Notes under the pieces: generated by a model
Databases searched by the model: none
Told to the model about the DNA's origin: nothing
What the model saw: only the letters and a program-made list of their open reading frames with translations
Origin: Leptogorgia sarmentosa
Lineage: Eukaryota
Direction of reading: 5' to 3'
DNA: 64,000 nt
Assembly (NCBI GenBank): GCA_964658305.1
Contig: OZ210885.1
Location: forward strand, 15,376,001 to 15,440,000
Shown: positions 1 through 64,000 of the stretch, piece by piece
How the letters are laid out: each line of letters starts with the position of its first letter
Position numbering within the stretch: the first letter of the stretch is position 1
Program-made: the position numbers and the translations under genes

Positions 1-2695
1 ACAACTTCTCGTGATTTTCCGTCACCATATCTAATGCAGTCATCATACAACTTCATCAATGGACCATAATAACAGAATGCACTAGAGTGATGTTTGAATG
101 CTACATCATCATTGGAGCATTTTTTCAGCCATTCTTTGAATTTGTGTAACATGATTTCAGAGTGGTTACCATGTTTCCTCATTGATTGTGCACATTCTGA
201 ATTTGTAGGAAAAAATCTTGACTCACCAAATTCAATACAAGCAGCCAAACAGTACCCAAAGCACACATCACGGTTTGCTTCTCGTATTTGTAACAGGAAA
301 TTTTCCTGAAATTTTCCTGAAATTTCCTACTTTTGAATGCTTCTGCAGTCAGCTTTTTGCGTTTTAAAACATCATGAACAATATGATGGAGTCCTGATTG
401 ACCATGTTCTTTAAAACATGCTTCACTTAGGTATCCCTTATTATGCATGTCTCCAACACAGATTCCCATCCAATCAAAAGAACACGAGCGAGCTTTAACA
501 GCATTATTTGTTTTGCATGTTCCAACATCTCCTACCACATGGGTGACAAAACCGGCAGCTTTCCGACCAACAGCATGCTCATCATCAGGTACAACTTCGG
601 TCTGTTTGCACATTGTTCTGTCAATAATGGCAATAAGATCATTTTCTTCATCAGATTCATCATCTTTAGTGCACATAGCATCCAGTATGTCAGTTTGATG
701 CAGTTTTTCAGCAACTGCTTGTGGAGATGGGATACTAGAAAACATTGGACCATTAAATCTGGCATTTCTTTCAATTAAAAAATGTGCCATTGAGGAATTT
801 TCACTGATGATTGCTAAGTGTAATGGTGTAAGCCCACATCCTTCCTTTGTATTTACATTAAAGCCACTAAAAATCAGTGATTTAGCAAGTTGGTTGTTTG
901 ATTTTTCAATGGCAATATGTAACAATGACCTCTTCAGATGATCTCTCTGTTCTTCTAATTTTTCTGTAGCCATGGAGTTAATTGTTTCTAAAAACTCTTC
1001 ATCATTGTTATGGATACAAGAAACAAGCCTATTGTAGTTATCCCAAAATGACTCATCTTCCTTTCTAAACCTTCTTCGCTCACTTTCCAATGTACACTGT
1101 GTATATGTAGTTTGTGGACTATCATCACCTGTGGTAATTTCATCAGCTGTGTTCAATGTATTTGATGTTTCAGTTTTTGACATGTCATTCATTACAATAC
1201 CATCCAGTTCCACTTCCCGGCCTTGTAACAATTCCTCAAAATTTGCCATACCAGTAACATGCCTCTCTTGTGAAACAATATATTCAAAATGTGAACGTGC
1301 TTGATTTTCATCAAATGTCTGATGTAGAGTATCATATGGCAGCATTTCATGGGTTGTTCCTTTTGAATATAAGTTAAAGTCAGTTTCAAACTCTTCCAAA
1401 ATAGCAGTTGTGCCAGTGATTGTAGCGTTGTCTTCAAGTGTCAAGGGTAACACAACAGCACAAGTTTTTCTTGAACTGTTCCCCATGTTTAGAGTGTCTT
1501 CAATATTCGGAATTTTAAGTTTGAATTTGTTGGTTTTGGGTTTTGAAAAGTCAGACTTTGCTAACTAGGGATCAATCTCAGACTCTGTCATCTTACCAAG
1601 ATTCTTTTTACATGTTGGCAAGCCATTATATACCATGTCCATTGCTGACAAAATGTAATTATCACAATAGTTCTCAAACACTTTATCCTGTTCATTGTCC
1701 TTGTTGTATAAAATGTCAGATGGGACAAGCTTAAGTACATCTTTTTGACTTTCTGTTGCTTCTTTCTTATTGTGCATTTTCGACTTCACATCTTCAGACA
1801 GAAAAGGAATTATTACTGCTCTTCCAGTGAAGTTCCACATTGATGGAGTAAACTCCTTAAAAATTCTTAAATGCTTCTGTTTTCCCTTATAAATGTTAAT
1901 GTTATCCATGAGTAATATAATAGCGATGTCTGGTGGGGTGAGTTGTTTAATGTGCTGCTGCATCTTTTTCATTCGATCATCCATAACTTGCATTGCTTTC
2001 TTCCAACTAACTGTAAGGCCAATATGGTTTAGCATGCCAACAAACCGCATTCCTGCACCATGGGAAATACAAAGCAACGTAAACAAAGTTTTAAAGTTGT
2101 TTGTTAACTTTTGGCTACTTAGACTGCATAGACTTACACTGTGAATCCTTCTACCTGTCTGTACAGTTCCACCACTGGAGACCAATAGGAGAGATTCAAC
2201 AATTTCAAACAACAGGGGGCAATTTTCACTTAAATTCTTTGACAGATCAGCAAATAATGTACCATCAATTTGAATTTCTGTTTTGGTACTAAGTCCAAGA
2301 TTTAGCATTTTCTTGAATGCTTCAACTTCACTGGATAGATCTTCTTTTAATTTTGTTGAAAGCCTGCTAACTTGGTCTCTTTCAATTAAATTCACCATTT
2401 CCTTCTCATACAGATTTACCAAACCACTTGTGTACTTGTTAATGTCAACATTAATCTTTTTGTGGCGATCAAAAAGTAGTTTCAAGTAACCACAATTCCA
2501 GTCTTGTTCATTCTTTTCCATTTCAGTTGTCACTTGCTCATTTACTGTACTTTGTTCTTCTTGTAGTCGTCCGATTGCTTTCTTGATATTGTCAATAGGA
2601 CTGTTTTCAGGAAACAGAATTTGTGGACTGTCACTATCAAATGAAATAGAGCACCTTCTTTGTATATTACAGTACACAGTTTTTCGTGTATCACC
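1..2695 (-). pseudogene. Academ/DUF6589-like DDE transposase with internal ankyrin repeats, copy 1 (3' part; runs off the window)
   Basis: ORFs 1565-2677 and 179-1486 plus a shifted frame to base 1 give, in order: LNHIGLTVSW, LMDNIN, VLPLTLEDN..AILEEF, ankyrin repeats (SLLHIAIE, GLTPLHLAI), VVGDVGT, VGDMH and YDDCIRYGDG. This is the DUF6589-type motif order. Disrupted by a stop near 1565 and an 11-bp duplication frameshift near 300-322. Confidence 0.6.
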
Positions 2696-2701
2696 AATTA
2701 C

Positions 2702-2965
2702 TATGAGGTGCCGTTACCGCCAAAATTCAGAGTGCTTATTTTTGAAAATGGAGGCATGATTTTTGAAAATGGAGGCATGATTTTTGAAAATGGAGGCATG
2801 ATTTTTGAAAATGCAGGCATGATTTTTGAAAATGCAGGCATGATTTTTGAAAACAATTAGTGTTTCGAAGATCATGTTTTGAAATTGCAACAATGATTTT
2901 TCAAAATGATAACTTTCATTAATTCCTACCACCGGGGATTTATTCCCGGGCCCCGAAACTGCGAA
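2702..2965 (+). repeat. Left TIR of IS3EU-A with about 5 copies of a 21-bp unit (TTTTTGAAAATGGAGGCATGA)
   Basis: Inverted copy at about 7691-7881 plus 9715-10114. The inner end carries a CCGGGGAT-N2-ATCCCCGG-type palindrome. Confidence 0.88.
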
Positions 2966-3036
2966 TGTGAATAAATTAGCTGAAATTACACAAAATAAAT
3001 TAGCCGTAATAAATTCGCGCCATCAAACTGTTAAAG

Positions 3037-5909
3037 ATGGCGGGCGAATATTCAAATGTTGCTCAGCTGTTTAGTGAGTTAGCGACCCGATTGCGCAGTT
3101 TTCCCGTACCAAATACTTCAAATTCACCGAACCAAACGAATAACAACAACTCGGTTGCTCAAACGCCAAATGTTCTGAATTCGTCAACAGATTCAACAAA
3201 TGAAATCGCTGTAGCGACTACAAACCGAGCTTCGACTTCGTCCAGGACACATAATGAACTGCAAACCCTTTTCCCTCATCATTTTAGCTCAACTTCCGTT
3301 CAGAGAAATAATTCTGCCTCAAGTTCAAGAAAGCGAAGAAAAAATAATCAACACAATTGCAAGAATAGTAAGAAATCTAATGTGAAATATCTTTCAAGAA
3401 AATTTGTCTGTTTATCAGATAAAGACCAGCATGAGGTACCAGAACGTGAAGAAATGCGAGAGTTATTAGTCCATGGCCTTGGCGAAGTTAAAGTGGCCAT
3501 ACCGGAAGATGCTAATGAAAAGGCCATCAGAGACAAATTGATTGAAACATTTCCTAAGCTTAAAGATAGTGGTGGGTTTGAACTTATGTATGTCGAGTGT
3601 AGAAGAAAAGATCTTATTGTCATTCCTCCAGGGCCTGATGGGCTCTCAATGAAGTATCTGGTATCATTTATTGGTCAAGGAAAAATATATGTCCGCCCCA
3701 TTCAACAAGATCTCTCCATCGAAGATGAAGTTGAAGCTGTTGGAGTCGAGAAAGAGCAGTGCATGAATTGCTGTCTCATGGTTGACATTCATATGTTACG
3801 GGAGCACCATCAAATCTGCACTGAAGATGAAATACCAACAGGTACTGTATTCAAAGTAAATTAAGGACAATTATCAAAGAGTGCCCATGCTTCCATCTGC
3901 CAAGTAAAAAGTGCACGAAATGTTAAATGCCTTGATTAGATGTGATAATTGTGGATAATGAGGGATTTTTAGCTCATTCCCTTTAGTCTTACATCTCTTG
4001 ATTACTTACCTGTGTGTCAACATCATCAACTTGATATGATTTGTAAGAACCATGTGATGATCTGCACGTACAACTTGGTTTAATACTGTAGCTACGAAAT
4101 CCTTGTAACTTCTAGCAGGATTTGGCACTATTTATACTATTACTAATTGACTAAGACAAATGAATTAGCCATTTCCTAATTGAGACCGCAAAGCATGCAT
4201 GGATTGTTTGGAAGGACAGTGCGACAGAGAGCACCAGTCACAAGACATGGATACTGCAAACAACTTTTCAGGCTTTTTCTTAGAGATAATGAAACAATCC
4301 ATAGAATAGATGTTTTTAATCCTGTATTTTAATGGCATAAAGAAATTTTAATATTAATCCATATTGTAATGGTTTAGAGAAATCAAGAGATGATTACCAT
4401 GATATTCCAGATGAATTCCTCGAACGACCTGCATTTCAGTTGGAAAAAGATGTGAAAACTAACGAAGTGGTTGAGAGTCAACATTATCTTTCTACACCCG
4501 TTACAACTGTGGTTGAAGTAACAGGTAACACTAGTGCCATGTAAATTTGAATACAGTATGTAATAAAAGTGAGAAATAGACTCACATACAGTATGTTTTT
4601 CATTCCATGAGCTATGTAGTATTTTGATATACCGATACTTGATATATTTCAGGAACATCTAATCAACGTTCCGATGGGGAATATAGAAACTACATAAGTA
4701 TTATTGATGATGATGAGATAAGTGATAATGATGATCCACAGCTTCAAGTGGCAATCGAAGAGAGCTTGACGAAACCAGATACCAAAGAGAGTCAAAGTGT
4801 ACAAGAAATACTGACTGCCTTTCAGTCAACCAACATTTCCAATTCTGAATCAAGTGATTTAAATGCAAACATAACTGTCAGCAGAAAATCAGTGTTTGCC
4901 TCGACCCAGAGAGCTATAGAAAGAAAAAGATTTACATTCTTCAAGCCGGTTGTTGTTGCATTTGCTGGAGAAGAAGCAGTCGATGATGGAGGTCCAACTC
5001 GAGAATTCTTCCGGTTGTTGATGCGTGAAATAAGTGAATTCTCTATATTTCATGGATCTTGGTTTTCGCATGATCTCGGTCTCCTTGCAAGCAATCGGTA
5101 CGAATTAGCAGGGAAGCTTGTTGCTTGGAGCATCTTGCATGGGGGAAGTGGCCCACGTTGTTTAACATCAGTTGGTTATGATCTGCAACAATCTGTTCAG
5201 GTCATTCTTGCAAATAGTGTTGATGTGGTTAATGACATGGAAATGAAAAACATGTTGAAAGAATTCATGAATTGTTCATCTGAGGATAGCTTCAGTTCAT
5301 TGGTCAACAAGCATGGTGAAAAAATTGCAGAATTTGGTTATCCAAAAATCTATCGTTGCAATTTATCAAATAAAAGTGAAATGATCGAGTCATTATTAAA
5401 ACAACATTTTGTTTATGGAGTCCATGCAGAGGTGTCACAATTCTTCAATGGATTAAATTCCATTGGTCATCTTGGTGATATGATTTTACACAACAAGCAG
5501 TTGTTTGATATGATCTTGGGTAACCAACATCCATCTTTAACTAAATCGTCATTCATGAAACTGTACGAGCTGAACCGCTCTGAAGAAGGGTCCAATCAAA
5601 GAAGCAAAGAGGATACTACCATCTATTGCTTTGAAATTTTCCTGCAAGATTTGGAAGAGGGTGTTGTTCCCGGATTATCACTGGAAGATCTTCTCGTATT
5701 TATCACTGGGGCTGATTGTCTGCCACCATTAGGATTTGGTAATAATATCACGGTTGATTTTTACGACTTTGAAGAAAACAGTCGTCGCCGTCCCTATGCG
5801 TCAACATGGACTGTATTTTTTCCTGCCAAGAGGATTTGAAAATCCTGAAGAATTCTCAAAATTCCTTAGTGAAGCACTCCTGGAGTGCCATGGATTTGGG
5901 AAGCTTTAA
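3037..5909 (+). pseudogene. Spliced HECT-type E3 ligase cargo of IS3EU-A (ubiquitin-like domain, C2HC zinc finger, UIM, HECT)
   Basis: Probable exons 3037-3841, about 4378-4523 and about 4653-5909. Motifs: CMNC..REHHQIC, UIM-like DDPQLQVAIEESL, FAGEEAVDDGGPTREFF, LLVFITGADCLPPLGF, RPYAST. A 2-bp deletion near 5808 removes the Cys codon; the shifted frame ends CHGFGKL*. Confidence 0.82.
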
Positions 5910-6298
5910 TTGCTACCATCCTCTTTGACAATTGGTAGCCTATTTTATTTGGTACATTGCCACTATAACATTATTTGACCTGTTATGAACATTTTGAAGC
6001 TTGCTGTTTTTGTGTTAGTTATGAATGATGCTTTCATTCCATTGAAAGTTCAGAATCATAGTTGAGGTTAGGGTTAGTGAACCCTTTGTTTACTATATAT
6101 ACTATATGGCATATTTCATTGCTTGTAACATAACGTAACGCTAACAATAATCTTAGATAAACCAATATGAAGTTTAACTTGCATCAAAGCACATTATTAT
6201 GGTTGTTTGGTTGTGACAGGACTGTCTGTTAGTTGCTGCTCATGAAATTTTTCACATTTATATGTAGTTGAAGAAATGTATTTTTTAATGTTGAATAT

Positions 6299-7680
6299 TC
6301 ATATTTCCACCTCTGTTATATTGTAATAAAACGTTTTCACAAATTGATAGTTTCTTACAGAATCCAAGGGTGAGGGATTAATTGGGCAATTCTGCTCGAA
6401 CTCAGCATTAAGTCGATCCAACTGTTGTTGAGATAATGGACTGTTGGTTTCAGCAACTTCAACACCCTCTTCATAATAAGCATCAGAACTTGCCGGACCT
6501 TCCCAATCCACACCATAATCATCACTAACCATGCTTTGATCCTGGAGAGCTATTTCTGCATTCTCAAAATTCCCCTGAACCCAGAGCTGAAGTGGGGTTT
6601 TATTTTGCTCTGAACTCAAAGGGTGTCTTATCCATGCATTAGCCCAAGATTTGAGTTTTGTGTTAATCACATGACAGAAGCAGTAGTGTAAGCACCATGT
6701 ATCTATTTCATTTATTGGATCAACTAAACCAATGTCTTCCATTGATATAAAAATACCATAAAACAAATCTAACACATCCCTGTAGACATCTCTCCATAGT
6801 CGTTCTATCCTCTGGTTGTGCACACTTCTGCCAACCAATGCAGAACCTCTGCCAGTGCCTCGTTTATTGATCATATACTCAACGACATCAACATTTTCTC
6901 CACCCCTATCACATCGATCACGGGGAGGGTAAGCCCCATTCTTGAACAGCACTTGAAGGACTGTGCTTGCCTTATTATTTGTATGGCAGTGTAAGAATAC
7001 AGGAATTCTAGTGTAACCATCGACATCACCATGAACGACAAACCGCCACCTTATGAGTTTGTGGTTTCCGTCGAAGTGCCACAAAGCCAATGGACAAGAG
7101 ACACAATACACCCTGCGATGGATTGACTGGCATTTTCTCGCAGCTACTCCCAGGGGGTCAACACGCCTAAGGGAATCTCTTATACGTGCTCGTGGAAGTC
7201 TGATGTTACGGGAAGCTAAGTGACCGACAAGGTTTTTTGAACCAAGGTTAGGGTAAAACAATTTGATTTCACGAACTACAGAATCACTAAACGGTCGCGC
7301 TGACAGGCCGAATTGAGAAATACGACGTTCGATTGTTCTCTTTCCAACTTGCAGCATCTTGGCAATTAGGCCAACATTAAACCCAACATCAAGAAGAGCT
7401 TCAAGTTGCTCTTTGGATATATCATAAGAAGGACGTCCAGCTGCTCCGGTGAATACCTTAGGGGTTCGTGAGCATGTTTTGACGTTTTTTTCTAGCATTC
7501 TTTTGGAATTCTTACATTAGAATCCAAAGCGTGTAATGCTTCGAATGTAAGTTCTACTTCCTCAAGAATTTCAATCACTTCTAAACTATTAGTTTGCAAA
7601 GAAGACTGGATATATTCAAGCTTCATTACAGTTAATCTCTTTAATTCATCCGCCATCACAGTCTCTGAAATTAGCGCCAT
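6299..7680 (-). pseudogene. IS3EU integrase-like DDE transposase of element A
   Basis: Helix-turn-helix region (IAKMLQVGKRTIERR), then [17 protein letters not shown] and HNQRIERLW. The N-terminal segment 7492-7680 is separated by a frameshift or stop. Small deletions relative to the B transposase. Confidence 0.88.
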
Positions 7681-7881
7681 TTTGAATTAGTCTCAGTCCT
7701 CGGGACCCGGGGATAAATCCCCGGTGGTAGGAATTCCTCTTAATGAAAGTTATCATTTTGAAAAATCATCGTTGCAATTTCAAATCCTGAACTTTGAAAC
7801 ACTAATTGTTTTCAAAAATCATGCCTGCATTTACAAAAATCATGCCTGCATTTTCAAAAATCATGCCTCCATTTTCAAAAA

Positions 7882-9714
7882 TAGGTACACAAAGTGTACA
7901 TGTATCTGCGCCTATGTAGCTTGATCAGTGGCGTAGCGAAGCCATTCCGATAGGGGGGGGGTGTAAAGCAAAATATTCTACCGACCTAAATAGGTTTGGG
8001 CAGGACAGGGCCGGATTATTTGGTGTGGAGGGCGGGTCTCACGAGACGCCACCATGGTTAGCATCGAGCGAGAAAATTTTGTGAATTTAGAGCTCTAGAT
8101 CGCCTGAAACGGCCATTTCAGAGTGTTAACCAAAGCCTTAACACTCAGAAGAGTATAGAGGTCTTAGATGTTGTACAACCACAGCTTGCTAACTAATCGC
8201 ACACGGACATAGACAACAGACATATACTTTTACATATTTTACTTTTCTGCTCTCTCTGTGATTTAATGACATAAATTGAAAATTTACCGACCCTTTGGCT
8301 TCAAAACCGACCGCAATTCATTTACCCGACCATTTTCAAAAAAATTGGGGGGGTGTCACACCCCTGTGCTGTCGCTACGCCCCTGAGCTTGATGATCAAG
8401 TCTTATTTGTTTTCAGCTTTTCGATACACGCATCTTATCTGTCCCTAATACGCGATCTTGCATGTATAAAATGGTTTACTGCTAGGGAATAGGCGAATAG
8501 CGCAAATACTAATTCCTTTCAAGACGTGAGGTTGAGCAGAGACGTAATCAATACTTGATATAAGCTTTCATAACTATCTCGCATTCCGGAATTCCTGCGA
8601 TCATATATCAAATTGCATAAGGAATTGAAACTTGACGACATATGATATCGCATTTTATGTTATTGCGTCTTTAAAATGGGCACAGCGCTTTGCGATTGTT
8701 TGTGAAAAATGTGGCTCTCTAAAAACCAAATTTACCCTTTTCAATACCGTATCATAATAATATATTTATATACAATATATCCCGTCCATTCATGCGCATT
8801 TGCGTAGACGCTAAAGTGTATGTATGATCGGTATGCGCAGTACGCGTAGGTTCAAAACAGAATACTTGAAACTATATATGATTTCGTTTGTTTTGTCTCG
8901 CGCTTAATAAACGCACAAACCCGTGTTATTACAAGCTACGAAATCTATTTTCCTGGGATTGAGTGTTTCAACCATTCCGTATGGCGAAGCGTCAAAATAT
9001 AGTAGATATTCCGTGATCACAATGACATCGCGGGCAGCCCAAACATGTACAGTGTGTCAGTTCCGACACGCTAAAGTATCGTAGGGAAAATATACGCGCA
9101 ATTGTGTCAAGTCATTAAACTCTTTCATAACCTTAAATATTTGCTGTGTTCAATTGTATAAATTGCGTCATGATATTTTTGCTTTGATGATCTAAATTGC
9201 ATAGCGAACGCGAACCTCTTTAATTAATATCTTTAAAAGCAATGCCAATGTCGGCAATTTGCGTATAATATTTGTATAATATAAGATTCCGTCTGATATT
9301 TTTGCGTATAAATTGCCTTAGTATAAATAGTGTTCTAAGCGGCGCAAACGCTCATAAATTAACCTCTATTTCAGTCAAGGCACTCGTCGCTGCGAACATT
9401 ATATTTCTTTTTATCTGGATATTCATGCGAAACAAAATCCACGATCAAACAGACAAACACATCACCACTCTTTAGCTCGCGCCTATATCAGCCGCCATTT
9501 TGTAATATTTAGCCCGCAAGAACTCCACGTTGGTTCCCTTAAATTTGCGGGTGGGCTCAGTGACAATTACGTCATCTCAATGTTACGTTGTCGCCTATTG
9601 GCTAAATTTAACTAACGAATTCGCTGATTGGCTGCAAGTTAACAGCTAACAACTAACAGCTAACAGCTAACAACACGATAGCAATATATCTGCGTCACTA
9701 CGTCACGCAGATAC
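7882..9714 (-). mobile_element. Non-autonomous Helentron/Helitron2-like insert in the right TIR of IS3EU-A
   Basis: Interrupts the 21-bp array at an A5 run. Asymmetric inverted repeats TGTATCTGCG (7901-7910) and CGCAGATACA (9706-9715). Hairpin GTACAC-AAA-GTGTAC at one end and TATCTGCGT-N9-ACGCAGATA at the other. No credible ORF. Confidence 0.65.
7926..8385. mobile_element. hAT-type MITE (460 bp)
   Basis: TIR CAGTGGCGTAGCGA / TCGCTACGCCCCTG. Perfect 8-bp TSD AGCTTGAT (7918-7925, 8386-8393). Confidence 0.9.
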
Positions 9715-10079
9715 AAAAATCATGCCTCCATTTTCGAAAATCATGCCTGCATTTTCAAAAATCATGCCTGCATTTTCAAAAATCATGCCTCCATTTTCAA
9801 AAATCATGCCTCCATTTTCAAAAATCATGCCTGCATTTTCAAAAATCATGCCTCCATTTTCAAAAAATCATGCCTCCATTTTCAAAAATCATGCATCCAT
9901 TTTCAAAAATCATGCCTCCATTTTCAAAAATCATGCCTCCATTTTCAAAAATCATGCCTCCATTTTCAAAAATCATGCCTCCATTTTCAAAAATCATGCC
10001 TCCATTTTCAAAAATCATGCATCCATTTTCAAAAATCATGCCCCTATTTTCAAAAATCATGCCTCCATTTTCAAAAATA
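9715..10079 (+). repeat. 21-bp tandem array (about 17 units) in the right TIR of IS3EU-A
   Basis: AAAAATCATGCCTCCATTTTC repeated with few variants. Confidence 0.95.
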
Positions 10080-10120
10080 AGCACTCTGAATTTTGGCGGT
10101 AACGGCACCTCATAAATTAC

Positions 10121-10506
10121 ACGCCTTGTAATTTCAACCTCCGGAAAAACTCTTTTGTTATTGTCTTAGAAAGCCTTGCAGTTTCCTCAGGCTTCAGACC
10201 AAGTGTTTCAATTATGTCAGCTTGGGCGACAATATTTCCTTTTCCAATAGCTCTCATAGTTCTCCTTTATTAGTGAGGCTAAAGAGCATCTTCTCTGTTT
10301 TATGCGAAAACCAGATAAATTAACATTATCTGCATCACTGGAATAGCTTGTTGAAGGTACACTATGTGATATGATCCTTCATCCACAGATGATCTACGTT
10401 TTGCAGATGGCTCCCTCTCTTTGGCTGATGGTGTCAATGGATGCTTCTTTGACTGATTTTGATCCTTGATTGGAGTAGATGTTTTTAGCTCAACACTAGT
10501 TTCATC
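10121..10506 (-). pseudogene. Upstream part of the copy-1 Academ-like gene, displaced by IS3EU-A
   Basis: Removing 2702-10114 and one AATTAC copy gives the in-frame read KRVFPEVEITRRVIGDTRKTVYCNIQRR into ORF 1565-2677. Probable splice acceptor near 10507. Confidence 0.7.
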
Positions 10507-11140
10507 TAAAACATAAAGTGAAATAACTTTCAGATACTATGAACTTTATTTTCACTATTATTAAAGTGTATCTTTCATTTATTTCAAAATTGTCAACACT
10601 TTTATCAACAATACTAAAATTGTGTAACAAATTGACATCTAATCAGTGGTGCAGAGTTATAGTATCCTGCAAACAGGTCAATTAAATTAACTTTCTTCCA
10701 GTTCCAATTTTATTTAGCTTAATCCAGTCCTCCCTCACCTTCTGTGTGTATTGTGGTGGGGTTGAGGGGCCTATGACTGGACTAACACTGTATATTTAAC
10801 CAAGTTATCATTGTTTTTACTCAAGAAGGCTAAAATTTATATATATTTATCTGAGATTACAAAAATTATGTAGCATATTAGAGTGATATTATATGTATGA
10901 GTATAGAAACATGAGATATGATGATTTTTTTCACTATGCTATAGCTGGGTTTCATTAGGTCACGTGAGGAGTTGAGACAAAGGCAGATGGTGGTCAAATA
11001 ATAAGATTCTAATAAGATTCTTTTGTATATCTGACCATCATGTGCACTGAAGTGTAGCCTTGTGAAACCCACCTATAGATTGGACAATTAGATGTCTAGC
11101 TATAGTATACAATATCTGAATATCATATGGAACACAATTA

Positions 11141-11272
11141 GGCCATTTTCAGACGTCGTCTCTGTCAGTCGTGCTTCTATGGTGCCGAAGCGCATTGAAG
11201 GCAACAGTCATAATATCGAATCGATTGTATTTTATGCGTTCGGCAAATGAAGCACGACGTATGAAACTGCTA
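11141..11272. repeat. Degenerate palindromic MITE-like remnant
   Basis: TTTCAGACGTCGT..GTGCTTC..TGCCGAA..GCGCAT is mirrored by ATGCGTTCGGCA..GAAGCACGACGTATGAAA. No TSD established. Confidence 0.4.
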
Positions 11273-11789
11273 GCCTGATCTATTCTAGTCTAGTGTGGTA
11301 TTGTTTTATGCGACGCAACATATTCATCAATATTCTAATAACGTATTTATATTCAAATGAGCTAATAATAAGACAGAGACTGTCTACTGAACATTTTGAT
11401 ACCTAAATCACGATTCGCGTTTAAATAATGTGAATATTTAAAGTTAAGTACATACCCAGACGCATTTCACCGAATGATACATTGACGACGTCAACATCGC
11501 TATCACTACTGTTCATAAAATCCTCCATTTTTTGCATTTCCTCTTCACTTTCTTCGGCCATTTTACCCACACGTGTTTAGGAAGGACTGTCCATGGACCA
11601 GCAAGTGATATCACGTTTCGATGGATTGTATTTCAGAAGATATTTTAGGATTGCCGCGTTATCGACATTGCGTGCCGCGTAATCGACCATTATTCGGCAG
11701 GCGTTTTGGCTAAGCTTATCATATTTCGCGCGCGCCCCTCCTACAAGGGACTGGAACTAAACACCAAACGTAAACGCCTGCGGAGGAGG

Positions 11790-14700
11790 TAGGTCAATTC
11801 CTGTTGTGATGGAAACTCTTTAGACGCTTTGAACTCTTGGACTGCAGCAAAACCATAAGCGTTGCTTCCATCTCTAACACTCTCTTTTATATGGTTGAGG
11901 TTTTGCTCTTGAAATTTCCTCTTTTTAAAGACCTCTTTAGTTAGTTTGGGTCTTTTCATCACATTGTTGACTATTTTGTGGAACCCGCCTTTACCGTGAG
12001 CTTTAAATACGGCTTCACAAAAGTGTCCCTTCGTATGCAAATCTCCCGGAATCTCTGTCATCCAGCTGAACGCAGTGCTGTTTCTGTTCTTCACACTGCA
12101 ATTAACTTTACATGTTCCTACGTCACCTACGACTGCAGTTGGGAAACCTTGATAGTTTGATCTTTTGTATTCGAAAGATTGATCGGTGGCAGTTTCGACA
12201 TTGCTATCGGTGTCCATACACTGGGTTGAATTGTCGGATATTTGGTTGTTGACGAAACTATAATCAATAGTTTGAAGAGCATCTACGGTTGGACTTTCCT
12301 TTGTTTGGGAATGTGAGTAAAATAGCTGAACAATGTTTGTTAATTCCATAGCAGTTGCAATTTCCAATGGACACTTGGGAAAGACCCAAATAGACCTCCT
12401 TCATATTCTGCAAAATTTTCCAACAAAAGTTTGCACATGGTAAGATCATTGTTTAGAACAGCTATAGTCATAGCGGTAGCTCCGCACCCTTCTTTAACAT
12501 TAGGGTTTATTCCAATCGATAGTAATACTTTCGCTAAAACGTAGTTTTTCAGTTCCACAGAAAAGCTAAAAATTGTTTTTCCATAGTGATCTGTTATCCT
12601 ATTGATTTTTTCGACATCGTTCGAAAACTGCTGTATCAAGATGCCCAATGGGTCTTCTTCATTAGAGTTGGTGATATGTGCAGTCTGTCTTGAAATTCGC
12701 TCGTACAAATCTTTGAAGGGTTCGCTTCCTTGTTGAACAGTTTCGTCAGCAACGCGTTGTATGTTATTTTCACTATCTTCACTTGAATTAGTATCTGATC
12801 CGCTGCTATTTTCATCTGGTATATCTAGTTGCTTTTCACGAGACCGCATTTGCTTCCCAGTTTCCAGCATTTCAGTTCTGTGTATTTCAACTGACCTCAC
12901 GAATTCGTATTGCATCCGGGCAAATTTGATGTCAAATTCCTTGCCAAATTGTTCAAGAATCTCTGCTGTTCCAGTGAGGGTTGAATTGTCTTCTAAGGAC
13001 AGCTTAAGGTTGACAACTTCGGTCTTAAGCTTCGGTGTTGGAGCAGCGTTCTTTGAAGGAGCATTAATCTTGAACTTTTTCTCTGTTTCACTATTGTGTT
13101 TAGCAAAGTCGATTCTTGACAGCCACGAATTGAATTCTGACTCACGCATTTCTTCAAAAGGCTTTGGCGGTGTAGGGATACCATTTAAACTCTGATTGAG
13201 TAGCTCCAAATAATACCCATCACACCATTCATTCCATACCTTCTTATGCTCAGGCATTGAATCTTAAAATAAATGAAGTGACATGCGTATAAAGGTTCTA
13301 CACTGTAATACGAGAAACAAATTGCTGCAATTTCTCTTGCAACATCTTGTCCCAATCTAAGGAATTTTAATTTAAAATGTACAAGCAATAAATTATAACA
13401 CTTTTGTAAACATCACTAGTTTATGGTATTTTTTTATAAACAAACAAAGCTCCAAGCCGGTTGTTGCTCGAGGAATTGCAGCAAACATAACATACCATAC
13501 AAAATTGCTGAATGACCTATACATACCTAAGAACAAATCTTCAACCTTTAAACTAGATATATTCGATTGTGGCATTGTCGCGGTCTCCTTTTCTGTCATT
13601 AGATCTGTTATCTCTGATACATCTGGAATGATCGCCCCTCTGACTGTGAAATTCCACATATTAGGACCCGGTGATTTTGATAGCCTGATATGACGTTTCC
13701 TTCCACGGTAAAGATTAATATTGTCCATCAACAATATAACCGGAGTCGAAATAGGGCATCTATTTTCAATGATATCTGGCAACTTTGCTTTGCGTTGATC
13801 AAGAAAATTGTTCCTAAAAAAAGTTGTAAGAGATAATTCTTGGGTTTCACATGACATCATAAATTTGATGGAGGGTCAAATCGAAATCAAGGCACATACA
13901 GAGTGAATTAATTGTTAATTATATGTACTGGCCTTGCAGTCTAAACACCAACACTTTTTAGGTTGACTGCCCCTCCCCCCCCTCCCAACAGATTAACTAC
14001 AAAATGCATACAATAAAACCCAAGAATAAAATTGTATGCAATCTTTTACATGTTATACTGGACTTTCTGCCATATTACCAATGTACAATTTCGTTACAAT
14101 ATACAATAGAAATTCATCAAAAGCATACATACACTGTGTCCCAATGAGGAGTCAATCCAACTGAATTTAGTAGATTCATGAACTGTTTGCCAGCGCCAAA
14201 TGTCACACACACTAAACTGAGGAGCAGTCTAACATCATTTCTGCATTTCTCATTCTGTACGCCCAGTAACAAAGACAATGCATTTCCACCACAGGTCATT
14301 TTATACTCTGGTGATTTGTACACTCGTTTTCTCTTGTCAGTTATCAAAAGTGTTTGAAGAACACTGTGCAGTAGCGGGCACTTTTCTTGAAAAACGTTTA
14401 ATAAGTCATTGAAGATGTTAGCCTAAAATACACTTTGTACATCAATATTGCCTTTCAGGTTTAGGTTGCACATTTCTTCCATCTCTTTGATTTCTTTATT
14501 AATTTGCTTTTCTTGGGAATCTGTTATTTTAACACCTCCTGGAACATTAAGCAGTTTTACTTTGACCTCGTACGTTTTTATCAATGCTGAGTTTAATTTG
14601 AAAAATTGTTGCAATTTGAAATTATGGTCTTTCGAAAGCTGGTTGGCCAATTCAATATCTTCATCATCTAATGCAGAAATAATCAGTCGTGTCTGTTGAG

Positions 14701-14790
14701 ATAATTAAGTTCATTCTGCATTACAGAAATATCATCATTTTCAGCAAACAGCTGAGTTGGAACAAGTTGCTGACTACCATGTGGTTTCAC
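11790..14790 (-). pseudogene. Academ/DUF6589-like ankyrin-containing transposase, copy 2 (spliced, diverged paralogue of copy 1)
   Basis: Collinear with copy 1: LLNSVGLTPHW, LMDNINLYRG, MWNFT, LSLEDNSTLTGTAEILEQF, ankyrin (NPNVKEGCGATAMTIAV), VVGDVGTCK, PGDLHTKG, FKKRKFQE. Contains introns and frameshifts; truncated near 11790. Confidence 0.62.
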
Positions 14791-15090
14791 TGACAGATTA
14801 GTATAGATAACTCTATAGTTAATGTTAAGAAAAATTATTATATGGCCAATATAAGGACATGTTGTATACAATATTCTAAAGAACCTAATGGCCAGTATAC
14901 ATATAAATTCCATTTCTGTTCAGTTTGTTGCTATTGCTGCATTATAACAGCTAAAGTGTTACACTCAAAAGGATACATCCTTTCACATCCAACAATTTTC
15001 TTTTTTTTCATGGAATGTGGGAACATGTCTTTCATTGCCCTAGTCAATGTATTTTTTTTGTCATTGGATAAACCAAGTGTACTCGCTTAC

Positions 15091-15140
15091 CGGTCAAAAC
15101 GGCCCCAAGGCAAAACGGCCCCAAGTCAAAACGGCCCCAA
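15091..15140 (+). repeat. Probable Mutator terminal region (three CAAAACGGCCCCAA units)
   Basis: Short tandem units downstream of the MULE gene. No matching opposite end found in the window. Confidence 0.45.
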
Positions 15141-16213
15141 ATACTCTAAGTATTTATAAGACCTTCACAGTTCTTGATCAGGATAACAGGATAATTTAAA
15201 TCTATCTAAGGTTTTGCTGTATGTCCCGATTATTTTGTCTTCAAAATACTATCATATGTTATTGGGAGTATTAAATTATAGAATACCTGGCCAAAATCAA
15301 CTTCGTATTTTTACATGAAAATAAAGTCACATTTGTTGAAACTAACCCTAACATGACTGGGAATGAAGCAATCTTACTAGATGATTTTGAAGTTCATTTG
15401 ACATATTTAGCCTAATTAACATAAAATGGCCAGGTATTCTATAATTGTACATGTAATTGTTTTGATAGTTTTTATACCGAGTTTGTTCCCCGGTCCACTT
15501 TATGTTGTATTTTAAATGCTCTTAAAGCTTTTAGAAGTCTTAAAGTAAGTGATACATTATGTAGAAGGCTTTTCAACTAGTGATATACAATGTCATATTA
15601 CATCAAGGCATTGGAACATGTTTTGCAGCATAAAATTCTAGGAATGGTATTGGATGGGTGTATTACATTAACTTGGTATAAGATGGCGACATTTATTGAA
15701 GAAAATCTTCAGCTACATGTTGCGACACTTTGCAAAATCCTAGTGTGCCTTCTGATAGCCCAAATCATGATAAACGAAGGCATTGCTATCAGGACATGGA
15801 TTTTAGGCAATATTGAACCATAGACATGTTGCCAAACTTTACAAAATTTTAGTCTGAAGGTGTCCGCTTACGAGAGGTTCGACTGTATTTATATATTAAC
15901 ATGGTCTATTACCACAATAGTGATTTGATAACAACAAAGAAGCCAAATAAATAAGCAAAATGTTTTAGAAAGCATTATTTATTTGGACATGCAAAAATAT
16001 ATATAATCTGTACAATAAAATTTATTGTTCAAGGCCGTATTTATTTACAACATTATACAACATAATTATATATCTGTACTCCGCTTTGCAGTTGAGCTTA
16101 CAGACTGAAGTGGCAAGTTGTGTCACATAGTTTGATGATTAATGACTCATCTGTCAATTTCATTAAATTGCAACTGCAAAGCGCAGTACCAATTTCATTT
16201 GCATGCGTCATCT

Positions 16214-19200
16214 CTACATTGAACATGTAAGGTAAGAGCACCTTGAAAGTAGCTTTTTAGCTGACAAATCTCCAGCAATGTACATAGCCCAGTTGTGGAA
16301 AAGTTTACCTTCTACCTGCCGATATTTCTTTCTTTGCCTTCTCTTCAGTTTCTCTTCCGACACTAATCGAACTTGCATATCCACCAGTTCCGCTTGTTCA
16401 TGGAGAAGTCGCACCATCAGATAAAAATTGAGGTTCCCATGCTTTGCATGTCTGTTCAACATACCATGCCAACCTTCGACATCATTGTTGGTTCTTACAG
16501 CTTGGGAAAAAACACTCCACATTTCTGGTTTCCACAATTCACCTTCAATAACGATAAATTGAATATATTATTATTTTGTGAGTATCACATACTTCGTCCT
16601 ACAAGTGATGAAGAACTTGGGCAGAAGAGAGAGGGGGGCTGGTGATTTTTTTTTCCCACCACAAACGGTAAAAATTTTCCCTTATCGTCTATCAACATAC
16701 TGCACACAATCTCTTACCTTCTATCCAGTTCGCACGAATATACTCCACCAGTTCTGCCAGGATTGGTGTTGTAGCCTTTGCAGCAAGTTTCTCAAACACA
16801 GCTGGTATGTGTTCCTTCGGTAAATATGGAAGTGCCAGGAACTTTCTGCACAGTATATGGGTCGCGTCGTCGTCTTTATAGGCAGGGGCCAGACCTATGT
16901 CCTGGATCTTCCTCCAGATGCACTGTGCCCAGTGAAATGAGCAGCCACGAATTAACACATCTGGGAAAACATGTGGGATTGCTCGCCATAACGCACTCTC
17001 GAAATCCAAAACAATTTTTTCAAGTTTTCTTCCTCTCGTTAAGCCTTCAATGGCACGTAGAACTTTTCTGTAGTCTCGTTTTCGTTTCCCCGACATTAAC
17101 ACAAAGGCAAGTGGTACTTGTTTCACACATTCTCCGCTTCGCACAAATGAATGAATTGTGAACAACTGGGTGAAAGGCTCTTTGACTACTTTAAACGTTC
17201 CATCAACATACCATGTCTTAGATTTTGATAGCAAATCAAGCATGTTTTGAGTTGCAAATACCAGGTGTCGCCTTCCATCTATCTTCACGTCAGATTTCAG
17301 AAAATCTTCTGGTATATGGTCTTCGTTCACTTCAAACTCTAGGTCTGTTGGCTCAGCTGGTCGCATTTTCTGCCGGTGGCGGTTAGCAGCTCTCGCAAGA
17401 TACTCGGGGTTTCTCAAAGCTGGCAAAGGTTCATTGGACGTAGCTACACCCAGTTCCAACATTACCTAATTAAAGAATAAAAAATATAGGGACAAAATTA
17501 GTTTTTTCTCTTCCAATGCAAAATATGCAATGGTAGACGTACACCTTCAGTACCTTATTAACAATTTCAGCTGCAGATGTAAAGATTTCCGTTGCTGCCA
17601 TTCTCTTGACTGATGCTGCGAAGTTTGTGGCAGTTGCCGCTCCAAGTTGGGCTGGATGTGTGTGGGGTTGTGATCCTTGTGTGAACCCATTAGTTTTCTG
17701 CAGCACGGTTGCTTTGCACCACATAGACTTATTTCGCACACTGCACCTCCAAACTTTATTGCCATTCGCCCTGCGCACTTTGACTATGTATGTGTAGCCC
17801 TGGCTGTCCGCCAGTTTTTCCTTCCCTTTCTGCGAGCCATCTTGAATCACCTGATAAGTTATCACTGTTGGTACGTCTGCACGATCACATTGACTTGGAG
17901 TGTCGTCATCAATTGAAGATTCCACTAACTGCTCAGGAACTTCAAAACTGGGCATGCTATCGTATGAATCTTCCTCCATAGCGGTGTTACCTGCCTCAAC
18001 GGTTGTTTCCGGCAAACTTTCAGTTGCTGAAGCGGAGAAAGGTGCAGGTTTTTAATATAAGAAGAGCCTATATATGCACTCATATAACTCCATGCTATGC
18101 ACAACATAACTTCATATACTCATATAAGTCCATATACTCACGTAACTTATCATGCACTAACATAACTTCATATACTCATATAAGGTCCATATACTCACGT
18201 AACTTATCATGCACTAACATAACTTCATATACTCACGTAACTTATCATGCACTAACATAACTTCATATACTCACGTAACTTATCATGCACTAACATAACT
18301 TCATATACTCACGTAACTTATCATGCACTAACATAACTTCATATACTCCTATAAGTCCATATACTCACGTAACTTATCATGCACTAACATAACTTCATAT
18401 ACTCACGTAACTTATCATGCACTAACATAACTTCATATACTCATATAAGGTCCATATACTCATGTAACTTATCATGCACTAACATAACTTCATATACTCA
18501 TATAAGGTCCATATACTCACGTAACTTATCATGCACTAACATAACTTCATATACTCATATAAGGTCCATATACTCACGTAACTTATCATGCACTAACATA
18601 ACTTCATATACTCTTATAAGTCCATATACTCACGTAACTTATCATGCACTAACATAACTTCATATACTCTTATAAGTCCATATACTCACGTAACTTATCA
18701 TGCACTAACATAACTTCATATACTCATATAAGGTCCATATACTCACGTAACTTATCATGCACTAACATAACTTCATATACTCATATAAGTCCATATACTC
18801 ACGTAACTTATCATGCACTAACATAACTTCATATACTCATATAAGGTCCATATACTCAAGTATTGAACACGAGCCAATAGTCATTGGCTACTAATAGTTG
18901 TGAAATCAATCATAAACAATTGTGAAATGGTTGTGATTGGTTTGTCACTGAAATGGCATCAGCCGTGCGTCTGTGGGATGCGTGATGAAACTGTAGAACT
19001 GGTTTTATGGGTGTTTCCTTATGATTATGGAGAGATAAAATGCCTGAAATAACCATTAAAACAAAAAAGGGAAATAATGAAAAAAAGATTGGAGAATGCA
19101 ATTGATACCTTGAGGGCTGCAGTTCATTTCTCCAGGTGCGTCAGTTTCGGAATTGCTGGCTGCCATGTCGACCAACATCATCACCAAATCTTCATCTACT

Positions 19201-19560
19201 TCATCTACTTCTTGTCCGGCTGCAAGTAATCAAGTTATTAACAGTTTTGATATCATCTGGGTGTTTATTGAAAGCTGTTTCAACTATTTCTGTATGGCTA
19301 TATGAATTAGAATACTCACATTCTTCAACCAGCCTCGTGCTCTCCGTGGCAGGCAACAAGAATCCCGCGCTCAAATTAAGGCAGTCTACGCAACGCCAGT
19401 CAATTTCTTCACCGCATCTTACAGCGGTTCGATACGCGATTAGCGAGATCCCACTGTTGCAGGTCCGATGTTGCCATCTTTCGCAGCAATCGCATAACAG
19501 CCCCTGTTGCCGAGCTCTTACAGGCTCCTTGCAGCGAATGCAGTTATCTTCGGCAGACAT
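16214..19560 (-). CDS. Spliced Mutator (MULE) transposase with N-terminal PHD finger and FLYWCH-like zinc finger
   Basis: PHD finger CIRC..CDCCERWQHRTC..WRCVDC (19320-19560). FLYWCH-like WRCSVR..CKATV..HTH (17553-18027). MULE core YVDGTFK, LDFE, GCSFH (16718-17466) and RTNNDVEGWH (16214-16543). GT-AG junctions; exon limits approximate. Confidence 0.85.
18096..18858 (+). repeat. Minisatellite of about 19-bp monomers arranged as 38-bp and 57-58-bp higher-order units, in a MULE intron
   Basis: CACGTAACTTATCATGCACTAACATAACTTCATATACT (38 bp), often followed by CATATAAG(G)TCCATATACT. Confidence 0.93.
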
Positions 19561-21211
19561 CTTCAGTAGTAAAACGGCGAATAGAACTTCTGACTGTAGC
19601 GCAGCGGTGGTGAATGTTCGAGTGAGGATACTGTATACTTGTAACGCATTTTATACGATTGTGTTTGGCCATTGATGACAATGACTGCGCAAGAACAATG
19701 GCATGGTATCATCATTGTATCACAATAACTTATTGTGATACAGTCAATAACATCCGGATGACTCATACATGCTTCTGTTCAAGTTTTGTTTTTGATATTT
19801 TTAAATGTTTTGTCCCGAAAATATAGTAGGTTAGCAATATATCTCAAGGCAATATATCTCATACACGCGTATTTGATTAGGTAATGAATGAAAGTTGCCT
19901 ATCAATCGCAAGTTTATATCTGGAAATTATGTGTAACCGCTATAGTCTTCATATAAATTGTTTTTAATTTTATTTTTTTTTTATTTTGAAAACATTTCTT
20001 ATATATGCTCTTTTAGATTAACCTTATTTTCATAACCAAGCCTTCAGCGTGAGATTTACCCACCCTCAGGCCATGCCCTACCTAATGATTCTTGAGGTTT
20101 CTACAAAAGATACTACGTTGGATCTTTACTTGGGGCAAAAGGAAATTCTCTATGTAACTTGTTAGTACCTCCAATTGTTCTTGAATATGCACTTAAATAA
20201 CATCCTCCGAACAGCAACTCGTGACTGGCTGAAAGAACATCTTTCGTAGTTGGGCCTGTAAACTGGTAGTATTATGTTTGTAGATGAAAGTATCGTCTTA
20301 TCAGGGCCTGTTCGCAAGAATCAGTTGTCCCAAACCGGGTTGTCCGAAACTCGACAATCGCTTTAACCGCTGTTGTCAAGGCGCATGCATTTTTCCTCTT
20401 TCTAGAGAATTATGATAGAAGAAATATGCTTTGAAGTAATGTCTGAATTTCGATAAATCATCACTGACACGAGTGTCTAGAAGATTTTTCTGTTGGTGTC
20501 TTATATGGAAGGAATATCCTCGTCGCCAGTGTTTTGCAACATTCTGTGTAACTTACAACAGAGAGAACATGCTGCCAGTACGTTTTTGCGATAATTTGTG
20601 AATTGTACGTCTATTTGAACAGTGAGTGTTAACTTGGTCAGAAATGACACCTTGCATAATTCGAATTTGGATCACAGAAATAAATTGCTATGAAAAGACC
20701 ATGTCGTTATATTCTCCGATAAAATCAAACATCTTCTTTCAGAAGCCAACCACTTTACAATGCATCGAGTAACATCGAAATTGCAAAACAGTTTTTTAAT
20801 TTTAAACGAGTGGAAGCACAAATAGAAGGAGAATAAATGTTCTTTCTGTAAATGTTTCGACATTTTCAGGTAAATCCGTGAGCTTTTGTAAATATTAATT
20901 GGTACAAATTCAACAGTAACATGTACTTCCAAAATAGTTTTTTCCGTTTACAGGCATACAAGCACTTATACATTTATGGTACGTATTCTTTTGCTAAATG
21001 TTGTTACATTTTTAGGTAAGTGTACAATGTTTTTCAATACATCAACTTGTAACAATGTAACAATAACATCGACTTGCAACTCTTTTTAAGTATGGTATAT
21101 AATTTCATTTGTACGAACGCAAGTCGATATAATGTGACCATATATTTTAACTACCAACACAACAACGTAATAAGAAATATAAATTATGGTCTAATGCAAG
21201 TGCAGTACATT

Positions 21212-22486
21212 TTAGTTCTCCTTTTTGGATTTTTTGTGTTTCCTTGATTTCTTTGCAGATGGCTGTTCAATCTCATGTGTTTCGGTGACGTCAGCTGGAA
21301 TAGGGGTTTCTGCTGTCGTCAGAGAGCTTGTAGTCGGTAGCTGGTTCTTGCTGGTTCCTTTAGTCTTTGCTTCTTTTCCTTTGTTCCTCTTGCGTTTCGA
21401 TGGTTTCTCTGGGAGGCGAACTTCATGGCTATTATCAGCATCACCATACAGCGTCTGCGTTGTGATCATACTGCTCGTACTCGGTAGCTGCTTTTCGCTT
21501 GTTTCTGGAATCATTGACTGCTTTTGTGTGTTCTTCTTTCGTTTTGGTGCTTTCTCGAGGAGGGAAACTTCATCGCCATCATCGGTATCTGCATGCTGCT
21601 CACGTTCGTACTTGCGTTGCATCTCCTGCATTTGATTTTGTAATGATAGGATGATATCCAACATGCTGTTGGTAAAAGTGGAAGGTTGTTCGGCAGTTGG
21701 CGCTGCAGAGACTGTGTGCATAGACGTCGATGGCTGGTCCGGGTCGTGCAAGCCAATAGATTGGATACTAGGCGTAGGAGGCGGGAGAACAGCTGTTGGT
21801 TGAAGGTCAGCCGACGAAGAGCTTTGCGCCAATGGATCAACTAACTGCTGAGCTAGAACGCGTACGTGTGCACGAGATGACGGAGCTGCAGTGGGAGTGG
21901 TGCTGCACATTTTCGTCAGCATGTCTTGCAAGGCACTGACAGTTTTCTTGTTCTTGAATTCTATAGCGCTGGGATCATCATTGACCAGTTTACTGGCGTA
22001 CTGCTCTGGACTTGTTATCAGTGAACGCATGGCCCTCAAATGCGAGACGAAAACATAAAATGCAGCGGATTGCTGCATCCAGTTGGCCAGAGACGCATCC
22101 AAGTCTGTCTGAGCAAAACACCACCGCATGGCCTGGTAGATGTCTTGGCTGCTTGGTGCTGACGACTTGTCTTTCGTGTTGAGATTAGTTAACACCTGTT
22201 GCATTGGAGCAACAAGGTTTTCTATCTGTTGTTGTACCGATGGCTCGAGGTAATTTCCCGTCTTCACAATATCCCAGTTTTCTTGGAGAGCCTGGGCAGC
22301 TTCACTTATAGCAATTTTGGGTCGCATGGTCCACTCACAATTTTTCGAATTTAGTTTTTCGAGGAACTCCTGCTCATTGTACCGAATTTGTGCATCGTAC
22401 GGTCGAATGAAATAGTGGGGGAAATGCTTGAAGTACGTCACTTTGTTAGACGGGGATGCCGTTGGTCTGAAGGAGGACGAAGACAT
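21212..22486 (-). CDS. Uncharacterised 424-aa ORF (folded N-terminal half; low-complexity basic tail with NLS-like motifs)
   Basis: Uninterrupted ORF 151 bp downstream of the Rep-helicase stop, same strand. KRKK-type clusters. No family recognised. Confidence 0.6.
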   Translation of the reverse strand: MSSSSFRPTASPSNKVTYFKHFPHYFIRPYDAQIRYNEQEFLEKLNSKNCEWTMRPKIAISEAAQALQENWDIVKTGNYLEPSVQQQIENLVAPMQQVLTNLNTKDKSSAPSSQDIYQAMRWCFAQTDLDASLANWMQQSAAFYVFVSHLRAMRSLITSPEQYASKLVNDDPSAIEFKNKKTVSALQDMLTKMCSTTPTAAPSSRAHVRVLAQQLVDPLAQSSSSADLQPTAVLPPPTPSIQSIGLHDPDQPSTSMHTVSAAPTAEQPSTFTNSMLDIILSLQNQMQEMQRKYEREQHADTDDGDEVSLLEKAPKRKKNTQKQSMIPETSEKQLPSTSSMITTQTLYGDADNSHEVRLPEKPSKRKRNKGKEAKTKGTSKNQLPTTSSLTTAETPIPADVTETHEIEQPSAKKSRKHKKSKKEN

Positions 22487-22637
22487 CTAAAGAACCAAAA
22501 AGAAATGGAATTCATATGTATGCAGAATTATAATGGGGATTTCAGATTGTGTAGAAATATCAGGGATTCTAAATTATGCACAAATGTCAGTCTTTTTACA
22601 ATGTTATGTAACTATACGTTATGAAAATGGGAGTGAT

Positions 22638-25600
22638 CTAAGTTGATATTGGCAATGCTGGATGAAAATGGGACATTTGCAGTGGGGTCAGAAACTTGAT
22701 GTTCTGTAGTGCTTTAACCCGCGACAATGCTACATACGCTCCGCCAGGGCCAAGGCTATTGGTGTCAAACCAGACAACGACGTTGTCTAGTGTTTGCCCC
22801 TGGGATTTGCAGATCGTAATTGCGTATCCTGGCACAAATGGGTAGCATGTCTTTATGTTTGCATTGCCGTCGTCCTCAGCTTCACTAATTATAGTTGACA
22901 CAGGATACACAGATACGGTTTTGCCATTTGGCAGTGTAATCAGAATTGTCATGCCTTTCATCATTCGCACGATGCCTGGTTGCCCATTAACTACTCCATT
23001 TTTCTTGTCCCTATTTTGCGTTAAAATGATGCGCATGCCTTTAAAAATATTGGTAGGTGGATCATCATTGTCCATTTGTACAGTACCAACATGTAGATTT
23101 GGGTTAAAAAGATTTTTCAATATGAGCATATTTATCCGAGTAAGGGCACTTCTGGAAACTGTCACAAACGTGCTCGAAGCATTGTCTCGTATAACTGATA
23201 GGAGGTCAGTGTCATTAATGGACTGCGAATGATGGAGGAGGCGCCCTTCGTGCAGTATATCCAGCATATTAACTGTCGGCTTCCAATAGCGCAAATGATT
23301 GAGAATTGCCGAGTATTGCTCGTCGACGCAGCGATGCTGCCTGGTAAGGGTAAAAGACCTGGAAATTCGTGGCAATGTTTCTAAATCATAAACGCTTGTT
23401 GTACTTGTGGTTCGGTTATTTACGGTGGTTATTGGTGGCAATTGATATCTGTCACCACAAATTAGCAGTATTGGTCGTGTTGCCAACTGTTTCAGACTGG
23501 AAAAAATATGGTTAAAAAGGGACAGAGATATCATCGAGATCTCGTCGATAATAATCAAATCGTAGGTGCCAAGTGCCCAATTCACTTGGGGTAAAGATCC
23601 ATCGATAGGAATAGAAAAGGAAGAATGGATTGTATTTGCGTCGATATCGTTGTCGAAAACTGCACGGTAGGATGATGCAAGGTACCCTGTAGGTGTAGCA
23701 ACAAGACATCTGAGCTGCTCTTGAATCACATATCGGATGCAGGAGTGAAGGCACTTAGTTTTCCCAGTGCCAGCTTTTCCTGTGACAGAAAGTATCTTTG
23801 TCCAGTCATTACCAGTGTCAATGGACGTGTCTCCAACGGCACTGCCATCGATGCAAGATGTTGGGAAATTGTAGTACCGTGATCGCAAACGCAAAAACGA
23901 TTTTAACGTATCTAGTACAGCTGTTTGCATTGAGTCGAGACTGTCACGCTGTGATTGAGTTGGCAATGATAAAAAATCATCATTTCGCAAAATTTGAATT
24001 TGCCACAGTTGATAGACATTTTTCGTATTATTTACGAAATTTACTACGTTGTCTATAAAATAGGATTTGTGGCCTTCTTTCTGCAACATTTGACGGATAA
24101 ATTCATCGGTAAGTAACTGCGGAATGTTGACAAGGCATGAAGCAAAATACTTCAAGTCTTCAGGTAATGTCTCGTGATTTGGATGTTTTAGATCGTCCAG
24201 TTTTCTGTGCGGATGGTTTATGAGCAGAAATTGGAAAAAGAAGTCGGGGTTGAAATAAGACACATATTTGATGCCCACCAAACATTTTTGGTGCTTGTAG
24301 AAAGGGCAGGTTGCTTTAGAAGTGTCGTGTGTCCGAAGAAAGTGAAGAAGAGAAACGTTTTCTTCACCGTTTCGTCTGTAGTATCTCATTAAAAGTACGT
24401 TCGTTTCTGCAGAAGATGGTCTAGGTGGTACGTAACTCTTTGTCCCGTTACTTGACCATGCCATTTTCAAAGAAGAAAGTGTCATTACCATTTCTGGTTC
24501 GCACGGTTTCATGTCTCTTAAATGACGATATGCTGCTGCAGCTGGCACTAAATAGGTGGAGTAAAGAGATTCAGTGCTTTGTGAGTCCTTAAACTTCGAA
24601 ATGTAGTTGGTAACGTAACGCATTAACATTCCTGCCTGATCAGAAAATTGCACATCCATTCGACATTTGAGGAAAGGAAGAAGCGACGAGATATATGCTC
24701 TCAATTTCAAAGCAAACGCTGTTTGCGGATAATGTATTGATATGTGTGATTTGCCGTTCTGGTCCGTCGTCAAACACGTCGGATTTTCGTTGAGCGACAA
24801 AACAGTCTTGTGTGATTGCTGCAAATCATGCACTAAGAAAGCTAATTCTCTGTCAGCGGTCGGAATGTCGGCCCTTATTTGCTCATACGAACATTTAGAA
24901 AGATCTTCCAGCCATACCAGAAGATGAACATGAGCTTGTGCCTCGTCCTTGAAACTCGATTCTATAAAAGAAGTTCTTAACATTGTTCTTATTACGTTCA
25001 TGTCCAAAATTGAAAACGTGATGTCGCCATCGACAAGAATTGGTACCGCAGAGGTATCCCCTAACCGTTTGTTCTAAAATATGAACAATGTTTAAGGTCT
25101 CCAGACAAGGAAGTTGTGTGGGCATTTTTTCTGACATGGACGATGCATTTTGCAACCAAAGAGGAGTTGGGAAGGTCCACTCGTATGGGCTGATCGTGAT
25201 GAAAACATCTGGATACCCGAACTGGCGAACAGCATCGATCAAGTATCGATGATGCCACTTCCAGTATTCAATAGAAAATGTCTTAGTTGATAATGCAGTT
25301 GCTGCAGATGTGTGGAATGATTTGGAAGACGATATTGCTCCGGAAACAGTTGTGAAAAGCCATCTATCGTAAACAAATTGAAGCAAATCGTATTCTAGAG
25401 AATAGTCTAATACTTCACTGAGAATTTTGATCGTGAAAGAGTCTTTTGCACTTAAGCGAGAAGTGTTGCCGGACAACTTAGTCTCGCACCATTCGTGAAA
25501 GGGATAGAGGTGCGGCCAAAGGGCACATTCGATACCATCGTTGTCTCTATAGTCGTACAAATTCAACTGTTTTCCATCTTTCAAATGTTCTTCACGCAAT

Positions 25601-25707
25601 AAAACAAAATGGTTGTAACGTGACTTGTCCGATGTCGTTAAGTATCTATACGCTAACATGCATTTGAGATAACTGCCTGAATCAAGTTGGGAGATTTTCT
25701 GAAGAAA
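22638..25707 (-). pseudogene. Helitron-like HUH Rep + PIF1/RecD (SF1B) helicase, 5'-truncated
   Basis: Rep motifs VFITIS, YRIEFQGRGT-AHVHLLVW (one-base frameshift near 24938) and RYVTNYISK. Helicase motifs VTGKAGTGKT, IIIDEISM, GDRYQLPP, YAITICKSQGQTL and YVALSRV. Confidence 0.85.
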
Positions 25708-28700
25708 ATCCCAACCAATACCGAGTACTCGAAGACTTGTGTCTGTTCCTTTCAGCAAATTTACCGAGTTACGAACCTTTCGTACTGGCTTGCTAACACA
25801 GCTGTATTCTATTTGGGCAACGTTCGTTCGAGGAGCTTCTTCCCCACTAAACTGCCAACATTTCACTGAGAATCCGCCCTTGGCCAGCATACATTCCGAT
25901 TCTCTGGCGAGTCCTACCGCAGACTCCAAGGTCGGTCGCGAATCGATCAGGTCATCAACATAACTAGATTTTTTCAACAACTCAGCTGCCTCGGGACTGT
26001 CTTCCTTGAACCGTTCGGCTGTCTTGTAAATGGCTTCGGTGCTGATGGCCGGTGCAGCCGTATCTCCCATGTTTACTCGTTCCATCACGAAAACATCAGG
26101 CAGTGTGCTTACATCGAGGTCACGCCACAGGAAACGATGACAGTGTTTCTCTACTTCTTTTAAGTAAACTGAATTGAACATTTTCCGAATGTCCCCAACC
26201 AACGCCACTGCTTCTTCTCACCATCGTAGCAGAACACCTATCAAGTTATTCATATAACAGTCCGGTCCTTTCGCCAAACAGGAATTCAGCGACACTCCTT
26301 TGTGGACTTGGCTCGAGTTAAATACAATGCGTACAGGCGTGGACGATGATTTAGGATTAACGACTGCCAGGTGGGATATATAGAACATCGGACCTTTCCA
26401 ATCTGAAACTTCTTGCTCGGTGAGTTTTCAGGCTACTTTGTGCTGCACCATGTCATTCATTTGCTCTTTATAGGTGTTTGTCCATTCTTTATCTTTCTGA
26501 AGAGTGCGCTCGGTCTTTGCGAGGGTGGACAGGGCTGCATGGTAATTATCAGGAAGAGTGTTTGGATCAACAATCCAAGGATACGAGGTTCGCCAGCATT
26601 TGTTTTGCTCATCGTACTCGAGATTTTCCTGAATTATTTTCAACTCTTGTTCTTCTTTGAATGAGTAGGTATGCCCTCGCACAGGACATTTTCCACATCG
26701 GCAGTTGCCGCAACGGGGGTTTGTTTCTGTGCCCATCTCTTCACCTTCAATGAACTTTCCAATATGACTTTCGTCTCTTTTGCTCGATACAGAATGCACA
26801 GTGGTACCAAATTCGCCTGGTTCTTCGTCTTCGTCAATTCCGCAGGGGTCTGGGGAGGGCATGAACTCTGGGTGCATTTCGAGTCGAACTTTGTATGTTT
26901 CAGCTTTCGATTTAACATCATGGATGATTTTAGCAAGGTTGGAATCGTGTTGAGTTCCCTCAGTCAGTTCTGGATGTGTTCCTTGAAGACAGATTCCTAA
27001 CTCGCCACTCATGACACTTAGATGCTCTCCGTACCTTGCTTCTTCCCTTTTTGGGTGCAAACGAAAGAAATCGCACCCCAGGAGGACGTCGACGCGGTTG
27101 CATTTTCTCTGGAGCGACTGGGGATCATACTCTGGAAACATCTTCTCTAGAACTTCATGATCAAGCTTATCTACTGGCCCCGTTATTTGATCCATACCAT
27201 ATGCAATTACAGTCACTTTTCTACCAGATTTCGTGCGTAGTGTAAACTCATATTGTTGGGTATGGTGCGTCTTCTCTACGTTTCCCATGGTTGTTACATC
27301 TAAAGTTATCTTGCCGAGCTTCTTGGTGCGTATCCTCTCCGCTGCACGGTGGGTAATATAGGTCGCATTTGAACCTCCGTCACAGAAAACAGATATGGAT
27401 TTATTGCTGTCACAGACGGCCGTTTGGTATATGGGATAGAGTGATAGAGAGTTACTTTGTAACACATGGGTTTCTTTCCGAGTAGTAGCTTCGTCCTTCT
27501 TCTCTTGTTGAGGTGGGGGTTGCAGGTCTTTGCGCTCACAAAGAAGCTGATGATGTTCCCTGCTCCCACATGCGCACAATTCTTTCTTTGGACAATCCTG
27601 TCATCTGTGATTGCCGAAACATTTAAAACAGGCATCGACCTGCTTTAGCAGCTCATACTTCCCGTTCTTGCCCCCAACGGGTAATTTCTGGAACTCTTTA
27701 CATTCTGCCGTGGTGTGATTAATAGCGTCTTTTCGGTGCGATGGATAAGCACACTTATAATACTTGCTGGATCCTCGTTTGTTCGCGAAATACCCATGTT
27801 GCCTTCTTCGCTCGTTCCTACGCTGTTCATTGGTCTTCCGTCTTGCCTGAGCTTCTGCTATACGAGCAACAGCTTCACGTTCACCGTCCAAGAACTTCAT
27901 AAACTCGATGAATGGGTTTAATTTTCCGCTGGGATTCATGTCTCGGTACTTACGCCTCCATTCAACCTTCAGATTACTTGGTAGTAGATCACTAATCATA
28001 TCTACGTCCCTCATAGTGAGAATATTCAACTTTCCCAACTCCTCCAGTTGACTGTACGCTGATTCGGTTTCATCAATTAATTCAACCAGCCCCTTGTTGT
28101 CTTCGTCTGCCACTGGTTTCAGCTTATGTAAATCTTCTAATGCTGCTTGAACGCTTGCTCCCACATCCTTGTAATGATTCTCCAACCTCTTCCACATAAC
28201 CTCATAAGCTAGACACGACAAACCCAAGTTCACAGAGTGTACATCTTCTTTCTTCGGCTACTAGCCACAATACTTGCTTCCACGCGTAGTTTCTAACCCG
28301 AGACTCCTTGTTCAACGATAACCGTCAGGATTTCCTTCACTAATTCTATTCAATTTCCAATTAATGGCCTCAGCAACTTTAACCTGGGCCAAGTTGGATA
28401 AATAACCCCGTCGTTTCTCTACTCCGACTTGTAATATAGTCTTCTCAATCTCTTTCGACAACGCCTTCAAGATTTCGTTCAGTAGTTTTACTCAGGGTTT
28501 GAGGTTAATTACCTCAGCGACTATTTATGCTTCGTCACCTTTACTCAGTAATAACAACTTTACTTTTATTATTAGTCTTCTCGAGAGGAGTTGTATTCAG
28601 CTTTATCGCTCCCAACGATACCCAACTCCCCCTTCGATATAACTTAATTCTTATTCAAACTTTGCGACCTCTTCTTTCTTTACTTATCTGGTCTCACACT

Positions 28701-28847
28701 GTCTCTTCGAACCCCGTGCTCGGCTTATATATCCCACCATTAACATACTAATTATCATATAACCTATTACATTATTATTAACCTACTAATTATCATATAA
28801 TCTATTACATTATTAACATAATAATAATACAGCTATTTTTTCCATCA
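25708..28847 (-). mobile_element. 3'-truncated, decayed BEL/Pao LTR retrotransposon
   Basis: 5' LTR, then gag (27601-28233, CFKCFGNH knuckle), protease VFCDGGS, CGNCRCGKC and RT (GDIRKMF, SYVDD, LRVLGIGW). Ends abruptly near 25708. Stops and frameshifts throughout. Confidence 0.85.
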
Positions 28848-29915
28848 CAGGTAGTCGTTGATGATCTTCACCTTGCTATGAGCTCGTTCACAAGAGGCAA
28901 CTGTTGCGGGAAGTGTGGCGACAATCTTCACTAGCTCATAAAGCTCAGGGTACAGGTTACTAATCAGATTTTTCCCAAAAACCTTTAAAAGAGACGGCAG
29001 GCAAAGCCATGGTGTACGTTTTTCCAACGAAGAATCACATTCACTTCTCTGTTTCGTTTTGACGAACTCTTCGTATTCATTTATCCAATCTCTAATCTCG
29101 TTGGACTTGGAGAATAAAATAAACTGATTTTCGACAACTTCACCATCAATTTCGTAAAAGATAGCCAGCTTTTTGGTGTCACCGGAATTCTCAAGATTTC
29201 GTTCAGTAGTTTTACTCAGGGTTTGAGGTTAATTACCTCAGCGACTATTTATGCTTCGTCACCTTTACTCAGTAATAACAACTTTACTTTTATTATTAGT
29301 CTTCTCGAGAGGAGTTGTATTCAGCTTTATCGCTCCCAACGATACCCAACTCCCCCTTCGATATAACTTAATTCTTATTCAAACTTTGCGACCTCTTCTT
29401 TCTTTACTTATCTGGTCTCACACTGTCTCTTCGAACCCCGTGCTTGGCTTATATATCCCACCATTAACATACTAATTATCATATAACCTATTACATTATT
29501 ATTAACCTACTAATTATCATATAATCTATTACATTATTAACATAATAATAATACAGCTATTTTTTCCATCACAGGTAGTCGTTGATGATCTTCACCTTGC
29601 TATGAGCTCGTTCACAAGGAGGCAACTGTTGCGGGAAGTGTGGCGACAATCTTCACTAGCTCATAAAGCTCAGGGTTCAGGTTACTAATCAGATTTTTCC
29701 CAAAAACCTTTAAAAGAGACGGCAGGCAAAGCCATGGTGTACGTTTTTCCAACGAAGAATCACATTCACTTCTCTGTTTCGTTTTGACGAACTCTTCGTA
29801 TTCATTTATCCAATCTCTAATCTCGTTGGACTTGGAGAATAAAATAAACTGATTTTCGACAACTTCACCATCAATTTCGTACAAGATAGCCAGCTTTTTG
29901 GTGTCACCGGAATTC
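28467..29915 (+). repeat. Near-identical 724-bp tandem duplication (28467-29190 / 29191-29915)
   Basis: Identical ORF translations at 28527 and 29251. The unit spans the BEL 5' end and the hAT C-terminal coding region. TC microhomology at the junction. Confidence 0.95.
28528..28847 (-). repeat. Putative 5' LTR (TG...CA, 320 bp) of the truncated BEL; second copy at 29252-29571
   Basis: Starts TGATGG directly after hAT codons KIINDYL, contains TATATAA and AATAAA, ends GAAGCA. Confidence 0.65.
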
Positions 29916-31767
29916 TCTTCTTTGAAATTTCTAGGGTGGAAGACGTTGGACAGAGACAAAACTGTGCAAGCTTTTGACGAGAATCGTTTTTCAAGTTCAT
30001 TGACCGGTCCAGAAAGGGAAAGAAAAACTGACGCTTAAACAGATCTTTATTACGGTCAACGACAGGTGTTCCTTCTCGAACTACTGTAGCGTCTTGATCC
30101 AAAAAACTGTGCGCCGACGCTTTGGCCGATTTAAATCTTGGTCATCAAAGTCCTCCACGACCAGTTGCTTATCCGTGCAATATACTTGGGCTTCTCGTAA
30201 AAATTCGTTCATCTTCTCTTCGTTCCTAAGGGATGACAGCTGATCTTTAAGAGATTGCACGCCGGATACTGCAGAGACCAAGTCCATGTTTTGATGCTGG
30301 AGATATTCAGAAACTGACTTGCTAAGACCGAAACACTTCTTCAAAACTAAACAGGATACAACAAACTTCAACTTTTGTAGACGCACGAGCAGGCCTTCAG
30401 CAGCTGACTCCCCTTCTCCTGATATTTTTTTCAACATTGAGATAATAGCCGGCAAAGTGTTCACAACAACATGTAAATTGTCTGATCTGGCTGCCCATCT
30501 TGTGTCTGAAAGCGAATGCAACGCCTGTTTTCCCTTTTTTATGCCATGAATACGCAACTGCTCTTCATAAACTGCGTGCCGCTTGGGGGATCCCTTGAGA
30601 TAATGATATATCGCGCCAATAGTATCAAAAACATCACTCACTGAAGGCACATTACTGACGCTCTTCTCTAACACAAGGTTTAGTCTGTGTGCAAAACAGT
30701 GAAAATACACAGACTTGTCAGCACCAGCTGCAGTGAGATGTTGCTGTACACCCTCGTCCTTGCCTGACATGTTGCTGGCTCCGTCAAAACCTTTCCCAAC
30801 TAAGTTACCGATAGGTAAGTTCATGTTTGCGAGAATAGTGATGATAACCTCTGCAAGGCTTTTCCCTGTCAAACTAGTCACACGCTCCAGCTTCACGCAC
30901 CTTTCAAAAATGGTAAAATCATACACATACCGTAGAACCATACTCATAAATGCTCGTTTGTGCGATGTAACTTTGTCGCATTCAATTGAAAAATACGACA
31001 AATTCTCCGGATGGCTTTTCATCCAACGTTCCAACAGCTTATCGAATTTGGCTACGAATGTCAGCTCTTCAAGGAAGTTTCCACGATTGGCTGAATTTTC
31101 TCCTTCCTCACGCCCACGGAAAGCGCAGTTTTGCTTCGCCAAATGTCGGACAACGTCAAAAATTGTCTGAACCACCTGACGATTTTCTTCTCTTTCTTTT
31201 TCTTTCCTTGCCTTTGTTGCTTCCGCTATTCCAACAAGTTGAACGTCGATGGGTTGATTGATACTCAAAAAACTGTGCATACGTTCCTGCGACAAAATAT
31301 ACATCCGTGTTTTGGCATGTTTTGCGAGTTTTGCACTTTCGCCAGTAGCTTTCTTCCATGAGCGAAAGCCTGTCTTCGTAAACGTTTCCTCTGAGCTTCC
31401 AACTAAAAGTTTTACCAGCATTGTGTAACTATGTTTTCCGTCAGGAAATGTCAGTTTAAAATAATTAAACACTATTTTTCACAACTACTTAATTTATTCA
31501 ATGCAACAGAAATTAAAATTAAAACCCAATTATCCTACCAAGTGTCCCGAAGCATCTGTAGTAAAAACAAAACGCCGCATCTTTCTGCCGTGAATACTCA
31601 AGCCATGAAAATATATCATACCAACGGGCCTGGAACTTAAAGTTTCGTCTTGATTGTGTTGATTCAGGAAACTCGATAACTGGCCTTATTGGACCTAACA
31701 CCTTTACCACCAAAGTTCTATTAGCTTCGTTTACAATCTCAGTGGAAGGATCCCGGACTTCCATCAC
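29572..31767 (-). pseudogene. hAT transposase (ZMYM1-like: TTF-type zinc finger, DUF4371-like core, dimerisation domain)
   Basis: Motifs WLEYSRQKDAAFCF, GFRSWKKA, RGNFLE, GFDGASNMSG, HCFAHRLNL, DTRWAAR and ASCERAHS. Frameshifted and cut by the BEL insertion. Confidence 0.88.
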
Positions 31768-32038
31768 ATGTCAATTACTTAATTATGATACATACATGTT
31801 TTATTCATATGATGATTCACTGATATTCACTTTTATTCAGTTATGAGTCTGCATAGAGACTAGCAAGTGTAAAGACATTCGCCAATACTTCATGTTAAAT
31901 TCATTCTAAGCATTGATGACAAGCGTGGTTATTCTGGGTATTTTCCTCAGCGGATATTGATGTTATAAAACCTGTTACCTTTCAGATAATGTGACAGGAA
32001 CATTTAAAGTCACAGCGCCCCCCCCCCCCCTCCTCCTC

Positions 32039-33078
32039 TCATCGGATTCGGGAGAATCTCATGAGCGATATTGAGGGGAACTGGCGACGCCCCTGGGGTC
32101 CAACATGGATCACTTGGCAAATGTCTGGTATATCCACCCCCATCCCAATTGCTACCATTGCAAAGACCACACGAACTTTGCTTTTTCCAGAACAGAGCTG
32201 CTTCAGGATTTCTTCCTTCATCTGACTTGTTTGAGGAGAATGGAACTGTGCAAACAGCCTATTTGCTGGAATTGAAGTTGCACCAGGAGGGAAATATTGC
32301 TCAATGCCAAGAACATGCTCAAACAGCTTTTATGCAAAACCACACAAACGTAATGGAATGTATATTATGGTGAGAGGGTATGCAATCTTTTGCTGTAAGA
32401 GACTACTGGTAATTGGCATAAGGATAGATTTCATGGCATCAACATCGTGACTTGTTTGAAATACTTTTTTGTAATGAATATTTTTCCTGTCAGGATTTCC
32501 AATGATGGTCTTGCACTTCTTTAATCCTAAGGAATCTTGTATACATTGAATGTCAAGATGAGAAGCAGTTGCAGCCATTGCCAAAACAGGTACATCTGGG
32601 AATAGGGCGTGAAGTCACTTCCCCTAAAAGGAAACACCAATTAAAATACCATATTAAAGATGCATAGGTAACACTGAGTGCTCTGTGACTGAATGAATGG
32701 GATAAGACAAACAAGATAGATTTGGTATAAATAATATAGTATGCCATCATACTCAAGCGATATACTTGGTCACTCATTAAAGAGTTCAATGGCGAAACAA
32801 CGATGATAATGGACTCCACTACTGCTGTAGAAATACCTCTTGATCTCCATGAAAGAAGTAAATCGCCACGCAATTTAAACTTGGCGAACAACAACATTGG
32901 CAACAGATGAAAAATCAGTGACTTCCCGTAACCTGTTGGCAGAACACACATCACATCATTTTCAAGATATACGTTCTCAAGACAAATTACCTGCTTTGCT
33001 TTTAATATAATGTTTTGGTTTACACTGTTAAAGACCACAAATTCTAAGCAAGACAGAAATGCGATGTAGTCTAACATG
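32039..33078 (-). pseudogene. RecQ-like SF2 helicase remnant, probably from an AcademH element
   Basis: Fragments VLPTGYGKSLIF, IVVSPLNSLMSDQ, AMAATA, GNPDRKNI and IGMGVDIPD..VIHVG. Confidence 0.72.
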
Positions 33079-33199
33079 GCCAATATCGCCTGAGAGAAAG
33101 CACACACTGGAGAAAGCAAGTGAAGTGAAATGGAAGCATGTAATATGATACTTTACCCACACCCCCTAAGGCAATGAAATATTGAGAAATCACATGACC

Positions 33200-33260
33200 A
33201 GCCCCGACCAGGGTCTTTCCTCTGCGGCGAGCGAGGATCAAGACCCTGGGTACAAGGTTG
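33200..33260 (-). mobile_element. Probable terminus of the helicase-bearing element (CAACCTTGTACCCAGGGTC...)
   Basis: About 180 bp upstream of the helicase start, with an internal inverted repeat CCAGGGTCTT/AAGACCCTGG. Resembles ends I associate with AcademH derivatives. Opposite end not found. Confidence 0.4.
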
Positions 33261-34307
33261 AGCAATGAGGTGATTCAGGAATCGATCAAGTAAATTCTGA
33301 ATATCCATCAGGCAGAAGAATGGCCTGATCTACAGCATATGAAAATTTCCATATGGCAATTTTATTTTGTTGTTACTGCTAGGTGTTTATGTGCTAGGAA
33401 TTTCTTGCTCGAAAAATTTTGGTTGACATGTTGCAAAATATCTACACTCAGTGTGGAACTCTATTACAACCCAAATGTTTAGATACATTGTAAAGATATG
33501 TCCTCTTCATAAATAAAAATGTTTGGGTTTTTTTTCAGATATTGTCAAAGTTCAACCTGTTCCTAAGTAGTTTAGTGGAATAGAAAAGGTAAAAGGAACC
33601 AATGATTTATTAGCTACAATTATGCTGCAGCAGGAAATTCGCAGAGAGGAAGAATGGCATAAGGAACAACTTCAAAGAGTAGGTAGGTAGGTAGGTAGGC
33701 AGCTTTTTTATTAGAAGAAATTTCACAGGCCTGCAGCACATGCATGCCAATTTAGAATTATTGAACACATATTGAATATTGTATTACTAACACATCATTG
33801 AGCAGGGTATAATAAGGAATTGAAAATTCAGGAACGACAGAGGCGAGCCATAGTCAAATCTAGCTCTCTAATATGAGGTGCCATCACCGCCAAAATTCAG
33901 GCCAATTAATTTAGGAAATGGTGAGGTAAATTTAGAATATGGTGGTTTAGATTCATAAAACGATGTTTCACTTTATTAAAATTCTGAACTCTTTTTTTAA
34001 AATGGTGGCTTTATGGTTCAAAATGGCGAAAAGATTTTTGAAATTATGCTTTTCATTCTCTAAAATTGTAATCTTCGTGTAAAAAATGATACCTATGCTT
34101 TTGAAAATGGAGAGAAGAAATTTGAAAATGGTGGGACAAATTTGTTAAAATTATTTTTAAATGCATCACTTAACTGTTGAAAATGCACCATTTTATCAGG
34201 TTTGAAAATGAAGCATTTCATTTTTTTAATATGGTGACTTTTTTATGCAGAGGTCTGGGAACTAGTCTAGAAGGTACTCGGAACCCGGGGGTCCATATCA
34301 AACCAAG

Positions 34308-35724
34308 ATGGCGGACAATTACCAAGAACTTTTGACGTTGACGATTGTGAGGATTGAGAATGTTCATTCCAATCTAATAAGTCGTTCAGTAGAGGTAGAT
34401 GACATTCTCGAAGATGTAGAACAAATTTTTGAAGCTCTTAATACTTTGGATTCTGTGGCGAGACTGTCAGAAGATATTTTTCATGACATTTTGTCTGCGA
34501 AGAGAATACTTGAAAACGTCTCAAAGTCCTATTCAAGGACCCCAAGAGTATTCAGTGGTGCAAGTGGACGGCCATCATATGATTTAGGACAAGACCAGCT
34601 CCAGGCACTGTTAGATGTCGGCTTTAGTGTGGGTCAAATCGCCGAACTGCTTCAAGTCTCGAAGAGGACAGTTGAACGTCGTCTTATGGAATTCGGAATA
34701 TCAGCTAAATGTTATTGCGATATTACTGATGATGAGCTGGATGGCCAAGTTCGGGAAATAAAACTGTTCTATCCCAATATTGGTTCGAAGAACCTTGTCG
34801 GTCACCTTGTCGCTCGCAACATTAAAATTCCAAGGCAACGAGTCAGAGATTCCCTACAACGGGTTGACCCTCTTGGTGTTGCCGCAAGGAAGTGCAGATC
34901 CATTCACCGTTGTGTCTATTGTGTTTCTCGACCCTTGGCGTTATGGCATTTCGATGGCAACCACAAACTCATTAGATGGCGATTAGTAGTCCATGGTTGT
35001 GTAGATGGGTTCAGTCGAATCCCTGTATACTTAACTTGCCACACAAACAACAAAGCTTCCACTGTGTATCAGAGCTTTTTGGGTGCTGTCTCTTATTGGG
35101 GTTTACCTTCTAGAGTTCGCTGTGATAGGGGAGGTGAAAAACATAGATGTAGTTGAGTACATGTTACTTAGAAGAGGCACTGATAGAGGTTCGGCACTAG
35201 TTGGTAGAAGTGTACATAACCAACGCATAGAACGTCTGTGGAGAGATGTATATACTGATGTGTTGGACACTTTTTATTCAATATTTATGTCGATGGAAGA
35301 TATTGGGATACTGGATCCGATTAGTGAATTTGATTTATGGTCCTTGCATTACTGTTTCTGTGATGTCATCAATGAAAAGTTAAAGTCTTGGGTGAATGCC
35401 TGGATAAGACATCCATTAAGTAGTGAACAAAATCAAACTCCGTTACAATTGTGGGTGAGAGGTCAATTTGAAAATTCGGAACGTCTTAATTTGGATCAGA
35501 CCATGGTACCAGATGATTATGGTATTGATTGGGATGGTCCTGCAAGTGCCGACACTGATACTGAAGATCATGTTGATGTGGCAGACACCAATTGTCCATT
35601 GCCCCAAGATCAGTTAAATCAACTTGCTACCATGTTTCACCAAAACTGTCCACAAAACCCCAGTCCTTGGGAATGTGTAAGAATGTATCAACTTATCAAA
35701 AATTTTACATTGCAACAATCTTGA
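34308..35724 (+). pseudogene. IS3EU DDE transposase of element B (one frameshift near 35140)
   Basis: [16 protein letters not shown] and HNQRIERLW across ORFs 34308-35156 and 35083-35724. Clear homologue of the A transposase. Confidence 0.9.
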
Positions 35725-36053
35725 TCTGTACTGTTAATATTTAATTGTTACATCTTATAATGTTCATTATAATATTAATGATCATTATAATATTAATTAA
35801 TTAATTATAATATTAATGATCATTGTAATATTATAATGATCATTATAATGATCTGTACTGTTAATATTTAATTCAAACCAAACTAAAAGCCAAACTAAAA
35901 TTCAAACAGTATGAAGTCTTTTGCTTCAGGGCAATGTAACTAAAAGTAAATAAAATGTCTTTTCCTTAACAAAACTAACTTGATAAAACACCTTAGTAAC
36001 ACTTTCTTTCTGCAAATTCTTTGGTCTTCTACCTCAACAAGTGTTTCTACTTT

Positions 36054-38318
36054 CTATCCTTTGCCAAAACCGTGGCAATCAAGAAGAGCCTCTTTCATGA
36101 ATTCCAAGAACTCAGATGGATCTTCAAATCCCCTTGGAAATATAACCCGCAAGTGGAGGCATATGGACGGCGACGAACATCACCGTCAAAATCATAAAAC
36201 TCAATCGTGATTAATTTGTGAAAACCAAGAGGAGGCACGCAATCGCTAGCAGTGATAAAAACAAGAAGGTCTTCGAGTGATAACCCAGTAACTTCTCCTT
36301 CTTCGAGATCCTGCAGAGATATTTCGAAACAGTAAATGGTACTGTTTTCTTTGTCCCTCTTATTTGATCCTTCTTCCGAACGAATTAGTTCATAGAGTGA
36401 CATGAACTTTGCTTTGGTTAAACGAGGATGATGATTACCGAGAATTGCATCAAACAGTGCTTTGTGGCTCATTATCATATCTCCAAGATTACCAATGCTG
36501 TTCAGTCCTTGAAAAAACTGGGAAACTTCAGCATGAACGCCATACACGAACCATTGCTTCAACAGTGATTCAACCATTTCATGTCTGTCTGATAGCTTGC
36601 AAATATATACCTTCGGATAGCCATATTGTGCGATCTTGTCACCATGTTTGCTTACCAATGCAGAAAAACATTCTTCTGTTGAGCATTTAACAGCTTCGGT
36701 AATGATTTCTTTCATTTCATCATCTGCAATTGAATCAAGAGCAACTTTATGGTTAACTGGTACACCTCTGTGGAAATCGTACCCAATTTTCGATAAGCAA
36801 CGCGGACCACTTCCTCCATGTAATATACTCTATGCGACAAGCTTTCCAGCTAATTGGTATCTGTTACTTTCCAGAAGACCAAGGTCATGTGAGAACCAGG
36901 AACCATGGAAAATCGACGACTCACTAATGTTACGCATCAAAAGCCTAAAGAATTTGCGTTTTGGTCCTCCATCGTCAACTGCCTCTTCTCCCGCAAAGGT
37001 GACAAAGACTGGTTTACAAAAGGAGAACTTCTTTCTCTCTATGGCCCGCTGCGTTGAGCTAAAAACCGCCTTTCGACTAATAGTAATGTTGGCATTTGTT
37101 TCAGATTCACTCAGATCTATATTATTGGCCTGAAATGAAGTCAGAAGGGATTTCATGGCAGCTTCATTTATAGAGGTATTGTTCGTTTGTTCCTCGAGAT
37201 CAGTTAGGCTTGCTTCAATTGCTTTAAGGAGTTGTGGGTCTTCGTTTTCATCACTTAATTCGTCGTCTATCAGCGAAATATATGTTTCATATTCGACTGT
37301 ACTGCTTTGATTGACATACTGTTGAGCCTGGATGTCACATGTAGGCAAAGGTGGATCAGATAACGAATCACTTCGAAAAGTGTTATCAGCAGGCGGACCA
37401 AATGCAGGAATTTCCAGCACACTGTCATTAATATCACTTACTGCGTCTAAATATTGTCAATAATTAATAATCAATCAATAAAAAATTTGTGTTTTTTTAA
37501 ATACAATATTATTCAGAGAAAATCTGCCAACATACCTTCTTTATCCTGGGTACAAATTTCATGGTGGTCCCTTAAACAAACCAAGTCAATCATAGCATGG
37601 CAATTCCTACATTCTTCTTGACGAGTGACAACTGGTGACGTGTCTTCATTCAGTGACAGGTCTTGCTGAATTGGTCTAATGTATATTTTCCCTTGACCAA
37701 TAAATGAGGCAAGATATTTTGTAGATAAACCATCTGGACCAGGTGGGATAACTAGTAAATCTCTGCTTCTAGTTTCAGCATACATCAATTCAAATCCACC
37801 ATTTTCTTCCAACTTAGGGAACGTCTCGATTAACAGATCGCGTACATTGTTTTCGTTAGCATCCTCAGGAATGGCCACTTTTACCTCCCCAAGACCTGCG
37901 ACCAGAAGATTCCTTTGTTCTTCTCTGTCTGGGGCTTCTAGCTGTTCTTTGTCTGCCAAGCAAACGAACTTTCTCGTGAGGGATTTTGCTTTAAGCTTAC
38001 CGGTACTTGTGCCATTCTCTTTCGTTTCCTGGAATTCGAACAATTTCTATTTCTGCTTACTGTTCTAGAAGTTGAAGTAAAATGGTGTGGAAATAATGTT
38101 TGTAATTCACTGTAACTTCTGGAAGTGCTTGCAGTAGACGGGGAGCTTGAAATATTCGCTTGAGTTCGTGTTGATGTTGTAGTCGCATCCGTAGTCGACC
38201 TGTTTTCGGTCACAGGATGAACAGGTGTATTGCTAGTGCCACTATCCAGTGGCGAACTGCGTAATCGCGACGCCAGTTCTGAAAATATACGTGCTGTATT
38301 CGATAATTCATCGGCCAT
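36054..38318 (-). pseudogene. HECT-type E3 ligase cargo of IS3EU-B
   Basis: Start MADELSN. Ubiquitin-like domain (KFVCLADK..GLGEVKV..FPKL..GGFELM..KIYIRPIQ), CRNC..DHHEIC, UIM-like EDPQLLKAIEASL, EEAVDDGGP, PYASTCG. Nonsense codon at 36830 and frameshifts. Homologous to the A cargo. Confidence 0.85.
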
Positions 38319-39145
38319 TTCTTGTGTTCTTATTGGAGAAAACAGTTGTATCAAACTAGTGTTCAAAAATCAATGAAAAACCTGCAGAACAATACAATCC
38401 ACGTGCTTCCCAAATTGTCCGCCATCTTGGTTTGATATGGACCCCCGGGTTCTGAGTACCTTCTAGACTAGTTCCCAGACCTCTGCATAAAAAAGTCACC
38501 ATTTTAAAAAAATGAAATGCTTCATTTTCAAACCTGATAAAATGGTGCATTTTCAACAGTTAAGTGATGCATTTAAAAAAAATTAGGTGTTGCATTTTTA
38601 ACAAATTTGTCCCACCATTTTCAAATTTCTTCTCTCCATTTTCAAAAGCATAGGTATCATTTTTTACACGAAGATTACAATTTTAGAGAATGAAATGCAT
38701 AATTTCAAAAATCTTTTCGCCATTTTGAACCATAAAGCCACCATTTTAAAAAAAGAGTTCAGAATTTTAATAAAATGAAACATCGTTTTATGAATCTAAA
38801 CCACCATATTCTAACTTTACCTCACCATTTCCTAAATTAATTGGCCTGAATTTTGGCGGTGATGGCACCTCATACTCTAAGGGCCTGTTTATATGAGAGA
38901 CGGGACGGGCGATGCATGGGATCCTGGCACGTATATGTTTCTGTAGTTTTCATCGCATACTGTTTATATGGAGGCAGGACGTTTATTGTCCCGTCTCGCC
39001 TAGCTGGGATCCCGGTTTCAGCAACCTGGATCCTGGCTTGAGCGGGACAAATTTTTGCCATGTAAACGCTTCATCCTACCCTGCCCGGGACAATATTGTG
39101 CTGACACTGTGCTTTTACAACAAGTCACATGTAAGCAAGTTCAAG

Positions 39146-40249
39146 ATGTCCAACAACAAAAGACCAGCATCTAATGTGGCAAGTATAAACGAGGATTTAA
39201 ACACAACATCGGCCAACAAAAAGCAAAAGAAGTACTTTAGATATTCTGATCAAATGATCAATAGTCTTATTATATGTTTATTGGAATATAAAGTCGCATG
39301 TGAATACAAAAATATCGATTTTGACGCAGACAAACCATGTCAGTACAACAAGATGAGGGAAGAAATGGCGAAAATTTATCAAGATGATGAAGAGTTATTT
39401 GGGCCTTATCCGCTGATTGTGATTCCCGAAAATTCAAGTAAGGTAGAAAAGGTGTATAACGACAAAAAGAAGTTGGTTACCTGTGGGTATCAGCGAGTAC
39501 ATGAAAAATTAAAGATCTTCAACAGGGTTTTTCCAAAGCATTTTTGAACGGCACTCGTAGCAGCAGTGGTAAACTCGTTTAGGAAAATTACGATAGACTA
39601 AAACAACTTTGGGGTGGCTGTCCAAACACACAGCCACTTCCAAGCGGAATTGATTTGAGCAATATTAACACTGTGGGTCAGGATGCTGCTGTGTTGTGTT
39701 TAGACAGTGACCAACAATATAATGCCTCAATAGAAGAACAGGGTGATGAACCAGGCGAGGAACCAGATGACATATTTGGCAATGAAGATGAATCTTGAGT
39801 TGAATCTATTGTTTCCCAAACTAGTAGTAGCAAGACACCTGAAAATCAGCAACAGGCAACAAAACCTAAAGATCATGTTGCAGTTCTTGTTGATGACAAG
39901 AGAAAGCATCTTGAGCGTCGCCTATCAGCATCACAGAGATGCTCTTCTTTTAAAAGAAGCTAAAGAAGACCGAGAAGAAAGGAAAGAGTTTCAAGACATG
40001 CTGAAAAATGCCAATGATTCATTTGTACATGCCCTAAACAACATGAGTCAGTCTATACTGTCCATCAGAATGCTATTGCTAGATCAATGGAAACATTTAG
40101 CAACTCAGTACCTCCACGACCTATGCCATTACCTTACTACGGGCTTGAACAGCAACCAGTTGAACAGCAACAGAATGGGTATATTCAGTTGCAGCCAGCC
40201 AGGTCATTGTTTTATGAAGGCAATCAATGGACAAGCATTGCTGAAATAA
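39146..40249 (+). pseudogene. Harbinger Myb/SANT-like DNA-binding protein, fragmented
   Basis: FRYSDQMINSLIICLLEYKVACEYKNIDFDADK..., then frameshifted acidic and coiled-coil segments (RDALLLKEAKED). Confidence 0.62.
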
Positions 40250-40734
40250 TGAAATTCATGTTTGTGTTTTGGGAAACGTTCATATTATATTATGTTCAAA
40301 CATTGTATATGAATCAATGTATATATTATGAGCATTGGTCGAGTTCGAATAGCTTTTACACTCTACTAAGACCCTGCTACTTTACCTTGCAAGGGATATT
40401 TTTCTTATGATAATTTTATATTGATAGTTAAAGTTCATTGTTTTTCATTATTACAAACATTGTTTATAAACTTTATTAACAGTAACAAATTATGCTCTTT
40501 ACTACTACTATTGGCTGTACATAAATTGGCATGAGTACCACATGTATATGCATTTTGCATCTAGTTATGAATCTAGTTAGTGATCTAGCTATCAATATAT
40601 AGTTAGTACTTACAGTATCATCAACCATTGTTGAAGTTCTTTTCGATGGATTTAACAACAGTTAATGTGCAAATTTATCATGAATATGCATATATCATGT
40701 GTACTCTGCCAGATTTTAAAGAAGACTTTTAGAC

Positions 40735-41137
40735 TTAGCATAAAGCATTCAAACAATTTTCTATGTGTTCACGTAGCATGTCTCTTACTACTTCACCTTC
40801 ACCTAAGTTTCCTGAAAGAACTGGGTGTGGATGAACATTTGCATCTCCATTTTCCTTTTTGTGCTGCTCCATATAGAATGTTACCATGTCTGGATCAACT
40901 GCACATTTGTTGAGCTCGCAATAGTTGTGGAGTACACAACATGCATAAATAACAGTGGGAACAAATTCCAAAGCTAATTCGATCTTCCTTGTCAGTACAC
41001 TCCATCGTGCCTTAAGCGGGCAAAGGCACACTCAATTCGAAATTGAATTGAAATTGAAAACAATGTGTGAATTGCTGGAGCACTTCTCGTATTCCTTCAT
41101 GCAGTAGGTGGTCAAAGGATAGGCTGGATCTCTGGAT
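40735..41137 (-). pseudogene. Harbinger (HARBI1-like) DDE nuclease, C-terminal fragment
   Basis: DPAYPLTTYCMKEY and LKARWSVL..VIYACCVLHNYCE. Confidence 0.78.
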
Positions 41138-41522
41138 ATAGTTGCATTAATTGGTTAGTAAGGCGATCGCGAGGGGTTGCTGCATATATGTATTTCTAGT
41201 AACGACCTTTGTTTAACCTTTTGTCGACGTGTCAATTAACAGTCAATTAGTTTAGCTGTTAAGTTTTCATTGCCTAAAATGTTTAAGAAAACTACATATC
41301 TAATTTATCTTTGCAGTGGATGAATGTTATAGTTTTGTGCGCTCAATTTATACTCACTCACAGGAACATTTGCAACGTTCGAGTGCGTAGCATTTACGTA
41401 AAATGTGTGGAAAAAGGAAGATATTTGGTTGCTCATTCATGCTGAAAGCAACTCCACCAAGGTGCAGAAAATTAACCACAAAAACAGGATTTGCGTCCCA
41501 TATAATATATATAAGTGGATTA

Positions 41523-41674
41523 AGCCCCCTTTACACAACCAAATTTTCTTTGCCGAATTTCATTTGCAAAAGGGGTTTTGACCATGTAAACGAGGTCGTT
41601 TTGACAAATTTACATTCAAAATACATTTGACACATGAAATTTGTCAAAGAACATTTGGTCGTGTGAAACGGGCT
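41523..41674. mobile_element. Tourist/Harbinger-type MITE (152 bp)
   Basis: Imperfect TIR AGCCCCCTTTACACAACCAAAT / ATTTGGTCGTGTGAAACGGGCT. TTA TSD at 41520-41522 and 41675-41677. Confidence 0.75.
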
Positions 41675-42374
41675 TTATATAACGTCCATAACACCAATAA
41701 CATCTATACATTAGAAGAAGCATAAAATTCTGCTGTTTTAATTTCCCCTGGCTATAAGTGGATTAGCTATATATAAGCTATAACGTCCATAACACCAATA
41801 ACATCTATATTAGAAGCATGATTCTGCTGTTTTAATTTCCCCTAGCTATAACTAGGACCTTGTGCTTTTGTAGACCCAACTAGAATTTTATCCCCCCCCC
41901 CCCCCCCCCCCGGGTTTTAACGGATTTTCTTCATACTTGGTACACATGTACATTACACCATGGGCAGTAATTCCTTACAAAAAATTTTCAAAAATATTAA
42001 AAAGCGCGCCGTCAGGGGGGTTGGGAAAAAAAATCCACAAAAGCACAAGTTCTGTATCTCAGCCCCCTGAAGGGGGTTTGGGCTCAAACCTAGACGGTTC
42101 GTCATTATTTTCATCGTGTAGAGCGTGTGCGAAAACCCTAAGTGATGTCCAAAACGGAAAACCCAGGGTGAGCCAAAAAGTCAAGTAAAGTTACTACAGC
42201 ACTCTATTAAAACACCTATATGAAATCCCATGCACACAAAAATTTTTTTTAGAAGGAGGCACCTAGGAACTTCAAACTGCATCGTTTTGTGGGTAATGAA
42301 GGCCGCTGAACACGAATCCTACGGTGGCCGATAAGGGCAACACAAATATTTAGATGAAACACAAAAATATAAAT

Positions 42375-42725
42375 GGAACACATTTATTAAGCCGACAATT
42401 AAGCGAACACGTTTATTAAACGAACACATTTATTAAACGAACACGTTTATTAAACGAACACGTTTATTAAGCGAACACGTTTACTAAAAGAACACGTTTA
42501 TTAAACGAACACGTTTATTAAACGAACACGTTCATTAAACGAACACGTTTATTAAACGAACACGTTTATTAAGCGAACACGTTTACTAAACGAACACGTT
42601 TATTAAACGAACACGTTTACTAAAAGAACACGTTTACTAAAAGAACACGTTTATTAAACGAACACGTTTTTTATTAAGCGAACACATTTATTAAGCGAAC
42701 ACATTTATTAAAAAGCGAACACAAA
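42375..42725 (+). repeat. 17-bp tandem array (AACGAACACGTTTATTA, about 20 units) in the left TIR of C; about 14 inverted units at 47990-48235
   Basis: GAACACG recurs at a 17-bp period (for example 42490, 42507, 42524). Confidence 0.93.
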
Positions 42726-42812
42726 TATTATTCCACAACCCGACTACCGGAAATGTTTACCGGTTATACGGGTTTTCTACCATGCCGTGTTGCCGTCTTG
42801 CATGGTCGAGCC

Positions 42813-45804
42813 ATGGATGGCAAAAGTTCATGGTCGAGTAAATTTTGTCATTGTTGTGGAAATGCCCTTGAAAAAGGCTTCAACTACTGTCCAAAATGCG
42901 GGCGAGAGGTGATAAAAGACCCGTGGCACAAGGCTCTCATTTAAACGGCAATCGGACAGTTGAAAATCAAGTAGGTATGGCGACCGCACCGATTACTACA
43001 CGTGTTCATGCACCTAGAAATAAAGAATTGGCCAAACCGTCTCCAACACTGGAATGTTTTAGTGCGTTCAAAAAATCCAAAGAAAAGGAAAGAAGCTCTT
43101 TTTTCGTACGAAAGAAAGGGGGTAAACGAGCAAAGTCAACCATGGAAGTTAAAATTACAGTTGCAGTAATGGAAGATAATAAAGTTAAACGAGGGAACTC
43201 ACTACCGTTGAAAGTTCCTGCCGCTAGCACTGCAGATGAGATCCTAAATGCTGCATTACAGAAGCATACAGCCTTTAATAAGCATTTCAACTCAAGGCAT
43301 GAATACCTACTTGTTTTTAAGGATGGTACTGAGGTTAAAACCATACCAGGAACTACTCCAGCTGAAGAATTTACCCTGAGTAGGTACAAAGAGGTTTCTG
43401 GTTTCGGTTATTCACAAATTAGGCTGTACCTTGTTCCTTTGTTTAACAAAAGGTTGAATGACTTACAGTTGGTTATTGAAGAATCAGATGCAGAAAGCTT
43501 CTCCAGTGATGAAAGCTTGCCACCAGGAATAATTAGCCAACTTGTTAAATATGACCAACCCCAAGCATCAGCTCCACTCACATCTTCTGTTCCCTTTACT
43601 TCACAACCCGTGTCATTTCCAGACCCATCAATCCCCTCAACTTCGTCAAGCTATTGTGATGTGCAGACCACCACCTCTTCGTCAATAATGAAAGTTGAGT
43701 GCCCTTTGTGTTTTCAAAGTTTTCCCATCAACAAAGTTGAAGCACATGCAGGTGAATGTGTGGGTTCATTTGGTCTTGTTGTCGTTGAGGACAATGGCGT
43801 GGAAGTTTGTCCTGTTGATAATATTTCTGACACCGAACTCTCAATAAACGGATCTGGATCAAATGATAGCACACTCTCAAAGTGTATCAGTGACCTAAAG
43901 GAAAATGGCATCAAATCGGAAATGGAGATGATCAGAGTAACTGTTAGAAGAAAGATGGTGTGGGAAGATTTCAAGCGAGCAAGATACTGATACTATCATC
44001 CAGATAGAATGTTAAAGGTAACATTTGCTGGAGAGCCAGCAGTCGATGATGGTGGACCGAGGAGAGAATTCTTTGCAGGTATAGTGGATGTAGTTATTGT
44101 ATAACTTTTTCTTTTTGACCACTTGCCCTCAGGGTCAGTTGAACAATAAGATTCACTTGCCATCACACAATGCCCACTGAAATATTGTACCTACTATAGG
44201 TAGAAGGGTACAAATAAAGGGGACCACATGTTGACTCATTCTCCAAGTGTTCTGTAGGGCAGCTATGTTGCATACCCTATCTATTCCAGGCTTTTTCTTG
44301 GACTTGTTTTTCCAACAGAAAGCCATTTTTGAAAGGATTGCTACAAATGCACAAAATTGACAAACAATGAAAAAATATTGAAATATTGAAAATTGATATG
44401 GACAAAATTTGCCAGACCATAAAACCAAATGTTTGTTTTCCTGACTTAACCTTTACTTTAATAGAGATGCTTGATTATATTGAAAGGCGAATTTTACCTA
44501 ATGGAGTACCAACTGAATCAACCATGTCACTGACAAGAAAGGACTACAAACTAGCAGGTGAAATAATGGCAATGTCAGTCATGCAAGGTGGCCAGGCACC
44601 TAATTTGATGGCTCACAAGATTTTTGATTACTTACATGGGAAGCTAGTAGTCAGCCAGATAGAATCTAGTACTACCAGAGAACTTTGTGAAAAGGTGAGT
44701 TCCAAATAGATAAGCTATGTAATTATCTATTGCAAATCAAATTTGCACTTATTAGGAATTTTTAATAGAGATCTATTTACACTAGATAAACAAATTAAAA
44801 ACAGGAGGTTCTTTATTCAAATTATAAGCTGATGAATGCTGCTGATAGTGAGATCCAAGATATTCTTCTCCAAGATGATGTCTACCCATTACTTGAAGAA
44901 GTTGGCTACCAGGGAGTGCCTGGACGCGAGACTAAGTCATCGATTAGAAACCCGATTGAGTAAGTATGGTTAACCTGATTGAGCTGTTAGAATTACAATC
45001 ACTCTACAATCACAGGTGAAGTTTATAGTATACTACTCTATTAGCTAAAATTTTATGATTTTATCTCCATGTAGCTCAATTTGCTTAAAGGAGCAAGTTG
45101 GCAAAATATTACCCCAATTGTTGCAACTTGAAGACGGCCTTCAGACATATGGGTTACTTGCATCAATCCGTGCAAATCCAAAAGTTTGGGAAACTGTTTT
45201 CGTTATTGGTAAAGGAAATCCGGTTACAGCCAGCTCCCTAATAGATTCGTTTGATGTCAAGCATAGTGAAAACCAGGTGAAACGAGAAAGTGAAGCGGAC
45301 ACATTCACATACTTCTGTGATTTCATACACAGGGTAGATATGCAAGGTAAATTGTGTCCACTATCAATGAAATAAGTCAATGAAATTTTCAATACCAGCT
45401 GGCACAGCCCCAGAAAAAGGATCACAAATATGCATGTGGAATTAAATTAGCCAAGGTGTGATATTGCTGTCAAATTTGCAAAAAACAAAGTTGTCACATA
45501 GGTCGGAAAGAGTTTCCATTAGTAACATTCTTTAATTTTCTTTATTGATATAGAAATTGAAAATATGAGTGTCGAACGCATATTGAAATGGTTAACAGGA
45601 GCAAAGAACATACCACCACTTGGTTTGCCAAAGAAAATCCAGTGTCAGTTTCTGCATGGCTGTCTGGCTGGTTGTAAGTGTAGACCTACCACATCCACCT
45701 GTGATCTTGTCATTACTTTGCCTGTTCATTTGAAAACAGAAGATGATATGAAAGAGATCATGTTTTCTGCCCTTATTGACTGCTTCGGTTTTGGATTGTT
45801 GTAG
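42813..45804 (+). pseudogene. Multi-exon HECT-type E3 ligase cargo of IS3EU-C (zinc ribbon, ubiquitin-like domain, UBZ4-like finger, HECT)
   Basis: CPLCFQSFPINKVEAHAGEC. After an in-frame TGA at 43988 the frame reads VTFAGEPAVDDGGPRREFF. Further exons at about 44465-44693, 44829-44959, 45075-45347 and 45554-45804. Ends LKWLTGAKNIPPLG..PTTSTCDLVITLPVH..FGLL*. Confidence 0.82.
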
Positions 45805-46442
45805 GTAGGATTTGTTACTGCACTCATAGAAGATGTGATTGGAGTCATCCAGTGGTCGAAATTTAAATTTTTTATACTATTCAGCTTGAATAGTGGATTT
45901 TGAGATTTACTATTCCGTCTGAAGATCCAATATTCCTTAGTTACATACGGCCACATTTCACAAAGTTTGAGTCGTTACATGCCAGTTTCATAGCAATGAT
46001 AGCGAATTCAAGTTTAAAGTTTTAACTCGGTGTTTTTAAGACCTTAAGTTTTGTTGGTTAAATAAGTCAGGTGACTTGGTGAATGAGGACTGTTAAAATA
46101 TATTATTTCCAACCTCATGATGTGGTTCCAAATTTTCTATATTTATGAATACATTTTAGTGCAGTTTCTTTGAAACGTTGCAGTTATTCATAGTGTAAAC
46201 GGCATTTCAAAAGGGCGTTTCAAATTCTCCTGATGTGTGAAACTCTTTAGTTGACTGATATCCTTGCAATGTTTGAACAAAAATGATTCGATTGCAGTGA
46301 TATATCATTGTTCATCATTGTAGTTGTTCTTGTGGGTACGAAAGTTAGTTAGATGAGAAATGTGATCAAGAAGCCCACAAATAGAGTACACAATGGTGGA
46401 AGACCCCTACGAAATTTCAGTTTTTGTGTTTGTCATAAATTT

Positions 46443-47714
46443 TTAATTGTTCTCTTCATATATGCGTAACAGTTCTCTATACAGATTAAGAGCATCAATC
46501 CAGTTGGCAGGCCTTTCTGAGTTGATGTTTTCAAGAATATACTCAAAGTATTCTTCATACAAATTTGTATCTTCTTCAAATTGTAACAAATTTTCAGCAA
46601 CAATTTCAATCTCTTGTACTGAGACTGGATGGAGCCTGTCTTCCCCACCTTTACTTTCAGGAAGCAAGTACAGTCCATCAGGTCTTCCAGCAATAGTGTC
46701 ATGAGAAGAAGCCCAAATTGTGTGGGTATTCCAGTGATCCTTAACAAAATCTAAATCTTGTTGGATTATGCCTGCGAAACAAAACCACAAAGCTTCCATT
46801 TGCACTTCATTACCAGGGGAAAATTCTTCAGTTTCTACAAGATCCTTGAAGAAATTTATCCACCAAGTGGACCGATTCCGGCGAAAGTGAGACCACCAGC
46901 CCTCGATTCGCTGATTGGCTGTAGATTTACCATATACATGTGCCTTCACATCATTCCTAAAGTAGCACTGCATTACTGCAATGGTGCCATTCTCTGTACC
47001 ATTATCAGTCCTCATTTTTTCTGGACAACCATCGTGCTTCTTGACACAGTCGAGATAAAACGATGCAGGGATTTCTGGAAAATTGTTTGACCTACAAACC
47101 TTCAACCACATGATCTTTCTACTCCAGCCATCGATTGCCCCGTGGATTGGGAAGTCGTAGGGTTTCAATTTGTCGTAGCCATCAGCATGCCACGAATAGT
47201 TAGGTCCAGGGGATACAAATCTCCTTCTTTTTAATCGTTTGGCTTTTCGCTCCTCACAACCTTCAGGGTCAAGTTCCCTTACAATTCCTTCAATGACATT
47301 CCTTGGAACATGTATCCCTTCTAGTTGAAGTGTGTGCCAAATAGAACAATAGCCACCCATACAACCAGGGCCATTAAGTAGTTCATCTATGCGTTGTCTA
47401 ACTACGTCTTCGTCATAAACAACATTCCGGCACTTGAGACCATACCCGTTTAGACGACTTTTTAGGGTACGAATTGACATGGTGACACCATGTTCTTTTT
47501 CTAGCATCTCGACTATCGCTGAATATTCAAAGCCCTTTTTGAAATACTTAGTTATAACAACCCTTTCATCATAGTCTTGGTGTTCATTATTTTCTCCTGC
47601 CTCAGTTCCACATTCCGGACAGTACTGATAGCTCAACTTCAACAAAAACCCACAATTATAACATTCGCTGCTGAATCTCGGCAAACCAACTTCAACCATA
47701 TTGTTTGTTTTCAC
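46443..47714 (-). CDS. Intact IS3EU DDE transposase of element C with N-terminal zinc ribbon and Clr5-like helix-turn-helix
   Basis: 423-aa ORF with CYNCG..YCPECG, MSIRTLKSRL, WHADGYDKL, RTDNGTEN and NQRIEGWW. Confidence 0.9.
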   Translation of the reverse strand: MKTNNMVEVGLPRFSSECYNCGFLLKLSYQYCPECGTEAGENNEHQDYDERVVITKYFKKGFEYSAIVEMLEKEHGVTMSIRTLKSRLNGYGLKCRNVVYDEDVVRQRIDELLNGPGCMGGYCSIWHTLQLEGIHVPRNVIEGIVRELDPEGCEERKAKRLKRRRFVSPGPNYSWHADGYDKLKPYDFPIHGAIDGWSRKIMWLKVCRSNNFPEIPASFYLDCVKKHDGCPEKMRTDNGTENGTIAVMQCYFRNDVKAHVYGKSTANQRIEGWWSHFRRNRSTWWINFFKDLVETEEFSPGNEVQMEALWFCFAGIIQQDLDFVKDHWNTHTIWASSHDTIAGRPDGLYLLPESKGGEDRLHPVSVQEIEIVAENLLQFEEDTNLYEEYFEYILENINSERPANWIDALNLYRELLRIYEENN

Positions 47715-50700
47715 ATGTTTAATGCGTTTCAGGACCGGGGGATTGGGTACCAGAATAATTCGTTAATTACATAGCCAATAACCTCTCGTTAAAACCTAAA
47801 ACCTCTCGCCCGCATTTTGGACAGTAGTTGAAGCCTTTTTCAAGGGCATTTCCACAACAATGACAAAATTTACTCGACCATGAACTTTTGCCATCCATGG
47901 CTTGACCATACAAGACGGCAACATGGCATGGTAGAAAACCTGTATAACTGGTAAACATCTCCGGTAGTCGGGTTGTGGAATAATATTTGTGTTCGCTTTT
48001 TAATAAATGTGTTCGCTTAATAAATGTGTTCGCTTAATAAACGTGTTCGTTTAATAAACGTGTTCGTTTAATAAACGTGTTCTTTTAGTAAACGTGTTCG
48101 CTTAATAAACGTGTTCTTTTAGTAAACGTGTTCGCTTAATAAACGTGTTCGTTTAAAAAACGTGTTCGTTTAATAAATGTGTTCGTTTAATAAACGTGTT
48201 CGCTTAATTGTCGGCTTAATAAATGTGTTCCATTTATATTTTTGTGTTTCATCTAAATATTTGTGTTGCCCTTATCGGCCACCGTAGAATCCGGCGTCAA
48301 AATTCCGAAAAAAAAAAGATCTTTACCGACTTTTCGGGGGGGGGGGGGAGTGCTTTGGACCAATTTTGACGATCCCCCCCCCCCCGATTTTTCCAACTTC
48401 CCCCTGGTCAAATTGTTTCAAACTTGCACAGTTTGTAGATATCTATGCAGTCTACCCGATAGTCATTACAGTTTTTAAATATCTTTAAATGCTATGAAGA
48501 TATACTACTTTTTCCAAAAATCAATTTTCTCAATCAGGAGGCCTGGGAATGAGTCAAATTTTTTCTCTCTTTTTTTTATCTTGTAGCACGTCTCGCGTTC
48601 TACCAGACAGTGGTTTTTCGACTTTTTGGAAAAGCTACGCTAGCTTTTTATATCGACTTTTGTGCTTAATTTATGTCGATTTTTGGCCATTTTTCCGAAC
48701 GACATAACTTTTTCTCCTTAAAGTGGAAGCACACCAAACTTGGTGGAGACGTAGCACGTTTTGATCGTGACAAAATCTGGAGATGAATTTTTTTTTTTGT
48801 TTGAGGTCTTGGTTCATGAGATATCGCCAATTTTGTGTTTTTCTAAAATGGCCGCTGGCGGACTAAGGATAGGTTATTTTTAAAATTGTTTTGGTCAGCC
48901 GATACAGGCAATTATATGCTATAACACGTGTCAAAATTATGGAATATTATTAAAACGTGACGGATTTATAGTCGATTAAATACATTTATTTTTGTCTTTG
49001 TATATCTTTGCCGGATTAACATGAAAGGAAATTTCTCCACGACAGTCATGTAGCCTGCCGCGCAGGGATTGGGCACCAAAAATTTGGTGTCCAAATATTG
49101 AAAATTGATGACGTCATAGGTGTCACAATTTTTTACTATTTACAAATTTTATTGGAACCGACCTGTCAAGGTCAATTTTTTCGGAACAATTTTGATGAAC
49201 CAATTTGCAGTAAAACAAGGAATTATGGGTACCATTTAGAATTTCGAAAAATTGCCCAAAAGGGGGGAAATTTTTAGCAAAAACTAACCCTAGTTTAGTT
49301 AACTCGAGCTTTTTTCCTTTATGGTTTAGAGCCATCTTAACAATAATTCCAGATAGCATACGACCAGATAATTACAAGCCGTGAGATTTCAACTATTTTT
49401 TTACAAAAATGGGCGTGGTCACAGCATTAAAGCGTTATCATATGTTTCGCCAGCACGTTATAAGATACAGACAAAAGACTAACGTCATAGAGAACACCTA
49501 ACACCACACTAGTTCCCATAGCAACATGTAAACTTTTGGTTGCCATAGCAACAATATACATGAATGTAAATCCAATATGGCCGCCAACATTCTAGCACCG
49601 TTTCGTTGCAAAGTTATAAGCAAAATTGTGAGATAATTGTAGAAATTCATAAATCCAATATGGCCGCCAACATTTTTCATTAATTTGTTAATACCTCATG
49701 AATAGAACATGCTTATACAACGAACGATATATCAAATTAAAGCGCGTAAAACGACGATTGTAATGATATTTGAACCACTGTTTAGTAATGTTTCGTTGCA
49801 AAGTTATAAGCAAAATTGTAATATAATACATAAGACAAGAGCATTTATGGCGCATGCGCATTCATGGCCATGTTTGTCAAGACGTTTCACCATGATGCAC
49901 GCATTGTTTCTTGAGTATATATATTGTAAACCTACTCATCGTCATCATGTAAACATGGCCTACATGTTTGATGTCTCATATGATTGGGCGTGGTCGGGAT
50001 TCCATTAAACATTATGGTGTTTTGCCACGCTCCGTTTGAAGTAAAAATTTTTCCCCCCTCACATTCTGTTGTTCAGCATCTGGGCATCTATAAAATGTTC
50101 ACTACGTATCTGTAGCGTCCAAAACCACAGAGATATCGCATGGTAAAGTAGGTCAAATTACCATTTACGACCATGTTTAACGTTGCGTAGCCACCTTAAT
50201 ATAACTTTATAAGTTACAGCAACCACCAAGAATCCTTGCCTAATACATGTACTTTCACGTGGCAAAGCATGAAGTGTATTCACGTAAAGGTAAAAGAGAT
50301 ATTGCATGAACAGTTTTATAGAAATTCATATTAGATTTCAAAATCCAATATGGCCGCCAACATTTCCATTAATTTATTAATAACTTGTGAAAACAATGCT
50401 TTTATACAATGAACGATATATAAAACTGAAGCTCGTAATACGGGGCGTGTAATGATATTTGAACCACTGTCTAGCACTGTTTCGTTGCAAAGTTATAAGC
50501 AAAATTGTAAGATAGTTACAGAAATTCATAAATCCAATATGGCCGCCAACATTTTTCATTAATTTGTTAATAACTCATGAATGGAACATGGTTATACAAC
50601 GAACGATATATCAAATTAAAGCGCATAACACGACTATGGTGGCCCAGCGCTATCATCGAATTTTTCGGCAGTTTATATTATTTTACATTTCAATCTTATG

Positions 50701-51059
50701 TTTTAAATATCAATTTAATTTCAAACGCTTTTATATTTTGGTTTTAAAATGCTAATTTAGTTGTATTTCACCCTGTAGAATACATAAATATTGCATCCAT
50801 AATAAATAAATACGGTATAGTTCATTTGAATTGTCTCTATTAAGCGTTTTCTTTTTTTTTCTTTGACATGTGCGACAGACTTTTCAATTTATTTTCAATT
50901 TATAAATAAAATTTTTAAATGCATCTAAGTCCGTGGCCCAGCGCTATCACTATCATATGTATCCCATAATGCTACATGACACAATAATAATTGGCGGGAA
51001 ACCTCACCCATGTGCTGGTAAACAAAATACAGCGTACAGTGAACTGTCAGTCTGTCAGC

Positions 51060-52364
51060 ATGGCTATGAAACGCAGAAAACAGGATTGCAAAAAGAAAGA
51101 AGACTGGGCTGAATTTGAGCGAAGAGTGGGGCTCAAAAGAATCGAAGGGCAGGAGAAAAAGGCCCGAACTGGTAGTTTAAAAGTGCCGAGTGATATACTT
51201 GTTCAACAAATGTCATCAGTAGCTTCAGGTCACTTGAAGAAATACGAACCATTGGACACAAGAGACTTCGTCCCTTTCGAAGATTACGACGAATTAAGCA
51301 TTGATAATATAAAAGACGCTTGTGAACGCTTCTACAACGCGCCACAAAACACTTGTGACATCCTAGCATCTGACCGGGGCCCATCTTGTAATAAGTTTGA
51401 TCAAATAAAGGGTAAAAAAGTTTTCTTCATACGATTTCTACCGCCAGAAAATGAGGGCGAACGTACCGATAATATGCCGATGAAGGAAAATAGGCCAAAG
51501 CCAGCAGCTACAAAATCCTCTCCGGTAAAGTTCGTTTCGGTTTGTAGTCCACGTGCTCCAGCTACAGTCTTCCCAAAGTCTATATCCATTGGAGATTTGC
51601 TTAAAGCTGGAAAATTGATAAAGCCATCAAAAGTTCATACATTCAACTTAGAGCACTTTGACGTTCACAAATGTATGTGGATTAACGCCTCGTCTATAAA
51701 GCTTCACATTGATGATGAAAAATTCGCAAGTGGCGCTTTCCGAGATGCTTACAAAGCGAAGTGTCTCGATCCACCGGACCTGCGTGGTGAATGGGTGTTG
51801 AAACGGTACCAGAATACTTCGATAAACACGATCACAAATACATTGGAAATGTCTGTTGAAGATCACACCAGAAAGCAGGTACAAATGCACGCCGTTGCAA
51901 GAAACATCGCACAGCAGTTTGCTGCTAAAGTACCTCCAGAATTTAAGGATACTTTTACGTATGCCAAAGTTTTTTACTCCTCGTTAGACGGTCAGCCAGT
52001 GACTGTCGAAGAATACGTGCCCGGTGATTTTGTTAAGTACATAAATAATGATGGTCAATGCTTGGAAGCACCTGACGAAGAATACGAGGTCATGTTCAAG
52101 AAAGCAGAGTGTCTTGTACATTTCAGCCACGACTATTCAAATAAGAAAATGATGCTCTTGGATATACAAGGTTCCATGTTTAATTTGTACGATCCTGAAA
52201 TTGCTACCGCAGAGTTGAGTGATGTCTTGGACGATTCAGGAGAGTTCTATTTCTGTGCTGGCAACTTGTCACATCACAGTATCGATCATTTTTTTAGCGA
52301 ACATAATTGCAATCAGTTTTGCGTAATGTTGAATCTGGCATTAGAAATAGATTTGACGTCGTGA
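51060..52364 (+). CDS. Intronless alpha-kinase (eEF2K/TRPM-kinase family) cargo of IS3EU-D
   Basis: FASGAFRDAY, WVLKRY, QVQMH..A..F, VEEYVPGDFVKYINNDG, LVHFS, LLDIQG, LYDPEI, GNL and the zinc-binding HNCNQFC. First ATG at 51060; no stops. Confidence 0.92.
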   Translation: MAMKRRKQDCKKKEDWAEFERRVGLKRIEGQEKKARTGSLKVPSDILVQQMSSVASGHLKKYEPLDTRDFVPFEDYDELSIDNIKDACERFYNAPQNTCDILASDRGPSCNKFDQIKGKKVFFIRFLPPENEGERTDNMPMKENRPKPAATKSSPVKFVSVCSPRAPATVFPKSISIGDLLKAGKLIKPSKVHTFNLEHFDVHKCMWINASSIKLHIDDEKFASGAFRDAYKAKCLDPPDLRGEWVLKRYQNTSINTITNTLEMSVEDHTRKQVQMHAVARNIAQQFAAKVPPEFKDTFTYAKVFYSSLDGQPVTVEEYVPGDFVKYINNDGQCLEAPDEEYEVMFKKAECLVHFSHDYSNKKMMLLDIQGSMFNLYDPEIATAELSDVLDDSGEFYFCAGNLSHHSIDHFFSEHNCNQFCVMLNLALEIDLTS

Positions 52365-53052
52365 AAGTGGTACATTTCATCACTACAATTTTAGTTGAGT
52401 TCCATAAATTGCAAGTAGCCACTAGCCAAGCTTAGTGGCTAGTATCACGTATGTAAAATTTTATTTACAGCATATTTCGGAGAAAACCGACAATGCCGAT
52501 GTGTTACAAAGAGCGTAGGTGCGAATTAATGACGCTGATTATATATTATATAGTTGTTGACATTGTTTTCGAGTGATCGTGGAAATAGTACGAAAAGGCA
52601 ACATTCTCAAAACAGCTAAATATACTTGAAAACAATGTATCTGATTTTATATCGGTTTTAATATACTTCGGACAGATGGTGTAGACGACACCTTGGACTT
52701 GGTAGAAAGATTGCTTGATAGTATAGGTAATATAACATTTAAGTAACCCAGTTTGATATTTTATTAATAATTAACTTTATACTCGACATATGTTTGTCAA
52801 TAATACAACATGCATATACAGCTACCGTAATTCAATTACGTAAAGGTTATTAATTGCTCGGCGTTGAATATTAAAGCCGGGTTCAAGTTGAAACTACAAA
52901 AACCTGGAACATAAGTTTGGGAGTCTTTTTCAAACTTGAAGTACTTGGACTTTGAATTTTAAGCATTGGCCAGCCCATGACTAACTGCATATACAACACA
53001 TAGTACAACTTTACACCTGTATTAGATGTAAATTGAAATATTAAACTTTTGG

Positions 53053-54279
53053 TTAATAAGAATTGCTGTTATTATAGACAGTTTGTTTCAGAAACAGATA
53101 AGCGTCTTTTGCACTACTTGAATCAACCTTAGATGGTTCAGGTAAACACTGTTCACATGCATGTTTTATTCTTTCGTCATGCATGTAAGTTTCTGGATTC
53201 TCTTCAAGTAAGCCTGAAGCCTCTGCCACTTCTTCTAACGCATCTTGTGTGACAGGAATACCACAATGATTCCCTCCGTAATTCTCAGGGAAGGAAAACA
53301 TGTGATTTGGCACTCCTGTGGGAAGCGACAGGTCGTCCTGGTGACGGATTCTGTGGGAATTCCAGTTGCTTACAAAAATATCACATTCACGTTGAATAAT
53401 GGGAATGTAAACATATGCCAATAACTGCCTGTTCAACATGTCGTGTGGGTCGTACTGTCTATCTCGTAGCAGTTGTGCTAACTGTATTTTAAAATATTTT
53501 TCCAATCTCTCGTGCAGATCACGCCACCATCGTTCAATTTTGTTGCTTGTTGAAGGGCCATATATAATAGCTTGTATTGGGTTTTCGATAACGTCATACT
53601 TGTTTACAAGGTAGACGTGTAGAGTTGCCATTTTCCCGGTTTCCGTGCCCTTGTCAATTCTAAGATATAGTGGCATCATTTTTTCCTGATACAAGTACTC
53701 GAGGTACTTTTTCCCAACTATGCGCGGATCAGAGTTTGAGTAACACACAAAGTGAAACAAAATCTTTCTGGAAAAGGTATCCAAACAACCGTAAATACAT
53801 ATGGGGAAAGTTGAGTTTTGATACCCACAGAGTTTATCGTGTCCATCCAGCGATACAACCCATAAAGGACCATTGGAAATAAACGCCACTTTCGTTTTTT
53901 TTTCTTCCTTTTGTAAGCTCCTCGCTTCCAACCCGTCAGGATCTAATTCGGCAAGAACATGGTGCACCAAATGCCTGGGTACTTTAGCATTATGTACTGT
54001 TCTAAGCTTTTGGTTCAACGCTCTGTAACCCAGAAGTTTGCCTGGACCATTTAGTTCCTGACTAACAACAGCAGAAACAGCCTCAACCGATGTAGCATAA
54101 TCAATGTATCTTATTTCAAAATGTCGAAGTCTCCTGTCAAGTGTAGCAATACTCCATGCGTATTCAGGAAAATCCCGTTTAACAAAATCTAATATTTCTG
54201 ACCTCTTTAGATTCTCCCTAACATACTGGTCAAGATCTTTCTTTAATTTTCCATCATCTTTCCAGCTATTATTCGCCAT
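53053..54279 (-). CDS. Intact IS3EU DDE transposase of element D
   Basis: Clr5-like WSIATLDRRL, GPGKLLGYR, VSLDGHDKL, RIDKGTET, NKIERWW and WNSHRIR. Confidence 0.92.
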   Translation of the reverse strand: MANNSWKDDGKLKKDLDQYVRENLKRSEILDFVKRDFPEYAWSIATLDRRLRHFEIRYIDYATSVEAVSAVVSQELNGPGKLLGYRALNQKLRTVHNAKVPRHLVHHVLAELDPDGLEARSLQKEEKKTKVAFISNGPLWVVSLDGHDKLCGYQNSTFPICIYGCLDTFSRKILFHFVCYSNSDPRIVGKKYLEYLYQEKMMPLYLRIDKGTETGKMATLHVYLVNKYDVIENPIQAIIYGPSTSNKIERWWRDLHERLEKYFKIQLAQLLRDRQYDPHDMLNRQLLAYVYIPIIQRECDIFVSNWNSHRIRHQDDLSLPTGVPNHMFSFPENYGGNHCGIPVTQDALEEVAEASGLLEENPETYMHDERIKHACEQCLPEPSKVDSSSAKDAYLFLKQTVYNNSNSY

Positions 54280-55821
54280 TGTCACAGAAGAGATACTGTA
54301 CTATAAATACGCTTTTACTGTTTTGTTTACCAGCACATGGGTGAGGTTTCCCGACAATTGAAAAGCCTGTCGCACATGTCAAAGAAAAAAAAAGAAAACG
54401 CTTAATAGAGACAATTCAAATGAACTATACCGTATTTATTTATTATGGATGCAATATTTATGTATTCTACAGGGTGAAATACAACTAAATTAGCATTTTA
54501 AAACCAAAATATAAAAGCGTTTGAAATTAAATTGATATTTAAAACATAAGATTGAAATGTAAAATAATATAAACTGCCGAAAAATTCGATGATAGCGCTG
54601 GGCCACCATACACGACGATTGTAATGATATTTGAACCACTGTCTAGTAATGTTTCGTTGCAAAGTTATAAGCAAAAATGTAATATAATACATAGGAAAAG
54701 AGCATTTATGGCGCATGCGCATTCATGGCCATGTTTGTCAAGACGTTTCACCATGATGCACGCATTGTTTCTTGACTATATATATTGTAAACATACTCAC
54801 CGTCATCATATAAACATGACCTACATGTTTGATGTCTCATATGTTGGGCGTGGTCTCGGTTCACCAATGTAAACATCATGGTGTGTGACCACGCCCCGTT
54901 TGGAGTACATAATTTCTGTTTTCGTACATTCTGTTAATCTGTATCTGGGCATCGAGAAACAGTTCATTGGGTGTCTGTAGCTCCGAAAACCACAGAGATA
55001 TTACATGGTAAAATAGGTCAAATTACCATTTATGACCATGTTCAACATCACATAGCCACCTTAATATAATTTTATAAGTTGCCGCAACAACCCAGAATCC
55101 GTCTCTAGTACATGTACTTTAATGTGTCAAAGAATGAATAGCATACATAGAAACCTACAGGAGATATGGGATGAAAACTTGGGAAAAAAATACCAGCATG
55201 CACCGTTAAAATTTTACCAACTCTGCTGCATTAATTTCTCAAACTTTTCATCCAATATCTCTTTCAGATTTCCATCTATGCTTTTCATTCTTTGACACAT
55301 TAAAGTACGTGTACTAAAGATGGATGAAATTATATTAAGGTGGCTATGTGACGTTGAATATGGTCATAAATTTATTTTGCACCATGTTGTGGCGAATTTT
55401 TGACCATGATAGACTTATTTTCTCTTGAGCATATATATTGTAGGAATGTTCCACAGTATCACATGAACAAGTCCAATATGTTGGGTGTCTCACATAATTG
55501 GGCGTGGTCGGGAGTCAACCATGTAAACATTATGGTGTGTGGCCACGTAATTAAATATAATTAAATCCACAATAAGCTGCCTTTTAAATTCTTTCACATG
55601 GAGAACAGATACAGGTAGTTGCTTACATGGATGATTTATTGATAGTAATTTGCATTATGGTGAATATTTGAATTCCAATACTTGAATTCAACACCCAAAT
55701 TTGCACGAGCAGAAGAAAACATCTCATTTTGTATCACAACACTTGCAAGGCTTAATTGTATGTGAGTTGAAAATCATATATGAACAAGGCCATTTCAACT
55801 ACTGATTAACTGTGATTGTAG

Positions 55822-58800
55822 ATCAAGGACATTTATAGACTGCTTGTTGGTGAAACCTTTGGGGAATATCGGTATCATAGTTACCTGCTGGATACATTTG
55901 GAGGGAAAAATGAAGAGTTAAATTGTGACATGCAGTGCCCTGCATGCCCAAAGGTAGTGAAATGCAAGATATTTAAGATACTGTAGTACTAATACAATGT
56001 AAAATGTTCACATTATGTCATATATGTGACTCTGCAATGCAATCCTGTATGCAATGTGTAACCGTACATCCTGTGCCCAAGTTCAGGAGTTACCATAAAG
56101 CCAATGTGGTCATTGTGGTTACAACCGGGAGGGCTGTTATCCAGACCCGACTAAAAACTCTTTTTATACATTTAATAGAAACGTAAAATAACTTTAAAAC
56201 ATAAAATAACCCAAAAAGCAATGCTAGAATGGTTTAACTTACGATAGCCGAACGTTCGGTAAGAGACCTCGTGTTCTTTTCCCTTAACCCTGTTGCCTAG
56301 CAACCTATCTTCCCCCACAGCTGCCCCAGAACATATTATTTACAATAAAACCCAAATATGAACGTTCTCTTCATAACATCCCCCCTCCCCGCACTACGCA
56401 GAGTGCGCATTTTAGTCTAATTTTTGAAACAGTTCCGTTCTAGAGTTATTTCTCCTTGCAGTTCTCCTGAAACAGCGGTACTAACTTGTGAATAGGTCGA
56501 ACTAATGTTCTCGCGCCACACTGGACCTTCGCCACCCGTGTGTGGCCGTCTTTACCTGGATACGTTTCAATGATTCGCCCTAATGGCCAACGTCCTCTGG
56601 AGGTTACTTTCCAACACAAGCACAACATCGTCCTTTTTCATGTCGTTAACTATCTCTGTCCACTTTGGCCGTTTGTTCAGCATGGGAAGGTATTCTTTTA
56701 ACCATCTAGACCACACCTGATTGACTAATTGCTGTACTCTCCGCCAACGATTTCTCAGGTTAAAACTGGTGTAGTCCACCGATTCGGGAGCCACTTCCCC
56801 ACCTATTTGTCCATGTAGGAAATGATTTGGCGTTAAGGGCGTAGCATCTTTCGGATCTGATGTTTGATACGTTAAGGGGCGATTTAATACGTTAACTCCC
56901 GTTTCCTAGGACTGCATAAATGGCACGTTTAGCAAAACGTGTACTTAACCATCGCTTCGTGGGGCCCCGCTGGGGGGTTGAAATGCCACTTAACTTTGTT
57001 GAACAGGTGGGTTGTCCTGTGCTGAATACGATCTGGTTCTAACTTGCTCACCAACTCACTCAATTCATTCACCACACCAACGCCGCGCCGACTGGTAAAG
57101 CAGGTGAAAGCATTCAAAAAACTCTCGGTGTCCAGTGCCCAGGCCATTTCCAAGTGGATTGCTCTCGTCGCGAGGCACGTAAATAAACACAACCATCGTT
57201 TTTGTCGTTGCCTTTCCCGTCCTTGGATGGTGATAAAGGGCCCGGCGTAATCTACCGCTGTTTGGTCGAATGGTTGAAAGGTGAATCTGAGGCGGACCTT
57301 AGGAAGTGGGGCCATTATTTGGGTCGCGACCTTCGTCTTTCTCTTTTTGCACTCATTACATTCATTCTCTTAACTTCGAATCTCCTCACGTGCAGCGATT
57401 ATCCAGAATCTTTGTGCCAGTTGGGCCAGAATAAAATTTACACCTCCCATGTGGTTTGCCCTCTCGTGGTAGTGTTTAACAATAAGCTTTGTTACGTGGT
57501 GACCGCGTGGTAGGATGATGGGGTGTTTAACATCATGTGGGAGGGAGTCTGCATATTGTAATCGTCCTTCCATACGAATGATACCATTGTCGTCAATCCG
57601 AGGAGATAACTTTATCAAAGGACTTTTGGGCGAGATAGCTTTGTTGCTCGTCAATGCTCGATACTCTTCGGGAAAGGCTTCTTTTTGTACTTCGCGAATG
57701 ATATCTTCTTCTGCGTCTTGGATTTCTTCTGGGTACAATGCATTCCCTGGTACAGCATTTTCCCTCTTGCGCATGTTGCATACAACTCAGACGACTCGAG
57801 CACGAATACAAACTAGGCGCATCCAAGAGGAGTAACGAGACGGACTTAACCTCCACTCGGCTGGTTTCGCTTTCTTTGATGGACTAGGTGGAAGCGTGGT
57901 GGGGTGACTTCCTAGGACGGTAAAATTCTTGATTTCTTTCATTCCACGTGGCGGATTACCATCCATTTTTGGCCAATCGTCTTCGTCCCACAATAGCCAA
58001 TCGGGGCCATTCCACCACAGCGAATTATCTATGATGTCCTCCACGTTAATACCCCGGGATACAAGATCTGCCGGATTTTGCTCCGTCGACACATGTTGCC
58101 ATTGTTGAGGGTCGCTGTACATCTGTATTTCACCGACTCTGTTCGCCACAAACGCGCGAAAATCCTTTCCCTTTCCACGTATCCACCAAAGGACATCTAA
58201 ACTGTCCGAATAAAACGTTACAGTGCTCATAGGGATCTCCAACACTCGAATTATAACTTGCGTTAGCCTTAGTCCCGTAACTGCGGCCATTAACTCTAGA
58301 CGGGGGACCGTGACAGGTACTAAAGGTGCGACTTTGCTCTTTGAGGCCAACAGACGACATGTCGGGGGATGTGGTTGCTCATACTCGAAACGTGCGTACA
58401 CTGCAGCGCCGAACGCACTCGTGGAAGCGTCAACGAATGTAATCAACTTAAACAATGTGATCCTCCCCGGAAGCCGGATACAACGGGGAATTGTAACTCG
58501 GACCAATGCAGATAATTGATCAAACCAAGACATGATTTCATTTGCTAAGTCATCTAGAATTTCATCGTCCCAATCATAACCGCGCGTCCACAACGTTTGC
58601 AGCAACATCTTTCCTTTGATGACCGCTGGCGAGATAAGACCAAGGGGATCAAAAATATTAGCTATTTTTTTCAGAACGCTTCGTTTCGTTACCGACAGGG
58701 TTACTGAAATCGATGGTGCTGGAATGGAAAGGGCGTCCTCTTCACTGAACCAGGATAGGCCTAACGTTTTTGACACTGGTTGGTCTGCCTCTCGAATCAC

Positions 58801-61800
58801 CAACTCTGATGCGCGATGTTCCTCCGGTATAGCTGCGAGAACGTGCTTTGAGTTTGAGATCCATTTCCTTGCTTCCATACCCGCTTTTGCCCATAATTCC
58901 TGCAATTCTGTTTGAAGTGTTTTCGCCGTAGCCTCGTCCTCGACGCTGTCTATGGAGTCATCCATATATGTCGACTTCAGAACCGTTTCCGCTGCGAGTG
59001 GATAGCTTTCTTTAAACCGTCGAGCATTTTCCTGCGCCACATACTGCGCTTCCATGGGTGCTGAGTTCTTTCCGAAAACTACTCGCGTAAATTCGTATTC
59101 GTCAGGTTCTCGATTGGTCTCTTGTCTCGCCATAAAATTCGAAAATAAGGGCGATCTTTTTCTTCGATCTCGATTCGCAAATACATCTCTTTAATGTCGC
59201 ACGCTAGACCAATTGGATTTCGCCGAAACCGTACGAGCACGTCGAATAGTTCCGTTTGAACTTTTGGGCCTGCATGAATGACATCGTTCAGCGCCACGCC
59301 TTTATACTTCGCCGAACAGTCGAATACTATACGTACTTTTGTCGTCGACTTGTCCAGCTTCACGATCGGAAAATGAGGTCAATACCATGAGGACGGCGGC
59401 GATCTTTCTTCCGGTGACAACTTTTGCAAGTAACCTTTTTCAACGTACGATTTTATTGTCTCTTCGTATTGCTTCTTAACGAAGACGTCCTTCGTTTTCA
59501 AACTTCTTTCCGTACTCTCCAACCGGTTTTTCGCTAGTTCTCGGTTGTTAGGAAGCCCCGGATTATCTTCTTTCCATGGGACCGCTAATGAATACCGACT
59601 TCCGTTGTGCGTTAACGACGACTCGACTTTTTGTAGCGCGCTCCTCTCGTCTGTGGTCATAACTTCGGCTCGTTTTGTTTCCATCCCATAGGCTTCGATC
59701 TCCCAAAACTTTCTCAATGTGTTGTTAACATCGCAACAACCAACGTTTGCGTTCTCGATATGTGCGTCTCTGGCCAGAAAGGAATGCGTGGTAAGGTGCG
59801 ATAGTTTTTCGAGCTGTCTTCCTGTTGGCCCAATGCAGGTCCATCCTAGAGGTCCTAGTCGAGCGATTGGGCTACCTGGTGGACCAAGGACGTCAGCTTT
59901 CGAATAGTGTAGATCAGCGTTATCCACCCCAATCAGCAAGTCCACTAGTCCATTTTTCGCTGGCTTTGGGAACTCACATTGTGCAAGATGAGGCCATTGC
60001 TTTTTTGTTTTTTCCCAGTCTTCAACTTTATATGTTCCAGTCACCTGATGGGGGCACGTGTTCACCTCGATAACTTTGCCAAAGCCGCCACTCACGCTTT
60101 CAATTTCAATTGTTACCGGCATAGACTGGAAAGTCTCGATAGAATTGTTCAACACATGAACTTGCACAGTCTGAAATCTTTCCTGCAGTCCCAGAAAGTT
60201 AGCCACGTTTTCGTTTACGAATGTTTCGTTCGAGGCGTCATCTAGTATTGCGTTTACCTTGATCTTCTTTCCGTTGCTCTTCAGCCACACAGGAACTGTC
60301 CGTAATGAGCACTGCTCACCCGACGATGCTGGGTTTTGGGTCATCATTGCCACGTTTCTGGGTGGAAGTGCCCCCTCCCGTGAAGGGTCCTGGGGAATAG
60401 GTGATTCCGTTGACGGTGGGATCATGGGTTGCCGGTGTAACAATCGGTGGTGATTAAGACGACATCCATCTAGGTTGCATGGTTGAGATCGTTGACAATC
60501 TTTTCCCCGATGGTCCTTGCTTAAACAGCGGAAACACAATTTTTTTTCCTTTGCGACTTTCCATCGTTCTTCAACCGATTTCTGCTCGAACTGCCGACAC
60601 GACCAAATACCATGGTGCGGCCCATTACAGAAGGCGCAAGGGGGTTTAACTTTAGGGGGCTGATCTTTTGGAGGCTGGCGTTCGTTGGCTGCTAAGTTGC
60701 CTCCGTTGCCTGAGGCCATGAAATACGAGTTCTGCATGTTCCTCCCTCCACCTTTGACGAAACGCGGCTTTCGATTATGTCTGTCCTGTCCTTCCGGATC
60801 TATACCATGGGCCATTTCAATCGCTTCGACTCTGACCGAGACTTCTTCTTTTAGCCAGTCTCTAAGACTTAAAACCGATCTTTCTTTACCATGTTCGTTC
60901 ATCCATCGTGTATACGTCTCTAACTGGTATCCTGTCAACTTTTTAACCAACAAACTGTACAAAGTTCCATCGCTAAGCTCTCCTACCTTTCCCTCTGCCT
61001 GCAGTTTGACAACTGTCACTCGTACTAGGTCAGTGAACCTTTCAAAACCTCGAACATCAGCCGCCTGCAAAGGTGGCAACCTTTCCAAGTCATCAAGGTA
61101 AGCACGAAGTTGTCGTCGCTGACCTCCAAATTTTGCTTTTAAAATCTCCTTGGCTTCCTCATACTCGGGGCCCGATACCCCAAGTCCACGGATTGAGTCC
61201 AGAGCTACTCCGGTTAAACTTTGACGCAGCCGTGCCATCTTTAGACTGGTTGGTTCATTCAACATGTCCACAAGGCTTTCAAACAGTCCCCAAAATTCTT
61301 CGAACCTTTTCTTATCTCCGTCAAAGTTTGGTACCTTTAATGGCTTCAGATTAATAGCTGTTCCATTGCTGTTATTGCTGATGACCGAATTATGCTGTGT
61401 CAAATGGGATCCATCATGTTCTGCAACTGTCTGCTGCTCTGCTTTATCATTAACAACAGCAGTGTCAGCCACTGCTTGCGATTCCGGTGTTATAACTTCA
61501 CCTGCTATGCTAGGATTAATGTCACTCTCAACGTTGTTTGTCGAACTTCCTTGAACGGGCACTTCAGTTTCTACGTGATTGGTCATGTTGACTTGATCTT
61601 CCGACGGGCTCGCCGCAACAAATTTAAGGATTACCGACTGTGCCTTTTCAATAACTTTTTGGCATTCTTCTTCCAATTCCTTCGACTCTTGCATTATAAG
61701 CTTTTGATTCTCATTATCTTCAAGTTCTGCGAAATATGATGCCAGTTCGTCCATGATGGTTTGGGTTTCTTCTAATACACCCCATAGTGTGTCCATACGA

Positions 61801-64000
61801 TGTTCCAGTTCTTCCACACCTCCCTCGCTACTTCCAACTTTCCACATTAACTTCTCAAGATGGTGCCTTACTTTTGTTGTCTCTCGTTTGCTTGCTCGCT
61901 TTCTCCGGTTTAGCTCCATTGGAATTTGTTTATGTTTAATCCCATCCTCGCCTTTGGAGCCTTCTACAGTTCCATTAGGTTCTATTTCAGTGTCCGACAT
62001 AATAGCGGTTGGGGTCCAGACAAAAGTGTGTGGATATGTTTATATTATGCTCCAAAAAATCTGTTTGATGCACCGATTAATGTTAAGACTCAGTACAGAA
62101 TTGTTCTTTGTATTAAGAAAATAACCCGCAAACTAATGCGCGCCCTTGATTCTCCCGATGATCCAGGCAAAACCTCTTGCATAAATTAGCATAAATTACT
62201 CGTTTAGCTCACCAAAACATATATTTAGTATTTTGCACGAATTCCGAAGTCCTTACCACTTGTAATACTTCCTCGTCTCAAACCAGTCAAATTTCTTCAA
62301 ATAAACTGTCCAACGACACAAATATCCTTCGTATAAGTTATTCAACAAACCTCGCTCCTTCGATACTGTCAAGACGTCGATAAAATCCGATCAAAAACGC
62401 TCCAAAGTCCTGGCAGGATCGCCAAATGTTATCCAGACCCGACTAAAAACTCTTTTTATACATTTAATAGAAACGTAAAATAACTTTAAAACATAAAATA
62501 ACCCAAAAAGCAATGCTAGAATGGTTTAACTTACGATAGCCGAACGTTCGGTAAGAGACCTCGTGTTCTTTTCCCTTAACCCTGTTGCCTAGCAACCTAT
62601 CTTCCCCCACAGCTGCCCCAGAACATATTATTTACAATAAAACCCAAATATGAACGTTCTCTTCATAACAAGGGCACATTGTTATACGTTTTGTATATGG
62701 TAAAATAGTACGCAGGCTGCCTGCAGATTTATAAATTTTTATGAACATTTTAGCAGGGTGGGAAAATGTATGTGTCAATGGATGCAGTATTTGGCTGTGT
62801 TAGAAAGATCAGTGCAGGGACAAGTGTTAGACCCCCAAACTATGGTGAGACGCTCTTTATTGATCAATCAAAAGTAGATTCCTTCATGAAGAGCTACAGT
62901 GGAAAATCATTAAAATCACAGGTGCATACCATAAGTATGAATACTTAATGAATGTTTACCAACTTAACTAGAACCGTTTATCCAGTGATTAGCTAGGCAG
63001 TTGTTCACCTGTCCTAAAAAATAAGTTTTTTTGGTTCATCGATATACGCCTAACCCTATAAATCAAGTATTTGATGATTCAAATACATCTTCTATGCTTG
63101 TTTTGTTGAAAATTCATTTTAAATTTGGATATTAATTTTTAACTGCTTAGTGAAACAATCTCAAGTTGTTTTTAATTATTGCGATTTTCTGTCTATGGTT
63201 TTTCAGGAGTCATGTAACAATTTTCAAGCTGGTTCTAACCTCAGATCTAAAGTAAAGACAAAAAAATTGGATGAAACTGCCATATTCGGAGCAGGATGCA
63301 GGCATGAAGTTCCATTAAGATTCTTTAGTCTTAAACGAGGAGAAGAGTAAGTGTTAGATTGATTAAATATGTATTCTGGTTACAGAAAGTAATAACAATA
63401 GTACTGTATAGTGTAGTGTAGCATAGCGCAGTAATTTAATTATATTATTTGCATCTTTTAGGATTGGCAATGCAGTTTATCTGCTGAAATGGTTGAAAGA
63501 AAACTACACAAACTTGGACATGTATCTATATTATGATATTGCTTGTACATTGGAATCTCACTTGAAGGGTTACTCTGTGAACATTTACATAGCAATCAAA
63601 TCAGGTTGTCACGTTGTCAAATTAACCAATCCATCCAACTTTTCTCTCGCGGCACTGCTCTAACTGCCGTATTGTTATCAATACAATATTGTGGTATTAA
63701 TAAGTGACTGCTTGTTAACTAGAAGATTTTGTGTGTTTTCAGAGGACAAACCAAGAACACTTGCTAGAAAATGTTAAAGTGGCTATTCCAACATTTCACT
63801 GCTATGGACACAAAGTATCATGTCAGGTAAAGGGTTACATTTTCACATGTTTACCGGGTATACATACCTGATTTCTTGTTTTAGTTCGACAAAGTTGTAT
63901 TTGTGTTTCTTTTTAAGGTTTCTCTAAGTACATATTACCAGATTTTAACACCTTTGCTTTTGAAGGTTTTATATAGTGGCAGGCGAATAGATGGCTTTGG
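55822..64000 (+). CDS. Spliced KDZ (Kyakuja-Dileera-Zisupton) transposase, partial; a BEL element sits in one intron
   Basis: Exons at about 55822-55953 (..QCPACPK), 62754-62921 (SMDAVFG), 63207-63346 (CNNFQA..DET..GCRH..GE), 63462-63568 (YYDIAC), 63743-63826 (PTFHCYGH..CQ) and 63967-64000 (GFG). Confidence 0.82.
56135..56378 (-). repeat. 3' LTR
   Basis: Matches 62427-62670 with no difference seen by eye. Confidence 0.96.
56379..56390 (-). promoter_or_regulatory. Polypurine tract
   Basis: GGGGAGGGGGGA on the minus strand, abutting the 3' LTR. Confidence 0.9.
56446..62000 (-). pseudogene. BEL/Pao gag-pol polyprotein (gag, zinc knuckles, protease, RT, RNase H, integrase)
   Basis: CFRCLSKDH, ILDDAS, CDIKEMY, YMDD, FVDAS, YSDS, NPAD, AVDYAGP and WPLGRI. 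Broken by stops at 59379, 57787 and 57370, frameshifts, and deletions in the integrase. Confidence 0.93.
62408..62424 (-). promoter_or_regulatory. Primer-binding site, probably tRNA-Arg(ACG)
   Basis: TGGCGATCCTGCCAGGA, 2 nt inside the 5' LTR. Complementary to a 3' end UCCUGGCAGGAUCG-CCA, which I recall for invertebrate tRNA-Arg(ACG). Confidence 0.75.
62427..62670 (-). repeat. 5' LTR
   Basis: Adjacent to the PBS; matches 56135-56378. Confidence 0.96.

Follow-up and report, generated by a model that had tools for sequence, protein, structure and literature searches.

The closest described systems to the elements reported here are the IS3EU/GingerRoot DNA transposons, which, in the searched text of the two papers describing them (Kojima and Bao 2023, PMC10045372; Cerbin et al. 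2019, PMC6839031), have TA..TA ends, 6-bp TSDs, and a DDE core. IS3EU elements encode two proteins (PMC10853768, legend to Fig. 8), and the second is left unnamed in the searched text of PMC10045372 and PMC6839031, where neither "HECT" nor "kinase" occurs. Fungal TET-carrying IS3EU elements (Kojima 2025, PMC12730594) have TAYGG..CCRTA ends, 6-bp TSDs, an alpha-kinase gene opposite to the transposase gene, and a TET/JBP gene between the two. In the part of that paper covered, the alpha-kinase is treated in one passage without analysis, and there is no HECT. The window, which is the whole 64-kb stretch of DNA that was analysed, contains four elements, A to D, that share the ends, TSD length, and core of IS3EU/GingerRoot. 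Their TIRs are 255 to 590 bp long, in contrast to 100 to 150 bp in the GingerRoot elements (PMC6839031, in the text searched). Element D shares with the fungal elements the ends and an alpha-kinase gene opposed to the transposase gene, but it lacks a TET gene and comes from an animal. The elements and their noncoding features are as follows.

2702..10114, unstranded: element A, IS3EU, HECT type, TSD AATTAC, decayed copy
33872..38874, unstranded: element B, IS3EU, HECT type, TSD CTCTAA, decayed copy
42320..48286, unstranded: element C, IS3EU, DGYDKL subgroup, HECT type, TSD GAATCC
50635..54610, unstranded: element D, IS3EU, DGHDKL subgroup, kinase type, TSD CACGAC, both genes intact
7877..9720, unstranded: high-copy nonautonomous insert in the right TIR of A, splitting the TIR
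7926-8385: MITE inside the 7877..9720 insert, 8-bp TSD AGCTTGAT
49696..49815, plus strand: paralogous empty site for element D, 6-mer present once
50989..51027, partner 54321-54359, unstranded: 39-bp inner inverted repeat of D, candidate shared promoter

The TSDs are perfect, 6 bp long, and different in all four elements, and the terminal 20 bases of each left end are the reverse complement of the right end. All four have TA..TA termini with TIRs, starting with TATGAG in A and B, TACGG in C, and TATGG in D. The TIRs are about 255 bp in A, where the 1.84-kb nested insert interrupts the right copy, 449 and 462 bp in B, about 590 and 486 bp in C, with tandem repeats inside, and 255 bp in D (99.6% identical); those of A and B are still near-perfect despite their decayed genes. 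When the window was searched for 11-bp inverted ends that start with TA and are accompanied by a 6-bp duplication, six matches came up, namely, the four elements and two self-complementary 6-mers within TIRs, against one exact match over 20 block-shuffled windows combined. Once joined, the flanks of element D are 95.8% identical over 120 bp to the empty site, where the 6-mer occurs once, with one mismatch. The inner inverted repeat of D lies 33 to 42 bp upstream of both start codons. Each element encodes two proteins, a transposase and a convergent second gene, and A and B share about 70% protein identity. The transposase genes are as follows.

6299..7685, minus strand: transposase of A, DGNHKL / DRGGEN / NQRIERLW, with an N-terminal frameshift and two short deletions relative to B
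34308..35724, plus strand: transposase of B, frameshift near 35140
46443..47702, minus strand: transposase of C, open frame, N-terminal zinc ribbon
53053..54279, minus strand: transposase of D, intact

All four transposases match Pfam PF24764 (rva_4) over the cut-off and are of the IS3/IS481-like DDE type. None of the four matches the integrase zinc-finger Pfam; in its place, C carries a C4 zinc ribbon. In a by-eye comparison with the IS3EU cores in Repbase, the A and B motifs correspond to the NHKL.RW subgroup (IS3EU-1_CVi and -4_DR) and those of C to the DGYDKLKP subgroup (IS3EU-1_HM and -5_DR), and D has DGHDKL, GTET, and KIE in common with IS3EU-1_PGra. On these sequence features, we assign elements A to D to the IS3EU/GingerRoot cut-and-paste DNA transposons. 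Scanning viral contigs with D, A, A1, and A3 as queries turned up no relative, and a balanced transposase alignment gave no usable pattern.

The second genes are as follows.

3037..5909, plus strand: second gene of A, exons approximately 3037-3841, 4378-4524, and 4653-5909
36057..38320, minus strand: second gene of B, ubiquitin-like domain and HECT, STC motif retained
42813..45804, plus strand: second gene of C, exons 42813-44078, 44465-44694, 44829-44959, 45075-45346, and 45554-45804
51060..52364, plus strand: second gene of D, N-terminal domain of about 85 aa followed by an alpha-kinase, 434 aa, intact

The A and B second genes match HECT (PF00632) over the cut-off. The HECT of C, divided among five exons, was missed by piecewise Pfam searches and recovered by tblastn and HMM, and its spliced model has the C terminus TSTC...FGFGLL. 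A profile of the cargo HECT matches 67 solved HECT sequences (best E value, 6e-24), and the C-terminal bilobal domain was found. The catalytic Cys is present in 69 of 71 homologs and the -4 Phe, which has a functional role in HECT E3 ligases, in 68 of 70. The A gene encodes, in order, an S/T-rich region, a ubiquitin-like domain, a Cys/His finger, a UIM-like helix (finger and helix assigned by eye), and HECT, and the C gene encodes a zinc ribbon (within the TIR), a conserved 100-aa domain, a UBZ-like finger, and HECT. In C, the zinc ribbon exceeds the Pfam cut-off, the RA and UBZ matches are weak (E about 0.05), and the conserved N-terminal domain has a weak match to RA only (E, 0.045). The A/B N-terminal domain is predicted to be a ubiquitin-like beta-grasp: in the A model (pLDDT 84), all 50 of the 50 listed structural matches are ubiquitin-like folds (Z 5.9 to 7.8), the best having a Z score of 7.8 and an rmsd of 2.7 over 80 aligned residues, values below 8 that indicate the fold only. 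PHD and RING domains gave no match in the cargo ORFs or among the domains precomputed for 84 homologs.

All three HECT copies in the window are broken. The A gene has a frameshift near 5820 at the catalytic Cys codon, by which the Cys is lost, and an intact relative with 98% identity (P0259) retains it; the Cys is also present in B, C, and a further element, L133. The B gene has a stop at 36830 and frameshifts, and the C gene is frameshifted in its N-terminal part and stops prematurely at 43988. Assembly error is unlikely to be behind the breaks in B, since contigs of runs X2 and X3 are identical to 34950-38169, though the runs represent one sample, possibly the window's own source. The original prediction had proposed four IS3EU elements with TA ends, long TIRs, and distinct perfect 6-bp TSDs, carrying a convergent HECT gene in A, B, and C and an alpha-kinase gene in D. 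All of this is borne out by the end comparison, the shuffled control, the empty site, and the Pfam, tblastn/HMM, and spliced-model results. It did not state that the HECT copies are broken or that the A and B transposases are frameshifted.

The D protein matches the alpha-kinase domain PF02816 (E, 1e-31) with the catalytic and zinc residues present (Lys, Asp-x-Gln, Asp-Pro, and the zinc site), and its kinase aligns structurally with MHCK A (Z 24.8, rmsd 1.8, 208 aligned) and the TRPM7 kinase (Z 25.6). Among homologs, the Lys is conserved in 119 of 120, the catalytic Asp in 109 of 109, and the zinc ligands in 101 of 102 or better. The protein contains no TRP channel domain, just a small N-terminal domain and the kinase. 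This N-terminal domain is conserved and, in a model of the whole protein, has a strand-strand-helix-strand-strand order with a beta-grasp-like topology, with a weak Foldseek match to USP7 UBL domains (E, 4e-3); it is absent among the matches listed by VIA, which kinase matches filled. Profile comparison of the A-type, C-type, and kinase-type N-terminal domains detected no homology (probabilities under 1%), and a single shared adaptor family is therefore not claimed.

Between A and B, pN/pS is 0.258 for HECT, 0.272 for the UBL domain, and 0.271 for the transposase, with synonymous sites near saturation, and kinase pairs give 0.27 to 0.56. pN/pS is quoted because dS is saturated in most pairs, and the HECT rows L068/L074 and L037/L039 were dropped for nonmatching exons of 10 to 26 codons. 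These values indicate that purifying selection acts on the second gene, which belongs to the conserved make-up of the element. Kinase and transposase distances are correlated across 14 families (rho 0.73; 1 of 2,000 permutations as high). HECT and transposase distances across families are uncorrelated (rho -0.12, n = 9; -0.01, n = 10), and close families co-vary in the two proteins (A/B, 70/71%; L074/L133, 68/45%; L082/L127, 62/45%). The HECT tree is incongruent with the clades of the transposase tree (AU p 0.005), a conflict that rests on L084 and L089, in which HECT and transposase are paired by proximity only, with no TIR found. In addition, P0295/P0301 combine a C-type N-terminal domain with an A/B-like HECT. 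The uncorrelated distances are a hint of like-for-like exchange among HECT lineages, which is only suggested by these sequences.

A census by transposase alone gave 80 loci (the best 80 of 329 confirmed), forming 50 families at 90%; sampling of the C-type subgroup is thin, as DGYDKL was excluded from the search pattern. Among these best 80 of 329, a kinase occurs in 15 of 28 D-clade families and HECT in none, and HECT occurs in 5 of 20 A-clade families and a kinase in none. Where at least 1 kb of downstream DNA is available in the same sample, the counts are 12 of 13 D-clade families with a kinase and 3 of 5 A-clade families with HECT; the other two A-clade families (L061 and the L072 group) show no cargo. 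No cargo was found in 7 of 16 transposase-found regions of assemblies G001, G002, and G005. On the transposase tree, the cargo type changes a single time among 29 labelled families, and likewise among 32 in the careful tree, with support of 100/100 for the kinase clade. A HECT ligase is carried by two transposase lineages and an alpha-kinase by a third, with at least one switch between ligase and kinase deep in the superfamily. The cargo type is fixed by transposon lineage; given a single change on the tree, kinase and ligase are not swapped freely in the slot. The exchangeable slot of the original prediction is only partly upheld. Complete elements in other genomes, L133 (HECT type, 394-bp TIR, TSD GTGTAG) and L064 (kinase type, 426-bp TIR, TSD GATCTC), also enclose both genes within TIRs and TSDs, as had been expected. 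The layout varies, being head-to-head in L126, L127, and L035 and tandem or unclear in L129 and L135. In three host-DNA-rich assemblies, 13 of 21 HECT places lie within 10 kb of an IS3EU transposase, a zone covering about 1 to 4% of the assembly, and 8 have no transposase within that distance. An alpha-kinase search of G001 to G005 gave no match, and its controls were silent too, so this is not a sign of absence. The possibility that L002/L005 and L025/L044 differ through spliced introns was rejected.

At roughly even confidence, we regard the second gene as encoding a helper enzyme that has been kept for a long time and is fixed by lineage. It is probably produced alongside the transposase, and its likely substrate is a restricting host protein. 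Both genes begin within about 100 bp of the inner TIR ends, and one duplicated promoter may drive both. The ligase would tag a host target for degradation, the kinase would turn it off through phosphorylation, and the predicted N-terminal ubiquitin-like domain would be the likely targeting part. The host protein would otherwise restrict the element, which the enzyme would help to spread. TET/JBP genes provide a precedent for anti-silencing cargo in IS3EU (PMC12730594, in the part covered). Two unrelated enzymes in one slot and a HECT that does not track the transposase at depth would fit a host target better than a transposase target. Counting against this reading are the cargo-less families, the variable layout, and the HECT places without a transposase, and single copies seem to need no enzyme of their own, since HECT is broken in A, B, and C yet the TIRs of A and B are near-perfect. 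The co-divergence of kinase and transposase suits a transposase target equally well. A helper that acts on its own transposase, ubiquitination or phosphorylation dismantling the transposition complex after strand transfer or limiting the amount of transposase, is possible, if somewhat doubtful. It would account for this co-divergence, for the co-variation of the close HECT families, for a constraint on the cargo equal to that on the transposase, and for the same TIR sequence adjoining both gene starts. It is at odds with the uncorrelated HECT distances, with the different N-terminal domains on one HECT lineage (P0295/P0301), and with the apparent absence of cargo from some families.

A freely exchangeable slot, in which IS3EU families often swap kinases, ligases, and other effectors, is improbable. 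At least one ligase/kinase switch is required, the HECT tree conflicts with the transposase clades, and TET/JBP genes move between transposon superfamilies (PMC12730594, in the part covered), but the single change on the tree, the A clade without a kinase, and the D clade without HECT (best 80 of 329) speak against it, and the AU test depends on the proximity-paired L084 and L089. The three broken HECT copies and the host gene fragments carried by clubmoss GingerRoot elements (PMC6839031, in the text searched) would agree with one-off captures of host genes riding along without benefit, as Pack-type cargo. This is very unlikely and, going by the pN/pS values and catalytic-residue counts, already largely refuted: pN/pS equals that of the transposase (0.26 for HECT and 0.27 for transposase between A and B) with synonymous sites near saturation; catalytic residues are almost invariant; and the same pairing recurs across dozens of families. 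The helper enzyme with a host target is our preferred reading.

No statement linking a HECT ligase to IS3EU was found in the searched text of PMC10045372, PMC12730594, PMC6839031, PMC10853768, PMC11934779, PMC5753468, PMC4255032, PMC8195603, PMC2837046, PMC3673628, and PMC13623101; Repbase entries, Kojima's 2019 review, and Zhang et al. 2016 lie outside this set and may hold one. Since an alpha-kinase has already been published as cargo of fungal IS3EU (PMC12730594, in the part covered), what may be new to the literature is limited to the HECT half and the kinase clade of animals. A protein-modifying enzyme is not standard in cut-and-paste elements, and a DNA transposon with a selectively kept ligase or kinase would affect host proteins in the manner of viral accessory proteins. 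Element D is intact and small (4 kb), which makes the role of its enzyme directly testable.

Homologs of the HECT cargo bear database names such as "G2/M phase-specific E3 ligase-like," and gene models labelled "G2E3-like" or "TRPM6-like" are homologous to the cargo, in line with the suspicion that some are transposon genes. This may explain why many such multicopy models are found in cnidarians, tunicates, echinoderms, molluscs, and fish, where they can skew the counting of gene families. The cargo is very divergent, like the G2E3 and GL-Metazoa HECTs (Grau-Bove et al. 2013, PMC3673628; Marin 2010, PMC2837046), the searched text of which does not contain "transpos-"; unlike G2E3, it carries a UBL domain in place of PHD/RING fingers, and it retains the catalytic Cys. 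Fish NHRE3 (NHR plus HECT; PMC13623101, with no mention of transposons in the text searched) is an active "G2E3-like" HECT ligase, but it is encoded by a conserved gene of the host and contains an NHR domain. Fish NHR-HECT proteins P0317 to P0324, linked to NHRE3 by architecture only, nest in the tree of transposon-borne HECTs, which suggests that at least one characterised immune gene of fish arose from a transposon. Tentatively, IS3EU may be a superfamily "armed" with protein-modifying enzymes since before the animal/fungus split, with the whole fast-evolving animal "G2E3-like" HECT class and many stand-alone "TRPM6-like" alpha-kinases being transposon genes, repeatedly domesticated by hosts; NHRE3, an immune regulator of fish, would be one product and the HECT domain in vertebrate G2E3 possibly another. 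In the part of PMC12730594 covered, Vandal/VANC, SET-carrying Harbinger and MuDR, and TET/JBP elements likewise encode a second protein thought to counter host control; those proteins act on DNA or histone marks, whereas the enzymes described here are a ligase and a kinase.

The window has a GC content of 39% and is dense in transposons. Four IS3EU/GingerRoot elements (A to D) lie where the original prediction had placed them, as borne out by their ends and target-site duplications (TSDs).

Elements in the window, each with TA ends, a long terminal inverted repeat (TIR) and a perfect 6-bp TSD of its own
2702-10114: element A
33872-38874: element B
42320-48286: element C
50635-54610: element D

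An end-pair scan of the window returned A to D and two palindromic artefacts, and 20 shuffled windows combined gave one match. Element D lies within a locally repeated unit whose paralogous copy (49696-49815, 95.8% identical) has a single 6-mer and no element; this empty site is direct evidence that D inserted with target duplication. The right TIR of A is split by a very high-copy nonautonomous insert (7877-9720), inside which lies a MITE (7926-8385) flanked by an 8-bp TSD, as is typical of hAT. Element A is itself inserted at the 5' end of an ORF set at 182-2713 (-), which is related to another at 11744-14420 (-); both have weak DUF6589 matches and ankyrin repeats, and they may represent a KDZ/Zisupton-like transposon that carries ankyrin cargo. 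Other transposons occupy 16214-19650, 21215-26217, 26431-28257, 28467-31478, and 56135-62670, including a MULE that has FLYWCH and PHD-like ORFs, a Helitron that a BEL/Pao-type element interrupts, a hAT remnant carrying a 727-bp tandem duplication, and an LTR element whose 244-bp LTRs are identical.

Each of the four transposases has a PF24764 match; those of A and B share about 70% identity, and identities among A, C, and D are only 23 to 28%. The A and B transposases are broken, and element D is intact. The convergent second gene (cargo) of D encodes an alpha-kinase, and those of A and B encode HECT ligases; for C, a model of five exons yields a complete HECT interrupted by a single premature stop. 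Domain matches and this model uphold the predicted cargo types. The HECT copies in A, B, and C are all broken, a point absent from the prediction; the breaks in B are identical in public contigs (one sample), and P0259, a relative with 98% identity to the A ligase, keeps the catalytic STC motif. The nearest named homologs are anthozoan, from Dendronephthya (77%) for the A ligase and from Paramuricea and Stylophora for the kinase, which makes a coral or a relative of corals the probable host. The N-terminal domain of the A/B ligase has a confident predicted fold (pLDDT 84), for which the 50 matches listed were ubiquitin-like folds only (best Z 7.8, rmsd 2.7, 80 aligned residues), and is followed by a Cys/His finger and a UIM-like helix, both labeled by eye. 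This predicted ubiquitin-like (UBL) domain type also occurs at six loci outside the window (L035, L082, L089, L127, L129, and L133). The C ligase has a zinc ribbon and a conserved domain different from the A/B type, and the D kinase has a conserved 85-amino-acid N-terminal domain with a beta-grasp-like strand order; no homology was detectable among the three N-terminal domains. Both genes of each element begin inside, or at most about 100 bp from, the inner ends of the two TIR copies, and D has a separate 39-bp inverted repeat 33 to 42 bp upstream of both start codons; we infer a candidate promoter common to both genes.

Comparison of A with B gives a pN/pS of 0.258 (HECT domain), 0.272 (UBL domain), and 0.271 (transposase), with synonymous sites near saturation (pS 0.70-0.80). 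Kinase pairs give 0.27 to 0.56, somewhat higher than their cognate transposases (0.18-0.44). The catalytic Cys is kept in 69 of the 71 HECT homologs covering the site and the catalytic Asp in 109 of 109 kinase homologs. Complete elements with a TIR and perfect TSD enclosing both genes, a check proposed with the prediction, were found outside the window at L064 (kinase) and L133 (UBL-HECT). Passive capture of the cargo is rejected on the basis of these ratios, the kept catalytic residues, and the complete elements elsewhere.

The prediction had also proposed an exchangeable cargo slot. Scanning metagenome contigs with a transposase alignment yielded 329 confirmed loci, of which the best 80 formed 50 families at 90% identity; the search pattern left out the C subgroup, and only two C-like families entered, one with a weak HECT piece. 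Among these best 80 loci, families in the transposase lineage of D (the D clade) carried a kinase in 15/28 cases and a HECT in 0/28, and those of the A clade a HECT in 5/20 and a kinase in 0/20; where at least 1 kb downstream was available, the counts were 12/13 for kinase and 3/5 for HECT, respectively. In three metagenome assemblies rich in host-animal DNA, regions chosen by transposase alone held HECT pieces in 9 of 16 cases and a kinase in none. Conversely, 13 of 21 HECT places there had a transposase within 10 kb (10 of 18 on omitting the three that first pointed to these assemblies). The rough expectation is 1-4%, a figure that is too low because prokaryotic DNA is also present in the assemblies; G003 and G004, with short contigs, were excluded from this count. 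The three assemblies (G001, G002, and G005; L081, L082, and L089) bear the titles of archaeal or bacterial MAGs, and their long, intron-bearing, transposon-rich animal contigs point to host contamination.

Cargo type changed once on a transposase tree with 58 families and once in a careful, unrooted 35-row tree, with a kinase clade support of 100/100. This single change and the sorting of cargo by clade indicate that enzyme type is fixed by lineage, and the free swapping of kinase and ligase did not hold. Kinase and transposase distances correlate (rho 0.73; 1 of 2,000 permutations as high), and no such correlation is seen between HECT and its transposase (rho -0.12 and -0.01). An AU test rejected a HECT tree following the transposase clades (p 0.005), a result that hinges on two pairings by proximity only; exchange among HECT lineages, the surviving part of the proposal, is possible but unproven. 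Against a strict cargo rule, no cargo is visible in the A-clade L061 and L072 group, and the layout is head-to-head or tandem at L035, L126, L127, L129, and L135. At L126, L127, and L035, an A-clade transposase and a UBL/HECT gene stand head-to-head, which may be a layout variant; weak TIR-like ends enclose both genes at L127.

Several related loci had unusual structures. A palindromic IS3EU-like element (L138:5663-14531; 4.4-kb inverted repeat, 99.95%; TACGG ends; TSD CACGCA) has two inverted transposase copies and no detected cargo. Another IS3EU element (L128:6184-15129), with transposase and HECT fragments and 410-bp TIRs, is flanked by a 7-bp duplication (GTAAGAT), not 6 bp. L003 and L005 are circularly permuted relative to L002 of the same kinase-type family: the 5' ends of kinase and transposase are joined, and the TIR is largely absent. 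These contigs represent either a circular form or an artefact of assembly. Six transposase/kinase homolog pairs come from equal-sized records (P0044/P0173, P0087/P0159, P0042/P0149, P0043/P0180, P0070/P0172, and P0061/P0174; one pair from Ciona intestinalis), with lengths of only 5.4 and 2.8 kb in two cases, which suggests that the two genes sit together.

The cargo enzyme may serve as a helper, modifying a host protein that acts in restriction or silencing. We favor such a host target, at about an even chance of being right, because two unrelated enzymes fill the same role, because the HECT does not follow the transposase at deeper divergence, and because TET/JBP offers a precedent for anti-silencing cargo in IS3EU (a passage of PMC12730594). 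Modification of the element's own transposase, toward which the co-divergence of the kinase with its transposase points, is the less probable reading, perhaps one chance among three.

Database names of the cargo homologs include "G2E3-like," "TRPM6," "myosin heavy chain kinase D-like," and "eEF2 kinase"; the homologs so named have neither the PHD fingers of G2E3 nor the channel domains of TRPM6, and the suspicion that such gene models may be transposon cargo gains ground. HECT surveys describe G2E3, GL-Metazoa, and GL-Bikonta as a fast-evolving class, in sections that do not mention transposons (PMC3673628; PMC2837046). Fish NHR+HECT proteins (P0317-P0324) nest in a tree of element-borne HECTs built without a host outgroup or true G2E3, and they share their architecture with NHRE3, described in part of PMC13623101 as an active ligase for ISG15. 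As a lead rather than a result, P0317, P0318, P0320-P0322, and P0324 are a conserved fish NHR+HECT and a candidate domesticated transposon gene. Alpha-kinase cargo is already known in fungi, since one passage of Kojima 2025 (PMC12730594) places an alpha-kinase gene opposite to the transposase in TET+ IS3EU families. The literature searched, some of it in part, contained no link between a HECT ligase and IS3EU, and the ligase cargo appears undescribed within these papers, with Repbase Reports and the Kojima 2019 review beyond that scope. Compared by eye with Repbase IS3EU cores in the PMC10045372 supplement, the transposases sort into three subgroups: those of A and B resemble the NHKL.RW group, that of C resembles the DGYDKLKP group, and that of D has DGHDKL/GTET/KIE in common with IS3EU-1_PGra, a rust family. 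PMC10045372 and PMC6839031 define IS3EU/GingerRoot by its TA..TA ends, its TSDs of 6 bp, and a transposase of this kind, and the elements are a real, well-supported variant of the known IS3EU superfamily.
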